Part shown: positions 1 through 64,000 of the stretch, one piece after another
How the letters are laid out: each line of letters starts with the position of its first letter
How positions within the stretch are numbered: the stretch's first letter is position 1
From: Candidatus Campbellbacteria bacterium GW2011_OD1_34_28
Lineage (GTDB): Bacteria > Patescibacteriota > Minisyncoccia > Phycocordibacterales > UBA12079
Length of the DNA: 64,000 nt
Reading direction: 5' to 3'
Assembly (NCBI GenBank): GCA_001029775.1
Contig: CP011215.1
Span: 682,303-746,302, forward strand
Made by a program: the position numbers and the translations under genes
The notes under the pieces: model-generated
Database searches by the model: none
What the model was told of the DNA's origin: nothing
Seen by the model: the letters and a program-made list of their open reading frames with translations, nothing else

Positions 1-521
1 ATGGAACGGACGCCCTTCGCATGTCTTTAATTGTTGCGGTTGCTCCAGGGCAAGATATTCGTTTTAGCGAAGAAAAAACAATGGCTTACAAAAAATTTGC
101 CAACAAACTTTGGAACATCGCCCGTTTTGTTTATTCAAATACTGAAAATTTTGATTATGAAAATTTTGACGTAAACAACCTAGCCGATTATGAAAAAAAT
201 ATTTTAGCAAAATTTGACGATCTTATTTCAGAAATAACTGAAGAAATGAAAGAATACAAATTGTATCTGACATCAGAAAAACTTTATCACTTTGTGTGGC
301 ACGAAATGGCAGATGTAATATTGGAAGAATCAAAAGATGCTCTAGCCGACAAGACATCTCTACAAGACAAAGCCAATAAACAATTTATGCTTTTGAATTT
401 ATTTGAAAAGGTCTTGAAAACCCTTCATCCATTTATGCCCTATATAACAGAAGAAATTTGGACAGACTTTCCAAAAAAACAAAAAAATCTATTGGTGGTA
501 GAAAAATGGCCGACGACTTAA
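1..521 (+). CDS. class I aminoacyl-tRNA synthetase, C-terminal fragment (probably valyl-tRNA synthetase); 5' end lies outside the window
   Basis: Frame 3 is open from nt 3 with no upstream stop. The ALR...APG.DIRFSE and NKLWNIARF motifs are typical of the ValRS/IleRS anticodon-binding region. Followed by a hairpin terminator. Confidence 0.5.
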   Translation, partial: GTDALRMSLIVAVAPGQDIRFSEEKTMAYKKFANKLWNIARFVYSNTENFDYENFDVNNLADYEKNILAKFDDLISEITEEMKEYKLYLTSEKLYHFVWHEMADVILEESKDALADKTSLQDKANKQFMLLNLFEKVLKTLHPFMPYITEEIWTDFPKKQKNLLVVEKWPTT

Positions 522-547
522 AAGTTTACGGAACATAAATTAAAAAA

Positions 548-577
548 CTGCAGAGGTTAAACCCCTGCAGTTTTTGA
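548..577. terminator. bidirectional intrinsic terminator (ctgcagagg-ttaaa-cccctgcag + T-run)
   Basis: Perfect inverted repeat followed by tttttg, between convergent genes. Confidence 0.6.
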
Positions 578-585
578 TTTTCGAT

Positions 586-1092
586 TTAATTCGGCATTCT
601 GCCGGCCGAATTTTCTCCAACCTTGTAAAAAGATTCTGCTGGCTTGTTAGCCAAAGCTTCTGTCTTTTTTTGCTCAAAGAAAACAATTAAAACCAACCTG
701 GACAAACCAGAACTACAAATTTTAAAAATAAAAATTGCCAAGAAAATTACAAGAAGAAAAGAAGATAATTGGAACATATTTAAACCGTCATTATAGAAAG
801 ACTCGAAAATAAAGGATACTTGCACAAAAATCAAAGCGGCCGAAAGTCCAAAAATAAAAAGACAGGTTAATATTGCTTTTGGTTTTTGCTGTAGACTAAT
901 TTCATCCTCACCACCGGCGAGAAAAAAATAATATCCGACAGCAACAAGAACAGAAAAATATGGCGTCAGCCAGCTGTAAACAATCAATATTTTATCAGTG
1001 TTCTCCGGCACAGGAACAGAAAAAAAGACCGACAAAAGAAACCACATTAATACCGACAACACCAACGATTTACGATCAATATTCATACACAC
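586..1092 (-). CDS. hypothetical multi-pass membrane protein
   Basis: Long ORF with several hydrophobic segments; no recognised motif. Confidence 0.35.
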   Translation of the reverse strand: MCMNIDRKSLVLSVLMWFLLSVFFSVPVPENTDKILIVYSWLTPYFSVLVAVGYYFFLAGGEDEISLQQKPKAILTCLFIFGLSAALIFVQVSFIFESFYNDGLNMFQLSSFLLVIFLAIFIFKICSSGLSRLVLIVFFEQKKTEALANKPAESFYKVGENSAGRMPN

Positions 1093-1224
1093 CTCTCATT
1101 TCCTTTTTTTTATTTGTTTAGAACCAAATCCAATGTTATTTATAATCTTTTACAAAATTTAAGTCAACCAAACCATACTCTTTTCCACTTTCTACTTTCC
1201 ACTTTCTACCTTATACTTTAATCA

Positions 1225-1944
1225 ATGCAAACATTGCTCGCTTTTTCTCTTGGAATTCTACCCACCATTATCTGGTTGGGTTTTTGGCTTGGGGAAGACA
1301 AAAAAAATCCAGAACCAAAACGATTTATATTTTTAGCATTTTGGGCAGGAATGGTCAGTGTACTGGTTGCTCAACTGGCAGGAGACAAAATAATGGAATT
1401 ATTTTTTCAGGAAAAAGAAGCTATCACTCTTTTTGTTTTGTTACTTTTGGCAGGATCAGAAGAAATAATAAAATATCTTTTTGCCGGATTTTCCGTTCTT
1501 AGAAAATCAGTCAACGATGAACCGATAGATGCTGTTATTTATATGATAACCGTTGCTCTGGGATTTTCTGCTATGGAAAATACTTTGTATCTATGGGATA
1601 TCGCCGGATCAGACCAACTTTACAAAACAATTGTCGTTGGAAATATGAGATTTATTGGTGCTACGGTTCTTCACACCGCTAGTTCAAGCATAATTGGTAT
1701 AATGTTGGCACTTACTTTTTATAAGCCAAAAATCATAAAATTTATTGCTTCTATATTTGGACTTATCCTCGCTATTACATTGCACACAAGTTTTAATTTT
1801 CTTATAATAAATGATATAGAAGGAAACATCTTTAAGGTGTTTATGTTTATCTGGATAGTGATATTGGTGCTTCTATTATTTTTTGAAAAAATAAAACAAA
1901 TCCAAGCGAAACAAAAATTATCAAATAACAAAAAGAAAAAATAA
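1225..1944 (+). CDS. PrsW-family intramembrane protease-like membrane protein
   Basis: Multi-TM protein with an EEIIK (EExxK) motif and conserved His in TM segments (FIGATVLHT, LHTSFN), as in PrsW proteases. Confidence 0.5.
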   Translation: MQTLLAFSLGILPTIIWLGFWLGEDKKNPEPKRFIFLAFWAGMVSVLVAQLAGDKIMELFFQEKEAITLFVLLLLAGSEEIIKYLFAGFSVLRKSVNDEPIDAVIYMITVALGFSAMENTLYLWDIAGSDQLYKTIVVGNMRFIGATVLHTASSSIIGIMLALTFYKPKIIKFIASIFGLILAITLHTSFNFLIINDIEGNIFKVFMFIWIVILVLLLFFEKIKQIQAKQKLSNNKKKK

Positions 1945-1945
1945 A

Positions 1946-2410
1946 ATGAAATCATTTTTTGAAAAATTAACAGGAACAGTAGATATAGACGAGTTGGACA
2001 AATCCTCTGACAACAAAAAATCTCATGACGAAGATAACGATTATGAAGAAAACGAAGAAAAAAATTGGATGGAAGAAGAAGAGGGAGAATTGACCATAGA
2101 TATGTATCAAGACAACGACAACGTCATTGTCAAAACAATGGTGGCAGGAGTAAAGCCAGAAGATCTGGATGTTGATATTTCAAGAGACATGGTAACAATT
2201 CGCGGAAAAAGAGAAGAATCACACGAAGTTGAAAATCAAGATTATTTTTCAAGAGAACTTTATTGGGGTTCTTTTTCAAGAACAATCACCTTGCCTACTG
2301 AAATAAATATTGACGAGGCACAAGCCGAAGAAAAACACGGTCTTCTTACTCTTATTCTTCCAAAAACAGACAAGGGAAAAAAGGCAAAACTTAAAGTAAA
2401 ATCAAAATAA
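1946..2410 (+). CDS. small heat-shock protein, Hsp20/alpha-crystallin family
   Basis: Alpha-crystallin domain pattern (VKPEDLDVDIS...VTIRGKRE...GSFSRTITLP...GLLTLILPK). Confidence 0.8.
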   Translation: MKSFFEKLTGTVDIDELDKSSDNKKSHDEDNDYEENEEKNWMEEEEGELTIDMYQDNDNVIVKTMVAGVKPEDLDVDISRDMVTIRGKREESHEVENQDYFSRELYWGSFSRTITLPTEINIDEAQAEEKHGLLTLILPKTDKGKKAKLKVKSK

Positions 2411-2413
2411 ATT

Positions 2414-2869
2414 ATGGCAGAAGAAACCCAAGAAAAGACACCTTTTAAACAACTAACAAGTTTTTATTTTTCAAACAATTGGTATTCTTTTTTTACCATT
2501 ACTTATTTACTATTTTTTCTTTATTCCGCGATTTTCTTTCTAGATTATGTGTTTACCGCACTAAAATTCATCCTTTACACACTAGGGCTTTCTACCCCGC
2601 TTTTAGGATTGAATTCTTTGTTTTGGGGAATAATGTTTGTTATCTCTCTGGTAATACCTTTCTCTGTCAGTCTTTCTGCAATCGTTGTCTTTTATGATCT
2701 GTGGGCAAAGACAAAATTGCAAATAAAACAAAAAATGATTCTCTCCGTCTTTATTGTTATAATAATAGTTACGATAATAGTTACGATGGATGACATAATT
2801 AGAAATGTCGCACGCCAGCCAAGTCTAAACGACTTTATAGAGAAAAGTGGTTTGATACAAAGAATTTAA
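2414..2869 (+). CDS. hypothetical membrane protein
   Basis: Hydrophobic ORF 4 nt after the hsp20 stop, followed by a terminator. Confidence 0.35.
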   Translation: MAEETQEKTPFKQLTSFYFSNNWYSFFTITYLLFFLYSAIFFLDYVFTALKFILYTLGLSTPLLGLNSLFWGIMFVISLVIPFSVSLSAIVVFYDLWAKTKLQIKQKMILSVFIVIIIVTIIVTMDDIIRNVARQPSLNDFIEKSGLIQRI

Positions 2870-2875
2870 AAACAG

Positions 2876-2908
2876 AAAAAGCCGATGCATCAAGTATCGG
2901 CTTTTTCT
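2876..2908 (+). terminator. intrinsic terminator (gccgatgcatcaagtatcggc + T-run)
   Basis: Hairpin followed by tttttct. Confidence 0.6.
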
Positions 2909-2910
2909 GT

Positions 2911-3666
2911 CTAAATAAAAATTCTCGTCCTCTTTATACCATATGCAATTCCCCCTAATTCATTCGCAATGCCTCTCACATATGTACCCGAGGAACATTT
3001 AATCCGAAACTTTGATATTACAAATTCACTTGGAACACGAACATCCAAGTTGTTGTTTAAAATATTTTTCCATTCTTTTTTTATTTCTTCTTGTCTAAAA
3101 TCTCCTTTTATTTTTTCAATCCTACTCAAAATATTTTTTAACAATTCTTCCTTTTCTATTTTTCTATTCTCCAAAAATTCTGCTTCGTAAATTTCTATCT
3201 CTGCATCAGGTATTTCTATCTCATTCAGTCTTCCCTCTCTTGCCCACTGAAAAAGTTGTTTACCTTTTACTGTCATAGATGAATATGGTGGATATTTCTG
3301 AATAAACTTCCCTTTTAAATTCACGATCTTATTCTTCAAAGAATTTGAGAATTCGAAATTTTTAAACTTTTTTAGGACTGGGTCGGACCCAGTCTGTTTT
3401 GGAATTCCGAGAACGTCATAAGTATCTGTTTGGAAACCCCAAAGAATTTCAAATTCATATTCTTTGTCCAATCCCAAATATTCATCCTTGTTCTTGCATT
3501 CCTCCCCAACAAGCACCAACAAAACACCTTCTGCCATCGGGTCAAGCCTGCCAGCATAAGTCATTTTTTGATCTCCAAATCTCACGTTCTCTTTTCTAAA
3601 TTTTTCTATCGCTTCTAATGGAGTCTCCCCTTCTTTTTTATACAATTCAAAAATCATATACTTCAT
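2911..3666 (-). CDS. truB: tRNA pseudouridine(55) synthase TruB
   Basis: YAGRLDPMAEGVLLVLVGEECK catalytic Asp motif; the C-terminal region is similar to the PUA domain. Confidence 0.85.
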   Translation of the reverse strand: MKYMIFELYKKEGETPLEAIEKFRKENVRFGDQKMTYAGRLDPMAEGVLLVLVGEECKNKDEYLGLDKEYEFEILWGFQTDTYDVLGIPKQTGSDPVLKKFKNFEFSNSLKNKIVNLKGKFIQKYPPYSSMTVKGKQLFQWAREGRLNEIEIPDAEIEIYEAEFLENRKIEKEELLKNILSRIEKIKGDFRQEEIKKEWKNILNNNLDVRVPSEFVISKFRIKCSSGTYVRGIANELGGIAYGIKRTRIFI

Positions 3667-3737
3667 ATTATATATTAAACTTTAAATTACAAGATTGCCT
3701 GCCAAATTCTTCTATGATATCAACTATAAGCTTGTAA

Positions 3738-3766
3738 AATATTTATGCTAGACATGAGAATTAAAA
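3738..3766 (+). promoter_or_regulatory. candidate sigma70-like promoter (TAGACA-N15-TATACT) upstream of the structured ncRNA
   Basis: tagaca...tatact hexamers about 20 nt upstream of where the GC-rich structured region begins. Confidence 0.3.
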
Positions 3767-3784
3767 TCGTATACTATCTTTAAT

Positions 3785-4140
3785 AGCCAAATCGGGAGAA
3801 TTTGCTTGTTCTCCATCCCGAAGAGGTCATAAGTTCCGTTGGCGGACGGGACTTTGACGAAGGATCATTACCGACAACCCGCCGAGGTATTGATCCACCT
3901 TAACCGCACCGATCATAAAATCGGTGGCTCGGGCTATCAGTTACCACCTGTGATGACACTGTTCTCACCGGATATGCCCCGAGCAAAAATCCTGCCTAGC
4001 GACAGGACGAACATTCGCTTTAGACACAAAAGAGATGCCCGGCTGGGTCCCCCAGAACGGCGGTCGTAACTATAACGATCCTAATGTTTAATTTGCCATA
4101 TAAGTAAGGCATCTAGACAACACTCTCTTTTGTGTCTTTT
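3785..4140 (+). ncRNA. GC-rich structured ncRNA of unresolved identity (RNase P RNA-like features; not tmRNA)
   Basis: A 580-bp ORF-free gap between divergent truB and hisS. GC content rises sharply in a ~350-nt block. Multiple hairpins (gggagaa/ttctcc, caccgat/atcggtg, cctg/cagg) and a GCUCGGGCU...GCCCGGCU long-range pairing with a bulged U. A stem plus T-run lies at ~4120-4160. The 76-aa ORF 3839..4069 inside it looks spurious. Confidence 0.4.
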
Positions 4141-4247
4141 TTTATTTATTTTTTATTTTGTGCATTTAGAAACGATCGTTTCTAAATGCACAAAAATGAA
4201 TTATTCTTTTTCTTGTTAAATCTAGCGATTTTGCTAGAATTTAGAAT

Positions 4248-5537
4248 ATGGAAAAATTAAACACAAATCCTTACAAAGGTGTCCGCGATTTTTATCCAGA
4301 AGACAAGTTTATACAAGAATATATTTTTGAAAAAATGCGAGAAATTGTAGAATCTTTTGGCTACGAAAAATACGATGCTTCTATACTAGAATCTACCGAT
4401 TTGTACAAAGCAAAATCGGGAGAAGAAATCGTAAATGAGCAAACTTATTCTTTCACCGACCGTGGAGGACGAGATGTAACTTTGCGTCCAGAAATGACAC
4501 CAACTATTGCAAGAATGGTGGCAGGCAAAAAAAGAGAATTAATATTCCCCCTTCGTTGGTATTCAATAGTAAATAATTTTAGATACGAGAGACCGCAAAA
4601 AGGCCGTGGTAGAGAATTTTGGCAACTAAATGTAGATATATTTGGAGTAAAAGGCATAGAAGCAGAAATTGAAACAATCACAATCGCCTACAAAATAATG
4701 CAAAACTTAGGAGCGCTAGACAGAGATTTTGTAATTAAAATAAGTTTTGCAGGAATCGTCGGAACAATCCTTTCTGAAAAGTTTAATTTGGAGGGAGACG
4801 AGAAAAAGAAAATTGTTAGATTGATTGATAGATGGAACGGAAATAAAATTTCTGATGAAGATTTTAATAAGGAAATGGAAGATATCTTGGGAAAAGGACG
4901 CGGTGAAGATCTAAAAAAATCACTCGTAAGTGGAGAAATTGAAAAAATAATGAATTCTCAACCCGAAGTTCAACTTTGTCAGACGATAGTAAAAAAATTG
5001 AACGAACGAGGAATAACCAATGTGTCTTTTGATCCATTTTTGGTAAGAGGTTTTGATTATTACACCGGAGTTATTTTTGAAGTTTTTGACAAAGATCCTA
5101 ACAACAACAGAGCGATGTTTGGTGGTGGTCGTTATGACAACCTCCTAGACATCTTTGGTGAAGAAAAAATACCCGCTGTTGGATTTGGTATGGGAGATAT
5201 GACAGCATTGGATTTTTTGGAAAGCAGAAACCTATTGCCTGGATACTTGCCCAAAACAGATTTGTATCTTTGTATTCTTGAAGATAAATATACAGATTTT
5301 TCAGACGACTTGGCCGAGGCTTTTAGAGCTCAAGGTTTAGATATTGCCGTAGATTATTCCTACAAAAAAGTAGGTGATCAAATAAAAAAAGCAAATAAAA
5401 AGAAAGTTCCTTTTGTAATTTGTATTGGAGATGATGAGGTTAAAAATGACAAATTTACATTGAAAAGATTAGTAGATGGAAAAGAATTTTTTGATGTGAC
5501 AAGAAAAGATATAAAAGAAATAATTGAAAAAAAATAA
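4248..5537 (+). CDS. hisS: histidyl-tRNA synthetase
   Basis: Class II aaRS motifs (TYSFTDRGGRDVTLRPEMT, FRYERPQKGRGREFWQ, GGGRYD); anticodon-binding C-terminus. Confidence 0.9.
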   Translation: MEKLNTNPYKGVRDFYPEDKFIQEYIFEKMREIVESFGYEKYDASILESTDLYKAKSGEEIVNEQTYSFTDRGGRDVTLRPEMTPTIARMVAGKKRELIFPLRWYSIVNNFRYERPQKGRGREFWQLNVDIFGVKGIEAEIETITIAYKIMQNLGALDRDFVIKISFAGIVGTILSEKFNLEGDEKKKIVRLIDRWNGNKISDEDFNKEMEDILGKGRGEDLKKSLVSGEIEKIMNSQPEVQLCQTIVKKLNERGITNVSFDPFLVRGFDYYTGVIFEVFDKDPNNNRAMFGGGRYDNLLDIFGEEKIPAVGFGMGDMTALDFLESRNLLPGYLPKTDLYLCILEDKYTDFSDDLAEAFRAQGLDIAVDYSYKKVGDQIKKANKKKVPFVICIGDDEVKNDKFTLKRLVDGKEFFDVTRKDIKEIIEKK

Positions 5538-5540
5538 ATC

Positions 5541-6119
5541 GTGAAAAAAATTACTTTTGATATTGAAACCCAAAATACCTTTGAAGATGTCGGTTCTAAC
5601 GACCCAAAAGACCTAGATATTTCTCTGGTTTGTATCCACAATTCTGAGACTGATTCATATGATACTTTTATGCATGATGATCTGGATCGTCTTTGGCCTA
5701 TTCTCGAAAAAACTGATATGTTAATTGGATATAACTCGGATCATTTTGATATCCCCCTTTTAAACAAATATTGTCCTAATGATTTAACTATGATCAAAAG
5801 CTTGGATATTTTAAAAGAAATTAAAAATTCAACAGGCCGACGATTTAAATTGGACAGTATCGCTGAAGCAACCCTTGGAATAAACAAAAGTGGTCACGGA
5901 TTGGATGCTATAAAATGGTGGAATTCGGGAGAAATAGAAAAAATAAAAAAATATTGTCTAGACGATGTAAAAATAACAAAAGAGGTTTATGAGTATGCTC
6001 TTAAAAATAAAAAATTGAAATATAAAGACAGAATGACTCATAAAATATTGGATATAAATCTAAACACCGACGACTGGGAAGAAAAACAAGACAGTGGTAT
6101 AACAAATTCGTTGTTTTAA
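5541..6119 (+). CDS. DnaQ-like (DEDD) 3'-5' exonuclease superfamily protein
   Basis: FDIET (Exo I) and YNSDHFDIPLL (Exo II) motifs; GTG start. Confidence 0.5.
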   Translation: MKKITFDIETQNTFEDVGSNDPKDLDISLVCIHNSETDSYDTFMHDDLDRLWPILEKTDMLIGYNSDHFDIPLLNKYCPNDLTMIKSLDILKEIKNSTGRRFKLDSIAEATLGINKSGHGLDAIKWWNSGEIEKIKKYCLDDVKITKEVYEYALKNKKLKYKDRMTHKILDINLNTDDWEEKQDSGITNSLF

Positions 6120-6127
6120 TTTTTTTC

Positions 6128-6136
6128 TGTTATAAT
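6128..6136 (+). promoter_or_regulatory. extended -10 element (TGTTATAAT) upstream of the DsbA-like gene
   Basis: Exact TGnTATAAT match. Confidence 0.3.
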
Positions 6137-6225
6137 GCAAATTATATAGAAAGTGGCAGGTGAAAATAGGACTTCCTATTAAAATCTCACAATCTAAATT
6201 ATTATAAATTAAGTAAATAATTATT

Positions 6226-6915
6226 ATGGAAGAAAGTAACAAATTTATCGTTCCGGTAGCAATCATTATTGCCGGCGCATTAATTGCTTGGGGTTTAATT
6301 TCAAACGATTCTCCAAAAACAGATGATCAAAACAATGACGATCCAGACACAACAGCTCAGATAATGCCTGTCTCAGAAAAAGATCACATCTTGGGAGATC
6401 CAAACGCAGAACTTATCATCGTGGAATATTCAGATTTGGAATGTCCTTTCTGTAAAAACTTTTACATCACATCAAAAAAAGTAATTGATGAATATGGAAA
6501 AGACGGAAAAGTAGCGTTGGTATTTAGACACTTCCCATTAGATTCTCTTCACTCACAAGCAAGAGGTGAAGCTATCGCAACAGAATGTGCTGCTGAATTG
6601 GGAGGAAACGAGAAATTCTGGGAATATATGGATGAATTGTTCGCAATTACACCATCAAACAATGGCTTAGATCTTGCACAACTCCCTGTGATTGCTAAAA
6701 AGATTGGCTTGGACGAAGAAAAATTTATGGAATGTCTAAACAATCCAGAGATGGCAGAAAGAGTTGAGGAACAATTCCAAGACGGAATAGTTGCCGGAGC
6801 AAAAGGAACTCCTTACTCATTGATTCTTGATAAAGATGGAGGAAAGACAGTTATCAACGGAGCACAACCTTACAATGTAGTAAAAGAAATGATTGAAAGT
6901 CTTTTGAACAGATAA
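6226..6915 (+). CDS. DsbA-like thiol:disulfide oxidoreductase (thioredoxin fold), membrane-anchored
   Basis: N-terminal TM, CPFC active site, FRHFPL DsbA-like context. Confidence 0.7.
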   Translation: MEESNKFIVPVAIIIAGALIAWGLISNDSPKTDDQNNDDPDTTAQIMPVSEKDHILGDPNAELIIVEYSDLECPFCKNFYITSKKVIDEYGKDGKVALVFRHFPLDSLHSQARGEAIATECAAELGGNEKFWEYMDELFAITPSNNGLDLAQLPVIAKKIGLDEEKFMECLNNPEMAERVEEQFQDGIVAGAKGTPYSLILDKDGGKTVINGAQPYNVVKEMIESLLNR

Positions 6916-6925
6916 TCAAAATTTA

Positions 6926-6964
6926 TAAAAATCCACGCAAGCTTGCGTGGATTTTTATTTTTAT
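6926..6964 (+). terminator. intrinsic terminator (atccacgcaagcttgcgtggat + T-run)
   Basis: Perfect hairpin followed by tttttatttttat. Confidence 0.6.
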
Positions 6965-6977
6965 ATATTTCTATATT

Positions 6978-8486
6978 TTATTTCACCAAATCTCGCAAAT
7001 GTTCAAATATTTTTACCATTGCGAATGTATCCAATTTACAATATTCCAACAAATTCTTTTTTTGTTTTTCGGAATCCTCTTTTGAATATCCGCCAGTTAC
7101 TATTTGATTCCAAGTATTTGAAGCTGTCCCCCCTTCCTTTATCTCCAGCTTCTTATAAGACAATTCTGGCACCAAAGCAGGCAAAGCATATTTTATAGAA
7201 GTCTTTCCCTTAAAATCTGGGTGAACATAAAACTGAGCTTTAAAAATATCTTCCAAATCTACCATTCTATCATTCAAATTATCTATAAATTTTTTGTATT
7301 CGGGATTTCTTTTTGCCAAATCGTTATTTCTGCCTATCTCAAAACTTTTATGCCAAGAGACGACACTGCCTTTTGTGGGTATCATTTCTTGCAAAGCCTT
7401 TATCATTTCCATATCTGGATTTTTGTTTTCGGTAAATAAAAATTCTTTATGAATCAATTCTCCGTCTGGTTCTTCCATAATATGAACGGAAAATTGAAAA
7501 GGAATTTGATTATAAGGGCTGTACCCATCATATCGAGGTATCGCACAAGCATAAGTTTCGTAATCAAAGAAAGCCAGTGGATATTGCAAAGCTGACAGAA
7601 ATTCTCTTATTCCCGATTCGTCTATCATTGTCTTGCCTGTTTTTGCAGAAATAATCTGATTTTTTTGTGCATCAGACAATTTTAAATCATCTGGCACATC
7701 CAGAATATTCAAAATTCCACCATCAACCAATTCTTCCAATTTTCTCTTTGAAAGACCAATTCTGGAAATATCATGCACAGAGTATTTTGGAATATCTGGA
7801 TTAGAATAGAGAAAAGTCGTGCAGTGGCTGTTTCTCCCCTTTGTGATACAAGGACAATTACCCGACGGCTCTTTTTCTTGTATCAAAAAATCGTAAGCAA
7901 CAGCCGTTTCATTTTTTACGAGTTCCTCTATCTCCAAAACTCTGTCGGTAAAATCTTCTTTTGTAAATAATTGTCGCAAGTCCAAATCTCCTCTTCTCAC
8001 ATATTCTGGATTAAGACGCACTAAATATAATTGTCCAACAGGGACACCCACTTCTTTCAAAACCATATATTGAAATGCCAGATCAAATGTATACAATTCA
8101 TTTTTTGATTTTTTCTTTTTATCGTCTCCACTGTTAGACGCCTTTACCTCATAAACATCGTATTTTTGAGTACTTTCGTTCCAAACCAAAATATCTGAAG
8201 CAATTTGATATTTTTCTGTTTCAAAAGCAGGCTGATAAATAACAGGTGTTTTCTTTTCAACGAGCTCTTTTGTAAGCGCAAAATCATATCGCCCTTCCAC
8301 CAAAACGCCACCTTTGAATAAATCTCTTGCAACCAAGTCTACCTCGTTTCCTGTTTCAATAATTCCCTCTTCAAATTCGGTTAGTGGAAAAGAATAATAA
8401 ACATCGGGTTTATGCATCTTAACCCAAGCGTTTTTGCCACATTCTCGATATATTAAATAGTTTGTCTTTGAAACCTTTTTTGTCAT
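6978..8486 (-). CDS. DUF2779-like protein with an N-terminal PD-(D/E)xK (RecB-like) nuclease motif
   Basis: N-terminus KTNYLIYRECGKNAWVKMHKP; D...EVK motif (YDVYEVKAS); Cys cluster CPCITKGRNSHC. Confidence 0.4.
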   Translation of the reverse strand: MTKKVSKTNYLIYRECGKNAWVKMHKPDVYYSFPLTEFEEGIIETGNEVDLVARDLFKGGVLVEGRYDFALTKELVEKKTPVIYQPAFETEKYQIASDILVWNESTQKYDVYEVKASNSGDDKKKKSKNELYTFDLAFQYMVLKEVGVPVGQLYLVRLNPEYVRRGDLDLRQLFTKEDFTDRVLEIEELVKNETAVAYDFLIQEKEPSGNCPCITKGRNSHCTTFLYSNPDIPKYSVHDISRIGLSKRKLEELVDGGILNILDVPDDLKLSDAQKNQIISAKTGKTMIDESGIREFLSALQYPLAFFDYETYACAIPRYDGYSPYNQIPFQFSVHIMEEPDGELIHKEFLFTENKNPDMEMIKALQEMIPTKGSVVSWHKSFEIGRNNDLAKRNPEYKKFIDNLNDRMVDLEDIFKAQFYVHPDFKGKTSIKYALPALVPELSYKKLEIKEGGTASNTWNQIVTGGYSKEDSEKQKKNLLEYCKLDTFAMVKIFEHLRDLVK

Positions 8487-8750
8487 ATTGAGTATATTAA
8501 CATAAATTTATAAAACCCGTCTTTTAAGACGGGTTTTATAAATTTAAATATTTAGAGTTTTAAAAGTTTAAATCTAATTTTCAGATTTAGATGAAATTCG
8601 AGGAAATGAGGAAAAATTTTTTGAAGCCTTTTAAATCTTTAAATTTGGATGCAGAACGAGGAGCCAACAAAAAATTCCTTAAGGCGTATCGTGAATACGA
8701 CGAAAGGAATTTTTTGGAAGGCGACAAAGTTATGCGCCAAATTTAAAGAT

Positions 8751-10853
8751 TTAAACATCGATGTTAGCCATCTTAGCATTGGACTGAATAAAATTCTTTC
8801 TCGGAGCAACTTCTGATCCCATCAATTTATCAAACACTGCGTCGGCTTCTTCTCCATCATCAATAGTTACTCTCTTCAAAATTCTTCTTTCTGGGTCCAT
8901 TGTTGTTTCAAACAATTCTTCGGGGTTCATTTCTCCGAGACCTTTATATCTTTGCATGTGTACTTTTGTAGGTCTTTTTGCACCAGCTTTTCCTTTCTTA
9001 CCTTCTGTTTCTGTTTCAATATCTTCGCCTTCTGTTTCTTCTTCTCCTTCTTCGGCTGTTTCTTCTTGCTGTTCATTCATATCAATTCCCAATTCTTTCA
9101 AATATTTTTCTTTTTGTTCATCTGTATAAACATACTTGATAGTCTTTCCAAATTTTATTTTATACAAAGGAGGTTGAGCAATATAAATATGTCCGTTTTC
9201 TATCAAAGCTTTGAAGTGACGATAAAACAATGTCAAAAGCAAAGTACTAATGTGAGCACCGTCCACGTCGGCATCGGTCGCGATAATGATTTTGTGATAA
9301 CGAAGTTTTTCGATATTGAAAGTATCTCCAATAGCAGTACCAAGAGCAACAACAAGATTTTTAATTTCTTGTGATGCCAACATTCTATCCAATCTTGCTC
9401 TCTCCACATTCAAAATCTTTCCTCTCAAAGGCAAGATTGCTTGTGTTCTTCTGTCTCTACCCTGCTTTGCAGAACCTCCAGCAGAATCTCCCTCTACAAT
9501 AAACAACTCCGATTCTTCTGATTTATTTGTCTGACAATCCGCCAATTTTCCTGGCAATGTCATTCCCTCTAGTGCACCTTTTCTCAAAACACTGTCCTTT
9601 GCGGCTTTGGCAGCTTTTCTCGCTTTCAAAGCAAGCATTACTTTGTTTATGATAGATCTGGCGTCATCTGGATTTTCTTCTAGAAAAGCATTGAAAGAAT
9701 CGCCAAAAACAGATTCTACCATTCCTCTTGCCTCTACTGTTCCCAGCTTTGATTTTGTTTGTCCTTCAAATTGAATTTCGCGAATTTTAACAGAAACAAC
9801 AGCAGTAATACCCTCTAATACATCGTCTCCTGTAAAGTTTTCTTCTTTTTCTTTTATTAAATTATTTTTTCTACCGTAATTGTTTAATGCTCTTGTCAAA
9901 GCTGTCTTGAAACCAGTTAGGTGAGTACCTCCCTCGGGAGTAGATGTATTGTTTGCAAAAGAAACAATCCTTGGTGAAATATCGTCAACATATTGCAAAG
10001 CTACTTCAACACTTTCAATGCCGTCAGGACTTCTTTCTACATAAAATATATTTTTGTGGACAGGTTTTTGGCTTTGGTTGTAAAACTGAACCAAAGAAAG
10101 TAATCCTCCTTCAAAATAAAATGCCATTGAAGGAACCTCTAATCCTAATTCTTTAAAATAAAAAACTTTGCTATCGTCTATTTTTCCTTCATATTCTCTG
10201 GCATCAATAACAGTAACACGCATACCTTTTACCAAATATGCTTGCTGTCTCAAATGTCCTACAATTCTTTTCCAGTCGTATTCTATTTTTTCGAAAATTT
10301 GTTCATCTGCTTCAAATGTGACAATCGTTCCGTGTAAGTTTGATTTACCCATTTCTTTTACAGCGACTTTCTTTTTTCCTCTCTCATATTCCTGCATAAA
10401 TTGTCCTCCGTCACGATGAACAACCACTTTCATATAAACAGAAAGCGCATTTACAACAGATGCTCCTACTCCGTGTAGACCTCCGGATACCTGATAACCA
10501 TCACCGCCAAATTTTCCTCCGGCGTGCAAAGTTGTCATAATTGTTTCCAAAGCGGAAACTTTTGTTTGCTTGTGTTTATCAACAGGAATACCTCTTCCGT
10601 TGTCTGTGACTCTGATTTTGTTTCCTGGCAACAAAACAACTTCGGTATGATCAGCGTGACCACCCATTGCTTCGTCTCGGGCATTATCAAAAATCTCCCA
10701 AATCAAATGGTGTAGACCGTCTGGACCTGTTGTTCCAATATACATTCCGGGTCTTTTCCTAACTGGTTCAAGACCTTCCAGAATTTGAATATCTTCTGCA
10801 CTATATCCTTTCGCTTTTTTCTCTTCGTTTTTAGACATAAATTTAAAAAGCAC
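8751..10853 (-). CDS. gyrB: DNA gyrase subunit B
   Basis: GHKL ATPase motifs (LHHLIWEIFDNARDEA...DNGRGIP), TOPRIM (EGDSAGGSAKQGRDR), 700 aa. Confidence 0.9.
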   Translation of the reverse strand: MLFKFMSKNEEKKAKGYSAEDIQILEGLEPVRKRPGMYIGTTGPDGLHHLIWEIFDNARDEAMGGHADHTEVVLLPGNKIRVTDNGRGIPVDKHKQTKVSALETIMTTLHAGGKFGGDGYQVSGGLHGVGASVVNALSVYMKVVVHRDGGQFMQEYERGKKKVAVKEMGKSNLHGTIVTFEADEQIFEKIEYDWKRIVGHLRQQAYLVKGMRVTVIDAREYEGKIDDSKVFYFKELGLEVPSMAFYFEGGLLSLVQFYNQSQKPVHKNIFYVERSPDGIESVEVALQYVDDISPRIVSFANNTSTPEGGTHLTGFKTALTRALNNYGRKNNLIKEKEENFTGDDVLEGITAVVSVKIREIQFEGQTKSKLGTVEARGMVESVFGDSFNAFLEENPDDARSIINKVMLALKARKAAKAAKDSVLRKGALEGMTLPGKLADCQTNKSEESELFIVEGDSAGGSAKQGRDRRTQAILPLRGKILNVERARLDRMLASQEIKNLVVALGTAIGDTFNIEKLRYHKIIIATDADVDGAHISTLLLTLFYRHFKALIENGHIYIAQPPLYKIKFGKTIKYVYTDEQKEKYLKELGIDMNEQQEETAEEGEEETEGEDIETETEGKKGKAGAKRPTKVHMQRYKGLGEMNPEELFETTMDPERRILKRVTIDDGEEADAVFDKLMGSEVAPRKNFIQSNAKMANIDV

Positions 10854-11013
10854 TAATGCTTTAATTAGAGAAATTATAGCAAAAATAAGCCTTTTTTGCT
10901 AGTAAATTATCCACTTTTTATTATCAAAAAAGACCTATAAAATAAGGCTTTTTTAAGTGTAAAAACAGAAACTGTGGATGTGAATAGAATATATTTATAT
11001 TATAATCATTTAC

Positions 11014-11670
11014 ATGAGCAAAAAAGAATTTTACATAGAAAAAATCGGACAAAGAGGAAAGATAAAAATATATACAGTGGACGGTTTTATTGTCAGAAGA
11101 GATTTGGATGAAGAGTTCGTGAATTTTGGACAACATTTTCGTTACAAATGTATTCCTGAATATGAATTTTGGCTAGACAAAGAAGCTACACCCGATGAAA
11201 GAAAGTTTTATATAGATCATTTGTTGGTTGAATGGAAAATGATGAGAAATGGCACTCACTACAAAGAAGCATGTGTGCGAGCAGATGAAAAAGAAAGAAC
11301 AGAGAGAAAAAGAACGGAAACAAAAAATAACATCCACATAAAACAAATTGGTGAAGCAAAAGGAAAAATAAAAATCTGGATTATAAATGGAAAAGCAGTG
11401 CGGGACAGCCGTGATATAGATTTTACCGAAGGAGGACACGATTATGTTTATAGTTATGTACCCAAAAATGAAGTCTGGATAGATAACGACATCACTGAAG
11501 AAGAAAGACCCTTCGTAATATTGCACGAACTTTTTGAAAGGTCATTGATGAAGAAAGGAACGAGTTATGGAGATGCTCATATAAAAGCAAGCGAAATAGA
11601 GTGGAAAGCAAGACACGATTCAAACAAACTTGAAAAATCTCTGAAAAAATTTGGGTTTAAATTTGTTTAA
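11014..11670 (+). CDS. hypothetical protein made of two tandem ~100-aa homologous domains; second copy has a HELFE...AH motif
   Basis: Internal repeat visible in the protein (IEKIGQRGKIKIYTVDG... vs IKQIGEAKGKIKIWIINGK...; WLDKEATPDERKF... vs WIDNDITEEERPF...). Confidence 0.4.
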   Translation: MSKKEFYIEKIGQRGKIKIYTVDGFIVRRDLDEEFVNFGQHFRYKCIPEYEFWLDKEATPDERKFYIDHLLVEWKMMRNGTHYKEACVRADEKERTERKRTETKNNIHIKQIGEAKGKIKIWIINGKAVRDSRDIDFTEGGHDYVYSYVPKNEVWIDNDITEEERPFVILHELFERSLMKKGTSYGDAHIKASEIEWKARHDSNKLEKSLKKFGFKFV

Positions 11671-11673
11671 ATC

Positions 11674-11716
11674 AAAAAAACGGATTTTGGTGTCGGTCCC
11701 AAAATCCGTTTTTGTT
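11674..11716 (+). terminator. intrinsic terminator (aacggattttgg...ccaaaatccgtt + T-run)
   Basis: 12-bp stem followed by tttttg. Confidence 0.55.
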
Positions 11717-12098
11717 ATTTTGATTTACTTAAATTTTTGATGAGTTTAAGGGTATAAGTATCTTTGTGATGTATAAAAAATACATCATTATTTTTATTTC
11801 CCAAATAAGAAAAACTTATTCTGATAATTAAAGCACCACTGGTTTTACTAGAAAGAAATTGATAAGAAAAATCAGCTGGTAAAGTAATCAGTTCTTTTCC
11901 TGTTTCAGAATAAACAATTATAAAACCATCCCAAGCTTCCACAAAATAACAAATAGTTTTAGAAGCAATTTCTTGTTCTTTATTTTTTCTTTCTCGAAAT
12001 TCTCTCACCCAAAAAATTACAAGCGCACAAATTGCCAAAATAACAGCAAAGCATCCCAGAAGAAATTCGAAAAACTCGGGGCTACCAAATTGCATCAT
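11715..12098 (-). CDS. hypothetical small membrane-anchored protein
   Basis: N-terminal hydrophobic segment; no motif. Confidence 0.3.
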   Translation of the reverse strand: MMQFGSPEFFEFLLGCFAVILAICALVIFWVREFRERKNKEQEIASKTICYFVEAWDGFIIVYSETGKELITLPADFSYQFLSSKTSGALIIRISFSYLGNKNNDVFFIHHKDTYTLKLIKNLSKSK

Positions 12099-12152
12099 AC
12101 AACACCTCTTTAATAAAGATTGTTGATTACAAATATCTAAAGAAAATATACA

Positions 12153-12695
12153 CTATTCAACAAGAATTGCCAGTCTTCGCCAATATTTTTTAAAAGTGCC
12201 AATATCTACAAAAACGTCTTTCCCCTCTTCTGCATTTTGATAATCGGTATCGTTGTAATAAAAACCTTTTAGCATGCCAAAGTTTGTTTTGAAACCTGTC
12301 AAAACAACCATATGAAATCTGTCGGTTTCAGAAAATCTTTTTACAACAGACACCAAAACAGGTTTGTCTTTTTTCAAACTATTTTTAATTTCTCTCACCC
12401 CATCTTCCGACAATCTTTTTTGTTCTTTTTTATTTTCCGATCGAAACTCTGTTCTTTTTAAAACGACATCAAAATCTTTTGCAACATCTACAAGACCTTG
12501 ATGTATCCAGCCGTTTTTTCCATAAGCATTTTTTCCAACAGCGTATTTTATAAATTCATCAGGTGTGAGATCTTTTTGGTTAAAAAAATTTAAGACAGAT
12601 TTCAAACACAAAACACCGCAGGCACGCGGTTTCCAATATTCATCTTTTACATCTGTGTATTGAGAATAATACGGAACATCTAATTTCTTTTGCAT
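12153..12695 (-). CDS. papain-like cysteine peptidase (C39-like/BtrH-like) candidate
   Basis: YSQYTD...RACGVLCL (Cys), FHMVVLTGF (His) and YNDTD (Asp), in the order expected for a papain-like triad. Confidence 0.35.
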   Translation of the reverse strand: MQKKLDVPYYSQYTDVKDEYWKPRACGVLCLKSVLNFFNQKDLTPDEFIKYAVGKNAYGKNGWIHQGLVDVAKDFDVVLKRTEFRSENKKEQKRLSEDGVREIKNSLKKDKPVLVSVVKRFSETDRFHMVVLTGFKTNFGMLKGFYYNDTDYQNAEEGKDVFVDIGTFKKYWRRLAILVE

Positions 12696-12742
12696 AAAAA
12701 TATTTTAACATAAAAAACCCTTTGCAATCGCTTGCAAAGGGT

Positions 12743-13000
12743 TTATTTCAAATCCTTGATAAATTTTTCACTTCCACGACATTCTATGTTGGTGCTAATA
12801 TTGTGAATCTGAATGTAGTCCAGATCTCTTTTGCCATCAAGGCCATGTTCGTTCATTACCGGATAAATTTTTTTGCACATAGGACAACGAGCACTACCTA
12901 CACCCAAACCCTTGCCCCAAAGCTTTGGGTCAAAATAATTTACCTTCATTGGATCACCTTTTTTGTGATTAAATTTGCCAATTAATATCTGAGATAACAC
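12743..13000 (-). CDS. small CxxC zinc-ribbon-like protein
   Basis: 85 aa with CPMC and additional Cys/His. Confidence 0.3.
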   Translation of the reverse strand: MLSQILIGKFNHKKGDPMKVNYFDPKLWGKGLGVGSARCPMCKKIYPVMNEHGLDGKRDLDYIQIHNISTNIECRGSEKFIKDLK

Positions 13001-13011
13001 TACAACAACAT

Positions 13012-13056
13012 GAATTTTATTGCAAATAAAAAACTCTGCAAGAAGTTGGAAAACTT
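13012..13056 (-). terminator. intrinsic terminator serving the minus-strand gene 13072..13293
   Basis: Hairpin ctctgcaagaagtt/aacttcttgcagag followed by a U-run on the minus strand. Confidence 0.55.
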
Positions 13057-13071
13057 CTTGCAGAGTTTTGC

Positions 13072-13293
13072 TCAGTCGAGCGGAGGACAGAGTTCACGCA
13101 GGTCACCCCTTTCGATATCGTAGAGATATCTCTCACTGGCAGGGCACAGTTTTCCCGTAGGACCATGATTTGCGAGATAATCATGTTTGCGATCCCCTTC
13201 CATTCCACAACTGTTTGAAACAGTGACACTCTTTTCTTTACAAACAGGACAGGTAATCTTTCTGACACCTCTCTCAACAACCGTCGTCATCAT
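13072..13293 (-). CDS. small zinc-ribbon protein (CPVC...C...C)
   Basis: 73 aa with 4-5 Cys arranged as a Zn ribbon. Confidence 0.3.
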   Translation of the reverse strand: MMTTVVERGVRKITCPVCKEKSVTVSNSCGMEGDRKHDYLANHGPTGKLCPASERYLYDIERGDLRELCPPLD

Positions 13294-13406
13294 AAGGCAC
13301 CTCCTTAAAAAATTAAAGTAAAAATATCCTTTTTAGAAAATAACAGATAAATCAAAGTTTGTAAAGAGCAAATCCTACCTCGCACCGGAAACAGCTAATG
13401 TTGTTT

Positions 13407-14036
13407 TTATCTAATCCCCGTGTCGCAGAATAAATCAATTCCTGTTAAATCTTTATTATCGATAGAAATATCTTTTGTATTGCAGGAAGGAAAAGGTCTC
13501 CCACCAATTGGTTGTAAAGCATATTCGCCCACAGGTAGACTTAACTCGTAAAAACCATTTTCGTCTGATTCTGCTGTTGCGAAAGGTGAACTTTTTGGGC
13601 TTCCTGCTTCAATAACTTGAATTGTAGTTTTGTAAGGTTTATCAGCACAATTTGGATCAGGAATCTCTTTTTCCACAGGGCAAATTGGTCCTAATAAAAC
13701 TCTTCCCTGTATTTTAAATTTTGTCTCCAACTCATTATCGACATCTTCATTATGTCCGTTCAATAAATCGTTGATATCTTCCACATCGTTCAAAATGTCC
13801 TTAACGTCAGATTTTTCATCTATAAATTCACACCCACATCCAGTTTCGTCACTAAAAGGTTTTCTTCCCTCTTCACATATATATTTTATTACTGAACATT
13901 CTTCTACGCTGTTTTTTACATAGATTTTGTCTTCATCTATTTGATTTTTTTGAGAATAATAAAAACCACCACCAAACACCAAAGCAATTATCCCAACAGC
14001 TATTAACACTCCCAATAAACCAAATCCTTTTTTCAT
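13407..14036 (-). CDS. secreted/membrane-anchored hypothetical protein with a C-terminal beta-sandwich-like domain
   Basis: N-terminal TM/signal sequence; acidic linker; GFYELSLPVGEYALQP transthyretin/CarboxypepD_reg-like pattern. Confidence 0.35.
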   Translation of the reverse strand: MKKGFGLLGVLIAVGIIALVFGGGFYYSQKNQIDEDKIYVKNSVEECSVIKYICEEGRKPFSDETGCGCEFIDEKSDVKDILNDVEDINDLLNGHNEDVDNELETKFKIQGRVLLGPICPVEKEIPDPNCADKPYKTTIQVIEAGSPKSSPFATAESDENGFYELSLPVGEYALQPIGGRPFPSCNTKDISIDNKDLTGIDLFCDTGIR

Positions 14037-14047
14037 ATTTTTTAACT

Positions 14048-15241
14048 TTATTTATATGATGAATAAATTATCCTCCAAAATGCTCCCAAACCTAACAACA
14101 CCAGAACAAACATCGCAATCCACCCAAACAAAGGAATAAGACCAATGATTGAAAGCAAGATTGTCCCACCGACAACGATTTTCCAATCAACAGAATAATC
14201 TTTTTTCTTCATCACCAAACGAGCAAGCCATGTTCCAAAAATTATTCCAGCAATTGACGCAGAAAGTGTCAAAGAAATTAGATAAGCCATAAGAACAAGT
14301 GCTCCTAACCAAAGACCAAACAAAGTAATCATCAAAAGAATAAAAGCAATCGGAGTCAAAACTAACACAACAAAACCAATTCCCAGACTCTTCCAAAAAT
14401 TGTTAAAGCTTTCTTTTGTTACTGTCTCTGTAAATTTCTTGAACATATACACAAGCACAAAAGCAACAATCATCAGTCCTATCATTTTGACAAACAGAGC
14501 AATTGAAAGAAAAGCAAACACTGCACCAACAAAAACTCCTTTGTTTATTTCTTTTTCGCGACCAAATTTACTTTCACTGATAATTGTTTGCCCTTTAACA
14601 ACAGCTCCTTCCATCAATTGAATCGGTTTTTTAGAATAATATTCCAAATTTCCATTTATTACGGCATTGCTTCCCAAAACCAACTCATCTGCTTGCCCTA
14701 CTTTCACGTTACCTTTTATTTCGCTGTTGATTGTAATCATTCCGCCACCAAGATAAACATTTCCTGCAACAGGACTTTGAATATCAACTGTTCCTCCGCC
14801 AACAATCAAATCTCCGCCGACGCTCGCTTCTTTGGAAATCATCAGATTTCCTCCGGCAATAAATAAGTCATCCACAATATCTCCACCAACCACAACACTA
14901 CCACCAGCCGTGTGAACACTTCCGTTTACATTTCCATTGATCATTATTGTTCCTCCTGCCGAATAAACCGATTGTCCGACATTTCCATTTATATTAATAA
15001 CATTTCCTGCTGAGTGAATACCTTTTTCTATATTTGCATCAATTGTTACTATATTTCCTGCGATATAAAGATTTTTGATTTGTTCTTCTGCTCCGACATT
15101 TACACTACCATTATTTTTGGCTCCTATGCGTAAATCTGCCGCACTGATTGTTCCTGCAACGCTTAAAAAAGCGAAAGCAAAAACAAAAGCCAAAGCCAAA
15201 GCCAAAGATAAAATTTTTTGTAATTTCATAATAAATAGCAA
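14048..15241 (-). CDS. bactofilin-like (polymer-forming beta-helix repeat) domain fused to a C-terminal multi-TM region
   Basis: Signal peptide, then repeated G.V.G/N.V beta-helix repeats, then 4-5 TM helices. Confidence 0.45.
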   Translation of the reverse strand: MLFIMKLQKILSLALALAFVFAFAFLSVAGTISAADLRIGAKNNGSVNVGAEEQIKNLYIAGNIVTIDANIEKGIHSAGNVININGNVGQSVYSAGGTIMINGNVNGSVHTAGGSVVVGGDIVDDLFIAGGNLMISKEASVGGDLIVGGGTVDIQSPVAGNVYLGGGMITINSEIKGNVKVGQADELVLGSNAVINGNLEYYSKKPIQLMEGAVVKGQTIISESKFGREKEINKGVFVGAVFAFLSIALFVKMIGLMIVAFVLVYMFKKFTETVTKESFNNFWKSLGIGFVVLVLTPIAFILLMITLFGLWLGALVLMAYLISLTLSASIAGIIFGTWLARLVMKKKDYSVDWKIVVGGTILLSIIGLIPLFGWIAMFVLVLLGLGAFWRIIYSSYK

Positions 15242-15291
15242 TTAGTTTTTAACAGATTAATTATACAATGTATCAAACAGTTTAGTCTATA

Positions 15292-15327
15292 TAAACAAAA
15301 AACCTGCCGAGATTAAACCTCGGCAGG
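15292..15327 (-). terminator. intrinsic terminator for gene 15339..15905
   Basis: cctgccgag...ctcggcagg hairpin plus a U-run on the minus strand. Confidence 0.55.
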
Positions 15328-15338
15328 CTGAAATTAAA

Positions 15339-15905
15339 CTAGATGAGACTCATACCCTGATAACGATGAAGACCAACAAGAGTATTGTCTGATCCGTCAT
15401 TAATACTTTTATAGATTTTTTCCTCTCCAACAAAACCAGAGAATAATTTAGCCCTTTCAACATCGTTAAAATATGCTAGATCAGAGTAATTTTTATCATA
15501 ATAATAATTATTACCTCTTCCACCCATAAAATGACGGGCTTCAATCATCTCCGTCAAAGCCAATTTCAAAAAAGAAATAACCTCTTTTGGGTACCATCCA
15601 CAGTAACTCATAACCCAAACGGGATTAGTGCCGAACCAAATCGTCGTTTTTCCTTCTGAACGCCCATTAGCGTGCGACGACCATTCATCCACAAAAGTAA
15701 ATTTTCCTGTTCGATGACGAAGGCACTTATAACCAGGCATCAGACTGTGGCTAGGTTTAACCTTTTCGGTCGGCCAACCGACAGTTTGCATGGCTTCCCA
15801 ATAAAAATCCTGAATATCTTGGACGGTTATTTGGGATATATTTCTTTCCGATTCAAAACCAACAACCCTTACGCCTTCGGCGATTCTTCTTAATTCATCC
15901 GACAT
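15339..15905 (-). CDS. hypothetical protein
   Basis: 188-aa ORF with its own terminator; no recognised motif. Confidence 0.35.
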   Translation of the reverse strand: MSDELRRIAEGVRVVGFESERNISQITVQDIQDFYWEAMQTVGWPTEKVKPSHSLMPGYKCLRHRTGKFTFVDEWSSHANGRSEGKTTIWFGTNPVWVMSYCGWYPKEVISFLKLALTEMIEARHFMGGRGNNYYYDKNYSDLAYFNDVERAKLFSGFVGEEKIYKSINDGSDNTLVGLHRYQGMSLI

Positions 15906-16039
15906 TTTCCCCTCTCATTAATTTGTTTCTTGTTAGAGAACCCTATTTCCTAAAACAACTTTACTTTTTTGACAACTCGTTGTCAACAAAATTTAAAAAT
16001 TATAAAATCCAACAAAACTATTCCTTACTTTCACATTTA

Positions 16040-18373
16040 CTATCTAACTTCCCAACCTTTTGATTGCATCTGTGTAGTTATTCCATTCATAATTTTATTC
16101 ACTTCGTCATCCGTCAAAGTTTTTTCATTCGATTGAAATACCAAATTAAAAGCATAAGAAGTCTTGTCTTTACCCTCTGGACAATAAACATCAAAAAGTT
16201 TTGTTCTAACCAACAAGTCTCCACCGTTTTCTTTAATCAAACCTGCAACACTTTCTTGAGTTTCTGTATTTGGCACCCAAACAGCAATATCGCGAAGCAT
16301 AAATGGAAAGGGTGAAATATGTTTATATTTTGATTCAACATTGTTTGGATTTTTTAGAACATCTTCGTATGATTCTGGTTGAGGAAGTTTTTCAATTAGT
16401 GCATCAAAATTAATTTCTAAAATATTTTCATTTTCTTTCACTTTTAAATCAACGCCCAAATCGGCATTTATTTTCTGGATTGCTTCGCTTACGCTCGCAA
16501 AGACATTTTTTTTATTTTTTCCCGCAACACCAAAACAAAGCATTCCCTTCTCTTCTTCGGTAGACGAAAAAACTTTTCCAAATTCAAAAATCTTTATTTC
16601 ATCCAATCCCAACAACGGTGCATTTTTTAAATTAAGATCCAATTTTTCTTTCATTCCATCAGAAAGATTTGTTCTCAAATACGCTTTATCGCTCGCCAAA
16701 GGCTTTTCTATTTTTACATTTCCTTCACTAGTAAATGTATAATTGTAAATTTCTTCAAATCCTAAATCTATCAAAATTTGTTTTACTTTGTTTGCATAAT
16801 AAAAACCTTTATGAACTTTTGGTTCTCTTATTTTTTCCAATGGCAAAGTTTTTATATTTTCCAAACCATAAATTCTACCTATTTCCTCAATCAGATCTTG
16901 TTTAATCCTTAGATCCATTCTTTGATAAGGAACTGTGACAACATATCTTTTCTCTTCGCTCTCTACCATTCTTCTGTAACCAACAATATTTTTAAATTGT
17001 TTAAATTCAGAAATATTTCCCATCTCAACGCCGTCGTTATTGTAACGAGATGCGTGAATTATTTTTCCATCTCCTAAATACAAACCAACATGGTCAACAC
17101 CTTCTTCTATCTTTGTCCCAGACAAAAATTCTACCGATTCAAAATAGATCTTTCCTTCTCCTGTATTAGAGAAAATCAAATCCCCTGCTTTCAAATCACT
17201 TTCTGAAATTTCCTTGCCATACACAAACTGATCAACTGCCATTCTTGGAATCGCTATTCCCCCCTGTGCAAACAAATATGCCGTAAAAGAGGAACAATCA
17301 AAACTGTGAGGAGCGTCATAAACAACACTTGCTCCTAATTTATAAGACTTGCCAATCAAATCATTTACCAATTCCAAAACTTTTTTTGCAGAATCAATTT
17401 GTGCAAACTCGAATTTAAATTTATTTAAAATTTCTTCAACATCTTTGTCAGAAAGATTTAATCCCAAAATTTTATTAGCGTCTTTTGTAGTGAATCCAAC
17501 TTTATAAGGATTTGGTTTTCTAGGATATACATCTACCTTTCCAACTACTTTTCCGCCAGAAATTTCCGAAATTAATTCCACCAACTCTTTCATCGCCACT
17601 CCCGCCAACTCGGGACTGATTTCGTTCTCAAAACGCTTTGAGGAATCAGTTAATATGGAAAAGCCTCTCGCAGTCTTTCTAACCGTTATAGGGGCAAAAT
17701 TGGCCGATTCCAGCACCAAATTGACGGTATTTTGATCTACTTCTGCCTTTTTTCCACCTTTTACACCTGCAATCGCCAAAGGCTCCTTAGAATCTGCAAT
17801 AACAAGATTTTCAGAAGTTAATTTTACTTCTCTATTATCCAATGTAATTATTTGTTCTCCGTCCTTTGCGTTTCTTATATTTATTTCGTTACCGTCCAAT
17901 TTGTCTTTATCAAAAGCATGCAACGGCTGTCCGATGTTAAACATCACATAGTTTGTCGCATCCACAATATTGTTGATAGATTTTTGTCCCAGAGATTCCA
18001 AATTTTGTTTCAACCAATCTGGAGAAGACCCCACCTTCACGCCTTCCATTACAACAGCAACATAGCGGCGACATTTTTTTTCATCCTCTATTGTCACTTT
18101 AAAATCACCCAAAGTCTCAACTTCCAAGTCGGTGTGTTGAATATCTTTTATTTCTAAACCAGTCAAAACAGAGACTTCTTTTGCAATACCCAGATGACAC
18201 AAACAATCGTGGGCTCTGTTTGGAAGAACATCAATATCTAAAATTGTATCACTGCCTTTTTCTTCTACTCCTTCTACCTCGAAGGAATGTGAATTTAACA
18301 AAACCGCCAAATCGTTTGGATTAGGCAATTCTTTATTAAAATATTTTTTTAGCCATCTATAAGATATAATCAT
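16040..18373 (-). CDS. pheT: phenylalanyl-tRNA synthetase beta subunit with an inserted NlpC/P60-like domain
   Basis: N-terminus MIISYRWLKKY; B3/B4 domain (NYVMFNIGQPLHAFD); B5; C-terminal FDVY...AFNLVFQ. Inserted residues ~335-455: DCSSF (Cys), GDLIF, HVGLYLGDGKIIHAS (His) = NlpC/P60 signature. Confidence 0.85.
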   Translation of the reverse strand: MIISYRWLKKYFNKELPNPNDLAVLLNSHSFEVEGVEEKGSDTILDIDVLPNRAHDCLCHLGIAKEVSVLTGLEIKDIQHTDLEVETLGDFKVTIEDEKKCRRYVAVVMEGVKVGSSPDWLKQNLESLGQKSINNIVDATNYVMFNIGQPLHAFDKDKLDGNEINIRNAKDGEQIITLDNREVKLTSENLVIADSKEPLAIAGVKGGKKAEVDQNTVNLVLESANFAPITVRKTARGFSILTDSSKRFENEISPELAGVAMKELVELISEISGGKVVGKVDVYPRKPNPYKVGFTTKDANKILGLNLSDKDVEEILNKFKFEFAQIDSAKKVLELVNDLIGKSYKLGASVVYDAPHSFDCSSFTAYLFAQGGIAIPRMAVDQFVYGKEISESDLKAGDLIFSNTGEGKIYFESVEFLSGTKIEEGVDHVGLYLGDGKIIHASRYNNDGVEMGNISEFKQFKNIVGYRRMVESEEKRYVVTVPYQRMDLRIKQDLIEEIGRIYGLENIKTLPLEKIREPKVHKGFYYANKVKQILIDLGFEEIYNYTFTSEGNVKIEKPLASDKAYLRTNLSDGMKEKLDLNLKNAPLLGLDEIKIFEFGKVFSSTEEEKGMLCFGVAGKNKKNVFASVSEAIQKINADLGVDLKVKENENILEINFDALIEKLPQPESYEDVLKNPNNVESKYKHISPFPFMLRDIAVWVPNTETQESVAGLIKENGGDLLVRTKLFDVYCPEGKDKTSYAFNLVFQSNEKTLTDDEVNKIMNGITTQMQSKGWEVR

Positions 18374-18434
18374 TTTTTTTCTTACTACTTATTACTTAAA
18401 CCTTACTACTCCTCAAATTCAACCAACAATTCTC

Positions 18435-19169
18435 TCAGAATTGCTGGTTGAATTTGAGATCCCCCGCATACATCAACCTTATATCATCTATCCCATATTT
18501 CAACATCACGATTCTGTCTATTCCTAAACCAAAAGCAAAACCCTGCCATTCACGAGAATCGATTCCAACATTGTTCAAAACTTTTGGATGCACCATACCC
18601 GCTCCCAATATTTCAATCCAACCATTATGTGAACAAGCAGGACAACCTTTTCCATTACACTTGAAACAAATCATATCAATCTCTACTCCCGGTTCTACGA
18701 AAGGAAAGTAACCTGGTCGCAAACGAATGGTTACATCTTCACCAAAAAGTTTTTTCAAAAATGCTTCTAAAACAGTTTTTAAATGTGCAACAGAAATATC
18801 CTTTCCAATCATTAGTCCCTCCATCTGATTAAACTGTGCATCGTGAGTTGCGTCAGTTGCCTCGTTTCTAAAAACTCTCCCTGGTACGATAATCGCAATC
18901 GGTGGTTTATTTTCTTTCATATATCTAATTTGAACATCCGATGTTTGTGTTCGGAGAAGTTTTTTCAAATTTTTTGGCTCCAACCAAAAAGTATCCTGCA
19001 TATCTCTAGCGGGATGATCTTGTGGAACATTCAATGCATCAAAGTTGTAATATTCATCTTCCATCTCAGGACCCTGAGCCACCTCAAAGCCAAGCTCTAT
19101 AAAAATAGAACTTATTTCCCTAATCAATCTAGTCACTGGATGAATGTGTTTTTCTGAATCTTTTATCAT
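18435..19169 (-). CDS. pheS: phenylalanyl-tRNA synthetase alpha subunit (short form)
   Basis: Class II motifs ([41 protein letters not shown]). Confidence 0.85.
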
Positions 19170-19252
19170 ATTGGATTATTATATATATAAACTAGCTTTT
19201 TTCAAAACGAATTCCCTTCTCAATTACATATAAACAGTGTACTATTTTATAC

Positions 19253-20785
19253 ATGACGTCACTCCCCAAAAAAGAAATTAAACTTGAAGATTTGTTGAAC
19301 GAAATGAAACACATAGACAGTGATGGTAAAAGATTTGTCACAAAGGCTTTCAATTTTGCCCAAAAAGCACACGAGGGTCAATTTCGACAATCAGGTGATC
19401 CATATTTTTCACATGTGTTTGAAACAGCGAGAATTTTAGCTGAAATCAAAATGGGTCCAAATGTAATTGCATCTGGACTACTCCATGATGTTCTTGAAGA
19501 CACAGATACAGACCCAGAAGAAATTCGAAAAGAGTTCGGAGAGGATGTTTTATTTTTGATTCAAGGTGTAACCAAGCTAGGAAAACTTAAATACCGAGGT
19601 CTTAAAAGACATACAGAAAGTTTAAGAAAGTTTTTTATTGCTACATCAAAAGATGTCCGAGTTTTAATCATCCGTCTGGCTGACCGCTTACATAATATGG
19701 AAACTCTTGAATATTTGCCAAGAGAAAAACAAATTAGAAAATCAACAGAAGTTCTTGAAATCTTTGCGCCCCTTGCCTATCGATTAGGCATGAGATTTAT
19801 TCATAAAAAATTAGAAGACACAGCGTTTTCATATATACAGCCAGAAGAATACGAAAAAACAAAACAGCTTTTACGACAAAGAAAGAAGGCGGATATGAAA
19901 TTCTTAGAAAAGTTTGATCGTTCTCTTAAAAAAGCCCTTGCAAAAGAAGGCATGACAAAATTTTCCACGAGTTTTAGAATAAAAGGTCTTTACAGTTTAT
20001 ATAAAAAATTAAAAAGAAAAGAAGATGGTGTCGAAAAAATTCACGACATAACAGCTTTGAGGATAGTTACAAATTCGGTTGCTGATTGTTACAAAGTGCT
20101 GGGGATAATTCATAGCATATGGAAACCATTACCTGGGCGTCTAAAAGATTACATCGCCTTACCAAAACCAAATGGATATCAAAGTATCCACACTACTATA
20201 TTTACAGGAGATGGGGGAATTATTGAAATACAAATAAGGACTCAGGAAATGCACAATACCGCTGAAATGGGTATTGCATCTCATATCTCTTACAAAGAAA
20301 GAAAAGTTTCTGGAGAAATTTTATCTCAAATAATCTGGTTCAAAAATATTCTTTCCAGATCAACTGGGCAAAATACAGACATAGACAGAAGAAAAACACA
20401 AAGAGACAGTACTCCTGATTGGATAAAAAATCTTGGAGAGGAGTCAGAGGTTAAAAAAGATGGACAACAACTTATAGAAGATTTAAAGAAAGATTTTTTT
20501 GGTCACAGAGTTTTCGTATTTACACCGAGTGGAGATGTTATTGATCTTCCGTTTGAAGCAAGTCCAATAGATTTTGCATATGCGATACATAGCTACATTG
20601 GTAATCACTTAACAGGTGCAAAAATAAATGGAAAACTAGCATCTCTTGATACAAGACTAAAAAACGGAGACATCGTAGAAATTGTCACAAAAAAGACAGC
20701 TGGACCTACGAGAAAGTGGTTAGATCTTGTAAAGACATCTGAAGCAAAAAGAAACATCCGAGCAAAACTTAAATTAGATCAATAA
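19253..20785 (+). CDS. rel: (p)ppGpp synthetase/hydrolase, RelA/SpoT family (HD + synthetase + TGS domains)
   Basis: HD hydrolase motifs (HDVLEDT), RelA_SpoT synthetase core (RIKGLYSLYKK...GYQSIHT), TGS domain (VFVFTPSGDVIDLP). Confidence 0.85.
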   Translation: MTSLPKKEIKLEDLLNEMKHIDSDGKRFVTKAFNFAQKAHEGQFRQSGDPYFSHVFETARILAEIKMGPNVIASGLLHDVLEDTDTDPEEIRKEFGEDVLFLIQGVTKLGKLKYRGLKRHTESLRKFFIATSKDVRVLIIRLADRLHNMETLEYLPREKQIRKSTEVLEIFAPLAYRLGMRFIHKKLEDTAFSYIQPEEYEKTKQLLRQRKKADMKFLEKFDRSLKKALAKEGMTKFSTSFRIKGLYSLYKKLKRKEDGVEKIHDITALRIVTNSVADCYKVLGIIHSIWKPLPGRLKDYIALPKPNGYQSIHTTIFTGDGGIIEIQIRTQEMHNTAEMGIASHISYKERKVSGEILSQIIWFKNILSRSTGQNTDIDRRKTQRDSTPDWIKNLGEESEVKKDGQQLIEDLKKDFFGHRVFVFTPSGDVIDLPFEASPIDFAYAIHSYIGNHLTGAKINGKLASLDTRLKNGDIVEIVTKKTAGPTRKWLDLVKTSEAKRNIRAKLKLDQ

Positions 20786-20795
20786 AAATTATTTA

Positions 20796-20837
20796 AAAAC
20801 CCTCCTTGAGAATCTGATTTCCAAGGAGGGTTTTTTA
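20796..20837 (+). terminator. intrinsic terminator (ccctccttg...caaggaggg + T-run)
   Basis: 9-bp GC-rich stem followed by tttttt. Confidence 0.6.
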
Positions 20838-20844
20838 AATAAAT

Positions 20845-21609
20845 TTATTCAGAAATAAAAGTTCCAATAATAAAGATAGTTAATACTCCCAAAACTATTA
20901 AAACAAATTGTTTAGCGGTATCACCTGTTTTTCTTCTTTTAGAATTTAACTCTGGGATCAGATCGGACATCGCAATATATAAAAAATTTCCAGCTACAAT
21001 ACCCAAAGCAGGAGCAATAATCTTTTCCACTTGAGAAACAGCAAAAAAAGTCAAAACTGCTCCAAGTATTGTACTAAGAGAAACCAAAAAATTTGTCAGC
21101 AGTGCTTTTGATGTTGAAAAGCCTGAATTAACTAAAACAAAGAAATCTGATGCTTCTTGAGGGAATTCATGAGCCAATACCGCGACAGTTGTAACAATAC
21201 CGATTTCTATACCAGATGAAAAAGCCAAAGCTATAATTATTCCATCAATAAAATTGTGAATAAAGTCGCCCGCAAGAACCAAGTATCCTGCACTTTTAAA
21301 ATTTTTTTCTTCTTTCTCACAACAACCGTCATCTTCTTCGTGATGATGATACCAGTGCAAAAAACGAGAAAAAAGAAAAAAGAAAAGAAAACCGACTAGA
21401 ATATAAATGGAAACATTTTCCATTGATGTTTTTTCTACCGCCTCGGGCAAAATCTCGAAAAAGATTACCGCCAAAAATGTCCCCGCTGCAAATGAAAGAA
21501 ATTTTGAAAGATGTTTTTTAAACTTTTCGTAACCTAAAAATATCAAAAATATCCCCGTCAAAGATACAAGTGATTCAAGTACTGTTGCTAAAATAATATA
21601 TGAAAGCAT
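20845..21609 (-). CDS. ZIP-family metal cation transporter (ZupT-like)
   Basis: HNFIDG and HEFPQE motifs in TM helices; His-rich loop (HWYHHHEEDDGCC). Confidence 0.75.
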   Translation of the reverse strand: MLSYIILATVLESLVSLTGIFLIFLGYEKFKKHLSKFLSFAAGTFLAVIFFEILPEAVEKTSMENVSIYILVGFLFFFLFSRFLHWYHHHEEDDGCCEKEEKNFKSAGYLVLAGDFIHNFIDGIIIALAFSSGIEIGIVTTVAVLAHEFPQEASDFFVLVNSGFSTSKALLTNFLVSLSTILGAVLTFFAVSQVEKIIAPALGIVAGNFLYIAMSDLIPELNSKRRKTGDTAKQFVLIVLGVLTIFIIGTFISE

Positions 21610-21627
21610 CGATGAAATTTTTAATTT

Positions 21628-21656
21628 TTAATTTTTAATTTTTAATTTTTCAAATA
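21628..21656. repeat. 7-bp tandem repeat (TAATTTT)x4
   Basis: ttaatttttaatttttaatttttaattttt in the ZIP/engB intergenic region. Confidence 0.6.
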
Positions 21657-22245
21657 ATTCGTCTTTTCCGTCTCCTGTCTTAGCAGAAAATAAGACAATA
21701 TTTTCTGTTCCCAATTTACGGGAAATTTCTTTTAGTTGTTTCAATCTTGCACCCTTGCTAATCTTGTCTATTTTGTTAGCTGTTATTATAAAATCAAAAT
21801 TGTTTTCTTTCAACAAATTTATCATTTCTAAATCAAATTCTGATGGACCTACCTTGAAATCGATTATCAGTACGATTTTTCTTTTTGGCTTGACCTCTTC
21901 TGACAAAAGATACCATAAAATAAGTTTTCTCAATTTTTCTTTTTCAACCGATTTTATTTTTGCAAAACCATAACCAGGGAGGTCTACAAAAAACAAATCA
22001 TTATTAATTAAAAAGAAGTTTATTTCTCTTGTTTTTCCTGGCAACGATGAAGATTTAACAAGAGCTTTTTTAGTTCCAACCAAAGAATTTATGACACTAG
22101 ATTTTCCAACATTGGAACGACCAATAAACGCAATCTGTGGTCTTAGATCATTCAATATATCATCACTTCCTCTTATTCCTTTTATAAAATTAGCTGATTT
22201 AATTTCCATAGAATTCAGTATAGAGTAGCGAGTAGTAAGTAGCAA
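21628..22245 (-). CDS. engB: GTP-binding protein EngB/YihA
   Basis: G1 GRSNVGKSS, G3 DLPGYG, G4 NKID. Confidence 0.85.
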   Translation of the reverse strand: MLLTTRYSILNSMEIKSANFIKGIRGSDDILNDLRPQIAFIGRSNVGKSSVINSLVGTKKALVKSSSLPGKTREINFFLINNDLFFVDLPGYGFAKIKSVEKEKLRKLILWYLLSEEVKPKRKIVLIIDFKVGPSEFDLEMINLLKENNFDFIITANKIDKISKGARLKQLKEISRKLGTENIVLFSAKTGDGKDELFEKLKIKN

Positions 22246-22312
22246 GTAGTAAGTCTAAAAAAAATAATTAAAAACTTTTTTAATTTAATTTTTTAATTTA
22301 TAATTTAAGTCT

Positions 22313-22894
22313 ATGAAAATAATATCAGTATTTGGAGACAGTTTGGTTTATGGGATGGGCGATTCATTAGAAGGCGGTTGGGTTACTAGAGTTCAATACA
22401 AAATAAAAGGAAAAAATAAATTTTTAAATTTTGGAATCCCCGGGGATACTTCTAAAGATCTTCTCGAAAGAATTGACGAGGAACTAAAAGAAAGTAACCC
22501 TGATATCGTTATCGTTCTTATTGGTGCCAATGATTCACAATACAAAAATTCACCAGAAAACACCCTGATTAATATAGAACAATACAAAAATAATTTGGAA
22601 AAAATAGTAGAAAAAATTAAAAAATATACAAATGAAATTATTTTTATAGGATTGCCTAAAATGAATGACAGCATCACAACCGACTGGCACTATATTTATA
22701 ATTTCTGTAATAATAACTTACAAAAATATGATGCTATTATCAAAAATTTTTGTAAAGAAAATTCTTTTAAATACACTCGTCTCTTTGATCTCTTAGAAGA
22801 AGCTGATTTAGATGACGGAGCTCACCCCAACAGTAAAGGTTATGAAAAAATTGCAGACCGAATTGAAGTATCTTTAAGAGAAAATATCGCTTGA
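22313..22894 (+). CDS. SGNH/GDSL-family hydrolase
   Basis: GDSL (VFGDSLVYG), GANDS, DGAHP blocks. Confidence 0.7.
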   Translation: MKIISVFGDSLVYGMGDSLEGGWVTRVQYKIKGKNKFLNFGIPGDTSKDLLERIDEELKESNPDIVIVLIGANDSQYKNSPENTLINIEQYKNNLEKIVEKIKKYTNEIIFIGLPKMNDSITTDWHYIYNFCNNNLQKYDAIIKNFCKENSFKYTRLFDLLEEADLDDGAHPNSKGYEKIADRIEVSLRENIA

Positions 22895-22966
22895 TTTTTT
22901 CTAGCAAATGAATAGAATAATATTCAGGTTTGTTTTCAACATCAACTTTTTGGAGGAAGCAAAAGC

Positions 22967-23122
22967 ATGAACTGCACGAAAGACTACGACGGAAAAAACT
23001 GTAGGCGAGATGTCCGTTCGGGCGATTGCCCTGGAAAGAACAGGAATCGTTGTATTGCACCCTCGGGAACAGGCAAAAAACTGCCCATTGTCGGCGGTTT
23101 GATAAGCGCAAGCAGAAAATAA
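22967..23122 (+). CDS. small Cys-rich peptide (51 aa), unannotated in the ORF track
   Basis: GGAGGA 9 nt upstream of ATG; MNCTKDYDGKNCRRDVRSGDCPGKNRNRCIAPSGTGKKLPIVGGLISASRK; strong terminator immediately downstream. Confidence 0.35.
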   Translation: MNCTKDYDGKNCRRDVRSGDCPGKNRNRCIAPSGTGKKLPIVGGLISASRK

Positions 23123-23139
23123 GTCGTCGTACGACCTCC

Positions 23140-23172
23140 GTAACAGCCCACCTTGGTGGGCTGTTCTTTTTT
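23140..23172 (+). terminator. intrinsic terminator (aacagcccacc-ttgg-tgggctgtt + T-run)
   Basis: Perfect 10-bp stem followed by ctttttt. Confidence 0.65.
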
Positions 23173-23179
23173 AACGGAA

Positions 23180-23896
23180 TCAGTAAATATTTCCTAATAA
23201 ATAAGATTTTCTTAATTTTTCTGGAAATTTTTCAATTGCATAACGAAGCATTGTACGAGGCATTTTTTTGCAATATTTTTTCAAAAAAATCTCTTCTATT
23301 TTTCTGTCTCTATTCCCCACTTCTCGCAACATCCAACCAACCGCTTTATGTATCAAATCGTGTTTATCGTCCAAAAGAATTTCAGAAATTTTTAAAGTGT
23401 CAGTAAATTGATTCTCGCGAATAAGTGCAAATGTAGAAATAATAGAAATTCTCTTTTCCCAAAGATTTTTTGATTGAGCAAATTTATACAAAATTTTTCT
23501 ATCCGTTTTATCCAACAAATATCGCCCAACAATATTTGGAGCCGAAATATCCACCAAATCCCAGTTATTTATATTTTTAGAATTCTTGATATAAAAATCA
23601 AAAATCTTCTTTTGTAAGACGTCCGACACCTTACAATTTTTATATTTTTCAATCAAAATAACCAAAGCAACAAAATGATAATCGTGAATATTGCTATTCA
23701 ACAACTCTTGCAAGTCATCAAAATTTAAATCAGTATATTTTTTCGCGATTTTTCTTTTTGTCGGAGTATCAATTCCTAAAAACTTTTGCCCCTCCCCATA
23801 CTCGCCTTTTCCTGTTTTAAAAAACCACAAAGCTGTCTTTGCTTTTTCTACGTCTAAATTTTGCTTCAATTCCTTTTTTAATTTTACTAAACTCAT
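23180..23896 (-). CDS. DNA alkylation repair enzyme (AlkD/AlkC-like HEAT-repeat protein)
   Basis: All-helical repeat protein; C-terminal MPRTMLRYAIEKF typical of the PF08713 family. Confidence 0.55.
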   Translation of the reverse strand: MSLVKLKKELKQNLDVEKAKTALWFFKTGKGEYGEGQKFLGIDTPTKRKIAKKYTDLNFDDLQELLNSNIHDYHFVALVILIEKYKNCKVSDVLQKKIFDFYIKNSKNINNWDLVDISAPNIVGRYLLDKTDRKILYKFAQSKNLWEKRISIISTFALIRENQFTDTLKISEILLDDKHDLIHKAVGWMLREVGNRDRKIEEIFLKKYCKKMPRTMLRYAIEKFPEKLRKSYLLGNIY

Positions 23897-23914
23897 TTCA
23901 AAATTATAACAAAA

Positions 23915-23960
23915 AAATAAAAACCTCAGTAACTTGGTTACTGAGGTTTTTATTTTTTTG
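23915..23960. terminator. bidirectional terminator (cctcagtaac...gttactgagg)
   Basis: Hairpin flanked by A-run and T-run between convergent genes. Confidence 0.55.
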
Positions 23961-23977
23961 TTAGACTTTATTGGGTT

Positions 23978-24499
23978 TTATTTATTCCAGTTTCCTTCTC
24001 CATAACCTCTACCTTGTCTTTCTCCTCCCATTCTAACACCTTCTCCTTTGCCGATTCCTAGACCTTGCATAATTTCTCTTGCTCCATCCAAGTCCCCTGC
24101 TTCACGAAGAGCGTGAGCTTCTACCATCTTAGCAAAGATTTCTGGGGTAACCTTATCTTCCATAGGTGACCCAGCTACAGCTGTTTGGAATGCTGTGTAA
24201 TCGTTGTTTTCTACTGCTGTTCTAGATTCTTCTCTGTGAGCTTGCATAGCACCTCCTCTGTTAAAACCTTTTCCCATTCCCATCTGAGGCAATCCTGCTT
24301 GTTCTCTCAATGCATCTGCACCTTCAAAATCTCCACTCATTCTCAGATCGTGCATTTGATCAAGAACTGTTTTTTGTTCATCAGTTAAATCTTGAACTGC
24401 CTGTCCTCTTCCTACATTGTTATAGGCACTGGTTACTCCAACGCCACCAACAATGAAAGCAAGTGCCAAAACTGAAAAGCTTATTATTTTTCCATTCAT
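23978..24499 (-). CDS. periplasmic Spy/CpxP-like (LTxxQ motif) protein
   Basis: Signal peptide; LTDEQKTVLDQM motif; helical and Gly/Met-rich. Confidence 0.4.
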   Translation of the reverse strand: MNGKIISFSVLALAFIVGGVGVTSAYNNVGRGQAVQDLTDEQKTVLDQMHDLRMSGDFEGADALREQAGLPQMGMGKGFNRGGAMQAHREESRTAVENNDYTAFQTAVAGSPMEDKVTPEIFAKMVEAHALREAGDLDGAREIMQGLGIGKGEGVRMGGERQGRGYGEGNWNK

Positions 24500-24511
24500 A
24501 ATTTTAAATAA

Positions 24512-25423
24512 TTAATTTATAATCTTTGGGCCCGTAGGAGAGGTCGTCCCTCTCTCACACTCTATATTACGCACCTCAAAAATATTTCTTTCATCAAAAT
24601 TATTTTCTCTCATCATCCCTCTCATATTTTCAAATCTACCCTGTCCCATACCCATAAGAGGAGCCTCCACTCCTTCTCGGATAGCCCTTTCCATTATTTT
24701 ACTTCTTAGATAAGAATTTTCTCCACCCACTCTCCATGGTCTTACGACACAAGCATCAAAAGTATTTTCGTCTTTCACATAGCCTACCAAAGCAACGGTT
24801 TTTGCTTCATCCAAAATGATAAAATCAATCTCGTTTAGACGACTTACCTCAACCCTCCATTCTTTACCATTAAAATCTTTTAGCAAAATAACATCGCTTT
24901 TTTCTGAAGGAACTATTGTTCCTGCCAGCAATCCTTCTTCTGGGTGATTCCACAATCCCTGTCTCTTTTCTGTGAATCCTTGATATATAGGAATGTTTTT
25001 TCCTAACATATAATCAGCAAAATAAGCCAACCCAAATTGATAAAATATGAATCCAAAAATAATACTTATTAAAATACTTAATCCTGTTATTTTTGGAACA
25101 CTATATTTGTAACCATCTTTTGTATTTGAAAAATTATAATCAGCGGTCAAGACAAAACCTCCTAGGACAACAATCCATAAATAGGGTGCCATTTTTACAA
25201 TATGTTCAAACAAACTATTACTTAGGTAACGATAAGATTCCCAATCGCTATTTACCAATGTAAAAATTATCAGAGACACCGCAACGCCACCAACAAGAAC
25301 AGAAACCAAACCAAAAAACCACAAAAAATAATCTTTTAAGAGGAACTGCCATTTTGGTCTGGGATAAATATCTTTTTCTTTTATCGCGTCCAATATTTTA
25401 TTTTTTAAGTTTCTATGTTTCAT
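24512..25423 (-). CDS. membrane protein downstream of the ECF sigma gene; possible anti-sigma factor
   Basis: Cytoplasmic N-terminus then TM helices; 6 nt after the sigma gene stop (operonic). Confidence 0.3.
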   Translation of the reverse strand: MKHRNLKNKILDAIKEKDIYPRPKWQFLLKDYFLWFFGLVSVLVGGVAVSLIIFTLVNSDWESYRYLSNSLFEHIVKMAPYLWIVVLGGFVLTADYNFSNTKDGYKYSVPKITGLSILISIIFGFIFYQFGLAYFADYMLGKNIPIYQGFTEKRQGLWNHPEEGLLAGTIVPSEKSDVILLKDFNGKEWRVEVSRLNEIDFIILDEAKTVALVGYVKDENTFDACVVRPWRVGGENSYLRSKIMERAIREGVEAPLMGMGQGRFENMRGMMRENNFDERNIFEVRNIECERGTTSPTGPKIIN

Positions 25424-25428
25424 GTTAT

Positions 25429-26001
25429 TTATAATTTTATGTTTGTTTTTTCAAATTCTTCTTTAAATTGTTTCTTTGCTCGATTGATTAGTGTTGCGAC
25501 AGTCCCCATTGGTTTTTTTAAAATATCAGAAATTTCTTTGTAATCTTTTTGCTCAAAAAATTTTAGTATTAAAATTTCACGATATTTTTCGTCCAATTTT
25601 TCCAAAATTTCCTGAATATGCACTTTTAAATATTTTAAATCAATGTCTTTAATAAAGTCAAAATCATTTACAATATTCTCTAAAATTTTATCATCTACAT
25701 CTATATAATTTCCCTGAGGACGAGATTTATTTTTTCTATAATTATCAATTACTTGATTATGAGCAATTCTATAGATCCAAGAAGAGAAACTTAAATTTGA
25801 ATCATAATCATTTAAATTTTGATAAACTTTTATAAAAACATCTTGAAGAATATCCGGTAAATCATCTTTTCTTAAATTTGTAATTCTTTTTATGTAGCGA
25901 AAAAGTTTTTCCTCGTAGCGATCTACGATGTAGGCAAAAAAATCTCTGTTTTGCAGGGACAAAGCGACCAATTCTTCATCAGTTTTTTGAGAATCATCCA
26001 T
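25429..26001 (-). CDS. ECF-type RNA polymerase sigma-70 factor
   Basis: Region 2 (DILQDVFIKVY...SWIYRIAHNQVIDNYRK) and region 4 HTH (YKEISDILKKPMGTVATLINRAKKQ). Confidence 0.8.
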   Translation of the reverse strand: MDDSQKTDEELVALSLQNRDFFAYIVDRYEEKLFRYIKRITNLRKDDLPDILQDVFIKVYQNLNDYDSNLSFSSWIYRIAHNQVIDNYRKNKSRPQGNYIDVDDKILENIVNDFDFIKDIDLKYLKVHIQEILEKLDEKYREILILKFFEQKDYKEISDILKKPMGTVATLINRAKKQFKEEFEKTNIKL

Positions 26002-26118
26002 ATTTGTATTTTACTCTTTTAATACGAATTTTGATATATTTTCTTTCAATTTTTTTTAATTTGTGTATTATTCAATAAGGAAGGTAACTAAAGTCCACAA
26101 ACAAGAAAGAGGTAAAAA

Positions 26119-26310
26119 ATGAGCGAAAAAATTGATATTAAAGATTTTGTGTTTTGTATTTCGTGTAATATTTTTTATTTCAAAAATTTGAAAATGTGCC
26201 CTTTTTGCGAGTTTAAAAATAAGGTACATTCAAGTCATAACTCGGATAGAAAAGGGTATGGTTCTAGAGACCACACTTTCTCTACCGAGGCGCACGGTGA
26301 TAAATATTGA
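26119..26310 (+). CDS. small zinc-ribbon protein
   Basis: CISC...CPFC; followed by a strong terminator. Confidence 0.35.
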   Translation: MSEKIDIKDFVFCISCNIFYFKNLKMCPFCEFKNKVHSSHNSDRKGYGSRDHTFSTEAHGDKY

Positions 26311-26321
26311 TTAAGATTTTA

Positions 26322-26363
26322 AAGCCGTTTGGTTCGCGAGCGAACCAAACGGCTTTTTTTTTA
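26322..26363 (+). terminator. intrinsic terminator (aagccgtttggttcgcgagcgaaccaaacggctt + T9)
   Basis: 15-bp stem followed by ttttttttt. Confidence 0.65.
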
Positions 26364-26399
26364 ATCCTTAATATTTACTCCTTACACCTTTCCCCTAGC

Positions 26400-27122
26400 T
26401 TAAATTTTATTTAAATAAAATTTAAGCGTATATATCCAATCCTCGTCCGTCCCCTCTATTTCCTTCTGTTTCAACAACCACTCTAAATATCCAGCATCAA
26501 TTTTTGCCACATCTTCTACAAGAGAACCAATATGTTTTCCAAAAACAAATTTTTTAATAATTGATGGTTTTGAAGAAATATCCACCATTCTTTTTATTAT
26601 ATCTTCATAATCAGTGTCTGGGGCTTTCGCTTTGGCAATTTTATACAAATGACCAAAAACAGCCTCTAATACTTTTACATCTCCATCGGCGCTGTGGGCG
26701 ACAATATTTTCCAAATCAACATCATAATAATATCTCAAAAATTGCAAATTATATTCTGGAATTTCTTGCTTTTCATCCAAATATCTTGCCAATCTCAAAG
26801 TACAAATATATTGGGGAACGTTCAATCCCTCATTGTTAAGCATCGCAATATCAAATTTTGCGTTATGGGCTACCAAAATATTTTCTTTCAACAAATCACT
26901 CAATTCTTTTGATGTCTCACTATCAACGAAAGGTTCTTCGTTTTCAACCATTTTGTTCGTAATATTTGTGATACTCATTGCTTTAATAGAAATAGGCACA
27001 GGTGGTTTAAAATTTTTCACTGTCAATTTATCATCTATTTTATAACAAACCTGCATCAAACGATCTTTTTCCAAATCATTGCCTGTAGTTTCTGTGTCTA
27101 AAAAAATTAATTTATCTTTCAT
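26400..27122 (-). CDS. DnaQ/epsilon-like DEDDh 3'-5' exonuclease
   Basis: Exo I FLDTETTG, Exo II VAHNAKFDIAML, Exo III HSADGDV. Start moved to the internal Met (MKDK) because the upstream extension overlaps a terminator hairpin. Confidence 0.7.
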   Translation of the reverse strand: MKDKLIFLDTETTGNDLEKDRLMQVCYKIDDKLTVKNFKPPVPISIKAMSITNITNKMVENEEPFVDSETSKELSDLLKENILVAHNAKFDIAMLNNEGLNVPQYICTLRLARYLDEKQEIPEYNLQFLRYYYDVDLENIVAHSADGDVKVLEAVFGHLYKIAKAKAPDTDYEDIIKRMVDISSKPSIIKKFVFGKHIGSLVEDVAKIDAGYLEWLLKQKEIEGTDEDWIYTLKFYLNKI

Positions 27123-27137
27123 GAGAATAATTGTAGC

Positions 27138-27172
27138 ACAAAACAAAAAATCGTCCGCCAATTGGCGGACGA
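27138..27172 (-). terminator. intrinsic terminator for gene 27237..28019
   Basis: atcgtccgcca/tggcggacgat hairpin plus a U-run on the minus strand. Confidence 0.55.
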
Positions 27173-27236
27173 TCTTTTGTTTTAATATACATTTGTATTT
27201 ATTCGTATCATTCGCATCATTTGTATATTGGTATAT

Positions 27237-28019
27237 TTACTTAGAAAGAAGACGATTCAACCAACCAAATAGTGAAAATCCTCCTTTCTGTGCTTCTATT
27301 TCAGAAGTTAATTCTGTTTTAACTTGTTCCAATTCTTTGATCTGAGCGTTCAATGAATCAACAAGAGTTTGTGCTGTTACTTTTGAAACTTCTTCTCCCA
27401 TTTTTTGAAGTCTTTCATTATATTTTTCAACATACTGTTCAGCCTTTTTAATTTCTCCGTAATCAGGTCCGATGAAAAATCTTGCAAAACCTCCTCTCTT
27501 TGCCACATTTTCTATAACAACTTCTGCTTCTTCATATTCTTGATTTTGTTCCTGAGCCATTACTCTGATTTGTTCTCCTACTGTTTCAGAATCATCAGAA
27601 ACACGGATCATTTCTTGAACTGCGTTAGCAATTCTACTTCTTCTTTCTTCTGCTCTCTTTGCAAATTCAAATTTATCATCACTGTCTGTTGATGTGGCAA
27701 TATCATCATCTTCTGTAGATGTTGCTATATCATCGTCTGTTGAAGTTGCTGAGTCATCGTCAAATTCTGCTTCACCAAGTCTTTCAGTTTCTCTTTCTTG
27801 ATTCTTATTTTCTACTCCTTTTGAATCATCATCTGAATCAGATGATCCTGGACATTCTGCAAATTCACAGTTTGGTCCTTGTCTGCCAACAGAAGATCCA
27901 TCTGGACAAATTTTTGCCTCTAATGTACATGCTCTTTGTTGTTCAGCTTCAACAAATGAAATTGCTGAAACCAGTGTAAACACCAAAAACAGAGCAAAAT
28001 AGATACTATTTTTATTCAT
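27237..28019 (-). CDS. secreted acidic coiled-coil protein with DDDIATST tandem repeats
   Basis: Signal peptide (MNKNSIYFALFLVFTLVSAISFVEA); three DDIATSTxDD repeats; Glu/Gln-rich helical C-terminus. Confidence 0.4.
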   Translation of the reverse strand: MNKNSIYFALFLVFTLVSAISFVEAEQQRACTLEAKICPDGSSVGRQGPNCEFAECPGSSDSDDDSKGVENKNQERETERLGEAEFDDDSATSTDDDIATSTEDDDIATSTDSDDKFEFAKRAEERRSRIANAVQEMIRVSDDSETVGEQIRVMAQEQNQEYEEAEVVIENVAKRGGFARFFIGPDYGEIKKAEQYVEKYNERLQKMGEEVSKVTAQTLVDSLNAQIKELEQVKTELTSEIEAQKGGFSLFGWLNRLLSK

Positions 28020-28164
28020 AATTTTTATATATTTTGTGTTAAATTTAATTAATAATCCTTTAATAATTGATCTCAGAAACCAATCAAAAGGACATCTAAA
28101 GTATATCAAAAACACCGAAAAACACTAGCAAATTCAACACTTGTCAAAAAACCCTTATATCTTA

Positions 28165-28680
28165 CTAGTAAACTAGAATCTTTCCTAAATGAATATTATT
28201 AGTTGCATTTGTATATTCCCAAAGACCAACTTGAGTGAAGGTATACTCATACACTCCATCATAGCCAACAGTCTGTGACTGATTTAATTGTTTGTGAAAT
28301 AAATCACTCTGATCAGTCGCAAAAACTCTCATTGATGTACTTGATTTGTTAATGAACCTAACAGAAGTCCCCCTTTTTATAGTTAAATCATTAGGTGAAA
28401 AACCACTCTTGTAATAATAAATTAAATAAACACCCTCTGGAGTAATGGTCGAGGTTTTGGTAGTAGTCGTCTTTGTACCAGTCGTTGTATTTTTTGTAGA
28501 TGTCGTCGTAGTTTTATTTGTAGAAGTCGCTGTTGAACCTCCTTCTATAATTTCAACATTTGGTTCATTTTGATTATTATTAATCCCCACACCAAAATAG
28601 TTTTGATAGAAATAATAAGTTGCAACCGCCACCGCGCCAACCAACAAAATCAAAAATATATCCTTTATTTTTTCTTCCAT
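28165..28680 (-). CDS. membrane-anchored Thr-rich protein with a C-terminal beta-sandwich domain
   Basis: N-terminal TM; TTTSTKNTTTGTKTTTTKTST linker; C-terminal beta-rich domain. Confidence 0.35.
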   Translation of the reverse strand: MEEKIKDIFLILLVGAVAVATYYFYQNYFGVGINNNQNEPNVEIIEGGSTATSTNKTTTTSTKNTTTGTKTTTTKTSTITPEGVYLIYYYKSGFSPNDLTIKRGTSVRFINKSSTSMRVFATDQSDLFHKQLNQSQTVGYDGVYEYTFTQVGLWEYTNATNNIHLGKILVY

Positions 28681-28836
28681 AAAAATTTGATTAAATTTAT
28701 AAATATAATTATTAAATAAAATAGTTTCTTTTACTATTGATTAAATTATAACATCAAAAAACAAAAGAAAAACAATTAAAATCCAGATTTTACATATAAA
28801 AAATGCGGTCGTATTTTTTATATGTAAAATATTTTT

Positions 28837-29832
28837 TTAATTTTTTAAATATTTTTCTATATTTTCTTTGTGACTTTCATAATCTTTTGCACAGTGGATT
28901 TCTCTGCTTGAATCGTGCAAATAATATAGACAATCAGTCTTTTCGGGATACAGGACAGCACTTATGGCATTAATCCCTGGATTAGCGATAGGATGAGGGG
29001 GTAGGCCTTTATACATGTAGGTATTATATGGAGAATTTATTTTTTTATCCGCAACACTAATAGGAGCCCACCAACCATCCCCTTTATCTCCTCTTGCATA
29101 TTGGATAGTTGCATCAATATCCAATTTCATTCCCTGTAAAAGACGATTCCACAAAATTCCTGCAACCAAAGGCATATCTATTTCTCCACCTGCTTCTCTT
29201 TCTACCAGAGAAGCAATTTTTATCAAGGTTGTCCATTTTATATTTTGATTGATTGCCTCTTTTGAAAAAGGTTCAAATTTTTCATTGAAACGAGTATACA
29301 ATCTTTTTACAATATCACTTGGCGATTCATCTACTGGAATTAAATAGGTATCAGGAAAAAATATTCCTTCATCCAAAGCTGATATATTGTTGGTCTCTTT
29401 TATAAATTCATCATATTTTTCGTCACTCCAACCAAACTCTTTAACAAAAATTTCACCGATTTGTTCCTTTCTATATCCCTCTTTTATAATCACCCATACC
29501 ATATAGGGGTCCCCTTTTATTGTTTTTGCAATTTCCCAAGCAGACATGCTTTTCGAGATTTTATAAGCTCCTTCTTGCACACAATTAAAACATCCGAGAG
29601 CAATTCCAAAACCAAACTTATTTTTTATAAAACCTTTTTCATAAAGATCATTTTTTATTTTATCCGAATTATTTATTCCCATCTGGATAATAAATCTTTC
29701 GGGTTCACTTTCTTTTTGTGGAGCAGAAAAAAAATAATTACTGAAAAATAATATTGCGAGCCCAATCAATAATAAAATTCCAAAAATAACAAAAAATATT
29801 GGTTTATTTTTTTGTCCTGGGTGTATCAACAT
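28837..29832 (-). CDS. mltG: endolytic murein transglycosylase MltG/YceG family
   Basis: N-terminal TM; GIFFPDTYLIP and later conserved YceG blocks. Confidence 0.65.
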   Translation of the reverse strand: MLIHPGQKNKPIFFVIFGILLLIGLAILFFSNYFFSAPQKESEPERFIIQMGINNSDKIKNDLYEKGFIKNKFGFGIALGCFNCVQEGAYKISKSMSAWEIAKTIKGDPYMVWVIIKEGYRKEQIGEIFVKEFGWSDEKYDEFIKETNNISALDEGIFFPDTYLIPVDESPSDIVKRLYTRFNEKFEPFSKEAINQNIKWTTLIKIASLVEREAGGEIDMPLVAGILWNRLLQGMKLDIDATIQYARGDKGDGWWAPISVADKKINSPYNTYMYKGLPPHPIANPGINAISAVLYPEKTDCLYYLHDSSREIHCAKDYESHKENIEKYLKN

Positions 29833-29846
29833 AATATCAATTCAAA

Positions 29847-30572
29847 TTAATATAATGAAAAATAGTTAAGCATTTCAACAAAATCCTTTCTTATCTGGGA
29901 ATCTTCTTGTAAATAAGCGCCGTCTATATAATAAATTAATCCATTATTTAAAACCACCAATATCTCATTTTCATACAAACCAGAGATTTTATATTTAACA
30001 GCAGGAGATCCTAAAAAATCTATCTCCTCTATCTCGGAAACAGCAAATTCTATGTTTGAAATCATTTTCTCTTTTTCTATCCACTCTTTCACAGAATAAT
30101 TTTTTGCATTTTTAAAAATCAAAACAGAAATAGACGGCGGGTATTCTCTGGGGATATCGCTCTCCAAAAGTTCCTTATATTCTTTTTTATTAAACAGGTG
30201 CAAAGACTCTACAACATCTTTGTTTTCATTTACCCACTCACTCCTAGAATCAATCAAAATATAACCATCTGGGTCCAATCTATATTCAAAACGAACACCC
30301 AAATCATCATTACGATAACGAGTCCACGATTGGTTATTCCTTTCAAATTGTTCGCGATCAGTTTCCAACACATCCCAACCTTTTGGAATATCACAAAGAT
30401 TTGAAAACTCTTTTATCTCTCCTGTTTTTGGATCACGAGCATCTGTAATAATCTCGATACAATTTTCTCCTCTGTCTTTATCAATAAAAAAATAAAATCC
30501 AATTACAACAAAAACAACAATAAAAAAGATTGTCGGTATTATATTATTATTTTTATAAAGATTCTTTAACAT
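29847..30572 (-). CDS. hypothetical membrane-anchored protein
   Basis: N-terminal TM; no motif. Confidence 0.3.
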   Translation of the reverse strand: MLKNLYKNNNIIPTIFFIVVFVVIGFYFFIDKDRGENCIEIITDARDPKTGEIKEFSNLCDIPKGWDVLETDREQFERNNQSWTRYRNDDLGVRFEYRLDPDGYILIDSRSEWVNENKDVVESLHLFNKKEYKELLESDIPREYPPSISVLIFKNAKNYSVKEWIEKEKMISNIEFAVSEIEEIDFLGSPAVKYKISGLYENEILVVLNNGLIYYIDGAYLQEDSQIRKDFVEMLNYFSLY

Positions 30573-30721
30573 TTTTTATTTAAGGGTCACAATACCTCAA
30601 TCGATATTTTGGTTTATCGTTGCTGGCCAATTCGAGTTAGAACGATAGTCGGACAAGCTCTGCAATGCGGTTTTGTTAAGTTTTATATTAGCACAACGAC
30701 AGGTCTTGAGCATAATGTTTT

Positions 30722-31117
30722 TTAATCAATTAACATTGGTATTAAATCTCGCGATATTTTACGAACTTTAACTTCTTTTCTACCTTCAATAACAAGTCGA
30801 CACAGTCTATGTAAGCCATCTAATATTTCTAACTTCCCCTCGATGTTTCTCATTAAGTCAATTGGAAAATCTGTATCCGCAGTAAATATCCTGTCTTTGT
30901 GTTTGGGATATTTTTCAATGTCGATTAAAACATTTCTCGGTGAAACACAGTATTTTTTATCACCGTCGTGCCAAAAAAGAAGATCTAACTGCCATTCTAT
31001 TTCGGAAACACAAATATCCTCTATTGGGATATTTTTTAATTCCCAGATTTTGCTTTTATTCCAATTAAAGTCTAATCCGGAATTTTTGATAAATTCTGGT
31101 CGGTAGGTATTATTCAT
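30722..31117 (-). CDS. hypothetical protein (lies between att-like repeat copies)
   Basis: ORF only. Confidence 0.3.
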   Translation of the reverse strand: MNNTYRPEFIKNSGLDFNWNKSKIWELKNIPIEDICVSEIEWQLDLLFWHDGDKKYCVSPRNVLIDIEKYPKHKDRIFTADTDFPIDLMRNIEGKLEILDGLHRLCRLVIEGRKEVKVRKISRDLIPMLID

Positions 31118-31266
31118 AAAAAATTAATAGAACTTGATTGCGAAATTACTTCTTCAATACGTTTGTCTTGCACATTGCTGGACCTTTTAGACGAAGTCAA
31201 AACTCTTTTATTACAAGGAGAAAACCAATTTTACTATCATTATCCTATATCTTCAATATAAAAAGA

Positions 31267-31761
31267 TTAACGATTACAATTTATTTCATCAATTTTCCAC
31301 TCCCCATCTTTTACAAGATACACAACAATTGGTTGTTGAAAAATATAAACCTCAAATTTCGCAGTATTATCATTTACTGATATTTGTTTAAAATCTAAAT
31401 TAGATGCATCATCAGGGAAATCTTGGGCACAGATAAATGGATTAATTGGCATACAAATATTATTTTGAGTACAATATTCATCTATTTCATTTTTGTCTTT
31501 TTTCTGTTTCTCTATAAAACCATTTGTCACAAATTTACTCTCAAGAGACACATCTTTTTCGTTTTTTTGATTAAAATGATCTATTATATTTGTATAATAA
31601 TCTCTTAAAATATCTTCCGGATTTTGTATATTATTCTCTTGTACAACTTTTTTTTCAATATTTAAATTTGATTTTGAATTAATATAATAATATCCTCCCC
31701 CAACAGCTAATATCCCAATAATAATTATTAAAATTGTTAAAAATAATTTTTGTGTATTCAT
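31267..31761 (-). CDS. hypothetical secreted protein
   Basis: N-terminal TM/signal; Cys-containing C-terminus. Confidence 0.3.
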   Translation of the reverse strand: MNTQKLFLTILIIIIGILAVGGGYYYINSKSNLNIEKKVVQENNIQNPEDILRDYYTNIIDHFNQKNEKDVSLESKFVTNGFIEKQKKDKNEIDEYCTQNNICMPINPFICAQDFPDDASNLDFKQISVNDNTAKFEVYIFQQPIVVYLVKDGEWKIDEINCNR

Positions 31762-31852
31762 GGGGTTAATTATACTAGTTATTTTATAAAGTTCTAACGT
31801 TCAAGACAGGTGGTTTAAGAAAGTATTAGGAAATAAAACTAAGATCATTTGC

Positions 31853-31873
31853 TGCGGGACTAGGACTCGGCCA
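31853..31873. repeat. degenerate 19-21-bp copy of the tRNA-Gln 3' segment, with an inverted partner at 32017..32035
   Basis: gctgcgggactaggactcgg vs cgagtcctagtccctc (inverted) about 145 bp apart. Confidence 0.5.
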
Positions 31874-32086
31874 CAGGTTTCTAAGCTTTTTACTTCGCCC
31901 TGCCTCTTTTCTGAAAGAAAAGCAACGACACGGCAGACAGGTTCGCTCGTAAAAATCTAAGAACCTTCGGCCCCAGCTCGGAAAAGTGAAAAATTAAATA
32001 AATTTTTCTTTTCCTGCGCTTTTCGAGTCCTAGTCCCTCAACAAAGACGCTATTCCAAAATACCTCAATCGGTATTTTGGATTATC

Positions 32087-32128
32087 GTTGCTGCGGGACT
32101 AGGACTCGAACCTAGATAGGCGGTACCA
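32087..32128. repeat. 39-bp direct repeat identical to the 3' half of the tRNA-Gln gene (attR-like island boundary)
   Basis: ctgcgggactaggactcgaacctagataggcggtaccag is identical to 49684..49722. Confidence 0.8.
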
Positions 32129-32241
32129 GCATTAAAATTGATTTACCCTAATCAGTGTTTGTTTTGTACATTGCTGGCGTCCTTGAGCTAGAACCGTGGT
32201 CGGTCAAGCCCCGTAAGGACATTTTTAATACTTTTATCTTA

Positions 32242-32637
32242 TCATTTCGACGGTCTTTGAGCAGTAGCTTTTTTGTGATCGGGACACCCATCTTTCTTAT
32301 GGTCTAAATATTCAGCCCATGTAATAGATCCTGCATCGGAAACAGTTTTTTCAACTAATTCCAGGTCTTCCTTAGTTAGTTCTCCCTCCTTTTGGTACGG
32401 GCCCCACTCAGACATTTTTTGTATTAAGTGTGCAACGAAATATTGGGGCTTATGATCTTTACCATCGTAGATCCCCAGCAGTTTAAGATTACACGATTCT
32501 ACCTCTGTTTCAGAATGAGTTAAGACAACCGCCAGTGGCGCTTCGGCTGGGCCACCAATAAAAACTATTGGGTGCCACGCTTCGTCAAACGATCTCTTTT
32601 TGCCCCGAAGAATATCTCCCTTTTTGAATTTTTCCAT
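32242..32637 (-). CDS. hypothetical protein, last gene of the repressor-headed operon
   Basis: ORF only. Confidence 0.3.
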   Translation of the reverse strand: MEKFKKGDILRGKKRSFDEAWHPIVFIGGPAEAPLAVVLTHSETEVESCNLKLLGIYDGKDHKPQYFVAHLIQKMSEWGPYQKEGELTKEDLELVEKTVSDAGSITWAEYLDHKKDGCPDHKKATAQRPSK

Positions 32638-32686
32638 ATTTTAATCAATAAAAAGTGACAAAAGTGACACTGGTTCGACTATAAAG

Positions 32687-33433
32687 TTACACTTGCTTGT
32701 TACCTTTGTCTATTAGTTTATCTAGAGCAATCAAGACTGGGTAATTAGGATTATCCAACGTATACCCAAACCAAAAATGGCTATGAATTTTAACCTCTCT
32801 AACAATCTCTCCAAGCTTTTCAATTAGGTCATCTTTTAAGATTAATTGGCTTGCTCCCGCTGGATCTTCTAAGTGCTTATTTTTATGGGCAGCAACTTGA
32901 TGTCTGATTTTATGGAAATGATATTTTTCAAACTTCTCCTTAATTATTTCCAAATCAGCTAATCCCTCCTCCGTTGTTTTGATTACGCGAAATTGGGCCA
33001 TAATATCCCCACGGTTATCTATTGGACCCAAGAAATCGTATTCAGAAAAATCTGGATTAGGGTAATCAATTTTAATTCTTTCAACAAATTGATCAAACAT
33101 CTCAGGATCATCTTTCGAAATCAGACCGCGTTGCATATCTATAACTTCCTCTAGGGCTGGTTTAATTCTAACCTCTTCATCTTTTCTTGAGCAAAGCAGC
33201 GTATGTAAAATACTCACTGCCTCATTAAAGGAGTTGTTTGCAGATAGTAAGAGGAATCGATAGTAATCATGTTTCTCATTTTTATTTACCACTTCTAAAT
33301 AAATCTTTTTACAGGTAAGAAAATTAATATCTGCAAGATATATAAGGGAGACAATATCGTATTTGAATTTAAAAGGGATTTTAGGCATATTTGTATAAAC
33401 CCTAAAATCTTTCCACCAAATCTCTTGATTCAA
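32687..33433 (-). CDS. hypothetical helical protein with a possible HEPN-like Rx5H motif (KIRHQVAAH)
   Basis: Overlaps the upstream effector gene by 32 nt (same operon). Confidence 0.3.
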   Translation of the reverse strand: MNQEIWWKDFRVYTNMPKIPFKFKYDIVSLIYLADINFLTCKKIYLEVVNKNEKHDYYRFLLLSANNSFNEAVSILHTLLCSRKDEEVRIKPALEEVIDMQRGLISKDDPEMFDQFVERIKIDYPNPDFSEYDFLGPIDNRGDIMAQFRVIKTTEEGLADLEIIKEKFEKYHFHKIRHQVAAHKNKHLEDPAGASQLILKDDLIEKLGEIVREVKIHSHFWFGYTLDNPNYPVLIALDKLIDKGNKQV

Positions 33434-34019
33434 AAGCGAGTGTCATTTCACCGCGAGTCTTGCGACTGGTCCAATACTCTCCCTCAAGAGACTTACTCGG
33501 CTTATTTATGATTTTTAAAATTGACGCGCCATCATGGATTGCGCTTCTATCGCGAATGGTAGCCTTAGGTCGATTCGTATAGTTATATGTCAAATAAAGA
33601 TCTTCGCTGTTTGAGGCAACATTTATATCTGCGGTAGTACTGTAGCTCGACGATTCTTTCGTCATCAGTGTGCATTTAATACTTGAAAAAGTTTGTCTGA
33701 TCACCAGAATCATAGGGATTGGATCGATACCTTTTCCTGTTTCTGGATTAATCCAGTCGCTTTTCAGTTCTCCACGCCATGTACCCTGGAGATCTGGAAT
33801 CTTAATGAGCCAGCCTTGGAGAAATTTCCAACGCCACAACCATTTTGTAAAGATGATACCTATGATTGCGTAGATTGAAATCGCTTGAGGTATCAGTTTT
33901 ACTGCCATCCATAAATCAAGAGTTGAATACGTTCTAGTAACAAGAATTACACCAGCCCATATAATTAGGAAAGTGAAAATTTGCGCATGTATTTTAATCG
34001 TGTTATTTATTTTTTCCAT
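33402..34019 (-). CDS. two-TM membrane effector-like protein (Cap15/S-2TM-beta-like) downstream of the CD-NTase
   Basis: Two N-terminal TM helices, then a soluble beta-rich domain; 5-nt gap to the CD-NTase gene. Confidence 0.4.
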   Translation of the reverse strand: MEKINNTIKIHAQIFTFLIIWAGVILVTRTYSTLDLWMAVKLIPQAISIYAIIGIIFTKWLWRWKFLQGWLIKIPDLQGTWRGELKSDWINPETGKGIDPIPMILVIRQTFSSIKCTLMTKESSSYSTTADINVASNSEDLYLTYNYTNRPKATIRDRSAIHDGASILKIINKPSKSLEGEYWTSRKTRGEMTLAFESRDLVERF

Positions 34020-34024
34020 AGTTT

Positions 34025-34915
34025 TTACTCAAATCCAAGATAGTCCCATGCCCTAGAGAAAAAGGAGTGGGCCTTCTCTCGCGTACAAGGTTGATGCGTT
34101 CCGTAAATATTTTTAATATCGTTAACCTCACACAACGTCGCATGTTTTCCGTTTGGTAATGTTTCGTTATGGCAGTGTGCAAGGACAGCACGCACGTCAG
34201 CAGAATATGTATCCCTATTGAAATGGTCATCAGGTGCACTCCAGACCATACTTTGAATCAGAAAGGACGGGATATCTTTTGCCTCGACAATATTTTCTTC
34301 CTGCATCTTATTTCGCAATCTTTTTAGAATCCGAGTTATCTTGCGATACCTTTGGCCAGTTGCCTCATGTTTGTTTTTGCAGTTTTCATAGGTCTGGTGA
34401 GGCCAATTTATTATTTTTGTGCCGTCATCAGCAAGAAAACAAACGCCTTCAGGGTCATGCCATTTGTACCCCGTATCGTAGTAATATCTATATGCTAAAG
34501 CAGGTACGACATCCGCATCTACCCTGTATGAATTTGAATGGATATCAAAAGCCTTGTTCCCACGAGTAACACTTGTCTTCCCAAAATAGTCCTCAAGTGC
34601 TTTTTGAACTAGATTTTTAAATTCAGCAAACGAGATGCTCCCGTCTGAGTTCCCGTAGTCCTCCTTTGATTTTCCTTGGGGGTATCTTGGAAAAAACGTT
34701 GAGTTCAAACATACACAGATATCAACGTCGCTATCATTCTTCACATTGGTTCTCGATTTGTATGAACCTTGAGGAATGATTGATATGTCCATGCTCGACA
34801 ATGTTACGTTCGCCTTTATGGCTTTTTTAACAGCTATCTCAGCGTTCTCCATTTTTTGCTGTTCCGTGACACCAGGAGCACCGCCCCAGGATTTGAATGT
34901 ATCTTCCCAAGCCAT
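34025..34915 (-). CDS. cGAS/DncV-like nucleotidyltransferase (CD-NTase, SMODS-type) of a CBASS-like system
   Basis: Pol-beta NTase motif QGSYKSRTNVKNDSDVDICV (GS...DxD) and third acidic motif RVDADVVPA. Confidence 0.55.
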   Translation of the reverse strand: MAWEDTFKSWGGAPGVTEQQKMENAEIAVKKAIKANVTLSSMDISIIPQGSYKSRTNVKNDSDVDICVCLNSTFFPRYPQGKSKEDYGNSDGSISFAEFKNLVQKALEDYFGKTSVTRGNKAFDIHSNSYRVDADVVPALAYRYYYDTGYKWHDPEGVCFLADDGTKIINWPHQTYENCKNKHEATGQRYRKITRILKRLRNKMQEENIVEAKDIPSFLIQSMVWSAPDDHFNRDTYSADVRAVLAHCHNETLPNGKHATLCEVNDIKNIYGTHQPCTREKAHSFFSRAWDYLGFE

Positions 34916-34918
34916 ATG

Positions 34919-35164
34919 TTAATTCTTTTTATCTCTAGGCGGAAAAGGATCTCGACCAGGCGCAACAGTATCACTGTCTCGGATCGGTCCACCATTTGGT
35001 TTGTGAATTCTAACTTCACCTCCACCAGATTTTGCTGATAAATCTTTCGCTATTTTCTCTGCTTCTCGTTGAGTGTTAGCAGTAGCAGAAGCACGATCAG
35101 CTCCCTCACGCTTTACTCGCCAATCATCAGAACCTTTTGGATTTGTAACATGGTAATTTGCCAT
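34919..35164 (-). CDS. DUF2188-family small protein
   Basis: YHVTNPKGSDDWRVKREGADRAS...EVRIHKPNGGPIRD pattern; 3-nt gap to the CD-NTase start. Confidence 0.5.
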   Translation of the reverse strand: MANYHVTNPKGSDDWRVKREGADRASATANTQREAEKIAKDLSAKSGGGEVRIHKPNGGPIRDSDTVAPGRDPFPPRDKKN

Positions 35165-35170
35165 ATGTGT

Positions 35171-35818
35171 TTAATATAGATCTCCGGGAAGTATCGCAAC
35201 CACTACTCCTTGGATCATACAGTTATCTGTTAATATAATCGGCTTATGGGTTTTATTGCTTGATTTTGGTCTAAGAACAACTACGCCGTCTGCCTTTTCA
35301 AAAATCTTCACGGTTGCCTCGTCATTAATGAGTGCAACCACTTTGTCTCCGTCCAATGCGGTATCTTGCTGACGAATCAGTAAGAGATCACCGCTGTTGA
35401 TACCTGCCTCATTCATCGAGTCGCCGACTGCACGCAGAATGAAATACTTTGAACCCTTTTTTGCCAGACCTGTAGATACTGGGATATAGGTTTGTATATT
35501 TTCTTCGGCAAGCGCTGGCGTACCGCAGGTAACCGCCCCCACAAGTGGAACATCAATCGTACTTACTGAAGCAACCGACTGTGTTCCAATAAGAATGAGC
35601 TGTCTCCCAACTTTTTTTATCAGTCCTGCATCAATCAAGCGATCAACTACAAGGCTTGCTGAACGTGGAGATTTTCCTCCCGTTACTTCGTTTATTTCAC
35701 GAAGTGAGGGGCTTTCACCATAATGGATAATCTTGTTGCGAATAAGGGCAAAAGCTTTTTTGTCTTTGTCACTAAGGTTATTTGTCATGGTATAAGTAGT
35801 ATACAAAACCCTATACAA
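35171..35818 (-). CDS. LexA/CI-like repressor (HTH + S24 peptidase Ser-Lys dyad)
   Basis: N-terminal wHTH (SLREINEVTG); C-terminal S24 domain (AVGDSMNEAGI...GDKVVALINDEATVKIF). Confidence 0.75.
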   Translation of the reverse strand: MYRVLYTTYTMTNNLSDKDKKAFALIRNKIIHYGESPSLREINEVTGGKSPRSASLVVDRLIDAGLIKKVGRQLILIGTQSVASVSTIDVPLVGAVTCGTPALAEENIQTYIPVSTGLAKKGSKYFILRAVGDSMNEAGINSGDLLLIRQQDTALDGDKVVALINDEATVKIFEKADGVVVLRPKSSNKTHKPIILTDNCMIQGVVVAILPGDLY

Positions 35819-35846
35819 AAAAGCAAGTATTTGCTACCATGGAGTT
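35819..35846. promoter_or_regulatory. divergent promoter/operator region with a repeated TATACAAAA motif
   Basis: gtatacaaaaccctatacaaaaaag between the divergent repressor and 35847 genes. Confidence 0.3.
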
Positions 35847-36260
35847 ATGGACTACAAACTCGAGCTAAAACCTTTTGAACGAAAGGACGGCATGAAGTAT
35901 AAAACCATCCAACTAACGGATATTGCGCTTCACACAGCCAAGAAGACCCCTACTCCCTCCGTCGGTAAGAAAGTGCAAAATGCATTCAAGAATGACAAGC
36001 CAGATCGCATTTATTCAAAGCTCGAAAAGACGGCGGTTTCTGATGATAAAGCGTTCACCCTTGATCTGCTAAAAATGGATTCTGATTTTCTAAAAATGGT
36101 TCGAGATGAAGAAGCAAAGGGCTACAAGATTTTAATCGCCCTGCCGAACGAGGGTGTCCCTGTCTTCCCAGGCAAGGACACGGTCGAATTTATGAAAAGT
36201 AAAAACGGCAAGCGGATTATTCGTGGTCTTGCAAAAGAAAAAGCAAGAGATAAAATATAA
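35847..36260 (+). CDS. hypothetical protein transcribed divergently from the repressor (Cro/early-gene position)
   Basis: Position only. Confidence 0.3.
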   Translation: MDYKLELKPFERKDGMKYKTIQLTDIALHTAKKTPTPSVGKKVQNAFKNDKPDRIYSKLEKTAVSDDKAFTLDLLKMDSDFLKMVRDEEAKGYKILIALPNEGVPVFPGKDTVEFMKSKNGKRIIRGLAKEKARDKI

Positions 36261-36425
36261 GTGTTAGATCCTGCGTAGTAAAAAGTAGAATAGTGTATCG
36301 CCTCCAAGCCATGCCTATTCCGCGCAAGAAATAGTTTGAGGTTTTTCGGACCTCTCCCTATTTCGTGTGTGGAGTAGGCTTTTTCTATATCCATACATTT
36401 TATTAAACATAATTAATAAAATGCT

Positions 36426-37700
36426 ATGAAAAAACTTTCATGGACAACAGGAATACGAGAGGTTAAAGACCTATTCCCTTGGAAAGAAAACCCAAGAAAA
36501 ATCTCAAAACAAGCGTTGGATAAATTAAAAGAGAAAATCACGCAAAATGGTTTTCACAGTGTGATCGTAATTGATACAGACAACACGATACTCTCGGGTA
36601 ATCAACGAAAGACGGCACTCACCGAACTTGGTGTGAGTACGGTTAATGTAATGATTCCCAGTCGCAAGCTTACAGATAAGGAGCGACGAAAAATCGGCAT
36701 CGAGAGCAACATCAACGACGGCGAATGGGACTTCGAGAAATTGAAATCTTTTGATTTGGAATTACTTCAATTCGCTGGATTCGACGGGAAAGAACTAGTG
36801 AAATTTTGGGACGAAGAAAAGGATACGAAAGACGATAAGTTCGATGTCGATAAGGAACTCAAGAAGATCAAGACTCCTCAGACCAAGCCAGGTGATCTAA
36901 TAATCATGGGCAACCACAAGCTACTCTGCGCAAGTTCAACTGATATCAACGCCGTTACAAAACTATTCGGCGATGACAGGGCTACTGCTATCTATAGCGA
37001 CCCACCATTCAATATCGGACTCTCATACGATAAGGGTGTTGGCAATAAAAGTAACTATGGTGGGTCTTTCGACGATAACCAATCGGCAGACGAGTATGTG
37101 AATTTTATTCGTAAGGTTATGCAATCGTCCCTTGCAATATCAATTAAGGATATTCATGTCGCGTTCTGGTGTGATGAGGCATGGGTGTGGGTTTTCCAGA
37201 CGTTGTACATGGAACTCGGCATCAAGAACCGAAGACTGAATATCTGGATCAAAAACAATTCATCACCGACCCCAGCCGTGGCATTTTCAAAATGTACGGA
37301 GTTCTGCGTGTATGGAACAAAAGGATTGCCGTACCTGTCCGACCTTATTAAAAATCTTAACGAGATTCAAAACAAGGATTGCACAACGGGTAACCAACTT
37401 CTCGGAGACATCTCAAATATCTGGGCAATCAAACGACTACCATCGAATCAAATGGAACACCCCACAAGCAAAAACCCAGAACTCCACCATAAATTCATAA
37501 TGCGATGCACCAAGCCTGGAGATATCATATTCGATGCCTTTTCAGGATCAGCTAGCACCATGATCTGCGCCGAGCAACTAGACCGCAAAGTGTACTCACT
37601 CGAAATTGAGCCGGTTTTTTGTGACCTGGCGATTCGCAGGTACGAAAAACTAACTGGTCGGAAAGCAACGGTAACCAAAAACTATTATGAAAAAGAATAA
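36426..37700 (+). CDS. ParB-like nuclease domain fused to an N6A/N4C DNA methyltransferase (phage-type orphan MTase)
   Basis: N-terminal ParB/Srx-like domain; motif IV SDPPFN; C-terminal motif I FDAFSGSAST. Confidence 0.7.
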   Translation: MKKLSWTTGIREVKDLFPWKENPRKISKQALDKLKEKITQNGFHSVIVIDTDNTILSGNQRKTALTELGVSTVNVMIPSRKLTDKERRKIGIESNINDGEWDFEKLKSFDLELLQFAGFDGKELVKFWDEEKDTKDDKFDVDKELKKIKTPQTKPGDLIIMGNHKLLCASSTDINAVTKLFGDDRATAIYSDPPFNIGLSYDKGVGNKSNYGGSFDDNQSADEYVNFIRKVMQSSLAISIKDIHVAFWCDEAWVWVFQTLYMELGIKNRRLNIWIKNNSSPTPAVAFSKCTEFCVYGTKGLPYLSDLIKNLNEIQNKDCTTGNQLLGDISNIWAIKRLPSNQMEHPTSKNPELHHKFIMRCTKPGDIIFDAFSGSASTMICAEQLDRKVYSLEIEPVFCDLAIRRYEKLTGRKATVTKNYYEKE

Positions 37701-38103
37701 ATTTCAGGATCAGTTTCTTGCCGAATTAATAAAAATCCCAATTATACAAGTTGCCTGCGAGAAAACAGGGCTATCTCGCAATAGTGTCTATCGGTGGAAA
37801 AAAGAAGATAAGGAATTCTCTAATAAAATGGACGAGGCATACGCCGAGGGTGTCGCTTTGGTAAGCGACATGAGCGAAAGCCAGCTACTTACTCTTATTA
37901 AAGAAAAGAACTACCCAGCTATTAGTTTCTGGCTTCGTCATAGAAATGAAAACTATAAGAACAAGCTAGAAATCACTACTAAGGAAGACGACGAGGAACT
38001 TACACCGTCACAGGCAAAAATCGTGAAGCAAGCACTAAGGCTCGCAAACATCACTAAGTCGAAATCCATTAAAAACATTAATAGATCAAAAAGTCATGAC
38101 TAA
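37687..38103 (+). CDS. HTH protein, probable terminase small subunit
   Basis: Overlaps upstream and downstream genes; HTH (TGLSRNSVYRW); sits immediately before TerL. Confidence 0.4.
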   Translation: MKKNKFQDQFLAELIKIPIIQVACEKTGLSRNSVYRWKKEDKEFSNKMDEAYAEGVALVSDMSESQLLTLIKEKNYPAISFWLRHRNENYKNKLEITTKEDDEELTPSQAKIVKQALRLANITKSKSIKNINRSKSHD

Positions 38104-39580
38104 AATAATTCCAACTGCTCTGGTCAATACTATGATCAAAGACAGGTCCGTGCGTACATCAATCACCAAAGATAGCTTCCTCTACTTCTTCCACTTCTAC
38201 TATGCACACTATGTGAAATACGAAACAGCAGATTTTCAAAAAGAGATTATTCATAATCTCGAAAAAAGTGCTGTTGAAAATCTCTATGTCGTTGCGTTTC
38301 GTGGATCAGGAAAATCAACTATGGTGACAACTGCATACCCAATCTGGGCGATTCTTGGAAAACAACAAAAGAAGTTCTGTATCATTTTTTGTCAGACAAA
38401 AGCCCAGGCAAAACAGCACATGATGAACATCCGATCAGAGCTTGAGGGTAATGATGTTCTCAAAAGGGATCTTGGACCTTTTCAAGAAGAAAGCGATGAA
38501 TGGGGTTCGCACTCTCTTGTGTTCAAAAAGCACGGTGCAAGAATTACTGTCGCTTCGAGTGATCAGAGTATCCGTGGACTTCGTCATAATGAACACCGTC
38601 CCGATCTAATTATCTGTGACGATGTTGAAGATGTACAATCAACAAAGACTCGCGAGGGACGAGACAAGACCTATTACTGGCTTCGTGGTGAAGTTATTCC
38701 TGCAGGTGACAAAACTACCCGACTGATTATCGTTGGTAACTTACTCCACGAAGATTCGCTCCTCATGCGTATCAAAGACGAAATCGCTCAAGGTAAGGCA
38801 AAAGGTACATTCAAGGAATATCCGTTGCTCGATAAAAATGATGTTTGTCTGTGGCCAGGAAAATACAAAGACACAAAAGATGTTGCGGATGAAAAAATGA
38901 AAGTGGCGAGTGAAATTTCATGGCAACGAGAATACTTACTCCGCATCATTCCAAGTGACGGTCAGGTGCTTTACCCAGAATGGTTCTGCTACTACGACGA
39001 ATTGCCTGGAGCAAGTCATATAGCGTATCGTGGTACTTATGCTGGAGTAGACCTTGCAATATCTTCTAAAGATGCGGCGGACTTCACCGCAATAGTTTCT
39101 GCACATGTCTATGGTCGTAGAGAGAAAATGAGAATATATATTCTACCTAATCCGATTTGTCAGAAATTGAACTTCCCAGCACAAGTTGATCTCATGAGAA
39201 ATTTCAAAGCAACACAAATGCCTCGGTACACCGATAAATTCTTTGTTGAAAGCGTTGCATATCAAGAAGCACTACCGCAGATGTTGGAACTGCACGGCAT
39301 CGAAGCGCAATCTGTTAAGCCTAAGGGAGATAAACGAACGAGATTGTCGCTGACTTCGACATCAATCAAGTCTGGAATCATTAAGTTTCCGAGGCATGGG
39401 TGTGAGGATCTTATACGAGAAATGGTTGGATTCGAGATCGAAAAACACGACGATCTTGCTGACGCTTTTTCGCTACTGATAAATGCGACGCTCGATTATC
39501 ACTCACAGGAATCAACTTGGATTATGGCGTTCTTGGGTGGAGACACTATATATTACAGCGACTATGTTGATGTGGGTTAA
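38096..39580 (+). CDS. phage terminase large subunit
   Basis: Walker A VVAFRGSGKST; Walker B-like LIICDDVED; C-terminal RNase H-like nuclease (GVDLAIS...DFTAIV). Confidence 0.75.
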   Translation: MTKIIPTALVNTMIKDRSVRTSITKDSFLYFFHFYYAHYVKYETADFQKEIIHNLEKSAVENLYVVAFRGSGKSTMVTTAYPIWAILGKQQKKFCIIFCQTKAQAKQHMMNIRSELEGNDVLKRDLGPFQEESDEWGSHSLVFKKHGARITVASSDQSIRGLRHNEHRPDLIICDDVEDVQSTKTREGRDKTYYWLRGEVIPAGDKTTRLIIVGNLLHEDSLLMRIKDEIAQGKAKGTFKEYPLLDKNDVCLWPGKYKDTKDVADEKMKVASEISWQREYLLRIIPSDGQVLYPEWFCYYDELPGASHIAYRGTYAGVDLAISSKDAADFTAIVSAHVYGRREKMRIYILPNPICQKLNFPAQVDLMRNFKATQMPRYTDKFFVESVAYQEALPQMLELHGIEAQSVKPKGDKRTRLSLTSTSIKSGIIKFPRHGCEDLIREMVGFEIEKHDDLADAFSLLINATLDYHSQESTWIMAFLGGDTIYYSDYVDVG

Positions 39581-39599
39581 ATATAGCTCGCGAGTATCT

Positions 39600-40202
39600 T
39601 CACTCTTCGTTCTCAATTCTTCTTCTGCGCTCGTCTAGTGTTTCGCCGTCATACATCCAGTAGTCTGTTCCAGCTACTCCGTAATCATAGCCAAGTATCT
39701 TTTGTGCAGAGGTGGAGAGACTGGTTATCTCACCTCCAAACTCAATAGTGTTGTTATCAACGACTTGGGCTTTAATGTTTTCGTCTCGGCTAAATACCAA
39801 TTCGGATCCGACAGGAATATCAACGATACTAAAATTAAATTTCGATCTCCGTGTACGCGCCTGATTCAATGCTTCCTGATCTTCTTTGGACTCAACAAAA
39901 TCTTTTTTCGGAGTAATGTTTTCTATCTCTGCTAATTTAAGGGCGGCCACCACTCGCTCTGGTGAAATATGGAAAAATTCTCTTCTTGGATTTATACGAC
40001 TATCATCAAAAGCGTCGTGTAGTTGCTGTTCAACGAACGTGGCACTATTTACTGTACAGGCGTAAAAACAAGTAAATGGAATAGGGACACTTGTTGAAGA
40101 ACTCAGCTCTCGAATTCGTTGTTCTAAACTCGTGGAAGTTTTACCTATCTTTACATAACCAGGCATCGCCTCGTTTATGAGGATATAAATTATTTCGTTC
40201 AT
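39600..40202 (-). CDS. GIY-YIG nuclease superfamily protein (T5orf172/MUG113-like)
   Basis: N-terminus YILINEAMPGYVKIGKT...R.R... Confidence 0.55.
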   Translation of the reverse strand: MNEIIYILINEAMPGYVKIGKTSTSLEQRIRELSSSTSVPIPFTCFYACTVNSATFVEQQLHDAFDDSRINPRREFFHISPERVVAALKLAEIENITPKKDFVESKEDQEALNQARTRRSKFNFSIVDIPVGSELVFSRDENIKAQVVDNNTIEFGGEITSLSTSAQKILGYDYGVAGTDYWMYDGETLDERRRRIENEE

Positions 40203-40330
40203 GTTGTTGGTTCGGTTTTCTAATAATTAGGTGGCCAGATACACAAAAATCCCGCCACCAGAAGGAGACCTTTCGATCATCCCTACCTAAGTTTCCCTAG
40301 GTAACCGAACCAACGACCCTGATGACGGGG
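40203..40330. repeat. structured inverted-repeat region upstream of the serine recombinase (candidate recombination site)
   Basis: ttgttggttcggtt ... aaccgaaccaacg inverted pair flanking ggtggcc...gccacc, plus a third ttggttcgg copy. Confidence 0.35.
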
Positions 40331-40554
40331 TTTTTACGTTGGTTCGGATTTGCAACCATATCCTTTGGAAAACCAAAGGGGTTAGGTCGACTGATATTCA
40401 GTTGTAAATTAATAATAACATTTTCGACTTTATTATTCTAGATTGATTGTATCGCTGATACATGATTTTGCTAAGACTCTATATACGACCATGCTACGTA
40501 TCTCTAGTTCTGCATAGTCTATGCACCACCAACTGGTCTGTCATCAATATATGT

Positions 40555-41874
40555 ATGGAGACGCAGTATATAAATAATCTAGGTGTTAAGACCGAAGTGC
40601 CACGCATAAAGGTTCGTTACGTCCTGTATGCTCGTAAATCAACCGAATCAGACGAGAAGCAAGCTTTGTCGATTGAATCGCAAGTAAAAGAAATGTTATC
40701 AATCGCAGATCGTGACGGTCTTGAAGTTGTAGACATTAGACGAGAATCACACTCAGCAAAAGAATCGGGACAGCGACCAGTCTTCAAGGAGTTATTGGAA
40801 GACTTGAGACGAGGCAGGTATACAGGAATACTTACTTGGGCACCAGATCGTCTCTCTCGTAATGCAGGAGATCTTGGATCAGTCGTCGATCTTATGGATG
40901 AAAATAAGCTGATAGAGATCAGAACGTACGGACAACATTTCAAAAATTCACCAAACGAAAAATTCTTATTAATGATTCTTTGTTCTCAGGCAAAGTTAGA
41001 GAACGACAACAAAAGTATTAATGTGAAGCGTGGACTACGAACACGGTGCGAAATGGGATTACGGCCAGGTCCTGCCGTTGTTGGATATCTCAACGAAAAG
41101 CATTTAGATAAAAAGTGCCAAGTTGTTATCGACCCTGAACGAGCGCCTATAGTCAAACAGATATTTGAAAAAGTAGCGCATGAAAAATGGTCAGGGAGAA
41201 AGATATTTCATTGGCTCAAATTCGACCTGAATTTTAAGACACGAAGTGGCAACAAGGGGCTTACCCTAAGCAACATTTATCTCATACTCGAAAACCCTAT
41301 TTACTACGGAGTTTTCGAGTATCCGAGGAAAAGTGGAAATTTCTATACAGGAAAGCATGAACCGATTATCTCTAAAGAGCTTTTTGATCAAGTCCAAGAG
41401 CAAGTAAAAAGTCAGGTGTTACGAGTACAGGAACCGAAAGAATTTGCTTTCACCAAAATGATGACTTGTGGCTTATGCGGGTCTGGCATCTGTGCGGATG
41501 AGAAATTTAAGAAACTCAAAGACGGGTCAGTGAACAGGCACATCTACTACGGCTGTACAAAGTCCAAAGACAAGTACTGTAAGTGTGGGTACACAAACGA
41601 AATTGAGTTAATAGGGCAATTTGAAAAACTGCTTGATCGAATCAGCATTAGCGAAATCGGAATGAAAGAGAAGATCAAATACGAGGTTGAACGAATAAAG
41701 AAGTTTCAGCAATCAGTTTTGAACATCAAGCAACAAATCCAAATAAAAGACGTAGACATAAGAGATTATGCCAAATTTATTTTAAAAGAAGGGTCAATCG
41801 AAGAAAAGCGAGAATTGCTAACTTGTTTTAAGAGTAAAATTTTATTGAAAGACAAAACTATTTCTCTCGGTTAA
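40555..41874 (+). CDS. large serine recombinase (resolvase/invertase N-domain + recombinase domain + zinc ribbon)
   Basis: YARKSTESDEKQ...SIESQ catalytic Ser region; recombinase domain; Cys cluster. Start placed at the internal ATG at 40555. Confidence 0.8.
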   Translation: METQYINNLGVKTEVPRIKVRYVLYARKSTESDEKQALSIESQVKEMLSIADRDGLEVVDIRRESHSAKESGQRPVFKELLEDLRRGRYTGILTWAPDRLSRNAGDLGSVVDLMDENKLIEIRTYGQHFKNSPNEKFLLMILCSQAKLENDNKSINVKRGLRTRCEMGLRPGPAVVGYLNEKHLDKKCQVVIDPERAPIVKQIFEKVAHEKWSGRKIFHWLKFDLNFKTRSGNKGLTLSNIYLILENPIYYGVFEYPRKSGNFYTGKHEPIISKELFDQVQEQVKSQVLRVQEPKEFAFTKMMTCGLCGSGICADEKFKKLKDGSVNRHIYYGCTKSKDKYCKCGYTNEIELIGQFEKLLDRISISEIGMKEKIKYEVERIKKFQQSVLNIKQQIQIKDVDIRDYAKFILKEGSIEEKRELLTCFKSKILLKDKTISLG

Positions 41875-41880
41875 TAACCT

Positions 41881-44800
41881 TTATTCATAAAACTTACCGC
41901 CAGAAATATCAAAGAATTTCTCAAAGAAACTCGTCAGCTTATCTATAACACTTTCACGTTTTTGAGTACGTTCACCAGTTGGAGAAAAGCGAGATACTGG
42001 TGGTAAAACTTTTGTAATAGCGGTACCAGTCGTTGCGATGCTTCCATCACGGAACGCGTTTTTTATAAACGTGACAGTCTCATCATGATCAAGATTTTCA
42101 CTAGTGATAATTTGCTCAAGTTCTTCAATCTTTTTCTTATCAACAAACTTCTGCCAATCGTCATCCACCATTGAATGAACATCAAGGGAGGTTATAAACT
42201 GATTGATGAGATCCTTTTTATTGCGTAATTCAATACTAGAATCTATCGCCTTATTAATATCAAGTAATAACTCACGATTTTTGATGTGGTCTTCGTGATA
42301 TTTTTTGATAAGTCCTAGGACATAATCAATATTGATTTCTATCTGCTTGATAAGCTCCATTTCAAACACCAGATCATCATTGATGTTCTCCTTAACGTCC
42401 TCTATTGTCTTGCGAAAGTCGTTGTAGAGATCAATATATATACTGTGATAATCCTGAATATCACGCTCAGTTAAAATCTCATTACCTGCAAACTCGTCAA
42501 ATGTCGTGAGAATATTACGCACTCGCAGAATTGCACTGTATAGTTTAATAAAATCTTTTTGACTTTGCTCGCCAACAATCCGCTGTCCCACAGGAAATTT
42601 TTCCAGAAGTTCGGCTACCAAACTCGCATATCCTCGAACTTCTTTCTCGTTATCTTTATATCCGTTGTAATACTCTGCGTACGATTTCAAAAGCACAATA
42701 CCACTAGCTTCTTTATCGCCAAAGAGTGCAATTGATTCATTGGTCGCTTTCTCTAAGTTACGGAAACAAACGATATTTCCAAAAGTTTTGACGCTATTTA
42801 GGATACGATTCGTTCGTGAAAATGCTTGAAGAAGACCATGTAATCGAAGATTTTTATCTACCCATAATGTATTGAGTGTCGTAGCATCAAAACCTGTCAA
42901 AAACATATTGACCACAATCAAAACATCAACTTCACGATCTTTTACACGCTGGCTGACATCCTTATAATAATTCTGGAATTTATCAGATGAAGTATCATAG
43001 GAAGTCCCAAACATTGTATTGTAATCCTTGATGGCACTCTCCAAGAAATCTCGCGAACTCACATCTAGCCCACTTGTATCTTCTGAATTTTCATCAATCA
43101 TTCCGTCTGCGTCCTCGTCATTTACACCAAAACTAAAAATGGTTGCGACTTTGAGCCGTTTATCGCTAGGCACTTCCGCAAGTTGTTTTTTAAATTCAGC
43201 ATAGTACTTTTTAGCAACATCAATTGATGAGACTGCAAAAATGGAATTGAACCCAGCCAATCTTCGGTCCTTTATTTTATAGAAACTATTACGCTTTGTT
43301 TTTTGATCAAAATGTTCACGAATGTATCCAACAATATTCGCTAGACGTTCTGGTGAAGCAAGTACAGCTTCGCGGTCAATATCACTGACTTTTTTGTCTT
43401 CAATGTTCTCAGCTTCGCGAACAGTAGAAACGTAGTCAACCTTGAACGGTAGAACATTTTTGTCGGCAATCGCATCAACGATAGTATAAGTGTGTAATTT
43501 TTCACCAAAAGCTTGCTCTGTTGTCTTCAAGTCTGGTCTACCCCCAGAAGATGCGTTAATAGCAAAAATTGGAGTACCAGTAAAACCAAAGAGGTGGTAA
43601 TTCTTGAAAGCTTTTATAATGCCTGCGTGCATATCACCAAATTGTGAGCGATGACACTCATCAAAAATAAGCACAACATGACCATCTAAAATAGCATGTT
43701 CATTATTGCGTCCAATGAAGCGATCCAGCTTCTGAATAGTTGTGATGATTATGCGTGCGTTCGGATTTTCGAGCTGCTTCTTCAATATCGCCGTAGAAGT
43801 ATTGCTATTTGCTGAACCCTTCTCAAACTTGTCGTATTCTCGCATTGTCTGGTAGTCCAAATCCTTACGATCTACAACAAACACGACCTTATCTACATAA
43901 GGCAACTTACTGACTAACTGCGCCGTCTTGAAACTGGTCAAGGTTTTTCCTGATCCAGTCGTGTGCCAGATATATCCACCAGCCTCTACTGTTCCAAGCT
44001 TCTTGTAGTTTGTGCTAACTTCGATTCGACTTAATATCCGTTCGGTAGCTACTATCTGATATGGTCGCATTACCAACAACAGATGATCGGTAGTAAATAC
44101 ACAGTACCGAGTTAAAATATTCAAAAGTGCATGTTTCGCAAAAAATGTCTTAGCGAAATCCATTACGTCTGTAATCGGTTGATTGGTAGCATCTGCCCAC
44201 CAACTAGTGAACTCAAAACTATTGCCTGTACGCTTACCCTTTTTCGCACCGCCCTCGTTAGATTCTTTAATATGCTGAGACCTTGTGGTGTTGCTGTAAT
44301 ATTTTGTATGCGTGCCATTTGAAATGACAAACAATTGAACATATTCAAAAAGCCCACTTGATGCCCAAAAACTCTCACGCTGATAGCGGTTAATTTGATT
44401 GAATGCTTCGGCAATCGCTACACCTCGGCGCTTAAGTTCAATGTGTACTAAAGGTAATCCATTCACCAACACAGTTACATCGTAACGATTGGCGCGCTGA
44501 CCATCTTCTGTCGCATACTGGTTTATTACTTGCAGACTATTGTCATGAATGTTGTCTTTTTTTATAAGATAAATATTTTTTATGGTACCGTCGTCGCGCG
44601 TTAGATTCTTGATGTGATCTTCTTGAATAGTTGTAGTTTTTTCTTCAATACTTTGATTTGGGTTAGCAAGCTCGCCCACAAAGAAATGTTCCCATTCGGT
44701 ATCAGAAAAGGTAACCTCGTTGAGTTTCTCTAGCTGTTGTCGTAGATTCAAGACCAAATCATTTTCGGAGGTTAGCTTCAGGTATTCATACGCTTGTGTT

Positions 44801-44940
44801 TCAAGTTGCTGAATAAAAGCACGTTCCAATTCTGCTTCGCTTTGGTAATGAGTCGCACGCTTTGCATCAGGAGTGTACTGCGACACCACTGTGCTTTGTG
44901 AATTTTCGGCGACCAAATTGTATTTGTTGTTATTTTGCAT
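41881..44940 (-). CDS. hsdR: type I restriction enzyme R subunit
   Basis: 1019 aa; N-terminal nuclease; SF2 helicase motifs (TGSGKTLTSF, DECHRS); overlaps the hsdS stop. Confidence 0.9.
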   Translation of the reverse strand: MQNNNKYNLVAENSQSTVVSQYTPDAKRATHYQSEAELERAFIQQLETQAYEYLKLTSENDLVLNLRQQLEKLNEVTFSDTEWEHFFVGELANPNQSIEEKTTTIQEDHIKNLTRDDGTIKNIYLIKKDNIHDNSLQVINQYATEDGQRANRYDVTVLVNGLPLVHIELKRRGVAIAEAFNQINRYQRESFWASSGLFEYVQLFVISNGTHTKYYSNTTRSQHIKESNEGGAKKGKRTGNSFEFTSWWADATNQPITDVMDFAKTFFAKHALLNILTRYCVFTTDHLLLVMRPYQIVATERILSRIEVSTNYKKLGTVEAGGYIWHTTGSGKTLTSFKTAQLVSKLPYVDKVVFVVDRKDLDYQTMREYDKFEKGSANSNTSTAILKKQLENPNARIIITTIQKLDRFIGRNNEHAILDGHVVLIFDECHRSQFGDMHAGIIKAFKNYHLFGFTGTPIFAINASSGGRPDLKTTEQAFGEKLHTYTIVDAIADKNVLPFKVDYVSTVREAENIEDKKVSDIDREAVLASPERLANIVGYIREHFDQKTKRNSFYKIKDRRLAGFNSIFAVSSIDVAKKYYAEFKKQLAEVPSDKRLKVATIFSFGVNDEDADGMIDENSEDTSGLDVSSRDFLESAIKDYNTMFGTSYDTSSDKFQNYYKDVSQRVKDREVDVLIVVNMFLTGFDATTLNTLWVDKNLRLHGLLQAFSRTNRILNSVKTFGNIVCFRNLEKATNESIALFGDKEASGIVLLKSYAEYYNGYKDNEKEVRGYASLVAELLEKFPVGQRIVGEQSQKDFIKLYSAILRVRNILTTFDEFAGNEILTERDIQDYHSIYIDLYNDFRKTIEDVKENINDDLVFEMELIKQIEINIDYVLGLIKKYHEDHIKNRELLLDINKAIDSSIELRNKKDLINQFITSLDVHSMVDDDWQKFVDKKKIEELEQIITSENLDHDETVTFIKNAFRDGSIATTGTAITKVLPPVSRFSPTGERTQKRESVIDKLTSFFEKFFDISGGKFYE

Positions 44941-46180
44941 ATTCGGGAAATGTTAAAAGCTTGCTTCGGTAGTATTCGTATTGAGATCTGCGAGCTTTGA
45001 GTTCAGCTGGCAGACCGATAGAAATATCGTTCACGAGAGCATCGAATTTATCTAAAACTGTTACGATTTGTTCTTGTTCGGCGATAGGTGGAACTGGGAT
45101 TTTAATTTTTTTTAATTCTGCCATCGGAATACTCATAACAGGAGATCCAACAATTTTATTTTCAATTTGCTTTTTTGCAATTATAGAATTAAGGAAGAAT
45201 AACAAAAATTTTGAATCTACGACTTTTTGATTCGGTTTGATTACATATACACCCTCTTTTATGTTCCAATTCTTCGGTTTCTCTTTCACTAAAGCAGTTC
45301 TACCGATTGTTCCTGTTCCAGAAAACAAAACGTCGCCAACTTCCAGATTGGATCTATTATTTATCAATCTTAACGCTTCGTCATTTACCCTGTCAGTCTT
45401 TTCAAAAAATGTTACATTTAAGCCGTTTATTTCACGAACCGTAACATAGTAATTATTCGCGTCCTGAGTATTCAAAACAAAGTTTTTACGTGGATTCAAA
45501 CCTGTTTTAAGTGATAAAATAATATCACCCAATGTTTCCTCTCTAACTTTTTCATCAAATATAAATAGTCCAGAGCGATAATACTCATATTGCTTCTTCC
45601 TAGCTTCTAGCTCAGCTTCTAGCTCAGCTTCTAGCTCAGTAAAACTATTAAGAATAGTGACAATTTCTTCTTGGATTGCAAGGGGTGGGAGAGGGATTTT
45701 GAATTTCTTGACTTCATTATCTGAAATTGCTGGATAGCTGGCACCTTTCTGTGTTGCCTCTACGTAATCACAAAATTCAGATGAGCCAATCAGATGAAAA
45801 ACAAAATCAGTCAAAATTACACTGGTGTCTGGACGCAACACACAAAAACCAGTACTACAAATTTGTCCATCATATTGGGCTCCGATTACACAAAATCGTT
45901 TGAGTGTTGGCCTCGTTGTACCAAAAATAACATCACCCTTCCTAACTATTTTTTGTGCACGACTAGGTGCTGTGTCTGAATCTACCGTCTGTACTTCTGA
46001 AATAGCGTGTGTCACCCTATCTACAGATGATAAATCGATATACTGAAATGTTTTCCCGACATTATTTTGCCAATTTATATTCGAGGTCGGTTCACAGACC
46101 TTACCTAACTCCTTAAACTCAACCCCTTTAGGACAGAGTTGGGCAATCAACTTTTCAATTTTGCTTTGGTGTTTGGACAT
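44930..46180 (-). CDS. hsdS: type I restriction-modification specificity subunit (two TRDs)
   Basis: Duplicated TRD architecture with a central conserved region containing the ELEAELEAELEA repeat. Confidence 0.85.
   Translation of the reverse strand: MSKHQSKIEKLIAQLCPKGVEFKELGKVCEPTSNINWQNNVGKTFQYIDLSSVDRVTHAISEVQTVDSDTAPSRAQKIVRKGDVIFGTTRPTLKRFCVIGAQYDGQICSTGFCVLRPDTSVILTDFVFHLIGSSEFCDYVEATQKGASYPAISDNEVKKFKIPLPPLAIQEEIVTILNSFTELEAELEAELEARKKQYEYYRSGLFIFDEKVREETLGDIILSLKTGLNPRKNFVLNTQDANNYYVTVREINGLNVTFFEKTDRVNDEALRLINNRSNLEVGDVLFSGTGTIGRTALVKEKPKNWNIKEGVYVIKPNQKVVDSKFLLFFLNSIIAKKQIENKIVGSPVMSIPMAELKKIKIPVPPIAEQEQIVTVLDKFDALVNDISIGLPAELKARRSQYEYYRSKLLTFPEYAK
45603..45638. repeat. 12-bp tandem repeat x3 (agcttctagctc) in the hsdS central conserved region
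   Basis: Perfect 3 copies, in frame, encoding ELEA repeats. Confidence 0.8.
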
Positions 46181-46181
46181 A

Positions 46182-47729
46182 TTAAATTTGGCTAATTTTT
46201 ACCAGCAAAACATTGTAATGATACAAACTTAACTGCTTTTTTATATTTCTATAATTTATAATGCTGAAAAAGGGCAATTTTAAATCATCTTTACTTGTGC
46301 CTATAGCATAAACAATTGTGTACTCGGATGGATTTGGGTCACTCTCCAAGACTACGCTTTTATGAGAATTAATAAGTTTTGAATTGACTTCTTTTCTGAA
46401 TGATTTGTCTGTAAGCAACAAATCAGCGGATACCAGTCCCTGACTAAATAAATGGCTTAGTACGGCACTTGCCCCGTATTTCTTCACATGCACTAGGTGT
46501 TTATCAGACCTAACAAGATCAGCAAATTCAATTTTGCCTTTTCCTATCAAGTTAGTTTGACTTACACCACCATCAAGACACTGATAAGCAGTGTCATTCG
46601 TTGCAACTTTATTATTGTAAATATTTTCGTGATCATTCTTATCCCAGTCTGGCAAAGCAAAGGTCGCATCTACACGATACTCACTCTCAATCTTATTTTT
46701 GTAAGTCGCGTCTACTTTGTAATATTTACCAGCTACTAATAAATATTTCTCACTGTTGGAGTCGATTTCAGCATATAAACATTTATATATTGACCATTCT
46801 TTTATGAACTGATCATTGGTATCTACTTGTTGCACTTTTTTACTTTTGAGCAAATCTACTGTGATATTCGTCTTCTCGTCATCAGTCAACGAATCCTTAA
46901 AATCATCAAAAATGATATCCTGATATTCTGTAGCATTATTTCTGGCGCTATATTTAAAACATTTTGTATTTTCCCATTCAATAACTTCGGGGATTGCGAG
47001 CCAACAAATTACATCGGTCTTACTATCATCATTTATTTTTGAAACAATCTTATTATCTAAATCAGTTACCACCTTTTTATCGTTAACGGCAGAAAAATTA
47101 TCAAACCAATCAAATCTCTCTTTGTATTTATTGGAAATGTATGCCTTGTATAGCTCAAGAAGTACGTCATTAACCTCATCAACATTCCTTTTGATAGATA
47201 TACTAATTGCATCCTTTCCTATAACATTCTTTCCATACAATTCCTGATCCTCTGGTTCACCAACAACAGCCCTCATAATGTCCTGCTCAATATCAAAACC
47301 AAAATCTGCAACCGTTCCAATTCTACCGAGCTGTTCCGAAACATCTTTTAGTCCATTTTTAAAATTCTTTTTTTCAATTTTCTTTACTTCGCTTTTAATG
47401 ACACTAAGAGCTGTTTTGATTCCAAATTGCTCAACTATTACACCATCTTTGAACATTTGCCACCCATGACCGAAAGATAAACCGAAGTAAATGTCTTTAC
47501 TGTTATATTTTGTTTTTGTTATATATAGCCCCGAAGCAGTAGAATTCTTTAGATCTTCGATATTCTTATTGAAAAAATTATCTGTCCATGCTGGCTTTTT
47601 TGAAAATGATTTTTTGTAGTATAAGACCCCATTGTCAAAAATCTCATTCGTACTTACGTCCTTAACGACATCACTATGGTCTGTGATATTATCCTTAATC
47701 AAATAAATTGAGAGTTTTTGATTTTTCAT
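46182..47729 (-). CDS. uncharacterized 515-529-aa protein embedded between hsdM and hsdS (candidate R-M-associated defense gene)
   Basis: Translationally coupled both ways (4-nt gap after the hsdM stop, 1-nt gap to the hsdS start). No P-loop and no obvious catalytic motif. Confidence 0.4.
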   Translation of the reverse strand: MKNQKLSIYLIKDNITDHSDVVKDVSTNEIFDNGVLYYKKSFSKKPAWTDNFFNKNIEDLKNSTASGLYITKTKYNSKDIYFGLSFGHGWQMFKDGVIVEQFGIKTALSVIKSEVKKIEKKNFKNGLKDVSEQLGRIGTVADFGFDIEQDIMRAVVGEPEDQELYGKNVIGKDAISISIKRNVDEVNDVLLELYKAYISNKYKERFDWFDNFSAVNDKKVVTDLDNKIVSKINDDSKTDVICWLAIPEVIEWENTKCFKYSARNNATEYQDIIFDDFKDSLTDDEKTNITVDLLKSKKVQQVDTNDQFIKEWSIYKCLYAEIDSNSEKYLLVAGKYYKVDATYKNKIESEYRVDATFALPDWDKNDHENIYNNKVATNDTAYQCLDGGVSQTNLIGKGKIEFADLVRSDKHLVHVKKYGASAVLSHLFSQGLVSADLLLTDKSFRKEVNSKLINSHKSVVLESDPNPSEYTIVYAIGTSKDDLKLPFFSIINYRNIKKQLSLYHYNVLLVKISQI

Positions 47730-47733
47730 AACA

Positions 47734-49320
47734 TTATTTATTGCTCTCAATATCAGCCACAATCTCATCAATTGCCATGCGAAGCTCTTGTTGTCTTTTT
47801 ACAATTCGACCAATTTCGACATTAAGCTCGGTGATATTTACAACCTCGCGAGTATTTTCAGCCACGACATAGCTCAATACGGCGATATTGTAGTCATTCT
47901 CAGCGACAACTTTATTATCTACAAGCTTGGCAAAATACTCTGCATCTTTACGTTCAATAAAAGCGTTGAGAATTTTTTTGCGACTTGCTTCACTCAACTT
48001 ATTTTTATTACCACCACGAACAAATTCAGCGGAGGCATCAATGAAGAGAGTTTTGTTATCTTTCTTACTCTTCTTGAGTACGATGATACAGGTGGCGATA
48101 GTTGTACCGAAGAATAGATCGGGTGGTAATTGAATAACTGCATCAACGTAATTGTTATCTATGAGGTACTTGCGTATCTTCTGTTCTGCGCCGCCACGGT
48201 ATAGAACCCCTGGAAATTCGACAATAGCCGCCGTACCACTCGTAGAGAGCCACGCGAGCATGTGCATAGTAAACGCTAGATCCGCCTTACTCTTTGGTGC
48301 TAATACTCCAGCTGGTGAAAAACGTGGATCATTAATAAGAAGAGGGTTTGCGTCACCATCCCACTTAATCGAATATGGTGGATTCGAAACAATGGCATCG
48401 AAAGGTTCGTCGTCCCAATGTTTTGGATCAGTAAGTGTGTTGCCGTGAGCAATATCAAAATTATTGTAATTAACATCGTGCAAGAACATGTTGATACGGC
48501 AAAGGTTGTAAGTAGTAAGGTTAATTTCTTGTCCATAAAAACCTTGTCGAACATTTTCCTTACCTAGCACTTTTGCAAATTTGAGAAGAAGAGAACCAGA
48601 ACCACAAGCTGGGTCGTAAACCTTGTTCACTTCCTTCTTCCCTACGGTAGTGATTTCTGCCAGAAGTTCACTGACTTCTTGTGGGGTGTAAAATTCCCCA
48701 CCAGACTTACCGGCATTTGAAGCATACATGGTCATCAAAAACTCGTAAGCGTCACCGAAAGCATCTATGGTATTGTCGGAGTAATTGCCAAGACGTAGGT
48801 CACCAATAGCTTCAATAATTTTAGTCAGTTTTTGATTGCGTTGCTCTACTGTATTACCTAATTTATTAGAATTAACATCAAGATCAGCAAATAAACCCTT
48901 GAGGTCATCTTCACTATTTGCGCCTTTTGCAGAACTTTCAATATCACGGAAAGTTTTAACCAGCGTTTCGTTGAGGTTTGAATCATTACGCGCTTTCTTG
49001 CAAACATTTACAAAAAGTTCACTTGGCAAAATATAAAATCCTTTTTCTTTTACCGTATCAGCTCTACCAAATTCAGCTTCTTTATTGGAAAGCGAAGCAT
49101 AGTCAAAATCTTTTTTACCAGCACGACGTTCGTCAGCGTTAATATAGTTGGTCAAATTTTCGCTAATGAAACGATAAAAGAGCATGCCTAGTACATATTG
49201 TTTAAAATCCCAACCATCAACACTTCCTCGTAAGTCATTGGCGATCTGCCAAATAGCACGATGCAATTCTGAGCGTTCTTGCTCTTTGGTAGTATTTAAA
49301 TTTAATTCTTTGTTGCTCAT
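47734..49320 (-). CDS. hsdM: type I restriction-modification methyltransferase subunit
   Basis: HsdM N-terminal domain; motif I DPACGSGSLLL; motif IV NPPY (IVSNPPYS). Confidence 0.9.
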   Translation of the reverse strand: MSNKELNLNTTKEQERSELHRAIWQIANDLRGSVDGWDFKQYVLGMLFYRFISENLTNYINADERRAGKKDFDYASLSNKEAEFGRADTVKEKGFYILPSELFVNVCKKARNDSNLNETLVKTFRDIESSAKGANSEDDLKGLFADLDVNSNKLGNTVEQRNQKLTKIIEAIGDLRLGNYSDNTIDAFGDAYEFLMTMYASNAGKSGGEFYTPQEVSELLAEITTVGKKEVNKVYDPACGSGSLLLKFAKVLGKENVRQGFYGQEINLTTYNLCRINMFLHDVNYNNFDIAHGNTLTDPKHWDDEPFDAIVSNPPYSIKWDGDANPLLINDPRFSPAGVLAPKSKADLAFTMHMLAWLSTSGTAAIVEFPGVLYRGGAEQKIRKYLIDNNYVDAVIQLPPDLFFGTTIATCIIVLKKSKKDNKTLFIDASAEFVRGGNKNKLSEASRKKILNAFIERKDAEYFAKLVDNKVVAENDYNIAVLSYVVAENTREVVNITELNVEIGRIVKRQQELRMAIDEIVADIESNK

Positions 49321-49323
49321 AAA

Positions 49324-49530
49324 TTATTTTAATAATTCGTTAGTCGAAACACCTAACGCCTGGGCCAGGTTAGTAATAGTTGCGAGAGTTGGATTTGTCT
49401 TCGCATTCTCTAGATTACTAACAAAAGAACGATCGACGCCTAATTTCTTAGCAATCTCGACTTGAGTGATATTTTTCTTGATTCTGATTCGCTTGAGATT
49501 TTGTCCAAGCTTTTTAACATCGTCAGTCAT
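49324..49530 (-). CDS. XRE-family HTH regulator (controller-like) upstream of the R-M operon
   Basis: LKRIRIKKNITQVEIAKKLGVDRSFVSNLENAK HTH; 3-nt gap to hsdM. Confidence 0.6.
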   Translation of the reverse strand: MTDDVKKLGQNLKRIRIKKNITQVEIAKKLGVDRSFVSNLENAKTNPTLATITNLAQALGVSTNELLK

Positions 49531-49680
49531 AAAAGTATTATAGCACATTCTGTTGTAGTATAAAACAACAAAAAACACTCCTTGTTCAAGAGTATTTTTT
49601 GTTCTGAATACTGCTCTCAGCAGGTATGCAATTTAGGTATAGATCTTCCTGATTAGCTCTATCTTTGAGCTAGCTCAAGT

Positions 49681-49754
49681 TGGCTGCGGGACTAGGACTC
49701 GAACCTAGATAGGCGGTACCAGAAACCGCAGTCCTACCATTAGACGATCCCGCA
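49681..49754 (-). tRNA. tRNA-Gln (anticodon CUG), CCA encoded
   Basis: Cloverleaf by hand: U1-A72, G73 discriminator (GlnRS identity), anticodon loop UUCUGGU, T-loop UUCGAGU. Its 3' half is repeated at 32090. Confidence 0.85.
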
Positions 49755-49884
49755 ATTGACACCTTATAAGATAACATGAAAACAGCTATTTTGTTAATCA
49801 CCCATGTAAAATTTGCTATTTAAAAAAATATTGTTATTATGCAAATAGGAACAGTAAAAAATAAAAAAATAAAAGAGAGAGAAA

Positions 49885-50121
49885 ATGAAAGAGACAACCA
49901 AGAAAATAATTTATCTTATAATAACATTATCTATTATGTCTGTCGGATGTTTTACAAAAATGACGAAAGGTTTGGAAATGCCCATCGAAGAAAACAGAGC
50001 TTTGGTCATCATGACGATAGTGAGCGCTCTTTTGTCAGCCATCTGGCTAACAGAAATTTCACTTTTACTCAAAGAAAAACTTTTTCCCCCAAAAAATGAG
50101 GAGACAAAAGAAAAGATTTAA
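49885..50121 (+). CDS. small two-TM membrane protein
   Basis: Hydrophobic 78-aa ORF followed by a terminator. Confidence 0.3.
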   Translation: MKETTKKIIYLIITLSIMSVGCFTKMTKGLEMPIEENRALVIMTIVSALLSAIWLTEISLLLKEKLFPPKNEETKEKI

Positions 50122-50139
50122 ACATTTATATCTCTTAAA

Positions 50140-50175
50140 TTCAAAAGGCGCTCAAATGAGCGCCTTATTTTTTAT
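50140..50175. terminator. bidirectional terminator (ggcgctca-aa-tgagcgcc)
   Basis: Hairpin flanked by A-run and T-run between convergent genes. Confidence 0.6.
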
Positions 50176-51099
50176 TTATACTTTTAGATATTTTCTTACT
50201 GCAAGATAACTAGAGACAACACCTAAGAAAATTCCAGAACCCAAGATTATCAAAGAAATACTCCAGAAATTTCCAAGATAATGACTAAACATATTTAAAC
50301 CAAATAATTTTTCAGAAAATGAACCCAAATAATAAGTTACGGGCAAAAAGACAAACAAAGTAAGTAAAGCTGAAATCGCTCCATAAATCATACCTTCAAC
50401 AACGAAAGGCCCTCTGACATATTTATTACTTGCCCCTACCAATCGCATAACCGCAATTTCTTCTTTTGAAATATAAATTGTAAGACGAATGGTATTAAAG
50501 GTTATTATTATAGACATAATCACTAACAACAAAGTAACAATAAGACCTATTCTTTCTGTAGCACTAATAATCTTTGAAAGACGGTCAATAACTATTTTAT
50601 TTTGATTATAGTTAACCTTATCTATAATATCCGTACCTTCTGACGATAAGGCATTATCACTCTCTAGAAACTTTGCAATAAATTCATATTGTTGAGTTTC
50701 TTTTGCTTGAATATTCAAAGCGGGTCCCAGAGGGTTGTTTCCCAACTCTTCTAGTGCTTGGAGCGTCAATTGGTCATCGCCGTGTCGTAATTTGAAATTT
50801 TCCAATGCTTGTTCGCTAGAAATATATTCCACAGAACCAACTTCGGAAAGACCTTCCAAAGATTGCTTGATAGCTAAAACATCTTCTTCAACCGCTGTTG
50901 TGGAAAAATAAACGTTGATATCTACCTTGCTCTTTATCTGAGTCAAAACAGATTCCAAAAGTGCATTACTGAAAATAAGAGTACCGAAAACAAACAATGT
51001 GATAGACATAACCAAAATAGAAGAAAGAGAAACAACTCTACTTCTCCACAAATTGACGATTGCTGATTTTGTTATTCTTTTTATATTTACAATTAACAT
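50176..51099 (-). CDS. ftsX: cell division permease FtsX
   Basis: N-terminal TM, periplasmic domain, three C-terminal TM helices; immediately downstream of ftsE. Confidence 0.8.
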   Translation of the reverse strand: MLIVNIKRITKSAIVNLWRSRVVSLSSILVMSITLFVFGTLIFSNALLESVLTQIKSKVDINVYFSTTAVEEDVLAIKQSLEGLSEVGSVEYISSEQALENFKLRHGDDQLTLQALEELGNNPLGPALNIQAKETQQYEFIAKFLESDNALSSEGTDIIDKVNYNQNKIVIDRLSKIISATERIGLIVTLLLVIMSIIITFNTIRLTIYISKEEIAVMRLVGASNKYVRGPFVVEGMIYGAISALLTLFVFLPVTYYLGSFSEKLFGLNMFSHYLGNFWSISLIILGSGIFLGVVSSYLAVRKYLKV

Positions 51100-51105
51100 A
51101 ATTTT

Positions 51106-51786
51106 TTACAAAGAAAATTTACCCGTTTTATCATCTCTCACAACTTTTCCTTTATCCATTGTGATGACTCTTTTACCAATAGAATCTATTATACCTTTAT
51201 TGTGAGTCGTCAAAATAACAGTTGTCCCCAACTCGTTTATCTTTCTTAATATCTGGACAATTTCAAATGTATTTATAGGATCAAGATTTCCTGTTGGCTC
51301 GTCGGCAATAATAACATCGGGCTGATTTACAATTGCACGAGCAATCGCCAATCTTTGTTTTTCTCCACCAGATAATTCATGAGGGAAATTCCAAGCCTTG
51401 TCGCCCAAATCAACCAGTTCTAAAACGTGCGGAACATCTGATGCGATGTCTTCATCACTTCTTCCCGCAGCTTCCATTGCAAAAGCAACATTTTCATAAG
51501 CTGTCTTATGAGGTAGCAATCTAAAATCTTGAAAAATTGTTCCAATCTTTCTTCTAAAAGAATTCTTATCATCCTTTCTTAATTCGTGAATATTTTCTGA
51601 ACCAAAATATATACATCCCTCAGTTGGGTGTTCTTCTGCCAAAAGCATTTTCAAAAGAGTTGTTTTACCCGCCCCTGAATGGCCAACAATAGAAACAAAC
51701 TCTCTTGGTTCAATAGTTATGGTGACGGCATCAACCACCTTGTCTCCGTTTTTATATGTTTTTGAAACTTTATCGAAATAAATCAT
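51106..51786 (-). CDS. ftsE: cell division ATP-binding protein FtsE
   Basis: Walker A GHSGAGKTT, signature LSGGEKQR, Walker B IIADEPT. Confidence 0.9.
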   Translation of the reverse strand: MIYFDKVSKTYKNGDKVVDAVTITIEPREFVSIVGHSGAGKTTLLKMLLAEEHPTEGCIYFGSENIHELRKDDKNSFRRKIGTIFQDFRLLPHKTAYENVAFAMEAAGRSDEDIASDVPHVLELVDLGDKAWNFPHELSGGEKQRLAIARAIVNQPDVIIADEPTGNLDPINTFEIVQILRKINELGTTVILTTHNKGIIDSIGKRVITMDKGKVVRDDKTGKFSL

Positions 51787-52019
51787 AGCAAAATTTTATT
51801 ATAAAATTTTGAGTAATAAGGCGTAAGGATTAAGTAGTAAGAAATAAAAAATTTATTTACTTATTACTTACCACTTATTACTCCGCACTTCTACTATTAT
51901 ACTCTACTCCGTATAATTTTCAATTTATATTTTATGTTGACAATGCGGGGCTATTACAATAGTATGATTTCAGAAATTTAGGTTCTCAATAAACAACAAA
52001 TATACTCTGAGGAAAACAA

Positions 52020-52457
52020 ATGAATGCTTTGACACTATCTATTATTGCGTCTCTTGGTTATGGAATATGTGCCCCTTTTGCCAAAATGGCATTTAAAAAC
52101 GGGATGCATGCCAATGGATTTTCTCTTCTTTACGGATTGATTTTGGTGGCAATTTCTTTGCCGACCATTTATTCCGGCGGGATAAGAATGCTTTTTCCAA
52201 GCAACCCAGCATTGTGGTACGGAATTATTTCTACGATAATCTGCGCGGTAGGATTCAAGGCACAAACCGATGCTTCGGCAATGCCAACATCTTTGCTCGC
52301 TCTGGTATCAATAATTGCGGCAACATATCCATTAGTGTCGGCAACGATACTTTTGCCATTTATGGGAGAGGCAAGCAAAATAATTGTCCCGAAATTTCTT
52401 GCGGGGTCAGTCCTGATTATCGCTGGTGGTTATCTGGTAAGCACCAGCATAAAATAA
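52020..52457 (+). CDS. small multi-TM membrane protein (EamA/DMT half-transporter-like)
   Basis: Four hydrophobic helices. Confidence 0.3.
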   Translation: MNALTLSIIASLGYGICAPFAKMAFKNGMHANGFSLLYGLILVAISLPTIYSGGIRMLFPSNPALWYGIISTIICAVGFKAQTDASAMPTSLLALVSIIAATYPLVSATILLPFMGEASKIIVPKFLAGSVLIIAGGYLVSTSIK

Positions 52458-52515
52458 AACAATGCCAGAAGAAAGAAATAGACAGACGTTTCAAAAAATA
52501 ACTATTTTCTAGCAA

Positions 52516-52782
52516 GTGAGGCACGAGATGAACACTTTGTTTATGATCAGAAACAGGAAAAGAGACGGTAAGTATTTTATTTATGTCATTGCAATTATTG
52601 GTGCGATTACAGGAGTCTTGCTGTTTACCCCGCCAGGATTAATTATTTTGTCACTGACCATGACAACACTGTCTATTGTTGTCCCGACATGGCCTTCAAT
52701 GATTACAATATTAGTAACCTATGTGGGGATTGCGACAACAGCAACAGTAATTGCATTAATCTTGGTTAGAAAATGGATATGA
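52516..52782 (+). CDS. small membrane protein
   Basis: Hydrophobic 88 aa followed by a terminator. Confidence 0.3.
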   Translation: MRHEMNTLFMIRNRKRDGKYFIYVIAIIGAITGVLLFTPPGLIILSLTMTTLSIVVPTWPSMITILVTYVGIATTATVIALILVRKWI

Positions 52783-52905
52783 TCATCGCTCAACGCAAAA
52801 CAAAAAATCGCGTTGAGCGATTTTTTTATTTTTATAGTTTTGTTAAATAAATATTTATATTCATTTAACAAAACTATTCAAGTATTCAATTGAATATAAG
52901 AAATA

Positions 52906-53793
52906 CTATAATCCCTTCTCTGCTTCAACGAATTCATCTATTTCTCCATCTTCCAATACTTTATCAACATCTCTAATCTCTACACCGGTTCTGTGATCTT
53001 TTACCTGTTTATAAGGATGCAATACATAGGAACGGATTTGACTTCCCCACTCATTTTCTGTCGTCGCACTGATTTGCATACCCTTCTCTTGTTTCAGTCT
53101 GTCTTCTTCTTGCTTTTTGATCAATTTTGCCTCTATCATAGCAATTGCTCTTTCTCGGTTTTGCGCTTGGGATCTTTCCGATTCTACATGGACGGCAATA
53201 TTTGTTGGAATGTGAACCACTCTGACAGCCGTTTCTCTCTTGTTTACATTCTGTCCTCCGGGGCCCGATGATTTCGCAAATTCTATTTTCAAATCTTCCT
53301 CTGGAATATTTATCTCACCCGCTTTTTCCAACTTAGGAATTACCTCTACCATAGAAAAAGAAGTGTGTCTTTTCTGTTGTGCGTTGAAAGGAGAAATTCG
53401 TACGAGTCTATGTACCCCCGATTCATTTTTTAATTTTCCATATGCTCCGTTACCAACAATCTCAAAAGTAATATTTCTATAACCACCGTGATCATTTTCA
53501 TTTGAATGAATTAAAAAAGTTTCCCAATTTTTATTTTGAGAAAATTTTAAATACATATTATATAAAATTCTAGAAAAATCTTCTGAGTCATCTCCACCTG
53601 CTCCTGACAAAATAGTTACAACTGCATTTCCTTTATCATATTTTCCCACCCCCTCTAATTCATCTTTCAATTGATTAAATTCTTTTATAACAATCTGTGC
53701 AGTTTCTTTGTCGTTCCAAAAATCAGCACGGCCCATTTGTTTTTCAAGTGCTTCTATTTTTTTTAATATTTCATTTTTTTTATCCGTACTCAT
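52906..53793 (-). CDS. prfB: peptide chain release factor 2 (short form, no frameshift site)
   Basis: SPF tripeptide, GGQ motif (SGPGGQNVNK), RF2 C-terminal blocks. Only 295 aa; start overlaps the upstream ORF stop (TAATG). Confidence 0.85.
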   Translation of the reverse strand: MSTDKKNEILKKIEALEKQMGRADFWNDKETAQIVIKEFNQLKDELEGVGKYDKGNAVVTILSGAGGDDSEDFSRILYNMYLKFSQNKNWETFLIHSNENDHGGYRNITFEIVGNGAYGKLKNESGVHRLVRISPFNAQQKRHTSFSMVEVIPKLEKAGEINIPEEDLKIEFAKSSGPGGQNVNKRETAVRVVHIPTNIAVHVESERSQAQNRERAIAMIEAKLIKKQEEDRLKQEKGMQISATTENEWGSQIRSYVLHPYKQVKDHRTGVEIRDVDKVLEDGEIDEFVEAEKGL

Positions 53794-53794
53794 T

Positions 53795-54049
53795 TTAAAC
53801 TAATGTAAAAGAATAGATTGCCAGCAAAAGTGCTGTGGTAAAAAATATTGCACCAACAAAACATTTTGATCTGAAAGGACTTGCCTTCAAACCAACGGAA
53901 CAGGTATCACATCTTTTTACCAAAACTTGATAAAATTGGTACCAAGCATAAATAGTACCCAAAGTTAAAACCCCTATTAAAATTTCTAGTGATGTTATTA
54001 ATTCCATGTCTATAAGTATAAAATAAAAGACATTTTGCCTAAAGGACAC
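53795..54049 (-). CDS. small membrane protein
   Basis: Hydrophobic 84 aa; stop overlaps the prfB start. Confidence 0.3.
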   Translation of the reverse strand: MSFRQNVFYFILIDMELITSLEILIGVLTLGTIYAWYQFYQVLVKRCDTCSVGLKASPFRSKCFVGAIFFTTALLLAIYSFTLV

Positions 54050-54160
54050 CTAAAGGACAAAACTGGGGATAACCTATTGACTTTTATACAAAAGTGCTAT
54101 AATTAGAATAGAAAAAGTTTAATTTGTCAATAATCACTTACTTTTAAAAAGGAGATTGTC

Positions 54161-54367
54161 ATGACAGCGATAAGAGAGTTGGCACTAAATGTGCTGTATG
54201 AAAGTCCCATCTTTGCAAAGATGGACGAACAAGAACAGGAGAGAGCGGTAGTTCACTTCATCGTACAGGCAACAGGGAGTGACGCTCAAAGAGATTTTTT
54301 GGCTCGTAAAGAAAAAGAAGATGCTTCCAACATCGCTTCGAGATTTTTTTCTAGATTTTCTCAGTAA
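54161..54367 (+). CDS. small hypothetical protein
   Basis: AAGGAG 7 nt upstream of the ATG. Confidence 0.3.
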   Translation: MTAIRELALNVLYESPIFAKMDEQEQERAVVHFIVQATGSDAQRDFLARKEKEDASNIASRFFSRFSQ

Positions 54368-54443
54368 ACTGAAAAGAAGGAGTGGCAATGACACCAAGAC
54401 GAAATTAAGACCTCGCACACACCAAGTGTTGCGAGGTCTATTC

Positions 54444-55745
54444 TTATTTTTTATTATTTCCGAGAATCTTCTCCCCTATTTTATAAACATCGCCAGCCCC
54501 CATTGTGAGGATAACATCTTCTTGTCCAAAAATATCCGAGTTAAACTCGTTTAACATTTTTTCATATTCTATATAATAAGTTTCTCTATTATTTTTCTTT
54601 ATCTTGCTTGCAAGTATTTTAGAATTTATTTCTTTATCCTCTTCTTCTCTGGCTGCATAAATTGGCAAAACAATTACACGATCAACATCATTAAAACTTT
54701 TTGCAAAATCTTCTAAAAAGATTTTTGTCCTACTATATAGATGTGGTTGAAATATAACAGTAATCTTTTTATCTTTAAAAAATTCCCGTGCACCCTTCAA
54801 TGTTACTTGCACTTCTGTCGGGTTATGAGCATAGTCATCGTAAATCAAAGCACCTTTTTTTGTCTTGCCTTTTAATTCAAATCTTCTCCATGTACCTTCA
54901 AAATTGTTTAAAGATTTTATTGCATCACTGTGATTTATACCTAAAATATTTGCTACAGCTAAACAAGCGAAAGCATTTTTTATATTGTGTTCTCCTGGTA
55001 TTTTCAAATTTAAACCAATTGCTCCTTGTGTAGTATAATCGACGACTTTTGAAACAGCTTTGACCAAAGCAGGGGCAACTCTCTTGTCGTTTGGATCGCA
55101 AACTATATAATCCTTTTCACCCATTTTTGCTATCAATTCTTTAAAAGCTTTTTGAATATCAAAAATATTTTTGAAATAATCCAAATGATCCAAATCTATA
55201 TTTGTAATCACCAGAATATTTGGTTTTAGTTCTAAAAATGATCTTTTGTATTCGCACGCCTCTGTTACAAAGTATTTGCTATTTCCGTGTATAAAATTTG
55301 TCTTTTCTTTTTTTAAGAGACTTCCAACAATAACAGTTGGATCAAAATATGAGTGTCGCAAGACATCTGCCAACATTGCGGTGGTGGTTGTTTTCCCATG
55401 TGTCCCAGATACAGCAATCGTATATTTATTTTCTGAAACATCTCCTAGAGAGCGAGGATAAGATATTGCAGGAATTCCAATTTTTTTTGCCTTTAACAAT
55501 TCGGAATTATCTTTTGGAACAGCTGGAGAAAAAATAACTAGATCGGTGCCATATTCTATATTTTCTCCATCATGATGAAATTTTATTACGGCTCCTAATT
55601 TTTTTAATTCAGATGTAATCTCTGATTCTGCCAAGTTTGAGCCAGTAACCTTTTTCCCTTCTTTCAAAGCCATTCTTGCCATAGCAGAAACACCGATACC
55701 TCCAATACCGATAAAGTGTATTTTTCTGGCATTCTTGAATTTCAT
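54444..55745 (-). CDS. murC: UDP-N-acetylmuramate--L-alanine ligase
   Basis: N-terminal GIGGIGVSAMAR; Mur ligase P-loop AVSGTHGKTTTT. Confidence 0.9.
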   Translation of the reverse strand: MKFKNARKIHFIGIGGIGVSAMARMALKEGKKVTGSNLAESEITSELKKLGAVIKFHHDGENIEYGTDLVIFSPAVPKDNSELLKAKKIGIPAISYPRSLGDVSENKYTIAVSGTHGKTTTTAMLADVLRHSYFDPTVIVGSLLKKEKTNFIHGNSKYFVTEACEYKRSFLELKPNILVITNIDLDHLDYFKNIFDIQKAFKELIAKMGEKDYIVCDPNDKRVAPALVKAVSKVVDYTTQGAIGLNLKIPGEHNIKNAFACLAVANILGINHSDAIKSLNNFEGTWRRFELKGKTKKGALIYDDYAHNPTEVQVTLKGAREFFKDKKITVIFQPHLYSRTKIFLEDFAKSFNDVDRVIVLPIYAAREEEDKEINSKILASKIKKNNRETYYIEYEKMLNEFNSDIFGQEDVILTMGAGDVYKIGEKILGNNKK

Positions 55746-55883
55746 CCCGTTAGAAGTAGCGAAGCTACTTCTAACGGGACAAGTCCCTAAAAAGTAACTG
55801 CTAATTTAATTTAATAATCTATTTTCCCGCTATCTCTAACGGGATTCATGGTGCGAATATTATAGCACAAGCTTGTGAGTAAT

Positions 55884-55911
55884 AAGTAGTAAGGTGTAAG
55901 GTGTAAGGAGT
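55884..55911. repeat. 7-bp periodic repeat (GTAAGGN)x4
   Basis: gtaaggtgtaaggtgtaaggagtaaggg. Confidence 0.6.
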
Positions 55912-55967
55912 AAGGGGTGAGCAAAAACAATGAAAACCAAAGATATCGCTTTGGTTTTGGTTTTTTG

Positions 55968-56041
55968 TGCGAATGCCAGGACTCGAACCTGGGACCTCGT
56001 CATTATCAGTGACGCGCTCTAACCACCTGAGCTACACTCGC
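55968..56041 (-). tRNA. tRNA-Ile (anticodon GAU); CCA not encoded
   Basis: GCGAGUG acceptor, D-loop AGGUGGUUA, anticodon loop CUGAUAA, T-loop UUCGAGU. Confidence 0.85.
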
Positions 56042-56084
56042 ATTTATATTTGATTTTACCACGAACTCTATATGACGAGGTCCC

Positions 56085-56152
56085 GAGTCATTATTAGGTG
56101 AGACAGTCTGGGAGACTGTCGAACCGCTCTAACCACCTGAGCTACACTCGCA
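56085..56152 (-). pseudogene. degenerate partial duplicate of tRNA-Ile (identical first 27 nt, disrupted anticodon and T arms)
   Basis: GCGAGUGUAGCUCAGGUGGUUAGAGCG identical to the tRNA-Ile 5' end, followed by an extra hairpin and an anticodon-loop remnant CUAAUAAUGAC; no T-arm. Confidence 0.4.
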
Positions 56153-56227
56153 TTTATGAGTAGAAGAATACCAAAATATTCGCTCTGTTGCAATAAAAAA
56201 CTCCCGTCATTGCTGACGGGAGAATAT

Positions 56228-56806
56228 TCAATTTTTGAGAAAATTTTCCAGAGGTTTTGCCTCTTCCGGAATATCCAGACCAGAACGAATCTGATCTAGA
56301 CAATAAAATAAAAATTCCAGAGCTTGTCCATGTTTTTTGAGCAAGCGATTTTTCTTTAAAAAGGTTCTAAGAATTTCTTCGGAAACCATATCTGCAGACT
56401 TTAATGTCTTGCAGGGACGAGGATTCCCCTCTTCCAGTTTCGCAAGATAAAAATTTGCTAAATGCTTTCCCTCTTCAGATTCAGACTCTGCCGTAAAAAA
56501 TGGGAAATCGCTTAACCTCTCAAAGGAAATTCCGCACACCTCCGAGAGTATTTTTATCCCTGATAAACGAGAATTTTTTTCAATATCATCTGAAGAGTCG
56601 ATTGACCCCCCAGGAAATTTTACAAAAAAGTTTTCCCAACGAGCACCCCCCTCTTTTTTATTTGGGTCCTCCATCACCACGAGAATATCTATTCCGTGTT
56701 TTTTATTTTTTTGTAAGATTATGCCGAAGCCGGCATAACTTGTTCTGCCGGTCTCCTTTACTCTTACTTCGGCTTCCATATGACCCCCTAGTATATTTAG
56801 GTACAC
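56228..56806 (-). CDS. hypothetical protein lying between the 16S rRNA and the tRNA-Ile gene
   Basis: 192-aa ORF. A weak Nudix-like GGSIDSSDDIEK stretch does not align properly to the Nudix box. Confidence 0.35.
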   Translation of the reverse strand: MYLNILGGHMEAEVRVKETGRTSYAGFGIILQKNKKHGIDILVVMEDPNKKEGGARWENFFVKFPGGSIDSSDDIEKNSRLSGIKILSEVCGISFERLSDFPFFTAESESEEGKHLANFYLAKLEEGNPRPCKTLKSADMVSEEILRTFLKKNRLLKKHGQALEFLFYCLDQIRSGLDIPEEAKPLENFLKN

Positions 56807-57065
56807 AAAATGAACATTACTTCAATCCAGATAATAACTTAATTGACTAAACGTGTCAATAACAAAAAACTACCTCTCGGTAGTTTTATTTTTTTTGCAT
56901 TTAAACGACAATATAATCTTTCTTTTGTTTCGTTTCATTCCCCAGTAACGCATATCTGGGGTTAGCGAGTATAGATTTAGGGATACAATACTATTGTCCC
57001 TATCACTTAAGAAGTGATAATCAACCGATTAAGTCTGTTTTCTCGTAAGAAAACAAACAGTTCAT

Positions 57066-58640
<1,575 letters not shown>

Positions 58641-58951
58641 AGTTTCCTAGTATACAGAATAAATCTGTTTAGAAAAAATTGAAATGAAACGAAACAAGAG
58701 AAAAATTACATCTTATTTCGTTTTTGGACTTGTCATTCTAAATGCATGATTTTGAATTTTTCTATAAATTCAAACTCTTATTCAATTATCAAAGTACGCT
58801 CTCTGAAGCCCAGAGCAAGACAGTCACTATTATATACATATCTAAAAAAAAGGCAAGCTTCTTTTTTAAATTCTAAATTTTAAATTTTTAATTTTTAAAA
58901 ATGACCTAAAAACAACGACTTTAAGCCAAAAAACCAATTTTTTAATCTTGG

Positions 58952-58995
58952 TTTAAAATAGAAAAACAGCACGCTGGCGAAAGCCAGCGTGCTGT
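58952..58995 (-). terminator. terminator downstream of secF (aacagcacgctggcgaaagccagcgtgctgtt)
   Basis: 14-bp stem flanked by T/A runs. Confidence 0.6.
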
Positions 58996-59035
58996 TTTTC
59001 TTAAACCTTATTACTTATCCCTTACACCTTAATCC

Positions 59036-59947
59036 TTACCCCTTACTACTAAACTTCTGCCAAGTAACCAAAAGTGGTGATGCCAAAAAGATTGAAGAAT
59101 AAGTTCCTGCAATCACTCCGATTGAAAGCACTAAAGTAAAATGTTTTGTTGTGTCTCCTCCAAAGAAAAACAAAAACAACAAAGCAATCAATACCGTCAA
59201 AGATGTATTGATAGATCTACCAAATGTTTGACTCAAACTTTTTCCAACAATTTCCTCAAATGATTCTCCTTTGCTACTATTTTTCAAATTCTCTCTTACT
59301 CTGTCAAAAACAACAATCGTGTCATTAACAGAAAATCCAAGAATCGCAAGAAGGGCAGTTACGAACAAGATATCTATTTGATAATCAATAAACATACTAC
59401 CAAGTAATACGAAAACTCCCGTAGGAATAACAATGTCATGAATAAGAGCAAGAATAGCCACCGCTCCATATTTCCAAGAAGAAACTCTTTCTTTTCCTAA
59501 TTCTGAAACTTTTCTAAACGAAAAAGCAATAAAAAGAATAATAGCAATAACAACAAAGACCAAAGCCATCACTGCTTTGCTTTTTAATTCTTGACCAATA
59601 ACAGGGCCGATTGAGTTAAACCTCTTTTCTTCAATTTGAACTGTGCTATCAAGAGAAAGCGCATTCATAACAGAAACTCTTTCATCTTCTGTAAGATTTT
59701 TTGTTCTCAAAATAACTCCGTTTTCCCCAATATCTTGAATCGTATAATTTCCCAAATTCAAAACATTCAATTTTTCTTTTACTACATTTAAATCAGCCTT
59801 TTCTTCTGGATAACCTATTTCGGTAATCGCTCCTCCTGTAAAATCTATCCCCAAATTAAAACCATAAAAAGCAAAAGCAAAAACAGACGCTCCGATCAAA
59901 ATTCCTGATATCGTGTAAAATATTTTTCTGTATTTAATTACAAACAT
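59036..59947 (-). CDS. secF: protein translocase subunit SecF
   Basis: Six TM helices, SecD/SecF family blocks; immediately downstream of secD. Confidence 0.85.
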   Translation of the reverse strand: MFVIKYRKIFYTISGILIGASVFAFAFYGFNLGIDFTGGAITEIGYPEEKADLNVVKEKLNVLNLGNYTIQDIGENGVILRTKNLTEDERVSVMNALSLDSTVQIEEKRFNSIGPVIGQELKSKAVMALVFVVIAIILFIAFSFRKVSELGKERVSSWKYGAVAILALIHDIVIPTGVFVLLGSMFIDYQIDILFVTALLAILGFSVNDTIVVFDRVRENLKNSSKGESFEEIVGKSLSQTFGRSINTSLTVLIALLFLFFFGGDTTKHFTLVLSIGVIAGTYSSIFLASPLLVTWQKFSSKG

Positions 59948-59974
59948 GATAGTTTAGTTATTAGTTAATAGTTT

Positions 59975-61327
59975 TTAGTTTTTAGTAACTCCACATCCGA
60001 ATAAAAATTGAGCGACCTTTCCGTTGCCTTTTGGAGCAACTGCCAACAAGAATGTTCTAGTAACTGTCAAAGCGGTAAACATACTTATCATAACTCCGAT
60101 TCCAAATGTCAAAGCAAAACCCTGTACCGAAGATGTTCCTAACCAAAACAAAATTATTGCAGTGATGATGCTTGAAATATTTGAGTCACGAATTGAAAGC
60201 CATGCTCTTGCAAAACCTTCTTTGATTGCAGACTCAATATCTCTACCATTTCTCAGCTCTTCTTTAATTCTTTCAAAAACTAAAACGTTGGCATCTACCG
60301 CCATACCAATAGACATAATGAATCCGGCAATACCAGCAGATGTTAATGTCACAGGAATCACTTTGAACAAAGCAAGCATTATGACAACATAAAATGTAAG
60401 TGACAACACTGAAAGAAGACCCGGAAGTCTATACCAGAAAAACATAAATACAACAATCGCAATCAATCCATAAATACCAGCATTAACACCTTTGTTTAAA
60501 ACATTTTCTCCCAAAGATGCACCGATATTTTGTGTTGAAACAAGCTCGATTGGAACAGGCAAGGCACCATAATTTAGATTTTTTACTAATTCTTTTGCTT
60601 CTTCCAAGGTAAAACCGCCGGAAATCTCGGCCTTTCCATCTCTAATTTCAGAACGAACAACAGGAGTAGTAATTGGTTGTCCGTCCAAATAAATAGCAAC
60701 CACTTTATTCAAATTTTCTTTTGTGATTTGAGCAAACAAATCTTTTCCTTCTGCATTAAAAGCTAGCAGAACAATCGGTTCTCCTGTGTTTGGATCAAAA
60801 ATCAACTGAGATTTTTCCAAGTAACGACCAGTTAAGGTTGTGCTTTGATAAGGGTCTTCCAACGCCAAAGGATCTATGTCAGATGTGTCTTCCCCGTTTT
60901 GGGTTTTTTCATACATTTCTCTTTGAGCAGAAATAATTTCAGCAGTATTTGGCTTTTCTACTTTGAATTCAAGTAACGGAGTTTGACCGATCAAAGTAAC
61001 GGCTTGGTTGATATCTGTTACTCCTGGTAATTCAACAATTAGACGACGAGCGTCTCCCGCATTTTCAATTTGAACCAACGGTTCAGAAACACCGAACATA
61101 TTTGTTCTTCTTTCAATAACATCTCTCAAAGCATCCATAGAATCGTTTACACTTCCTGCGTCAAGGTTTGAAATGTCTGCCTGATAAACAAGCTGTGTTC
61201 CTCCTGCCAAATCAAGTCCCAATTTGAATGGAAATTTTGATTCAGAATTTATTTGCGAATTATAATTAAAGTAGCCAATTAGCCCTCCAACCAACAGCAA
61301 CATTATCGCGATTATTCTTATCTTCAT
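59975..61327 (-). CDS. secD: protein translocase subunit SecD
   Basis: N-terminal TM, large periplasmic domain, C-terminal 5-TM bundle with SecD blocks. Confidence 0.85.
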   Translation of the reverse strand: MKIRIIAIMLLLVGGLIGYFNYNSQINSESKFPFKLGLDLAGGTQLVYQADISNLDAGSVNDSMDALRDVIERRTNMFGVSEPLVQIENAGDARRLIVELPGVTDINQAVTLIGQTPLLEFKVEKPNTAEIISAQREMYEKTQNGEDTSDIDPLALEDPYQSTTLTGRYLEKSQLIFDPNTGEPIVLLAFNAEGKDLFAQITKENLNKVVAIYLDGQPITTPVVRSEIRDGKAEISGGFTLEEAKELVKNLNYGALPVPIELVSTQNIGASLGENVLNKGVNAGIYGLIAIVVFMFFWYRLPGLLSVLSLTFYVVIMLALFKVIPVTLTSAGIAGFIMSIGMAVDANVLVFERIKEELRNGRDIESAIKEGFARAWLSIRDSNISSIITAIILFWLGTSSVQGFALTFGIGVMISMFTALTVTRTFLLAVAPKGNGKVAQFLFGCGVTKN

Positions 61328-61330
61328 ATT

Positions 61331-61366
61331 ATTATAGGGTTTAGGGTTTAGGGTTTAGGGTTTAGA
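61331..61366. repeat. 7-bp tandem repeat (GGTTTAG)x5
   Basis: gggtttagggtttagggtttagggtttag immediately upstream of the secD start. Confidence 0.7.
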
Positions 61367-61471
61367 TTGCGGTGATAAATTTTTGCGAAGCAAAAATTTA
61401 TCTTCTACCCTATACGCTAAACGCCAAACGCTCTTTAAATTAATTAATGGGCTTATATTATACCAAAACAG

Positions 61472-62002
61472 CTATTTTTTCAACAAAAATGTCTTTATTC
61501 CATAAACACCCAAAAAAGCGAGTGCAAAAGCTCCTAAAATATCCAAGGGCCAATGAACACCAGAAATGACACGAGCAACCCCTATTAAAATTGCCCCTAG
61601 TAGTAAAAATGACGAGAAACATCTCGGGTTATACAAATAATTCATTAGAGCCAGCGTTGCAAAAAATGTCGTATGTCCAGACGGAAAAGAATCAGCGTTT
61701 CCGTGTTCAAACAAAACATTTATATTATCTAGTGCTATAAAAGGTCTAGGACTGTAATACAAAAAATTTATTATTTGAGAGACAAACCAAACCAGCATAG
61801 AAGCAGAAGAAATGATGAAAAATTCTTTTATTATTTTCTTTTCAAACTTTGATTTATAAAATCTGTAAAAATAAAATGCTACAAAAATCCCTACTAAAAT
61901 ATAGGGAAAATATTGAGCAAAAAATAGCACCAGAAAATCAATGGTTTCATTTTTACCCGCAATATTGTTCAAAAAATAAAAAATTTCATAGTTTAAATTC
62001 AT
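61472..62002 (-). CDS. PAP2-family phosphatase (undecaprenyl-diphosphatase-like)
   Basis: PSGH (SFPSGHTTF) and SGVHWPLD motifs. Confidence 0.7.
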   Translation of the reverse strand: MNLNYEIFYFLNNIAGKNETIDFLVLFFAQYFPYILVGIFVAFYFYRFYKSKFEKKIIKEFFIISSASMLVWFVSQIINFLYYSPRPFIALDNINVLFEHGNADSFPSGHTTFFATLALMNYLYNPRCFSSFLLLGAILIGVARVISGVHWPLDILGAFALAFLGVYGIKTFLLKK

Positions 62003-62047
62003 ATGTGTTTTAAATTTATCATCCTGGATTGCTTCACTTCTTCCGAG

Positions 62048-63886
62048 CTATAAACTATCGACTATCGTCTCCGTTGTTGTCGGCTCTGTTGTCGTAGCTG
62101 TCGGTTCTACCACAGGATCTATTGTCGTTGCTGGTTCTGTTGTTACAGCTGTTGGCTCTTCAACAAGCACCGTTCGTGTGCTTGTTGAAGTCAGTGTTCC
62201 ATCAAATGCTGTGTAAGTAACTGTGTATTCTCCTGCTATTGATGTATCAACATCTTCCTCTCCGAATACATCTACTATTAGAGAGTCTCCCACTCCGTTC
62301 ACGGCTGTCGCACCCAAATCAGAATAATTAGTATTTAGTTCTACTGTGGCTGGATTATTACCAATGATTGTGATTAAAGGTGGTGTTGTTGTAGATTGTG
62401 TTATTTCGGTAATAGAAGCTGTTTGATTTACTAGCAAAGCTTCTAATTTAGCAACTCTCTCTTTTAACTCTGCGATTTCATTTTTGTTAGCAAGAATATT
62501 TGATGTATTTTCAACAACCCTTTGCCAAATTTCTTTAACTGCGTTTACCAAAACCGAAGTCAATTTTGGATAATCAAGGTTCATGATGTTACCTTTGTCA
62601 TCGTGTCCGATTACTTCTGGGATTAACAAATCAACTTCTTCTGCGATGAATCCGATTTGAGTAGATGATGAATTAATAAAGTCTGATTTCCAGTTGAAAG
62701 ATACAGGGCGTAGTTGAAGGACTGTGTCTAGACCATATGTTAGATCGTTGATGTTTGTTTTGAATCTCTCTGACGATGCTCCACAGGCGGTTGTTGATGT
62801 TGCTAGTTCTCCGTTTGTTGATACACAAGCATAGTAACCTGTTCCATTATTGGTTAGGCCGGTGAAAGCAGCTGTTCCGTTTACGGAAAGAGTTCTCCAT
62901 GGGGTGGTGGTGCCGATGCCGATGTTGCCGTCATTAAATATATACGAGCCTGTGCCTATACCAAAAACTCCATTTGTTCCATTATGAGTTAATGATAGCC
63001 ACTGGTTAGTAGACTGAGCCGCTGAATGAATAAACATAGTTGGATTAGATTGTTCAGAATGTTGGAAGTTAAAACTCATATCATTAACATCTGCAATAAT
63101 TAAAGATCGTGACTGATGGTTTCCGCTTCCTCCGTCATCATTTAATCCAATTATCAAGGCATCGTTTGTTTGAGCAGTATCCCACTCCATCCGAGCCATA
63201 TCATCCGTAGCAGCGCCAAATCCTAGCTGTTTATCACTTCCTAAGCCAAGACCGATTGTAGTAGAAAAATAGGCCGATAGTGTGTTTCCAGCTGAAAAAT
63301 ACATACTACCACTACTGCTAAAAATTGTGTGTCCATTCTGATCAATAGATATATTGCCATAACTCGCAGACTTATCATCATATCCTGATACTCTTAAACC
63401 TGTCGTTGGTGCACCTGAACCAAAATTAGGTCCATCCGTTTTTTGTACAACTTGCAATTCCGTAACGGGAGCAGTTATTCCAATCCCAACATTTCCACTA
63501 TCCAAAACAGTCACCAACGGAGTGTCAGCCGAGTTGGTTGTTTGAAAGTTTATCCCTGTGGTTGTTCCTGCTCCTTTGACAGATAATTTTGCAAAAGGTG
63601 AAGTGGTGCCGATGCCGACGTTGCCGGTACCTGATACCACAGTAAACTTAGGGTTTACAACATCTGAAGCAGAAAAAACACTAAAGGCACTACTTGCTCC
63701 CGGAACCATAGACACATTTGCCGAGGAACGGAATCTAAACCCATTACTGTTAGTGATTGACCCAAAGTTATCGTAAGCAGTTCCCAACCCGTTTACTCCA
63801 AAACTTATCCAAGGGGCATCAGTGATATTTTGAGCAGTAACATGGATGCCTCCCATTGTGGTGCTGTTTCCAATAACATTCAACAC
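62048..63886 (-). CDS. large secreted repeat protein with a C-terminal tail-fibre-type intramolecular chaperone (peptidase S74-like) domain
   Basis: Repeated GNVGIGTT blocks; C-terminal IGFIAEEVDLLIPEVIGHDDKGNIMNLDYPKLTSVLVNAVKE + coiled coil; Thr-rich tail. N-terminal boundary uncertain: the same repeats continue to the window edge. Confidence 0.5.
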   Translation of the reverse strand: MLNVIGNSTTMGGIHVTAQNITDAPWISFGVNGLGTAYDNFGSITNSNGFRFRSSANVSMVPGASSAFSVFSASDVVNPKFTVVSGTGNVGIGTTSPFAKLSVKGAGTTTGINFQTTNSADTPLVTVLDSGNVGIGITAPVTELQVVQKTDGPNFGSGAPTTGLRVSGYDDKSASYGNISIDQNGHTIFSSSGSMYFSAGNTLSAYFSTTIGLGLGSDKQLGFGAATDDMARMEWDTAQTNDALIIGLNDDGGSGNHQSRSLIIADVNDMSFNFQHSEQSNPTMFIHSAAQSTNQWLSLTHNGTNGVFGIGTGSYIFNDGNIGIGTTTPWRTLSVNGTAAFTGLTNNGTGYYACVSTNGELATSTTACGASSERFKTNINDLTYGLDTVLQLRPVSFNWKSDFINSSSTQIGFIAEEVDLLIPEVIGHDDKGNIMNLDYPKLTSVLVNAVKEIWQRVVENTSNILANKNEIAELKERVAKLEALLVNQTASITEITQSTTTPPLITIIGNNPATVELNTNYSDLGATAVNGVGDSLIVDVFGEEDVDTSIAGEYTVTYTAFDGTLTSTSTRTVLVEEPTAVTTEPATTIDPVVEPTATTTEPTTTETIVDSL

Positions 63887-64000
63887 AGCATCAGGACTTG
63901 TCGTCCCAATTCCGACGTTGCCAGTTATCGTTGTGCTTCCTGTTACTTGAAGTTTTGCACCTCCAACTACATCAGTATAGGAACCAATTAATAAATTTCC

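Follow-up and report, generated by a model that had tools for sequence, protein, structure and literature searches.

The known accessory domains of aminoacyl-tRNA synthetases (aaRS), such as editing domains, EMAPII/Trbp111, WHEP, GST-like modules and others, normally bind RNA or protein, or edit aminoacyl-tRNA. The beta subunit of bacterial phenylalanyl-tRNA synthetase (PheRS), PheT (TIGR00472; T. thermophilus 1PYS, E. coli 3PCO), is built from B1, B3/4 with its editing residues, B5, a catalytic-like module (CLM) and FDX-ACB. NlpC/P60 (C40) cysteine peptidases are described from other settings. The P60-type DL-endopeptidases, including Acd24020 (7CFL), E. coli MepS/Spr and B. subtilis CwlO and LytE, have the wall sacculus as their target and are either secreted or lipid-anchored. 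The cytoplasmic members YkfC (of Bacillus and Chlamydia trachomatis) and DPP VI cut free peptidoglycan peptides at gamma-D-Glu-diamino acid bonds (PMC2954226, PMC9928106). Through such cytoplasmic enzymes peptidoglycan peptides are recycled in B. subtilis and in C. trachomatis (PMC2954226, PMC9928106), the enzyme of the latter operating in an obligate intracellular bacterium (PMC9928106).

The DNA analysed here, referred to as the window, is a stretch of 64,000 nucleotides of Candidatus Campbellbacteria bacterium GW2011_OD1_34_28 (CP011215.1:682303-746302). Its PheT has the domain order of other bacterial PheRS beta subunits, but B5 is split by a catalytic domain of 148 aa and B2 is absent. 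The principle is that of other aaRS with appended or inserted domains, an extra module having been gained in a surface loop; whereas the known modules bind RNA or protein or edit, this one is a cysteine peptidase of the peptidoglycan type. In the searchable literature no report was found of such a peptidase in any aaRS, and searches on NlpC/P60 in PheRS and on aaRS insertions in CPR/Patescibacteria gave no description of the arrangement. The nesting of such a peptidase, conserved and to all appearance active, within an essential synthetase subunit would represent a new kind of aaRS domain acquisition.

Position and integrity of the inserted domain

The features discussed are listed in Table 1. 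The pheT ORF is free of frameshifts and internal stops, in agreement with a preliminary description of the sequence that had reported a single continuous ORF, and Pfam gives the domain order B1, B3/4, B5 N-terminal half, NlpC/P60, B5 C-terminal half, CLM and FDX-ACB. The product passes the cut-off of the NCBIfam equivalog pheT_bact (TIGR00472; 468.2 bits against 402.65) and matches PheRS beta chains in the PDB at E 1e-67. An AF2 model of the full-length protein (pLDDT 91.2), in which both insert junctions are confidently modelled, gave bacterial PheRS beta chains as structural matches. No match to the B2 tRNA-binding (EMAP-like OB-fold) domain (PF01588) was returned by Pfam for this PheT, whose residue 41 aligns with about residue 155-160 of PDB PheTs. 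Since insert-less sister PheTs of about 630-650 aa also have no B2, its absence is a lineage trait and gives no ground for excluding the protein from PheRS beta. B2 was detected in some insert-bearing PheTs (P0184 and P0185). The B3/4 editing residues, which we take to be His265, Glu334, Thr354 and Asn254 in E. coli PheT, are conserved in comparison with 3pco_B (His in QPLHAFD, Glu in LESA, Thr in LTDSS, Asn in ATNY), with Ala356 replaced by Ser. The pheS product consists of the catalytic core only; the TIGR00468 match spans model positions 70-322 of 324, and the N-terminal extension of the usual bacterial PheS is missing.

Table 1. Features of the window, with coordinates counted from its first nucleotide.
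Feature	Window position	Strand	Evidence
pheT, PheRS beta subunit, 777 aa	16040..18373	minus	one uninterrupted ORF
pheS, PheRS alpha subunit, 244 aa	18435..19169	minus	Pfam tRNA-synt_2d E 3e-100
B5 N-terminal half, about aa 288-323 (strand, two helices, strand)	17405..17512	minus	alignments, AF2
Inserted NlpC/P60 (C40) cysteine peptidase domain, aa 324-471, 148 aa	16961..17404	minus	alignment to insert-less PheTs
B5 C-terminal half, aa 472-505 (strand and helix, 'RYVVTVPYQRMDLRIKQDLIEEIGRIYG')	16859..16960	minus	Pfam, alignment
DCSSF motif, aa 359-363	17285-17299		
GDLIF motif, aa 397-401	17171-17185		
HVGLYLGDGKIIHAS motif, aa 428-442	17048-17092		
Codon of catalytic Cys360 (FDCSS)	17294..17296	minus	Cys in 82/83 family modules
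Codon of catalytic His428 (GVDHVG)	17090..17092	minus	His in 82/83 family modules
Codon of third triad residue His440 (KIIHAS)	17054..17056	minus	His in 78/83 family modules
C39-like cysteine peptidase gene (Peptidase_C39_2), 180 aa, no signal peptide	12153..12695	minus	PF13529 E 4.9e-12

The preliminary description had recognised the Cys/His signature of NlpC/P60 in three motifs and had placed the domain at 17010-17370, aa 335-455, two ranges that agree with each other. All three motifs lie in the 777-aa ORF and Pfam NLPC_P60 (PF00877) matches aa 341-458 with an E value of 4e-18, scoring 65.7 bits where the gathering score is 23, which is far more than chance would give; several NCBIfam NlpC/P60 models likewise match this region. 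Alignment confirmed the insertion, though not its proposed location between B5 and the C-terminal core. The boundaries shift to aa 324-471 (junctions between FEF and AQID and between SEEK and RYVV), and the domain is nested in the B5 beta-hairpin with both halves of B5 kept. These flank it in register in alignments to insert-less PheTs, and the insert takes the place of a hairpin turn which in insert-less Parcubacteria PheTs is a surface loop of 4-5 residues. The N-terminal half aligns with the PheT of S. haemolyticus as far as residue 444 and with insert-less Parcubacteria PheTs, and the C-terminal half aligns with PDB PheT residues from 451 onward. Pfam B5 was matched in two stretches, the C-terminal one (aa 470-503) corresponding to model positions 32-66 of 67.

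The source of the window is a metagenome-assembled genome, which leaves room for an assembly chimera or for two genes joined by a sequencing frameshift. Against this, the identical 777-aa protein recurs on at least 24 contigs, which are spread over 30 index blocks and come from different assemblies, including NCBI GCA_003489565.1. Out of 84 GTDB species-representative loci found, 80 were kept, of which 62 have the complete PheT architecture, 5 have an NlpC-bearing PheT cut by the contig end and 13 have a standalone module. The same in-frame architecture is present in 36 independently sampled metagenome loci, and the register of the B5 halves and the confident AF2 model over both junctions point the same way. 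With both the protein itself and its architecture recurring so widely, the insertion is real and fixed and not chimeric; an artefact is effectively refuted already and has a negligible probability. The alternatives of an ordinary linker and of a frameshift between two genes, either of which would have undone the preliminary description, are excluded by the alignment and by the single ORF of a recurring protein respectively. Its suggestion of a lineage-specific insertion also stands, as all 62 species representatives with the architecture are Patescibacteria. A library of 1.84 billion proteins, clustered at 50% identity, contains 166 cluster representatives that match at E<=1e-30, mostly with 770-830 aa, and among the best 120 PheT homologues about 98 contain PF00877. 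It should be noted that many such PheTs are publicly annotated as 'C40 family peptidase', so that pipelines could overlook the pheT gene there.

Some lineages (P0188 and L151) have lost the insert wholly or in part. An intein or other self-splicing insert and a mobile insert were rejected: the junctions have no splicing residues (Cys/Ser at the start, His-Asn and then Cys/Ser/Thr at the end), there is no Hint homology, Pfam shows only NLPC_P60 at this position, and the base composition of the insert is not distinct from the rest of pheT. The retention of both B5 halves by standalone relatives also speaks against an intein.

Active site and putative substrate site

The triad Cys360/His428/His440 corresponds to C238/H291/H303 of Bacillus cereus YkfC (PMC2954226) and is complete in 77 of 83 family modules. 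Where the third His is missing, Tyr, Phe or Gln is found instead. In one locus, L011, all three residues are replaced (S/R/Y) and the domain is kept; the third position is Tyr or Phe in four other modules and Gln in one. Against L006, the insert has a dN/dS of 0.17, compared with 0.11 in the rest of PheT and 0.018 in the B5 C-terminal half, which indicates that the insert is under purifying selection. A papain-like alpha+beta fold is predicted: the AF2 model of the insert (pLDDT 93.3) has as its top Foldseek match 7cfl_A (E 1.7e-12, target-normalised TM 0.90, rmsd 2.0 A, 34% identity), which is the catalytic domain of the C. difficile autolysin Acd24020, followed by MepS, CwlO, LytE and YkfC-type enzymes. 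The insert thus looks functional and is predicted to be catalytically competent. The preliminary description offered a transglutaminase-like fold as an option, but no function of the transglutaminase type is indicated; both the closest folds and the retained residues of the substrate site are those of gamma-D-Glu DL-endopeptidases.

In YkfC of B. cereus, gamma-D-Glu is bound by Tyr226, Asp237, Ser239 and a small residue at 257, and Tyr226, located upstream of the catalytic Cys, is regarded as essential to the catalytic reaction (PMC2954226). By our own sequence mapping these positions correspond to Y344, D359, S361 and A379 of the window PheT, and four of five gamma-D-Glu-binding residues are kept in the insert. 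Y344 is invariant in the family alignment; the spacing between it and the Cys that follows is 16 residues and not 12. S361 is conserved in 82 of 83 modules and D359 is Asp in 63 of 83, with Ser in standalone proteins that have FSCSS. Trp228 of YkfC is strictly conserved and contributes to the S1 and S2 sites (PMC2954226); here the position is Leu346, with Arg in the family consensus YKRGAS. The specificity of YkfC for free murein peptides depends on a Tyr of its SH3b domain and on Asp256 (PMC2954226). No SH3b domain was reported by Pfam in the window PheT and the equivalent of Asp256 is Met378, with Ile, Met or Val in relatives. Because of these two differences, the sequence places the domain outside the YkfC/DPP VI subfamily, whose members act on murein peptides whose N-terminal L-Ala is free. 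The resemblance to this subfamily, namely the common family and the four gamma-D-Glu-binding residues, would suggest a functional analogy.

The domain belongs to the same Pfam family as the P60-type DL-endopeptidases and resembles them in its papain-like fold, its Cys-His-His triad and conserved Tyr, and its Asp-Cys-Ser and PR..Q motifs. It differs from them in being signal-less and inside an aaRS subunit that is cytoplasmic, in having YK[LR]GAS instead of Y.WGG with four extra residues before the catalytic Cys, and in a family-specific insertion of 19-38 residues which precedes the His strand.

Standalone modules and the C39-like partner gene

At 15 related loci the sole remnant of PheT is a gene of about 220 aa (range 200-247 aa) made up of a B5 half, NlpC/P60 and the other B5 half. 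In a crude neighbour-joining tree these standalone modules nest among the PheT-embedded ones. In 14 of the 15 loci the standalone gene adjoins a gene of about 380 aa, located at the position of pheS, which combines a PheS core with FDX-ACB, and there the flanking genes are unchanged (a glycosyltransferase upstream and gyrB downstream). The two genes are co-directional and abutting or overlapping in nine loci and divergent in five; at locus L004 the neighbour is an AAA gene and no PheRS gene adjoins. The module has no counterpart adjacent to the PheS-core+FDX-ACB gene at three of three further loci, and it is thus dispensable in some lineages.

The architecture of the PheS-core+FDX-ACB genes is that of mitochondrial monomeric PheRS (TIGR00469 pheS_mito) and of SrmL (NF051887, the NCBIfam 'PheS-related mystery ligase SrmL'). 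They score below the cut-offs of both models (236 bits against 258 and 231 against 300, respectively) and, unlike those proteins, are bacterial (Paceibacteria) and form a tight clade of their own. Their formation in situ by fusion of the clade's own pheS with the FDX-ACB of pheT is not supported, as their BLOSUM-based distance from the PheS and PheT FDX-ACB of the same clade is about 0.72 and they form a separate tight clade. This distance and separate clade point to replacement of PheRS at the same locus by a foreign or very old paralogue. PheRS activity of these genes is suspected from their architecture and their position at the pheS locus, and no description was found in the literature on monomeric bacterial PheRS and SrmL. 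They point to a widespread bacterial enzyme with the mitochondrial monomeric architecture, which databases call hypothetical or 'PheS family'.

A second cysteine peptidase gene, of the C39-like type (PF13529, 47.1 bits against a cut-off of 24), is located 3.3 kb from pheT in the window with three other genes between. Papain-type residues Q12, C26 and H128 are invariant in its 24 orthologues, and the nearest PDB entry by profile is 3erv, a 'putative C39-like peptidase' (E 9e-06). Of the loci with an NlpC-bearing PheT, 44 of 68 have a C39_2 gene within 5 kb, as have 7 of the 15 standalone ones; the gene is downstream on the same strand in 51 of 53 cases, and in 40 it lies within 150 nt. In an independent scan that took C39_2 as its starting point, an NlpC-bearing gene was found upstream in 38 of 61 metagenome loci, mostly immediately so and in six at 0.5-1 kb, with 8 more loci in which the 3' end of pheT is cut by the contig edge. 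Two proteins, P0046 and P0076, are fusions of the module to C39_2; P0046 is encoded two genes away from a member of Glycos_transf_4, the Pfam family to which MraY belongs, and a Peptidase_S11 gene follows this member. C39_2 is absent from three of three loci with an insert-less PheT, and at L151 the insert-less PheT is followed by a frameshifted remnant of C39_2. No C39_2 was present within the 4 kb available downstream of L011, the locus with the S/R/Y triad. These observations point to an uncharacterised two-peptidase module (NlpC/P60 and C39_2) in Patescibacteria.

An anti-phage defence system was also considered and rejected. PADLOC gave no anti-phage defence match for the module, the C39_2 protein or DUF5680, and the matches in PHROGs were only to generic NlpC/P60 domains of phage tail lysins.

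Possible functions of the module

It is suggested that a complete P60-type papain-fold cysteine amidase was inserted in frame into the tip of the B5 beta-hairpin in the ancestor of a large clade of Paceibacteria (Parcubacteria), and that the insertion is ancient. The B5 halves would still pair and serve as a socket, and PheRS would retain its normal aminoacylation and B3/4 editing equipment, acting mainly as carrier and expression vehicle. The inserted domain would be an autonomous hydrolase, probably cytoplasmic to judge by the absent signal peptide, with the Cys360-His428-His440 triad and an S1 pocket that homology and a few residues suggest to be of the gamma-D-Glu type. Its partner would be the signal-less C39-like cysteine peptidase, usually encoded directly downstream. 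Its most likely job would be the hydrolysis of gamma-D-glutamyl peptides from peptidoglycan for salvage or recycling, as by YkfC in Bacillus and Chlamydia. This hydrolase on PheRS, with its C39-like partner and a probable role in the salvage of wall peptides, is the reading that we tentatively favour, at somewhat short of an even chance. The arrangement spans at least 62 species-level lineages of tiny, uncultured bacteria which have minimal genomes and depend on scavenging. Some observations speak against salvage: the Trp228 position is Leu or Arg, both Asp256 and SH3b are missing, UDP-MurNAc-peptide precursors could be open to attack by a cytoplasmic DL-endopeptidase that lacks such restriction, the family has its own 19-38 residue insertion ahead of the His strand, some lineages with the PheS-core+FDX-ACB gene do without an adjacent module, and no reason is apparent for housing the peptidase in PheRS.

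An alternative is a task linked to translation, in which the NlpC/P60 thiol would attack an aminoacyl ester or adenylate and the C39-like protein would perform a second step. The domain might trans-edit or deacylate tRNAPhe that is mischarged or charged with a D-amino acid, or, in the manner of LRAT, pass Phe from Phe-tRNA on to an acceptor. The domain is covalently part of an aaRS in at least 62 species, and where PheT and its B3/4 have been lost the module still lies beside PheS-core+FDX-ACB in 14 of 15 loci, abutting or overlapping and co-directional in nine, with the B5 halves retained in the standalone proteins; this could reflect a function tied to PheRS and not mere inertia. Acyltransferases (LRAT/HRASLS) are among the members of the NlpC/P60 superfamily, and a weak Pfam LRAT match was found in one family protein (P0001). 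However, we know of no NlpC/P60 enzyme that acts on aminoacyl-tRNA, and the S1 residues that are kept are those that bind gamma-D-Glu. One fusion of the module with C39_2 lies away from PheRS genes and near cell-wall genes, L004 is beside an AAA gene without a PheRS gene, and the module is missing at further PheS-core+FDX-ACB loci. The B3/4 editing residues are moreover intact in the embedded form, so that no replacement is needed there and substitution for a degenerate editing site was rejected. A translation-linked task is considered unlikely. Slightly more doubtful is a broader proposal, in which the NlpC/P60 and C39-like proteins form a two-peptidase machine docked on PheRS via the B5 halves. 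Such a machine would couple translation to salvage of cell-wall material or amino acids, or act directly on aminoacyl- or peptidyl-tRNAPhe (for example by a new kind of thiol-based trans-editing or Phe transfer), and its docking would have outlasted the heterotetrameric enzyme where, in some of the Paceibacteria, a monomeric PheRS of the mitochondrial type took over.

The domain might instead be mainly structural or regulatory and in practice a pseudo-enzyme, as a platform that binds tRNA, the C39-like protein or a ligand derived from the wall, or as compensation for the missing B2 and PheS N-terminal extension, both of which are indeed lacking here. Non-catalytic NlpC/P60 proteins exist, such as RipD (4jxb; NF033743), and the triad losses of L011 and the Tyr, Phe or Gln at the third position of other modules would fit this. 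The catalytic Cys and His are nevertheless each kept in 82 of 83 modules over deep divergence together with the S1-site residues, and the module persists without PheT. Compensation for B2 was rejected, as the insert does not track its loss: P0184 and P0185 have both, and insert-less sisters are without B2. This reading is regarded as distinctly improbable. Still further down is a neutral or selfish hitch-hiker, tolerated in a permissive loop of an essential gene without a function of its own. The short surface loop at the B5 hairpin tip of insert-less relatives, the loss or partial deletion of the insert in P0188 and L151 and its composition, which is like that of the rest of the gene, are compatible with a passenger; its dN/dS, its nearly invariant catalytic and substrate-site residues, its survival as a gene in its own right, still intact, where PheT has been lost, and its co-variation with, and fusion in two proteins to, the partner gene make a passenger very improbable.

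Moonlighting, as raised in the preliminary description, is plausible, and is given a sharper form by the survival of the module without PheT and by its coupling to the C39-like gene. The family also offers a natural dissection, in which some lineages have lost PheT and kept the peptidase with the B5 stubs and others have lost the insert, in one case with a decayed partner gene. These natural losses make the function experimentally approachable.

The NlpC/P60 insertion in PheT

The phenylalanyl-tRNA synthetase (PheRS) beta subunit of the window is encoded by one uninterrupted ORF, as the preliminary description had stated; the protein has 777 aa and scores 468 bits against the NCBIfam model pheT_bact (cut-off 402.65). 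The motifs quoted in that description were all located in the protein, namely DCSSF (aa 359–363), GDLIF (aa 397–401) and HVGLYLGDGKIIHAS (aa 428–442), and the flagged region 17010–17370 does correspond to aa 335–455. Its NlpC/P60 assignment was borne out by Pfam, with NLPC_P60 matched at aa 341–458 (E 4e-18, 65.7 bits against a cut-off of 23). The location had to be revised: the domain had been placed between B5 and the C-terminal core, but alignment to insert-less PheTs puts it within B5. Using the nearest insert-less Parcubacteria PheTs (627–657 aa, 46–51% identity), the insert was delimited to aa 324–471, where it takes the place of a 4–5 residue turn between '...FEF' and '...RYVVTVP'. In the alignment with the S. 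haemolyticus PheT, aa 41–323 correspond to residues 160–444 and the match resumes at aa 477 with residue 451. Pfam detects B5 as two stretches, the C-terminal one (aa 470–503) covering model positions 32–66 of 67, together with B3_4 (aa 100–273), CLM and FDX-ACB. AlphaFold2 folded both B5 halves and the insert confidently, in the module (pLDDT 93.3, pTM 0.88) as in the full-length protein (pLDDT 91.2). Structure comparison pairs the full-length model with bacterial PheRS beta chains and the insert, taken by itself, with NlpC/P60 structures. The base composition of the insert is not distinct from that of the rest of pheT.

The synthetase of the window is minimised: the match of PheS to TIGR00468 begins only at model position 70, the usual N-terminal extension being missing, and PheT has no B2 OB-fold domain. 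The insert does not track B2 loss, since insert-less sister PheTs (~630–650 aa) also have no B2 and some insert-bearing PheTs (901–903 aa) contain it (PF01588). The editing residues of E. coli PheT, which we take to be His265, Glu334, Thr354 and Asn254, are conserved at all four positions in an alignment to 3pco_B, and the peptidase is therefore no stand-in for a dead editing site. Judged by sequence, the PheRS carrying the insert looks canonical.

Features of the window and of related loci
Feature	Location	Strand	Remarks
pheT	window 16040..18373	−	PheRS beta
Insert in pheT	window 16961..17404		NlpC/P60 domain
pheS	window 18435..19169	−	244 aa, short; upstream of pheT
DUF5680 protein gene	window 15339..15905	−	between pheT and C39_2
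Membrane protein gene	window 14048..15241	−	397 aa, repetitive Gly/Asn-rich segments; DUF8173 in public record
209-aa protein gene	window 13407..14036	−	weak pilin-like N-terminal methylation motif
C39_2 partner gene	window 12153..12695	−	PF13529, E 4.9e-12; 3.3 kb downstream of pheT
LOOT RNA (RF03000)	window 40265..40388	−	
16S rRNA gene	window 57065..58640	−	complete, bacterial
PheS-core+FDX-ACB gene	L001:6862-8001	+	example at pheS-pheT locus
tRNA_bind gene	L091:3551-3979	+	142 aa, PF01588, B2/Trbp111-like
PemK-family toxin gene	L086:5499-5885	+	
Insert-less pheT	L151:2026-3942		638 aa
C39_2 remnant	L151:4001-4351		frameshifted, fragmented
P0046 gene	L153:3001-4194		module–C39_2 fusion

Distribution and conservation of the domain

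At least 24 contigs, spread over 30 index blocks and with NCBI GCA_003489565.1 among them, carry the identical 777-aa PheT, and a Candidatus Campbellbacteria genome has an annotated PheT that is 98% identical. A GTDB scan with one genome per species gave 84 loci, of which the best 80 were used; all are from Patescibacteria (those named being Campbell-, Yonath-, Lloyd-, Zambryski-, Vogel- and Nomurabacteria). Among the 80, classified by ORF and blastp, 62 encode a complete insert-bearing PheT of 770–901 aa with the order B1, B3/4, B5 N-half, NlpC, B5 C-half, CLM, FDX-ACB; five carry such a PheT cut by the contig end and 13 a standalone module gene of ~200–247 aa. When 1.84 billion representative proteins were searched, the module matched 166 clusters (50% identity) at E≤1e-30, most of them 770–830 aa long with the module around residues 300–520. 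With the same protein on so many contigs and the architecture recurring across the lineage, an artefact can be practically dismissed. PF00877 is present in ~98 of the best 120 PheT homologues, which NCBI names 'C40 family peptidase', 'phenylalanine--tRNA ligase beta subunit-related protein' or 'hypothetical protein'; the C40 domain as such has been picked up by automatic annotation. One 704-aa PheT (P0188) retains only the C-terminal half of the insert, from 'EGVDHVG' on, the Cys-bearing half being absent, and represents a partially deleted variant or else a fault of assembly. Three unrelated proteins with 3–9 tandem NlpC/P60 domains, P0027 (1183 aa), P0136 (666 aa) and P0152 (398 aa), score highly against the module profile only because of this repetition.

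The Cys-His-His triad is complete in 77 of 83 modules (Cys360 and His428 each kept in 82, His440 in 78), the third position being Y, F or Q in five lineages. In comparison with L006, an 87%-identical relative, the insert had a dN/dS of 0.17 and the remaining PheT one of 0.11. Among solved structures, the fold is nearest to the catalytic domain of Acd24020, a C. difficile autolysin (7cfl; target TM 0.90, rmsd 2.0 Å, 34% identity); next come MepS, CwlO, LytE, YkfC and further DL-endopeptidases. For B. cereus YkfC, the gamma-D-Glu site was defined as Tyr226, Trp228, Asp237, Ser239 and a small residue at 257 (Xu et al., PMC2954226). Four of these five are matched in the insert (Y344, D359, S361, A379), whereas the Trp228 position is Leu in the window and Arg in most relatives. 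The insert is therefore a genuine P60-type domain whose gamma-D-Glu pocket is largely intact, but it lies outside the YkfC subfamily. It also has four extra residues ahead of the Cys and, ahead of the His strand, an insertion of 19–38 residues that is specific to the family. Because a signal peptide is absent from PheT and from the standalone proteins, a cytoplasmic location is presumed. At one locus (L011, PheT 27-2366) the triad is wholly substituted (C→S, H→R, H→Y) and the domain is nonetheless kept; no C39_2 gene was detected in the ~4 kb available downstream.

Standalone modules and the C39_2 partner

Homologues of the 217-aa stretch comprising B5 N-half, NlpC and B5 C-half are mostly free-standing (196–237 aa), with both B5 halves still present and partly eroded. 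A crude neighbour-joining tree places the standalone modules within the PheT-embedded ones. In 14 of 15 loci the standalone module adjoins a ~380-aa gene for a PheS core joined to FDX-ACB, co-directional and abutting or overlapping in nine loci and divergent in five. The flanks are those of ordinary pheS-pheT loci (RF-1, S2, EF-Ts, glycosyltransferase, [pheS][pheT], gyrB, dnaE), with the PheS-core+FDX-ACB gene in the pheS position and the module in the pheT position. This protein has the architecture of mitochondrial monomeric PheRS, scoring 236 bits against TIGR00469 pheS_mito (cut-off 258) and 231 bits against NF051887 SrmL (cut-off 300). Its members form a tight clade at a distance of ~0.72 from the clade's own PheS and FDX-ACB, which suggests replacement and not in-situ fusion; it may be a bacterial monomeric PheRS which replaced the alpha2-beta2 enzyme. 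With >120 clusters above 70% identity, it is an abundant family in Paceibacteria. No adjacent module was found in three further loci that have such a gene, so only some of these lineages have kept the module. Without the rest of PheT the peptidase still has a function on which selection can act, and it is not universally indispensable. Further genes of this type lie at L064, L065, L068, L070, L074–L076, L078–L081, L083, L084 and L089–L091, and are publicly annotated only as hypothetical or 'PheS family'. Directly upstream of that at L091 is a standalone tRNA_bind gene, which may be a further remnant of PheT or may encode a tRNA-binding cofactor acting in trans. At L086, from a related Parcubacteria genome, a PemK-family toxin gene lies between pheS and an insert-less pheT.

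A signal-less Peptidase_C39_2 gene (~170–210 aa) was located within 5 kb of 44 of 68 PheT(NlpC) loci and 7 of 15 standalone loci, downstream on the same strand in 51 of 53 cases and at most 150 nt away in 40. Three genes (window 13407..15905) separate it from pheT here; in most relatives it follows pheT directly. Its Gln, Cys and His are invariant across 24 orthologues, and its nearest solved relatives are uncharacterised 'C39-like peptidases'. In the reverse test, a metagenome scan seeded with C39_2, PheT(NlpC) preceded C39_2 in 36 of 61 loci, in most of them directly and in six at a distance of 0.5–1 kb; a standalone module did so in two, a 3' end of pheT truncated at the contig edge in eight, and about six with >1 kb of upstream sequence had no pheT. 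Two proteins of 392–397 aa, P0046 and P0076, fuse a B5-flanked module to C39_2. The P0046 gene follows a CAP-domain gene. It is two genes from a Glycos_transf_4 gene (the Pfam family to which MraY belongs) which is preceded by a Peptidase_S11 gene, and no PheRS gene is present within this 7-kb locus. C39_2 was absent from 3/3 insert-less PheT loci of the same synteny. At L151, an insert-less PheT is followed by a C39_2 remnant with 'GAYGEHGWRHE' and 'WRRMAVF' in different frames, suggesting that the partner was lost where the insert is absent.

Possible role of the insert

From the observed anatomy, conservation, selection and gene linkage we infer an activity, a substrate and a role, in the reading with the best support, which remains tentative at slightly below an even chance. 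An ancient domain insertion would have made the B5 hairpin of PheRS beta a socket for an autonomous P60-type cysteine hydrolase, which would act in the cytoplasm together with the C39-like peptidase, its likeliest substrates being gamma-D-glutamyl peptides from peptidoglycan. Patescibacteria are generally regarded as scavengers, a lifestyle which salvage of such peptides would suit. Cytoplasmic YkfC enzymes, known from Bacillus and Chlamydia, offer the nearest functional parallel (PMC2954226, PMC9928106).

The lasting adjacency of the module to a PheRS gene and the retention of B5 stubs speak for a translation-linked activity, on aminoacyl-tRNA or in Phe transfer, which we nevertheless consider unlikely. 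A mainly structural or regulatory role is less probable again, and that the insert is a neutral hitch-hiker seems very improbable. Neither the module protein nor the C39_2 protein matched the PADLOC defence models.

Full-text literature searching turned up no account of a PheRS that contains an NlpC/P60 domain, and none of a monomeric PheRS from bacteria of these lineages. The kinds combined here are known, an aminoacyl-tRNA synthetase bearing an accessory domain and an enzyme of the NlpC/P60 type, the latter in an unprecedented host context, and the natural variants form an unusually informative set. Elsewhere in the window, the LOOT RNA was predicted with an Rfam score of 78.4 bits against a gathering score of 46.4.

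Follow-up and report, generated by a model that had tools for sequence, protein, structure and literature searches.

The segment from position 32173 to 49686 of the window (the whole 64,000-nt stretch of DNA analysed) is very probably an integrated mobile island of a CPR family, borne to the 3' end of a tRNA gene by a large serine recombinase (LSR), with a proposed satellite-like life cycle and a left border made of older debris. We infer that it is an active, satellite-like integrative island and not a dead prophage, because the dN/dS of its core genes is 0.01–0.07 and virion genes are absent; the satellite-like character is read from gene content alone. The family, apparently not described before, is a large and widespread group of mobile defence-gene islands of ultra-small CPR/Patescibacteria (Paceibacterota).

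A tRNA-Gln site occupied in the window and empty in a sister species

The island spans 17.5 kb from core to core. An intact tRNA-Gln(CTG) gene stands at its right end, as the first-pass annotation had reported, and the claim that the enclosed DNA is GC-richer than its flanks was borne out: GC is 0.40–0.42 over 32–45 kb and 0.41 at 48–49 kb, against 0.27–0.34 in the left flank and 0.33–0.35 in the right, with a step at the left boundary and an internal dip to 0.34–0.36 at 45–48 kb spanning hsdS and the DUF6119 gene. The empty tRNA-Gln site that had been suggested as a check in related genomes was found in a sister species (L004), whose FtsX is 97% identical to that of the window. L004 is collinear with the window from 58700 to 49683 and then from 31180 to 27400, and its tRNA-Gln is directly adjoined by the counterpart of the gene at window 30722-31117. 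The extra DNA relative to L004 is 31181-49682 (18.5 kb), approximately 0.9 kb above the repeat-bounded unit. No excision product (attP or attB reads) was seen, and the island was present in all of about 24 assemblies with identical flanking proteins, so that current activity in this strain is putative. A real, horizontally acquired, tRNA-targeted integrative island is confirmed.

Table 1. Features of the island and its left border, in window coordinates.
Feature	Position	Strand	Basis or remark
Oldest relic	30587..31180	-	common to window and L004
Cargo-only mini-element relic	31181..31848	-	absent from L004
S element, structured tRNA-linked motif	31841..32035	-	own covariance model, 67.2 bits, E = 2.9e-20
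Displaced 40-bp copy of tRNA-Gln 3' half	32090..32129	-	exact repeat; outside LSR element
43-nt stretch, attR core CAGC to 40-bp repeat	32130..32172	-	AA (32172-32171) + 41 nt
attR: P arm Y + core CAGC (32173-32176)	32173..32250	-	…CCTTACGGGGCTTGACCGACCACGGTTCTAGCTCAAGGACGC + CAGC
Cargo slot L	32242..35164	-	five genes; PADLOC
131-aa protein, no assigned function	32242-32637	-	slot L
248-aa protein, no assigned function	32687-33433	-	slot L
Cap15 2TM effector	33402-34019	-	slot L; PADLOC 2TM effector 1e-80
CD-NTase	34025-34915	-	slot L; PADLOC cyclase 9e-119
DUF2188 gene	34919-35164	-	slot L
LexA-like HTH + S24 peptidase repressor	35171..35818	-	Pfam Peptidase_S24 7e-28, LexA_DNA_bind
Operon p137-methylase-TerS-TerL	35847..39580	+	conserved; synteny; PHROGs
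p137	35847-36260	+	conserved operon
ParB_N-N6/N4 DNA methylase	36426-37700	+	conserved operon
TerS-like	37687-38103	+	conserved operon
TerL	38096-39580	+	conserved operon; PHROG 38, 1.5e-76
Cargo slot M: T5orf172/GIY-YIG-like protein	39600..40202	-	Pfam T5orf172 1.4e-16; PADLOC candidate PDC-S57 3.3e-73
LOOT RNA	40265..40388	-	Rfam RF03000, 78.4 bits vs gathering score 46.4
LSR, inferred integrase	40555..41874	+	439 aa from GenBank-called start; longest ORF from 40462
Cargo slot R: type I restriction-modification operon	41881..49320	-	Pfam, NCBIfam
hsdR	41881-44940	-	slot R
hsdS	44930-46180	-	slot R
DUF6119/TIGR04141 gene	46182-47771	-	slot R; embedded in hsd operon
hsdM	47734-49320	-	slot R
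XRE-family HTH regulator	49324..49578	-	Pfam HTH_3 1.6e-17; conserved first gene inside attL
P' arm of attL	49640..49682	-	CAACTTGAGCTAGCTCAAAGATAGAGC…; kept beside different host tRNA-Gln genes
tRNA-Gln(CTG), intact	49681..49754	-	B arm of attL; ARAGORN; Rfam tRNA, 55.3 bits
attL common core CAGC	49683..49686	-	inferred crossover region; attL, attR, attB (L004) and attP-like tandem junctions compared

A conserved core carries variable defence cargo

Homologues of the LSR (57–98% identity) were found in 84 metagenome and virome loci with a common layout: LexA-like repressor, p137, ParB-methylase, TerS, often TerL, often the LOOT RNA, the LSR, variable defence cargo, an XRE regulator and a tRNA. 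The tRNA (Gln, Ser, Trp, Glu or Asn) lies downstream of the LSR on the opposite strand, with its 3' end toward the element. ParB-methylase and TerS genes are located upstream of the LSR in 34 of 45 loci and TerL in 25 of 45, TerL being missing from about 44% of family members. In the window, every gene named by the first-pass annotation is present, that is, the repressor, terminases, methylase, serine recombinase, CD-NTase operon and type I restriction-modification (R-M) system.

Homologues of the XRE regulator (48–90% identity) stand beside the tRNA in L087, L089, L090, L092, L102, L110, L112 and L115. The LexA-like repressor, a putative induction switch, is divergent from p137 and 62–100% identical in relatives, and the nearest cultured-phage match of TerL is just 28% identical. 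The LOOT RNA is divergent from the LSR gene and sits in the leader of the next gene; it occupies the same position in 39 of 75 LSR loci, where a variable ORF always comes next, and a genomic context for this orphan RNA is a by-product of the analysis. Strong purifying selection acts on the core, the dN/dS range given above covering LSR, TerL, TerS, methylase and repressor, with values of 0.03–0.05 for the conserved operon, TerL and TerS included.

The cargo scanned in the family was mostly defence (CBASS, Gabija, Shedu, MmeI, type I, II and III R-M, and retron-type RT). The CD-NTase and 2TM Cap15 effector of slot L constitute a type I CBASS, and relatives carry SMODS and SAVED (L110), Gabija (L098) or Shedu (L139) in this slot. 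Slot R holds a type II R-M system in L057, and MmeI with a helicase in L110.

The LSR and its attachment sites

The Resolvase, Recombinase and Zn_ribbon_recom domains (Pfam) give the LSR a full large-serine-recombinase architecture. It matches the PHROG 95 integrase at 3e-62, and its best matches are CcrB (NCBIfam) and SPbeta SprA (PDB). It is the sole recombinase conserved across the family, and its clades track the tRNA target. In L136, L144, L165 and L168 it adjoins the tRNA, which lies only 125–180 nt past the LSR stop codon; the window LSR sits 7.8 kb from attL, a distance that cargo insertion explains without proving. The reported absence of a tyrosine integrase held for the ORFs scanned (≥70 aa; Pfam, PHROGs, NCBIfam), and no tyrosine recombinase was found in the 84 related loci either. 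Neither a directionality factor nor a replication gene was identified.

The tRNA-targeted architecture is not the typical one that had been proposed, given that the family-conserved integrase is an LSR and that attL and attR share only the 4-nt CAGC. The encoded CCA of the window tRNA (…CAGCCAA) comes from the element; the L004 tRNA ends …CAGCAATG, without an encoded CCA. The P' motif of the window is also found 3' of the tRNA in L087, L089, L090, L092, L098, L110 and L094, with co-varying versions 3' of Ser, Trp and Glu tRNAs. Across the Gln, Asn, Ser, Trp and Glu subfamilies the motif (…GCTAGC…) begins 1–7 nt past the tRNA end and co-varies with the P-arm repeat.

At the other end lies the P arm, which imitates the tRNA 3' end imperfectly; the approximately 80-nt attR-type end recurs in about 25 loci (nhmmer). 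Past the attR core comes AATGTACAAAACAAAC, a match to the L004 chromosomal trailer; 14 nt of the trailer that adjoins the tRNA at the empty site stand here after attR. L087 and L089 have tandem elements whose natural P-O-P' junctions align with an attP reconstructed from the window attR and attL; this attP has perfect 10-bp inverted repeats (CTAGCTCAAG / CTTGAGCTAG) flanking a 12-bp spacer (GACGCCAGCCAA). Judging from these alignments, crossover would take place within the CAGC core at the tRNA 3' end, and its central dinucleotide is likely CA.

The left border is probably debris of earlier insertions

The 40-bp repeat runs exactly from the first base of the anticodon to the discriminator, and its chance occurrence in 64 kb is implausible. 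The first-pass annotation was correct that the copy is exact but gave it as 39 bp (32090-32128); the repeat is 32090-32129 = 49683-49722. The shorter degenerate copy placed at 31855-31873 also exists, at 31849-31869 (21 nt, 19 identical to the tRNA 3' end). This copy forms the 3' end of the S element, whose 5' end is an inverted copy at 32022-32047 that had been overlooked. The S element shows covariation across its family and no Rfam match; it is a by-product of the analysis as a new structured tRNA-linked element.

The repeat, taken before as the boundary of the element, is not its recombination site: it stands 41 nt beyond attR, in a series of older relics. Those 41 nt comprise a 14-nt trailer copy (32157-32170) and a 27-nt relic (32130-32156) resembling an inverted piece of the 248-aa gene. 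Beyond the repeat and S, a DUF3828-like 164-aa gene (31267-31761) lies in the mini-element relic together with a degenerate P arm; the relic abuts CAGCAA with the full chromosomal trailer at 31161-31180, and in L169 a homologue lies between a P'-type palindrome and a Y-type arm. The oldest relic includes a 131-aa gene (30722-31117), a Y-type P arm (30619-30699), CAGCAA and a hairpin X (30587-30619). The 40-bp half-copy, S and the 164-aa and 131-aa genes to the left of attR are most probably remnants of previous insertions into this tRNA and stand outside the element.

The main reading of the first-pass annotation was that a tyrosine integrase, later lost, had inserted a now immobile 17.6-kb block by crossover in the anticodon loop, carrying its own 40-bp tRNA 3' half. 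A repeat from anticodon to discriminator is the usual footprint of such integration, and it lies very near the island end. This reading is nevertheless improbable, since no tyrosine recombinase occurs here or in any relative, purifying selection acts on the core genes, and at the island end CAGC links the conserved P arm to the empty-site trailer. Repeats of tRNA fragments do not bound the relatives, save 19-nt copies belonging to S elements beyond attR in L110 and L128. Furthermore, the 40-bp copy continues into a hairpin X' and the S element, as is normal downstream of tRNA genes in this lineage, and therefore looks like chromosome displaced by another event. LSR chemistry does not explain an exact repeat starting at the anticodon; a separate event is needed, whose order is not reconstructable. 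Immobilisation, which had been considered probable, is disfavoured by two intact att arms, the core dN/dS and the same core with varied cargo at various tRNAs in dozens of loci; the other option offered, mobilisation by the serine recombinase, is favoured.

Phage-type genes without virion genes

The repressor, methylase and terminase could instead be remnants of a temperate phage that lacks structural genes, with defence genes accumulated around them. TerL, TerS, the phage-type methylase and the integrase match PHROGs, and IMG/VR classed five relatives as viral. Such a decaying cryptic prophage is slightly less probable still: dozens of loci, coming from many environments and lying at different tRNAs, share this reduced gene set and its order, the TerL and TerS dN/dS values are unlike decay, and whole elements measure 2.9–17.5 kb. 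The family ORFs scanned included no capsid, portal or tail gene, and no lysis gene occurs in the dozens of related loci with the reduced gene set. What could pass for a decaying prophage, the terminase and repressor genes, is a conserved module of elements that never carry virion genes.

A non-mobile chromosomal defence island accreted beside the tRNA, its recombinase an invertase, resolvase or defence-island-associated enzyme and not an integrase, has the least to commend it and is highly unlikely: recombinases are frequent in defence islands and the window LSR is mid-block, but the enzyme has the full LSR architecture, adjoins the tRNA in minimal family members and forms clades that correlate with the target, attP-like junctions join tandem copies, and the ends are conserved despite differing cargo.

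Discussion

For the LSR-borne island, we propose that the CcrB/SprA-like LSR would integrate a circular form via attP, with strand exchange at the final bases of tRNA-Gln (A72-G73 plus trailer). Integration would keep the tRNA intact, the P' arm supplying the encoded CCA, and the P arm, imitating the T-arm and acceptor end, would end up joined to the old tRNA trailer. Between the ends, the conserved core reads XRE, LSR, LOOT leader RNA, TerL-TerS-ParB/methylase-p137 operon and LexA-like S24 repressor, with three cargo slots holding here the type I R-M system with DUF6119, the T5orf172 protein and the type I CBASS with DUF2188. Once cleaved, the S24 repressor may release the p137-methylase-terminase operon from repression, the LSR and a putative directionality factor could excise the island, and its own terminase might package it into helper-phage capsids, as in a phage-satellite-like cycle.

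A close parallel comes from Dehalococcoides, where CcrB-like LSR islands (ssrA-specific DsiB elements) occupy the tmRNA gene (McMurdie et al., 2011, PMC3146451). Both have a CcrB-like LSR by attL at the 3' end of a tRNA-like gene, a core with a ParB-domain protein and a DNA-modification gene, variable cargo, tandem accretion of islands and integrase-less relics downstream of the target, and no conjugation or virion genes. In contrast to the DsiB islands, the family targets tRNA genes, crosses over at the extreme 3' end with a 4-nt core (T-loop and 20-bp repeat in Dehalococcoides), lacks a second small serine recombinase (DsiA), has TerS/TerL, a LexA-like repressor and LOOT RNA, and resides in CPR hosts.

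The likeness to phage satellites (PICI/SaPI, capsid-forming PICIs, P4-like elements and PICI-like tycheposons) lies in a size of 10–18 kb, a tRNA as the integration site, a repressor facing a divergent operon, and packaging genes without a virion module; P4-like satellites are also defence-system hotspots, and tycheposon islands (10.1101/2020.12.28.424599) show tandem copies and partial-tRNA debris. Unlike satellites, the island shows no primase/replication module, and many members carry TerS and TerL yet no capsid gene, helper dependence being putative on gene content. Tycheposons (910 of 937) and classical PICIs use tyrosine integrases, whereas an LSR is used here. Islander/TIGER-type islands likewise combine an intact terminal tRNA and a nearby displaced tRNA fragment with foreign composition and a relative whose site is empty; in the present island the displaced fragment is not the att core, and the integrase family and crossover sublocation differ.

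The LSR has the domain architecture of phiC31, Bxb1, A118, SPbeta SprA and SCCmec CcrAB, and as in such elements attP has inverted half-sites around a short central crossover and almost no identity to attB, and the integrase gene lies at the element end in minimal members. The targets of known serine integrases are protein-coding genes or intergenic sites; their use of t(m)RNA genes was unreported before just 14 such cases were found among 297 (Mageeney et al., 2020, PMC7192596). In this family the targets are tRNA genes; unlike phiC31-type elements, its members have a P arm that resembles the tRNA 3' end and a P' arm that restores the tRNA terminus.

A large serine recombinase and its predicted attachment sites

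Every gene that the first-pass annotation had named within the island (a repressor, terminases, a methylase, a serine recombinase, a CD-NTase operon and a type I R-M system) was verified by profile searches. These searches identified a LexA/S24 repressor, TerS, TerL (PHROG 38, 1.5e-76), a ParB_N-N6/N4 methylase, a large serine recombinase (LSR), a CD-NTase (PADLOC 9.3e-119), a Cap15-type 2TM effector (PADLOC 1.2e-80; Pfam Cap15_CD_rec 6.6e-24), HsdM, HsdS and HsdR, as well as an XRE regulator, DUF6119/TIGR04141, a T5orf172 protein and DUF2188; two island ORFs had no match. The reported absence of a tyrosine integrase was also upheld, with no Phage_integrase match among the island ORFs (Pfam, PHROGs and NCBIfam) and no hidden tyrosine integrase in any sizeable ORF (Pfam, PHROGs, NCBIfam and PADLOC). 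The intact tRNA-Gln(CUG) gene was likewise found where it had been placed. Furthermore, the island was GC-richer than its surroundings, as first noted, with values of 0.40–0.42 over 32–45 kb against 0.27–0.34 in the left and 0.33–0.35 in the right flank; within the island, GC dropped to 0.34–0.36 over hsdS and DUF6119.

Pfam detected Resolvase (PF00239, 8e-21), Recombinase (PF07508, 7e-18) and zinc ribbon (PF13408, 8e-4) domains in the LSR, which matches SprA and the A118 integrase in the PDB and carries the N-terminal motif YARKS in its translation. The best NCBIfam match was CcrB (3.4e-36, far below the family cut-off), which is a resemblance and not an equivalog assignment.

At attL, all Gln-type elements read tRNA…CAGC-CAA-CTTGAGCTAGCTCAAAGATAG… in the tRNA sense, while the host tRNA-Gln sequences vary; in the other subfamilies, a co-varying …GCTAGC… palindrome lies 1–7 nt past the tRNA end. 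At attR, a conserved block of ~80 nt (Y, the P arm) was detected by nhmmer at the far element end in about 25 loci. Y ends in …CCACGGTTCTAGCTCAAGGACGC-CAGC, which mimics the tRNA T-arm and acceptor end imperfectly. In the window, Y and CAGC are followed by AATGTACAAAACAAAC, and in the sister genome L004, which has an empty site, the tRNA is followed by CAGC-AATGCACAAAACAAAC. The CAGC shared by the Y junction and the L004 trailer suggested that attL consists of the chromosomal arm B and the element arm P', that attR consists of P and B', and that strand exchange would be confined to these four bases (A72, G73, next base). The window tRNA, but not the L004 tRNA, encodes CCA, a difference that the joining of the P' arm at CAGC would explain. 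A crossover in the T-loop, as in Dehalococcoides, was rejected for this element, since the P-arm sequence past GGTTC differs from the host tRNA end and CAGC runs straight into the trailer.

Joining the P and P' arms of the window gave a predicted attP, CTAGCTCAAG-GACGCCAGCCAA-CTTGAGCTAG (junction …GGTTCTAGCTCAAGGACGCCAGCCAACTTGAGCTAGCTCAAAG…), with perfect 10-bp inverted repeats and a 12-bp spacer centred on CA of CAGC; the predicted attB is tRNA-Gln…CCCGCAGCAATGTACAAAACAAAC. The two sites have only CAGC as a common core; with its inverted half-sites around a short central crossover, the putative attP shows serine-integrase site architecture. Moreover, it aligns with natural P-O-P' junctions in two related loci (L087 and L089), where two tandem elements are separated by an intact site, Y-CAGC-(C)A(G/A)-(C/T)TTGAGCTAGC…. 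Such a tandem attP-like junction is expected if a second element integrates into the attL of a resident. Judging from these sequence comparisons, the island is probably an integrative element mobilised by its LSR at the att sites described here. No candidate for a directionality factor (RDF) was found in the element.

In two related loci (L022 and L075), the P' arm follows a partial tRNA-Gln 3' copy, ~140 nt and ~185 nt past the full tRNA, respectively. The element can therefore use a displaced piece of a tRNA end as a secondary attB.

Features of the window and of related loci (L handles), with coordinates of the respective sequence
Feature	Locus	Position	Strand	Remarks
Element proper	window	32173-49686		17,510 bp between cores
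tRNA-Gln(CTG), intact	window	49681-49754	-	ARAGORN and Rfam
40-bp direct repeat	window	32090-32129; 49683-49722		in tRNA sense, first anticodon base to discriminator
Inverted tRNA-end copy	window	32022-32047
CAGC at attR	window	32173-32176
Y at attR	window	32177-32250
Direct repeat CAGCAATGTRCAARACAAAC	window	32157-32176; 31161-31180		20 nt, 18/20 identical
27-nt piece	window	32130-32156		probable relic
Fragment of 248-aa gene	window	33047-33079		resembles 27-nt piece, inverted
131-aa gene, relic	window	30722-31117
131-aa gene, other	window	32242-32637
P arm, CAGCAA and trailer of 164-aa relic	window	31161-31180		position of full trailer
Older relics	window	30587-31848		164-aa and 131-aa genes, degenerate or intact P arm joined to CAGCAA
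DNA inserted relative to L004	window	31181-49682
S motif	window	31841-32035	-	67 bits, E = 3e-20
S copies	L055	7618-7748
S copies	L078	3436-3566
S copies	L008	11743-11898		about 36 more besides the copies listed
LOOT RNA (RF03000)	window	40265-40388	-	78.4 bits, gathering threshold 46.4; full length 1-121
LOOT RNA	L057	20037-20157		89.7 bits
LOOT RNA	L110	9798-9922		78.5 bits; LOOT also in about 40 loci not listed here
DUF6119/TIGR04141 gene	window	46182-47771	-	between hsdM and hsdS
16S rRNA gene	window	57065-58640
16S rRNA region	window	55967-58640	-
Tandem P-O-P' junction	L087	1739-1819
Tandem P-O-P' junction	L089	121-200
P' arm after partial tRNA-Gln copy	L022	5812-6060
P' arm after partial tRNA-Gln copy	L075	18257-18560
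Cargo-only mini-element	L169	400-1140		presumably trans-mobilised
Cargo	L165	11375-17144
Cargo	L098	3359-6933
Cargo	L139	2537-3925
Cargo	L110	4428-6548; 11382-17152

Host genomes and the empty site

Exact-protein look-ups traced the window to a CPR bacterium that has been assembled repeatedly (GCA_000990865.1, GCA_003489565.1 and an ENA scaffold), and the island is present in every copy. A test for presence/absence polymorphism at the species level found none, as all contigs with an identical FtsX or an identical 241-aa protein have the island. An FtsX scan of species-representative genomes identified L004, a Paceibacterota MAG whose FtsX is 97% identical. The search for an empty tRNA-Gln site in related genomes, proposed at the outset, thereby succeeded: the order in L004 is tRNA-Gln, 60 nt, a homologue of the window 131-aa relic gene, a 241-aa gene and mltG, so that the homologue directly follows the tRNA. 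BLASTN showed that L004 is collinear with the window from 58700 to 49683 and then from 31180 to 27400. This collinearity on both sides indicates that the island is an insertion, and the inserted DNA extends 0.9 kb beyond the repeat-bounded unit. In addition, the corresponding chromosomal position in an independent Minisyncoccia genome (L057), again downstream of FtsX and tRNA-Gln, is occupied by a LOOT RNA and an LSR 64% identical to that of the window; the cargo there is a type II R-M system.

The rRNA operon in the window is unlinked: 16S rRNA is followed by tRNA-Ile(GAT) and then murC, with no 23S rRNA or tRNA-Ala.

The 40-bp repeat and the relics at the left border

The exact direct repeat that had been taken as the island boundary is present, but is 40 bp long, not 39, and sits 41 nt beyond the P arm/CAGC/trailer junction that marks attR. 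The gap consists of a 14-nt trailer copy and the 27-nt piece, which resembles an inverted fragment of the 248-aa gene (about 22/23 bases, one indel) and is probably left over from a related element that inserted earlier. The shorter tRNA copy recorded by the first-pass annotation exists as well, at 31849-31869 (21 nt, last bases of the tRNA) and not at 31855-31873; the inverted tRNA-end copy had been missed.

The half-tRNA of the 40-bp repeat is followed by CAGCAA, a hairpin (X') 92% identical to hairpin X downstream of the native 131-aa gene, and then the structured motif S. In this lineage, tRNA genes are ordinarily followed by a short spacer and S. With the copy, X' and S in this same order, the copy has the appearance of a displaced 3' half, left by a cut at the anticodon of an earlier tRNA-Gln locus. 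A cut at the anticodon is the classical footprint of anticodon-loop integration, and it looks as if another, nearly vanished element made this footprint by integrating in that way. No tRNA-fragment repeats bound the related elements, save 19-nt S-element copies beyond attR in two loci (L110 and L128).

Two relics lie further out. The first is a 164-aa DUF3828-like gene with a degenerate P arm at its end, joined to CAGCAA and a full trailer. Only two homologues of this gene were found. The only distant one, in L169, has a P'-type palindrome on one side and a Y-type arm on the other and thus forms a cargo-only mini-element; this mini-element was presumably trans-mobilised, and its context supports accretion. 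The second relic is the 131-aa gene, with its own Y-CAGCAA-X junction, common to L004. Paralogy of the two 131-aa genes of the window was rejected, since they showed no BLASTP similarity and the part that they share is the downstream non-coding P arm. The CAGCAATGTRCAARACAAAC repeats flank a 976-bp block that comprises the 40-bp half-tRNA, X', S and the 164-aa gene. More than one order of events fits the pieces of the left border (14-nt trailer copy, 27-nt relic, 40-bp half-tRNA, X', S, 164-aa relic and CAGCAATGTRCAARACAAAC repeats), which thus consists of the remains of one insertion after another at a single tRNA. The left-end repeats belong to no known RNA family, as their Rfam matches were confined to chance ones with miRNA hairpins. 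Accretion of islands at one target has been reported for the Dehalococcoides ssrA islands (PMC3146451) and the tycheposon islands (10.1101/2020.12.28.424599).

A family of tRNA-targeted elements with a recurrent layout

A metagenome scan with the window LSR yielded 80 loci with LSR homologues of 62–98% identity. Moreover, five IMG/VR 'viral' contigs matched by TerL proved to be the same island type and not phages, and four of them have an LSR homologue, with identity down to 57%. A recurrent layout emerged from tblastn of the window proteins against the relatives: a LexA-like repressor on the minus strand; p137 (the first gene of the conserved operon), the ParB-methylase, TerS and often TerL on the plus strand; in some loci a small cargo gene; LOOT RNA, again on the minus strand, and the LSR, back on the plus strand; variable genes followed by XRE; and finally the tRNA gene on the strand opposite the LSR. 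Among the 45 loci with enough sequence, ParB-methylase and TerS are upstream of the LSR in 34, and TerL in 25. The sizes measured from attL to Y were 2.9–17.5 kb.

The target tRNAs across the family are Gln (TTG or CTG), Ser (several anticodons), Trp, Glu, Asn and Asp, and the clades of a neighbour-joining LSR tree group largely by target tRNA. The usual position of an integrase gene is beside its att site. In four loci (L136, L144, L165 and L168), the tRNA lies 125–180 nt past the LSR stop codon; in the window, the LSR and attL are 7.8 kb apart, with R-M cargo in between. Full-text searches of the literature within the searched library for serine integrases or recombinases in Patescibacteria, Parcubacteria or CPR returned no description of the family.

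The first-pass annotation had also called the architecture typical of tRNA-targeted elements. The description does not hold, as the predicted integrase is an LSR, no tyrosine integrase is present and the displaced tRNA fragment is not the element's own att site. As in Islander-type definitions, an intact tRNA lies at one boundary and a related genome has an empty site; a tRNA-fragment repeat of its own integrase at the other att site and a tyrosine integrase, which also belong to those definitions, are missing. A tRNA-linked island is itself ordinary; the mechanism and the family behind this one are not.

Cargo slots and defence systems

Across the family, a constant core is combined with cargo that varies at three slots. 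The slot near attR holds CBASS in the window, SMODS+SAVED in L110, Gabija in L098 and Shedu in L139. Between TerL and the LSR lie T5orf172 in the window, a retron-type RT with a type III R-M system in L165 and a 1180-aa protein in L057. The third slot, between the LSR and attL, contains a type I R-M system in the window, a type II R-M system in L057 and MmeI with a helicase in L110, the cargo of which also includes T5orf172. The window CBASS is of type I, consisting of a CD-NTase and a single effector with no Cap2/Cap3 or HORMA/TRIP13, and HsdR, HsdM and HsdS of the type I R-M system are encoded in one operon. Several cargo ORFs without a family match, such as that of the 1180-aa protein, are candidates for new defence genes.

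The 'sporadically distributed' DUF6119/TIGR04141 gene overlaps the end of hsdM and may be an accessory defence component.

LOOT RNA

LOOT, an orphan sRNA motif, was detected by iterated nhmmer in 39 of 75 LSR loci with upstream sequence and was absent from about half; 35 of the 39 copies lie within 300 nt of the LSR start and are divergent from the LSR. In 1.15 Mb of FtsX-centred genome loci, LOOT occurs only twice, beside the LSR in L057 and at the locus edge in L080. A variable ORF invariably follows on the strand of LOOT, about 50–70 nt downstream, and the ORFs in this place include Zn-ribbon/TM proteins, T5orf172 and an SNase-like nuclease. In addition, a promoter-like site precedes the window LOOT by about 50 nt. 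Given this recurrent position, the variable ORF that follows and the promoter-like site, LOOT would seem to be a leader or an sRNA associated with the middle cargo slot. A role as a guide or bridge RNA for the recombinase found no support, as LOOT lacks cognate complementarity to the att sites (cognate LOOT/att pairs share only 5–7 nt, as do non-cognate pairs) and about half of the loci are without LOOT.

A structured tRNA-linked motif

The 'degenerate copy' of the tRNA described at first turned out to be the 3' end of S, a conserved structured motif of ~100–190 nt. The 18 copies of S analysed fold into a three-helix junction with 23 pairs, 16 of which show compensatory double changes, and 96.6% of cells are paired, against 77% in shuffles. 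The covariation score was 0.585 (against 0.203) and was reached by none of 500 shuffles, and slid controls gave 0.05–0.09. A conserved G-U pair fixed the strand of S as the tRNA-sense strand.

A covariance model of S, built from these copies, gave 39 matches in 1.15 Mb of Paceibacterota loci. Most lie within about 80 nt downstream of a same-strand tRNA gene (Thr, Met, Asp, Ser, Ile, Tyr or Gln) and most end in a 17–20-nt copy of the 3' end of that tRNA, starting in the T-loop, with which the 5' end of S pairs. S was also present in genomes without an LSR element (L008 and L005), and no Rfam family matched it in the window or in four other loci. S could be either a miniature element that inserts in T-loops or an RNA whose 3' end is tRNA-like.

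Selection on the core genes and a possible life cycle

The suggestion that the island was either immobilised or moved by the serine recombinase was sustained in its second half only, since both att arms of the window element are intact and the core genes are under purifying selection. Nei-Gojobori comparison with relatives gave dN/dS values of 0.01–0.07 for the LSR, TerL, TerS, ParB-methylase and repressor; for TerL against the related locus L084, dN was 0.034 and dS 0.80. Capsid, portal, tail and lysis families had no match among the ORFs scanned in the window and its relatives. With no virion genes, such low dN/dS and a reduced layout kept in at least 34 loci, a decaying prophage is therefore very improbable. 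Rather, the data point to a self-integrating island that retains a repressor switch and a packaging module.

Several traits of this self-integrating island are those of PICI-like satellites: a size of 17.5 kb, an LSR, a LexA-like repressor with a divergent operon, TerS and TerL, and no virion or lysis genes. In such a life cycle, cleavage of the S24 repressor would allow the operon to be expressed, the LSR would excise the island, and the island's own terminase would package its DNA into helper capsids. No replication module (primase, helicase or Rep) was recognised among the core genes; p137 and the 248-aa and 131-aa proteins are unassigned ORFs. A search for a helper phage found none: the nearest cultured-phage TerL is only 28% identical, and all matches were Mu-like. 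A satellite-like life cycle is accordingly a possibility that we hold with reserve. More speculative still, and rather unlikely in all its parts, is a new CPR-specific class of satellites or satellite-like transducing elements that would use an LSR at tRNA 3' ends, package themselves through TerS/TerL in helper capsids and serve as the main shuttle of anti-phage systems between these tiny genomes, with LOOT as a leader controlling the middle-slot cargo gene and S as a new structured RNA or miniature mobile element, which would insert in the T-loops of tRNAs and thereby provide secondary attB sites.

Implications and relationship to known systems

Serine integrases are prized genome-engineering tools and have been regarded as avoiding tRNA genes. 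Mageeney et al. 2020 (PMC7192596) noted that serine integrases had not previously been reported to use t(m)RNA genes, and counted only 14 such cases among 297. The family offers dozens of natural attP/attB pairs at tRNA 3' ends, with subfamilies retargeted to Gln, Ser, Trp, Glu and Asn, and its specificity code is therefore directly testable. We know of almost no genetic tools for CPR/Patescibacteria, whose mobile elements are, as far as we are aware, poorly known; being compact and self-integrating, with defined sites, an element of this kind is an obvious candidate for a CPR vector. The family also illustrates the traffic of defence genes (CBASS, R-M, Gabija, Shedu and retron-type RT) among ultra-small genomes. 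Furthermore, the orphan LOOT RNA gains a concrete genetic context, and an unannotated, strongly covarying tRNA-linked motif, S, was uncovered. For island callers, the island serves as an example in which the conspicuous long tRNA repeat does not mark the att site.

Among documented systems, the nearest analogue is the family of Dehalococcoides ssrA islands (PMC3146451), which likewise combine a CcrB-like LSR at attL with genes for a ParB-domain protein and for modification, carry variable cargo and accrete in tandem. In contrast to those islands, which target tmRNA and cross over in the T-loop with a 20-bp repeat, the elements described here target tRNA, with a crossover at the 3' end and a 4-nt core, CAGC. 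They also differ in having a terminase, a LexA-like repressor and LOOT, and in the absence of the second small recombinase DsiA.

What the first reader, a model, noticed from the sequence alone, without database searches (positions are those of the whole stretch)
32242..35818. Repressor-headed operon: CI/LexA-like repressor, DUF2188, CD-NTase, 2TM effector and two unknown genes
Six minus-strand genes are separated by gaps of -32 to +6 nt, implying co-transcription. The nucleotidyltransferase has the GS...DVD and VDADVVP motifs of cGAS/DncV-like enzymes. The next gene encodes two TM helices plus a beta-rich domain, as in Cap15-type CBASS effectors. The two downstream genes (248 aa with a possible Rx5H HEPN-like motif, and 131 aa) have no recognisable family. 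They could be additional effector or regulatory components of a CBASS variant not yet described. Placing the module directly under a prophage repressor suggests lysogen-expressed defense. This is also an unusual host background for such a module (small-genome, CPR-like).
Basis: partly seen in the sequence, partly recalled or inferred. Interest (0 to 1): 0.75.

Follow-up and report, generated by a model that had tools for sequence, protein, structure and literature searches.

The report
Repressor-headed CBASS module on mobile island
This is an ordinary two-gene CBASS anti-phage system (CdnE cyclase plus Cap15 membrane effector) carried with a self-cleaving repressor and a small DUF2188 gene in the swappable cargo slot of a 17.6-kb mobile island in a Candidatus Campbellbacteria genome. 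The two "unknown" downstream genes are separate toxin-like genes, not new CBASS parts.

Summary
The six co-directional ORFs exist, but two details are wrong. The -32 overlap is an artefact of a TTG start; the real start is ATG 33388, giving a 13-nt gap. The last gap is 49 nt, not 6 or less. The core is a type I CBASS: a CdnE-clade CD-NTase and a Cap15 2TM effector. It is headed by an S24/LexA-type autoproteolytic repressor and a DUF2188 gene.

All six genes lie inside a 17.6-kb island bounded by a perfect 40-nt repeat of the tRNA-Gln 3' end. The island carries a serine integrase, ParB-methylase and terminase-like genes, with no virion structural genes.

The 248-aa ORF is really 233 aa. It has an invariant Rx5H motif and looks like an AbiU2-type HEPN. 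Its relatives sit in restriction-modification operons and other cargo, not only beside CBASS.

The 131-aa protein has a MazF/CcdB fold. It ends the cargo operon in sister elements that carry Hachiman or other cargo, so it belongs to the element, not to CBASS.

S24-DUF2188-CdnE-Cap15 recurs in five lineages, which suggests a LexA-type way of regulating CBASS. Overall this is a new regulatory and context variant of a known system, of moderate interest.

The parts
35171..35788 (-). S24/LexA-type autoproteolytic repressor. It is 205 aa from ATG 35788; the ORF is open back to TTG 35818.
   Evidence: Domain matches: Pfam Peptidase_S24 7e-28 and LexA_DNA_bind 23.9 bits. NCBIfam TIGR00498 lexA scores 136 bits against a cutoff of 111.

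Sequence features read directly: a GDSM serine, a TVK lysine and a C-G cleavage-site-like 'VTCGTP'.

Start codon: the ATG start and upstream region are conserved in L022. Database copies and another gene caller give 205 aa.
35789..35846 (.). 58-nt divergent regulatory region between the repressor operon and the plus-strand 137-aa gene. It holds a candidate operator and promoter.
   Evidence: TAGCAAATACTTGCT (AGCA..TGCT arms) overlaps a TTGCTT -35-like hexamer. A TATACT hexamer lies 9 nt before the ATG. A TTTTGTATA direct repeat is present.

The arms and the TATACT..ATG block are conserved in L022.

The operator pattern is not statistically significant on its own.
34919..35164 (-). DUF2188 small protein (81 aa).
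   Evidence: Pfam PF09954 scores 73.4 bits against a cutoff of 22. PADLOC candidate PDC-S16 matches at 3e-18.

A DUF2188 gene lies 2-4 nt upstream of CdnE in every lineage where the upstream DNA is visible.
34025..34915 (-). CD-NTase of the CdnE clade, the CBASS cyclase (296 aa).
   Evidence: PADLOC Cyclase PDLC00801 matches at 9e-119.

The nearest solved structures are all CdnE: 7x4f cyclic dipyrimidine nucleotide synthase at 1.8e-72, plus EfCdnE, ClCdnE, 6e0m and 6e0k. The GS..DVD and VDADVVP motifs align.

A precomputed Pfam CD_NTase_C hit is recorded on identical or near-identical copies.
33402..34019 (-). Cap15-type effector: two transmembrane helices plus a cyclic-dinucleotide receptor beta-barrel (205 aa).
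   Evidence: Pfam Cap15_CD_rec scores 85 bits against a cutoff of 31.2. The PADLOC 2TM effector model matches at 1e-80 over full length. PDB 7n34 Cap15 matches at 4.9e-6.

Two hydrophobic windows are found.
32687..33388 (-). HEPN-like (AbiU2-like) all-helical protein, 233 aa.
   Evidence: Start: homologues are about 233 aa.

Motifs: RHQxxAHK and LLSANNxF are invariant.

Family: 8 of 56 family members give sub-threshold Pfam HEPN_AbiU2 hits.

Context and composition: relatives sit in R-M and other contexts. GC is 0.34 against 0.39-0.43 for its neighbours.
32651..32668 (-). Tandem 9-mer GTCACTTTT GTCACTTTT. It is a conserved boundary motif at the 3' end of the variable cargo.
   Evidence: Exact copies occur in 11 other loci. 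Each lies at the end of the cargo operon, whether or not the MazF-like gene follows.
32242..32637 (-). MazF/CcdB-fold protein (131 aa) with conserved Cys/His residues. It is the conserved last gene of the element's cargo operon.

   Evidence: Conserved residues: GD, HP, T40, C49-N50, H70, K74, W78, C118 and H121 are invariant or nearly so.

Position: it ends cargo operons of different content in L038 and L041-L043.
32130..32265 (-). Conserved non-coding tail of the element of about 100 nt (CWCGAGA..GTCGA ... CCTTRCRGGGC ... CTCGA..GGC). The MazF-like ORF reads 8 codons into it.
   Evidence: The tail aligns across eight loci. RNAalifold gives no convincing RNA structure. Rfam finds nothing.
32090..32129 (.). 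Attachment-site repeat: a 40-nt exact copy of the 3' part of tRNA-Gln. It marks one end of the island.
   Evidence: A perfect 40-nt direct repeat pairs it with 49683-49722. None is expected by chance. Further partial copies lie at 31849-31869 and, inverted, at 32025-32044.
49681..49754 (-). Intact tRNA-Gln(CTG). Its 3' 40 nt (49683-49722) form the other att repeat, marking the other end of the island.
   Evidence: ARAGORN calls the tRNA.
35847..41874 (+). Element backbone: a 137-aa gene, ParB_N-N6/N4 DNA methylase, TerS-like HTH protein, TerL-like protein, T5orf172 (minus strand) and a large serine recombinase.
   Evidence: Domain assignments come from Pfam and PHROGs, with terminase large subunit at 1.5e-76, terminase small subunit at 3e-08 and integrase at 3.4e-62.

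The same backbone genes flank different cargo in L038, L041-L043 and L045.
41881..49320 (-). Type I restriction-modification operon (hsdM, DUF6119, hsdS, hsdR). It occupies the rest of the island up to tRNA-Gln.
   Evidence: Pfam domain matches.

Best explanation
The locus is a type I CBASS abortive-infection module: a CdnE-clade cyclase plus a Cap15 membrane-disrupting effector.

Where it sits:
- It is cargo on a 17.6-kb integrative element inserted at tRNA-Gln of a Candidatus Campbellbacteria (CPR) genome.
- The element carries a large serine recombinase, a ParB-methylase and TerS/TerL-like genes.

The transcription unit:
- It starts with the module's own S24/LexA-type repressor, then DUF2188, CdnE and Cap15.
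- A separately acquired AbiU2-like HEPN gene follows.
- After a conserved boundary motif comes a MazF-fold gene that belongs to the element backbone.

Inferred mechanism:
1. The repressor binds the 58-nt divergent promoter region and autoregulates. The operon is therefore kept at a low basal level while the element is quiescent.
2. RecA-ssDNA, formed on DNA damage or phage replication, stimulates Ser-Lys self-cleavage of the repressor and boosts expression.
3. On infection CdnE makes a cyclic (probably pyrimidine-containing) dinucleotide. Cap15's beta-barrel binds it, and its two TM helices oligomerise and breach the membrane.

The other genes:
- The HEPN protein is an independent Rx5H RNase-type toxin or second-line effector. 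It rides in many defence operons.
- The MazF-fold protein is an element-maintenance or toxin gene.
- Neither of these two is a CBASS component.

Shown here: gene identities, island boundaries, and modular recurrence in other genomes. Inferred: regulation, the nucleotide product, and any RNase or toxin activity.
For: CBASS identity:
- PADLOC Cyclase matches at 9e-119 and the 2TM effector at 1e-80.
- Pfam Cap15_CD_rec is above cutoff.
- The nearest solved structures are all CdnE, with catalytic motifs aligned. Cap15 7n34 also matches.
- No Cap2/Cap3/HORMA/TRIP13-type gene is present.

Repressor:
- It has S24 and LexA DNA-binding domains and is above the TIGR00498 cutoff.
- It lies on the same strand 6 nt upstream of DUF2188.
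- The S24-DUF2188-CdnE-Cap15 order, with gaps of 16 nt or less, holds in the window, L038, L021, L022 and the IMG/VR contig L049.
- Sister elements with other cargo have no S24 gene.

Island:
- A 40-nt perfect repeat of the tRNA-Gln 3' end lies at 32090-32129 and 49683-49722.
- GC rises from about 0.30 to 0.40 at 32 kb.
- Integrase, terminase and ParB-methylase genes are present.

HEPN gene is independent of CBASS:
- Relatives sit in type I and type III R-M operons, beside RhuM/Fic or Bro-N genes, or with an MBL-fold gene on the same element family.
- Its GC is lower than its neighbours'.
- It is absent from L049.

MazF-fold gene is backbone:
- It ends cargo operons made of Hachiman HamA/HamB (L041), of histidine phosphatase + deaminase + ASCH (L042), and of PDC-M36A-like genes (L043).
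- A conserved tandem 9-mer separates it from the cargo.

Literature:
- DNA-damage-responsive repressors (CapH/CapP) control CBASS and also DUF2188-containing operons (bioRxiv 10.1101/2022.04.27.489752).
- AbiU2 and many other HEPN families are embedded in R-M operons (PMC3710099).
Against: - No transcription data exist, so co-transcription is inferred from spacing and orientation only.
- The 49-nt gap with its conserved motif could hold an internal promoter or terminator.
- The candidate operator is not statistically distinguishable from chance.
- One CBASS lineage (L008-L013) has DUF2188-CdnE-Cap15 without an S24 gene. The repressor is therefore not obligatory.
- The HEPN gene lies 13-16 nt downstream of Cap15 in six CBASS-bearing sequences. 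A functional link in this lineage cannot be excluded.
- A 40-nt att duplication is unusually long for a serine integrase, and the integrase sits mid-island. The island may be a composite of two elements.
Confidence: 0.72

Rival explanations
1. First reader's view. All six genes form one extended CBASS variant. The 233/248-aa HEPN-like and 131-aa proteins act as additional effectors or regulators that respond to the CdnE signal.
For: - The HEPN gene follows Cap15 at 13-16 nt in the window, L038, L020, L021, L022 and L008-L013.
- All six genes keep the same order in Parcubacteria LiPW_30, locus L038.
- HEPN RNases are effectors in other nucleotide-signalling systems (Csm6/Csx1, from established knowledge).
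Against: - Neither protein has a recognisable cyclic-nucleotide sensor domain.
- All co-occurrences belong to one lineage, with CdnE at 85-96% identity.
- Relatives of the HEPN gene at 43-69% identity sit in R-M or other contexts.
- The IMG/VR copy L049 has the CBASS without either gene.
- The 131-aa gene ends operons that carry Hachiman or other cargo.
Confidence: 0.08
2. The HEPN-like protein is a PrrC-like 'second-line' guard. It is kept inactive by whatever defence system it is embedded in (R-M, or here CBASS) and is released when a phage neutralises that system. On this view it is functionally coupled to its neighbours without being a CBASS-specific part.
For: - The family is always inserted inside or at the end of defence operons: between hsdM and hsdS, between a SNF2 helicase and a type III methylase, and after Cap15.
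- This is the model Anantharaman et al. proposed for R-M-embedded HEPN families, including AbiU2 (PMC3710099).
Against: - No interaction data exist.
- The partners differ so much (R-M enzymes versus a membrane effector) that a common inhibitory contact is hard to picture.
- Some copies sit next to non-defence or unknown genes.
Confidence: 0.25
3. The MazF-fold gene and the conserved non-coding elements around it (the upstream tandem 9-mer and the roughly 100-nt tail) form a toxin-antitoxin-like addiction module, possibly with an RNA antitoxin. This module would stabilise the island.
For: - No conserved protein antitoxin gene is adjacent, because the upstream gene differs in every element.
- The flanking non-coding sequences are conserved while the protein is only 52-60% identical.
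Against: - The repeat is only 2 x 9 nt, far shorter than known type III antitoxin repeats.
- The motif and tail also occur in elements that lack the MazF-like gene: L008, L009 and L021.
- The tail shows no supported RNA structure.
- No sequence-level match to MazF/PemK families exists.
Confidence: 0.15
4. The repressor is the host's housekeeping SOS regulator LexA, and the downstream genes merely lie in the chromosomal lexA operon.
For: - It scores above the NCBIfam lexA equivalog cutoff.
- Database copies are named 'repressor LexA'.
Against: - The gene lies inside the att-bounded, GC-shifted island.
- The repressor at the same position is only 30-76% identical, with a different N-terminal domain in L038. 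Meanwhile the adjacent CdnE stays at 85-96% identity.
- Copies at 90% identity or more occur in other CPR lineages such as Taylorbacteria.
Confidence: 0.05

Closest known systems
Type I CBASS with a CdnE cyclase and a Cap15 effector (solved CdnE structures 7x4f, 7x4c, 7x4a, 6e0m; Cap15 structure 7n34)
   Same: - A two-gene core: CD-NTase immediately followed by a 2TM + beta-barrel cyclic-dinucleotide receptor.
- Catalytic GS/DxD/D motifs are present.
- There are no Cap2/Cap3, HORMA/TRIP13 or other ancillary genes.
   Different: - It is headed on the same strand by an S24 repressor and a DUF2188 gene.
- It is carried in the cargo slot of a CPR integrative element.
- The Cap15 domain is only distantly similar to the solved one (E 4.9e-6).
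- The nucleotide product is untested.
CapH/CapP- and CapW/BrxR-regulated CBASS (Lau et al. 2022, bioRxiv 10.1101/2022.04.27.489752; PMC9122588)
   Same: - A dedicated transcription repressor sits at the head of a CBASS operon, and a proteolytic, DNA-damage-linked signal is expected to remove it.
- CapH/CapP modules are also found with DUF2188-containing operons.
   Different: - Here there is a single-protein S24 LexA-type repressor (RecA-stimulated self-cleavage), not an HTH plus Zn-metallopeptidase pair or a WYL protein.
- It is co-directional with, and the first gene of, the operon. CapH/CapP lie on the opposite strand.
Phage lambda cI-rexA-rexB operon (from established knowledge)
   Same: An S24 repressor gene is followed in the same transcript by an abortive-infection system that acts on the membrane. 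The system is expressed from a resident mobile element to exclude other phages.
   Different: - The defence cargo is CBASS, not Rex.
- The repressor has a LexA-type winged-helix domain rather than a lambda-type HTH domain.
- The element lacks virion structural genes.
- It is unknown whether the promoter is activated or only repressed by the repressor.
AbiU2 and other R-M-embedded HEPN families (Anantharaman et al. 2013, PMC3710099)
   Same: - A conserved Rx4-6H motif and an all-helical protein.
- Genes are inserted in type I and type III R-M operons and other defence loci.
   Different: - No Pfam HEPN model is matched above threshold. AbiU2 scores 14-16 bits against 26.8.
- The protein carries an insertion of about 55 residues relative to shorter family members.
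- The family is small: 81 cluster representatives among 1.84 billion proteins.
- RNase activity is untested.
MazF/PemK/Kid/CcdB toxins
   Same: - It has N-terminal GD(I/V)L, xP(I/V)V and LT(H) sequence motifs, which I recall as resembling the MazF GD..RP..T pattern (inference from reading).
   Different: - There is no sequence-level match.
- There is no conserved upstream antitoxin gene.
- It has an extra C-terminal helical extension with conserved Cys/His residues.
- It holds a fixed position at the end of a mobile element's cargo operon.

Membership tests
Type I CBASS | A cGAS/DncV-like nucleotidyltransferase with the GS...[DE]x[DE]...D catalytic motifs | tested here: met
   PADLOC Cyclase matches at 9e-119. 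The protein aligns to CdnE 7x4f at 1.8e-72, with GSY..DSDVD and VDADVVP conserved.
Type I CBASS | An adjacent effector gene that carries a cyclic-nucleotide receptor domain | tested here: met
   Cap15_CD_rec scores 85 bits against a cutoff of 31.2. The PADLOC 2TM effector matches at 1e-80. The gene lies 5 nt downstream of the cyclase.
Type I CBASS | No Cap2/Cap3 (type II), HORMA/TRIP13 (type III) or QueC/TGT/OGG (type IV) ancillary genes | tested here: met
   None of the six operon proteins or the neighbouring genes matches such families in Pfam, PADLOC, NCBIfam or PHROGs.
Type I CBASS | Cyclic oligonucleotide synthesis on infection, and phage resistance by abortive infection | not testable with these tools
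   This needs biochemistry and phage assays. The host is uncultivated.
CdnE clade of CD-NTases | Closest relatives are CdnE enzymes | tested here: met
   All five PDB sequence hits are CdnE (7x4f, 7x4c, 7x4a, 6e0m, 6e0k). No full phylogeny was built.
Cap15 | Two N-terminal TM helices plus a C-terminal beta-barrel receptor | tested here: met
   Hydrophobic windows lie at about residues 8-30 and 38-58. The receptor domain spans residues 73-194. PDB 7n34 matches.
LexA/CI (S24) autoproteolytic repressors | An S24 peptidase domain with a Ser-Lys dyad and a cleavage-site loop, plus an N-terminal DNA-binding domain | tested here: met
   The Peptidase_S24 domain is full length at 7e-28, and LexA_DNA_bind is above cutoff. 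TIGR00498 scores 136 against 111. GDSM, TVK and VTCGTP are read from the translation. Self-cleavage itself was not tested.
Host SOS regulator LexA | A conserved housekeeping gene in the core genome that controls recA, uvr and related genes | tested here: not met
   The gene lies inside the att-bounded island. The gene at the same position is only 30-76% identical in sister modules. The SOS-box regulon could not be examined.
CapH/CapP CBASS regulators | An HTH repressor plus a Zn-metallopeptidase pair encoded divergently from the operon | tested here: not met
   No metallopeptidase or HTH_3-type pair is present. The single S24 repressor lies on the same strand.
HEPN superfamily (AbiU2-like) | A conserved Rx4-6H motif | tested here: met
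   R162-x5-H168 is invariant in 29 sequences. Across 56 distant members H is invariant and R at least 90% conserved.
HEPN superfamily (AbiU2-like) | A four-helix up-and-down HEPN fold | tested here: inconclusive
   [not shown]
HEPN superfamily (AbiU2-like) | A match to the Pfam HEPN_AbiU2 model above its gathering score | tested here: not met
   The query itself has no hit. Eight of 56 relatives score 14-16 bits against a cutoff of 26.8. hhalign to a true AbiU2 protein gives E 0.035 and probability 1.4%, although it aligns the R..H motif.
MazF/PemK/CcdB toxins | The SH3-like barrel fold of MazF/CcdB | tested here: met
   [not shown]
MazF/PemK/CcdB toxins | Sequence-family membership and a cognate antitoxin gene immediately upstream | tested here: not met
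   There are no Pfam, NCBIfam, PADLOC or PDB sequence hits. The upstream gene differs in every element.
DUF2188 (PF09954; PADLOC PDC-S16) | A match to the family model above threshold | tested here: met
   It scores 73.4 bits against a cutoff of 22. PDC-S16 matches at 3e-18.
Complete prophage | Capsid, portal and tail genes together with integrase and terminase | tested here: not met
   Between the att repeats the only phage-type genes found are an integrase, TerS/TerL-like genes, a ParB-methylase and T5orf172. The rest is defence cargo and a type I R-M system.

The most novel reading that the evidence does not exclude
S24-DUF2188-CdnE-Cap15 is a self-contained, horizontally mobile four-gene CBASS unit. 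A LexA-type, RecA-responsive autoproteolytic repressor would be a third class of dedicated CBASS regulator, after CapW/BrxR and CapH/CapP. DUF2188 would be a functional accessory (sensor, regulator or antitoxin-like brake) rather than a bystander.

The unit sits in a defined, hot-swappable defence-cargo slot of a previously undescribed family of CPR serine-integrase, satellite-like elements. The slot is delimited by a conserved tandem 9-mer and closed by a MazF-fold gene.
Probability: 0.3. Interest if true: 0.55.

Novelty: new variant of a known kind. Interest (0 to 1): 0.4.

Why it matters
The core system is textbook CBASS, so nothing fundamental changes. Three things are useful.

1. **A candidate LexA-type switch on CBASS.** It recurs in five lineages and on two different element backbones. 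It would extend the idea that abortive-infection systems are wired to DNA-damage sensing. The design is single-protein and easy to test.

2. **A defence-cargo slot in CPR mobile elements.** A family of CPR mobile elements has a fixed slot that alternately carries CBASS, Hachiman, deaminase-type or unknown cargo. This makes it a guide for finding new defence genes in organisms that cannot be cultured.

3. **Two small uncharacterised protein families with testable toxin hypotheses.** One is an AbiU2-like Rx5H protein that rides in R-M and CBASS operons. The other is a Cys/His-bearing MazF-fold protein.

Tried and rejected
- **Rfam scan of 31.5-36.5 kb.** It gave only chance miRNA-model hits on a long hairpin. 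I had suspected a tmRNA or tRNA there. It proved to be the att copy of the tRNA-Gln 3' end.
- **Sequence-profile searches of both unknown families against the PDB.** Nothing was found.
- **Foldseek of the HEPN model against the PDB.** Nothing significant was found. The afdb50 library was unavailable.
- **Last homologue search, spent on a true AbiU2 protein (L048) to build an AbiU2 profile.** It returned only the query itself. No profile-profile test of AbiU2 membership was therefore possible.
- **PADLOC scan in alignment mode over 97 neighbours of HEPN homologues.** Its top-25 list was filled by redundant methylase models. It shows type III R-M enrichment but cannot prove that cyclases are absent. 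Absence rests instead on tblastn with CdnE and Cap15 and on per-gene Pfam tables.
- **Viral-contig scans for the HEPN and MazF-fold families.** None was found.
- **CdnE against GenBank phages.** No match.
- **RNAalifold on the conserved tail.** No supported structure was found, so I dropped the structured-RNA idea.
- **Search for an empty integration site in sister genomes.** All 24 contigs with an identical YceG carry the island.
- **The candidate operator TAGCA-N6-TGCT.** It is unique in the window but not significant.
- **Burroughs & Aravind 2020 on DUF2188.** The paper could not be read.
- **The 294-aa gene after DUF2188 in L018.** It is unrelated to CdnE, so 'DUF2188 always precedes a nucleotidyltransferase' is rejected.

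Full report
**1. Observation**

Two details need correction.
- The 248-aa ORF starts at a TTG that overlaps the preceding gene by 32 nt. Its 43 database homologues are about 233 aa and begin at the equivalent of the internal ATG at 33388. An independent gene call on identical contigs gives 233 aa. The true gap after Cap15 is therefore 13 nt.
- The gap between that gene and the 131-aa gene is 49 nt, not 6 or less.
- The repressor most likely starts at ATG 35788 and is 205 aa. That start and the sequence upstream are conserved in a relative, and database copies are 205 aa.
- The real gaps are 6, 3, 5, 13 and 49 nt.

**2. Core identity**

- *Repressor.* It has a full S24 peptidase domain and a LexA DNA-binding domain, and it exceeds the NCBIfam lexA cutoff. 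The translation shows GDSM, TVK and a Cys-Gly cleavage-site-like loop.
- *DUF2188.* The 81-aa protein is DUF2188, the PADLOC candidate PDC-S16.
- *Cyclase.* The 296-aa protein matches a PADLOC CBASS cyclase model at 9e-119. Its five nearest solved relatives are all CdnE enzymes, the best being the cyclic dipyrimidine synthase 7x4f at 1.8e-72. The GS..DVD and VDADVVP motifs align.
- *Effector.* The 205-aa protein has two hydrophobic helices and a Cap15 receptor domain above the Pfam cutoff. It matches the PADLOC 2TM effector at 1e-80 and the solved Cap15 structure 7n34.
- *Type.* No Cap2/Cap3, HORMA or TRIP13 gene is present. This is a type I CdnE-Cap15 CBASS, a known kind.

**3. Genomic setting**

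- The window comes from a Candidatus Campbellbacteria genome, so the host is CPR.
- GC rises from about 0.30 to about 0.40 at 32 kb.
- A perfect 40-nt direct repeat lies at 32090-32129 and 49683-49722. The second copy is the 3' part of an intact tRNA-Gln. Everything between, 17.6 kb in all, is an integrated island.
- Besides the six genes the island carries a 137-aa gene, a ParB_N-DNA methylase, a TerS-like HTH protein, a TerL-like protein (PHROG terminase large subunit, 1.5e-76), T5orf172 and a large serine recombinase. It also carries a type I R-M operon with a DUF6119 gene embedded in it.
- There are no capsid, portal or tail genes. The island is a satellite-like or cryptic element, not a complete prophage.
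- A further 21-nt copy of the att sequence, and an inverted copy, lie just outside the island. This suggests repeated integration at the site.
- The integrase sits mid-island, and a 40-nt duplication is long for a serine integrase. The island may therefore be composite.

**4. The 233-aa protein**

- It has no family hit at sequence level.
- Its family is small: 81 cluster representatives among 1.84 billion proteins.
- RHQxxAHK (Rx5H) and LLSANNxF are invariant.
- The AlphaFold model is confident (pLDDT 85.6) and all-helical.
- Eight of 56 distant family members give sub-threshold hits to Pfam HEPN_AbiU2, at 14-16 bits against a cutoff of 26.8.
- hhalign against one genuine AbiU2 protein aligns the R..H motif, but only weakly.
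- I call it HEPN-like, nearest to AbiU2, with moderate confidence.

Its gene contexts are as follows.
- At 78-95% identity it follows Cap15 (window, L038, L020, L021, L022, L008-L013).
- At 69% identity it ends a different cargo operon (159-aa gene + MBL-fold gene) on the same element family.
- At 43-53% identity it lies in these settings:
  - between an N6 methylase and a specificity subunit;
  - between a SNF2 helicase and a type III methylase/ResIII;
  - inside a type I R-M operon that also holds a true AbiU2 gene;
  - next to RhuM/Fic;
  - next to Bro-N.
- Its GC (0.34) is lower than that of its neighbours.
- The IMG/VR copy of the CBASS module lacks it.

This is the behaviour Anantharaman et al. 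described for AbiU2 and other R-M-embedded HEPN genes (PMC3710099). It is not the behaviour of a CBASS-specific part.

**5. The 131-aa protein**

- It has no sequence-family hit.
- Conserved GD, HP, LTH, CN, H70, K74, W78 and C118..H121 suggest a functional barrel with a possible Cys/His metal site. This is inference.
- In LiPW_30 (L038) it follows the same CBASS-HEPN block.
- In three other CPR genomes with the same backbone (serine recombinase, TerS-like gene, ParB-methylase) it ends operons with different cargo:
  - Hachiman HamA/HamB in L041;
  - histidine phosphatase + dCMP-type deaminase + ASCH in L042;
  - PDC-M36A-like and unknown genes in L043.
- Elsewhere it precedes a SIR2-TPR gene.
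- It is absent from three CBASS-bearing lineages.
- It therefore belongs to the element backbone, not to CBASS.

**6. Cargo-slot boundary**

- The 49-nt gap holds a tandem 9-mer, GTCACTTTT GTCACTTTT. It recurs exactly in 11 other loci at the 3' end of the cargo, with or without the MazF-fold gene after it.
- Beyond it lies a conserved tail of about 100 nt. In the window the MazF-fold ORF reads 8 codons into this tail.
- The tail has no supported RNA structure and no Rfam match. I suspect protein-binding or att-arm DNA, but this is unexplained.

**7. The conserved unit**

Across lineages with CdnE at 85-96% identity:
- DUF2188-CdnE-Cap15 is present in all lineages where the upstream DNA can be seen.
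- An S24 repressor lies 16 nt or less upstream, on the same strand, in five of six lineages: the window, L038, L021, L022 and the IMG/VR contig L049. The L008-L013 lineage has 410 nt of non-coding DNA there instead.
- The repressor is only 30-76% identical between lineages, and DUF2188 only 36-96%. The module is therefore mosaic.
- Sister elements with other cargo have no S24 gene. The repressor thus travels with the CBASS unit, not with the backbone.

DUF2188 is not specific to this system.
- A 63%-identical copy heads an unrelated operon in L018.
- In Streptococcus temperate phages it lies beside the CI-like repressor and integrase.
- A Mycobacterium prophage has it fused to an annotated antitoxin.
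- A Vibrio plasmid CdnE at 44% identity lacks it.
- The literature notes DUF2188 next to a Pseudomonas CBASS, in CapH/CapP-regulated cyclase operons and in a Thoeris island. Its function is unknown.

**8. Mechanism**

The identities above are shown. The rest of this section is inferred.
- The repressor probably binds the 58-nt divergent region. A conserved AGCA..TGCT dyad overlaps a -35-like hexamer there, though it is not significant on its own.
- It probably autoregulates a transcript that runs through CBASS, giving basal expression.
- RecA-stimulated self-cleavage would then raise expression, and perhaps also expression of the divergent backbone genes.
- This parallels lambda cI-rexAB in architecture and CapH/CapP-controlled CBASS in logic. 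It differs from the latter in using one S24 protein on the same strand.
- A full-text search for CBASS with LexA and repressor found only WYL-domain (CapW/BrxR-type) and metallopeptidase-repressor (PprI/ImmR-type, as in CapH/CapP) regulator papers.
- CdnE then signals to Cap15, which permeabilises the membrane.

**9. Verdict**

- The CBASS call is right, and CBASS is ordinary.
- The proposal that the two downstream genes are new CBASS components is not supported.
- The new pieces are contextual:
  - a recurrent S24-headed CBASS unit;
  - a defence-cargo slot in a family of CPR serine-integrase elements;
  - two small uncharacterised toxin-like families.
- CPR genomes are already known to be defence-dense (PMC12259885).
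- Interest is moderate.

Noticed in passing
window 32090-32129 and 49683-49722; also 31849-31869 and 32025-32044: A perfect 40-nt direct repeat of the tRNA-Gln 3' end bounds a 17.6-kb island. A third 21-nt copy and an inverted copy lie just outside it. Together these form a hairpin of about 90 nt at 32022-32110, which suggests repeated integrations at this tRNA.
   Followed up: partly
window 32651-32668; L008, L009, L010, L012, L020, L021, L038, L041-L044: The tandem 9-mer GTCACTTTTGTCACTTTT is conserved exactly at the 3' boundary of the variable cargo in 12 elements. It is kept even where the flanking genes differ. Its function is unknown; it could be an operator, a promoter or a recombination boundary.
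   Followed up: partly
window 32130-32265; L008, L009, L021, L038, L041-L043: A conserved non-coding tail of about 100 nt follows the motif or the MazF-like gene. It has no Rfam match and no supported RNA fold. In the window the MazF-like ORF has lost its usual stop and reads 8 codons into the tail.
   Followed up: partly
window 35847-41874: The backbone has a ParB-methylase, TerS-like and TerL-like genes, T5orf172 and a serine integrase, but no virion structural genes. It may be a CPR phage-satellite-like element family. Sister copies L038 and L041-L043 also lack a TerL-like gene in the same position.
   Followed up: partly
window 41881-49320: A type I R-M operon has a 529-aa DUF6119 gene inserted between hsdM and hsdS. 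This is another example of an uncharacterised gene embedded in an R-M operon.
   Followed up: no
L041 4680-7963; L042 6590-7964; L043 2613-6301: The same cargo slot in sister elements carries different genes. L041 carries Hachiman (HamA/HamB). L042 carries a histidine phosphatase, a dCMP-type deaminase and an ASCH trio. L043 carries a PDC-M36A-like gene plus three unknown genes. These are candidates for new defence systems.
   Followed up: partly
L018 202-1339 and 4819-7193: A DUF2188 gene (63% identical to the window's) heads an unrelated 294-aa gene of unknown family. In the same locus a MazF-fold homologue sits directly upstream of a SIR2-TPR gene.
   Followed up: partly
L048 1536-9664 (Candidatus Woesearchaeota): An archaeal type I R-M operon contains both a genuine AbiU2 HEPN gene and a member of the 233-aa family, plus a Bro-N/Fic gene.
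   Followed up: no
L052 2258-3192 (Mycobacterium phage prophiT48-1): A DUF2188-like segment forms the C-terminal part of a 197-aa protein annotated as an antitoxin, just downstream of a BrnT-like toxin. This hints that DUF2188 can act in toxin neutralisation.
   Followed up: no
L051 3492-6343 (Streptococcus phage Javan570): DUF2188 lies in the lysogeny module on the same strand as the CI-like repressor and integrase. This echoes the repressor-DUF2188 adjacency seen in the window.
   Followed up: no
window 32687-33388: The HEPN-like gene has GC 0.34, against 0.39-0.43 for the five other operon genes. This is consistent with separate acquisition.
   Followed up: yes
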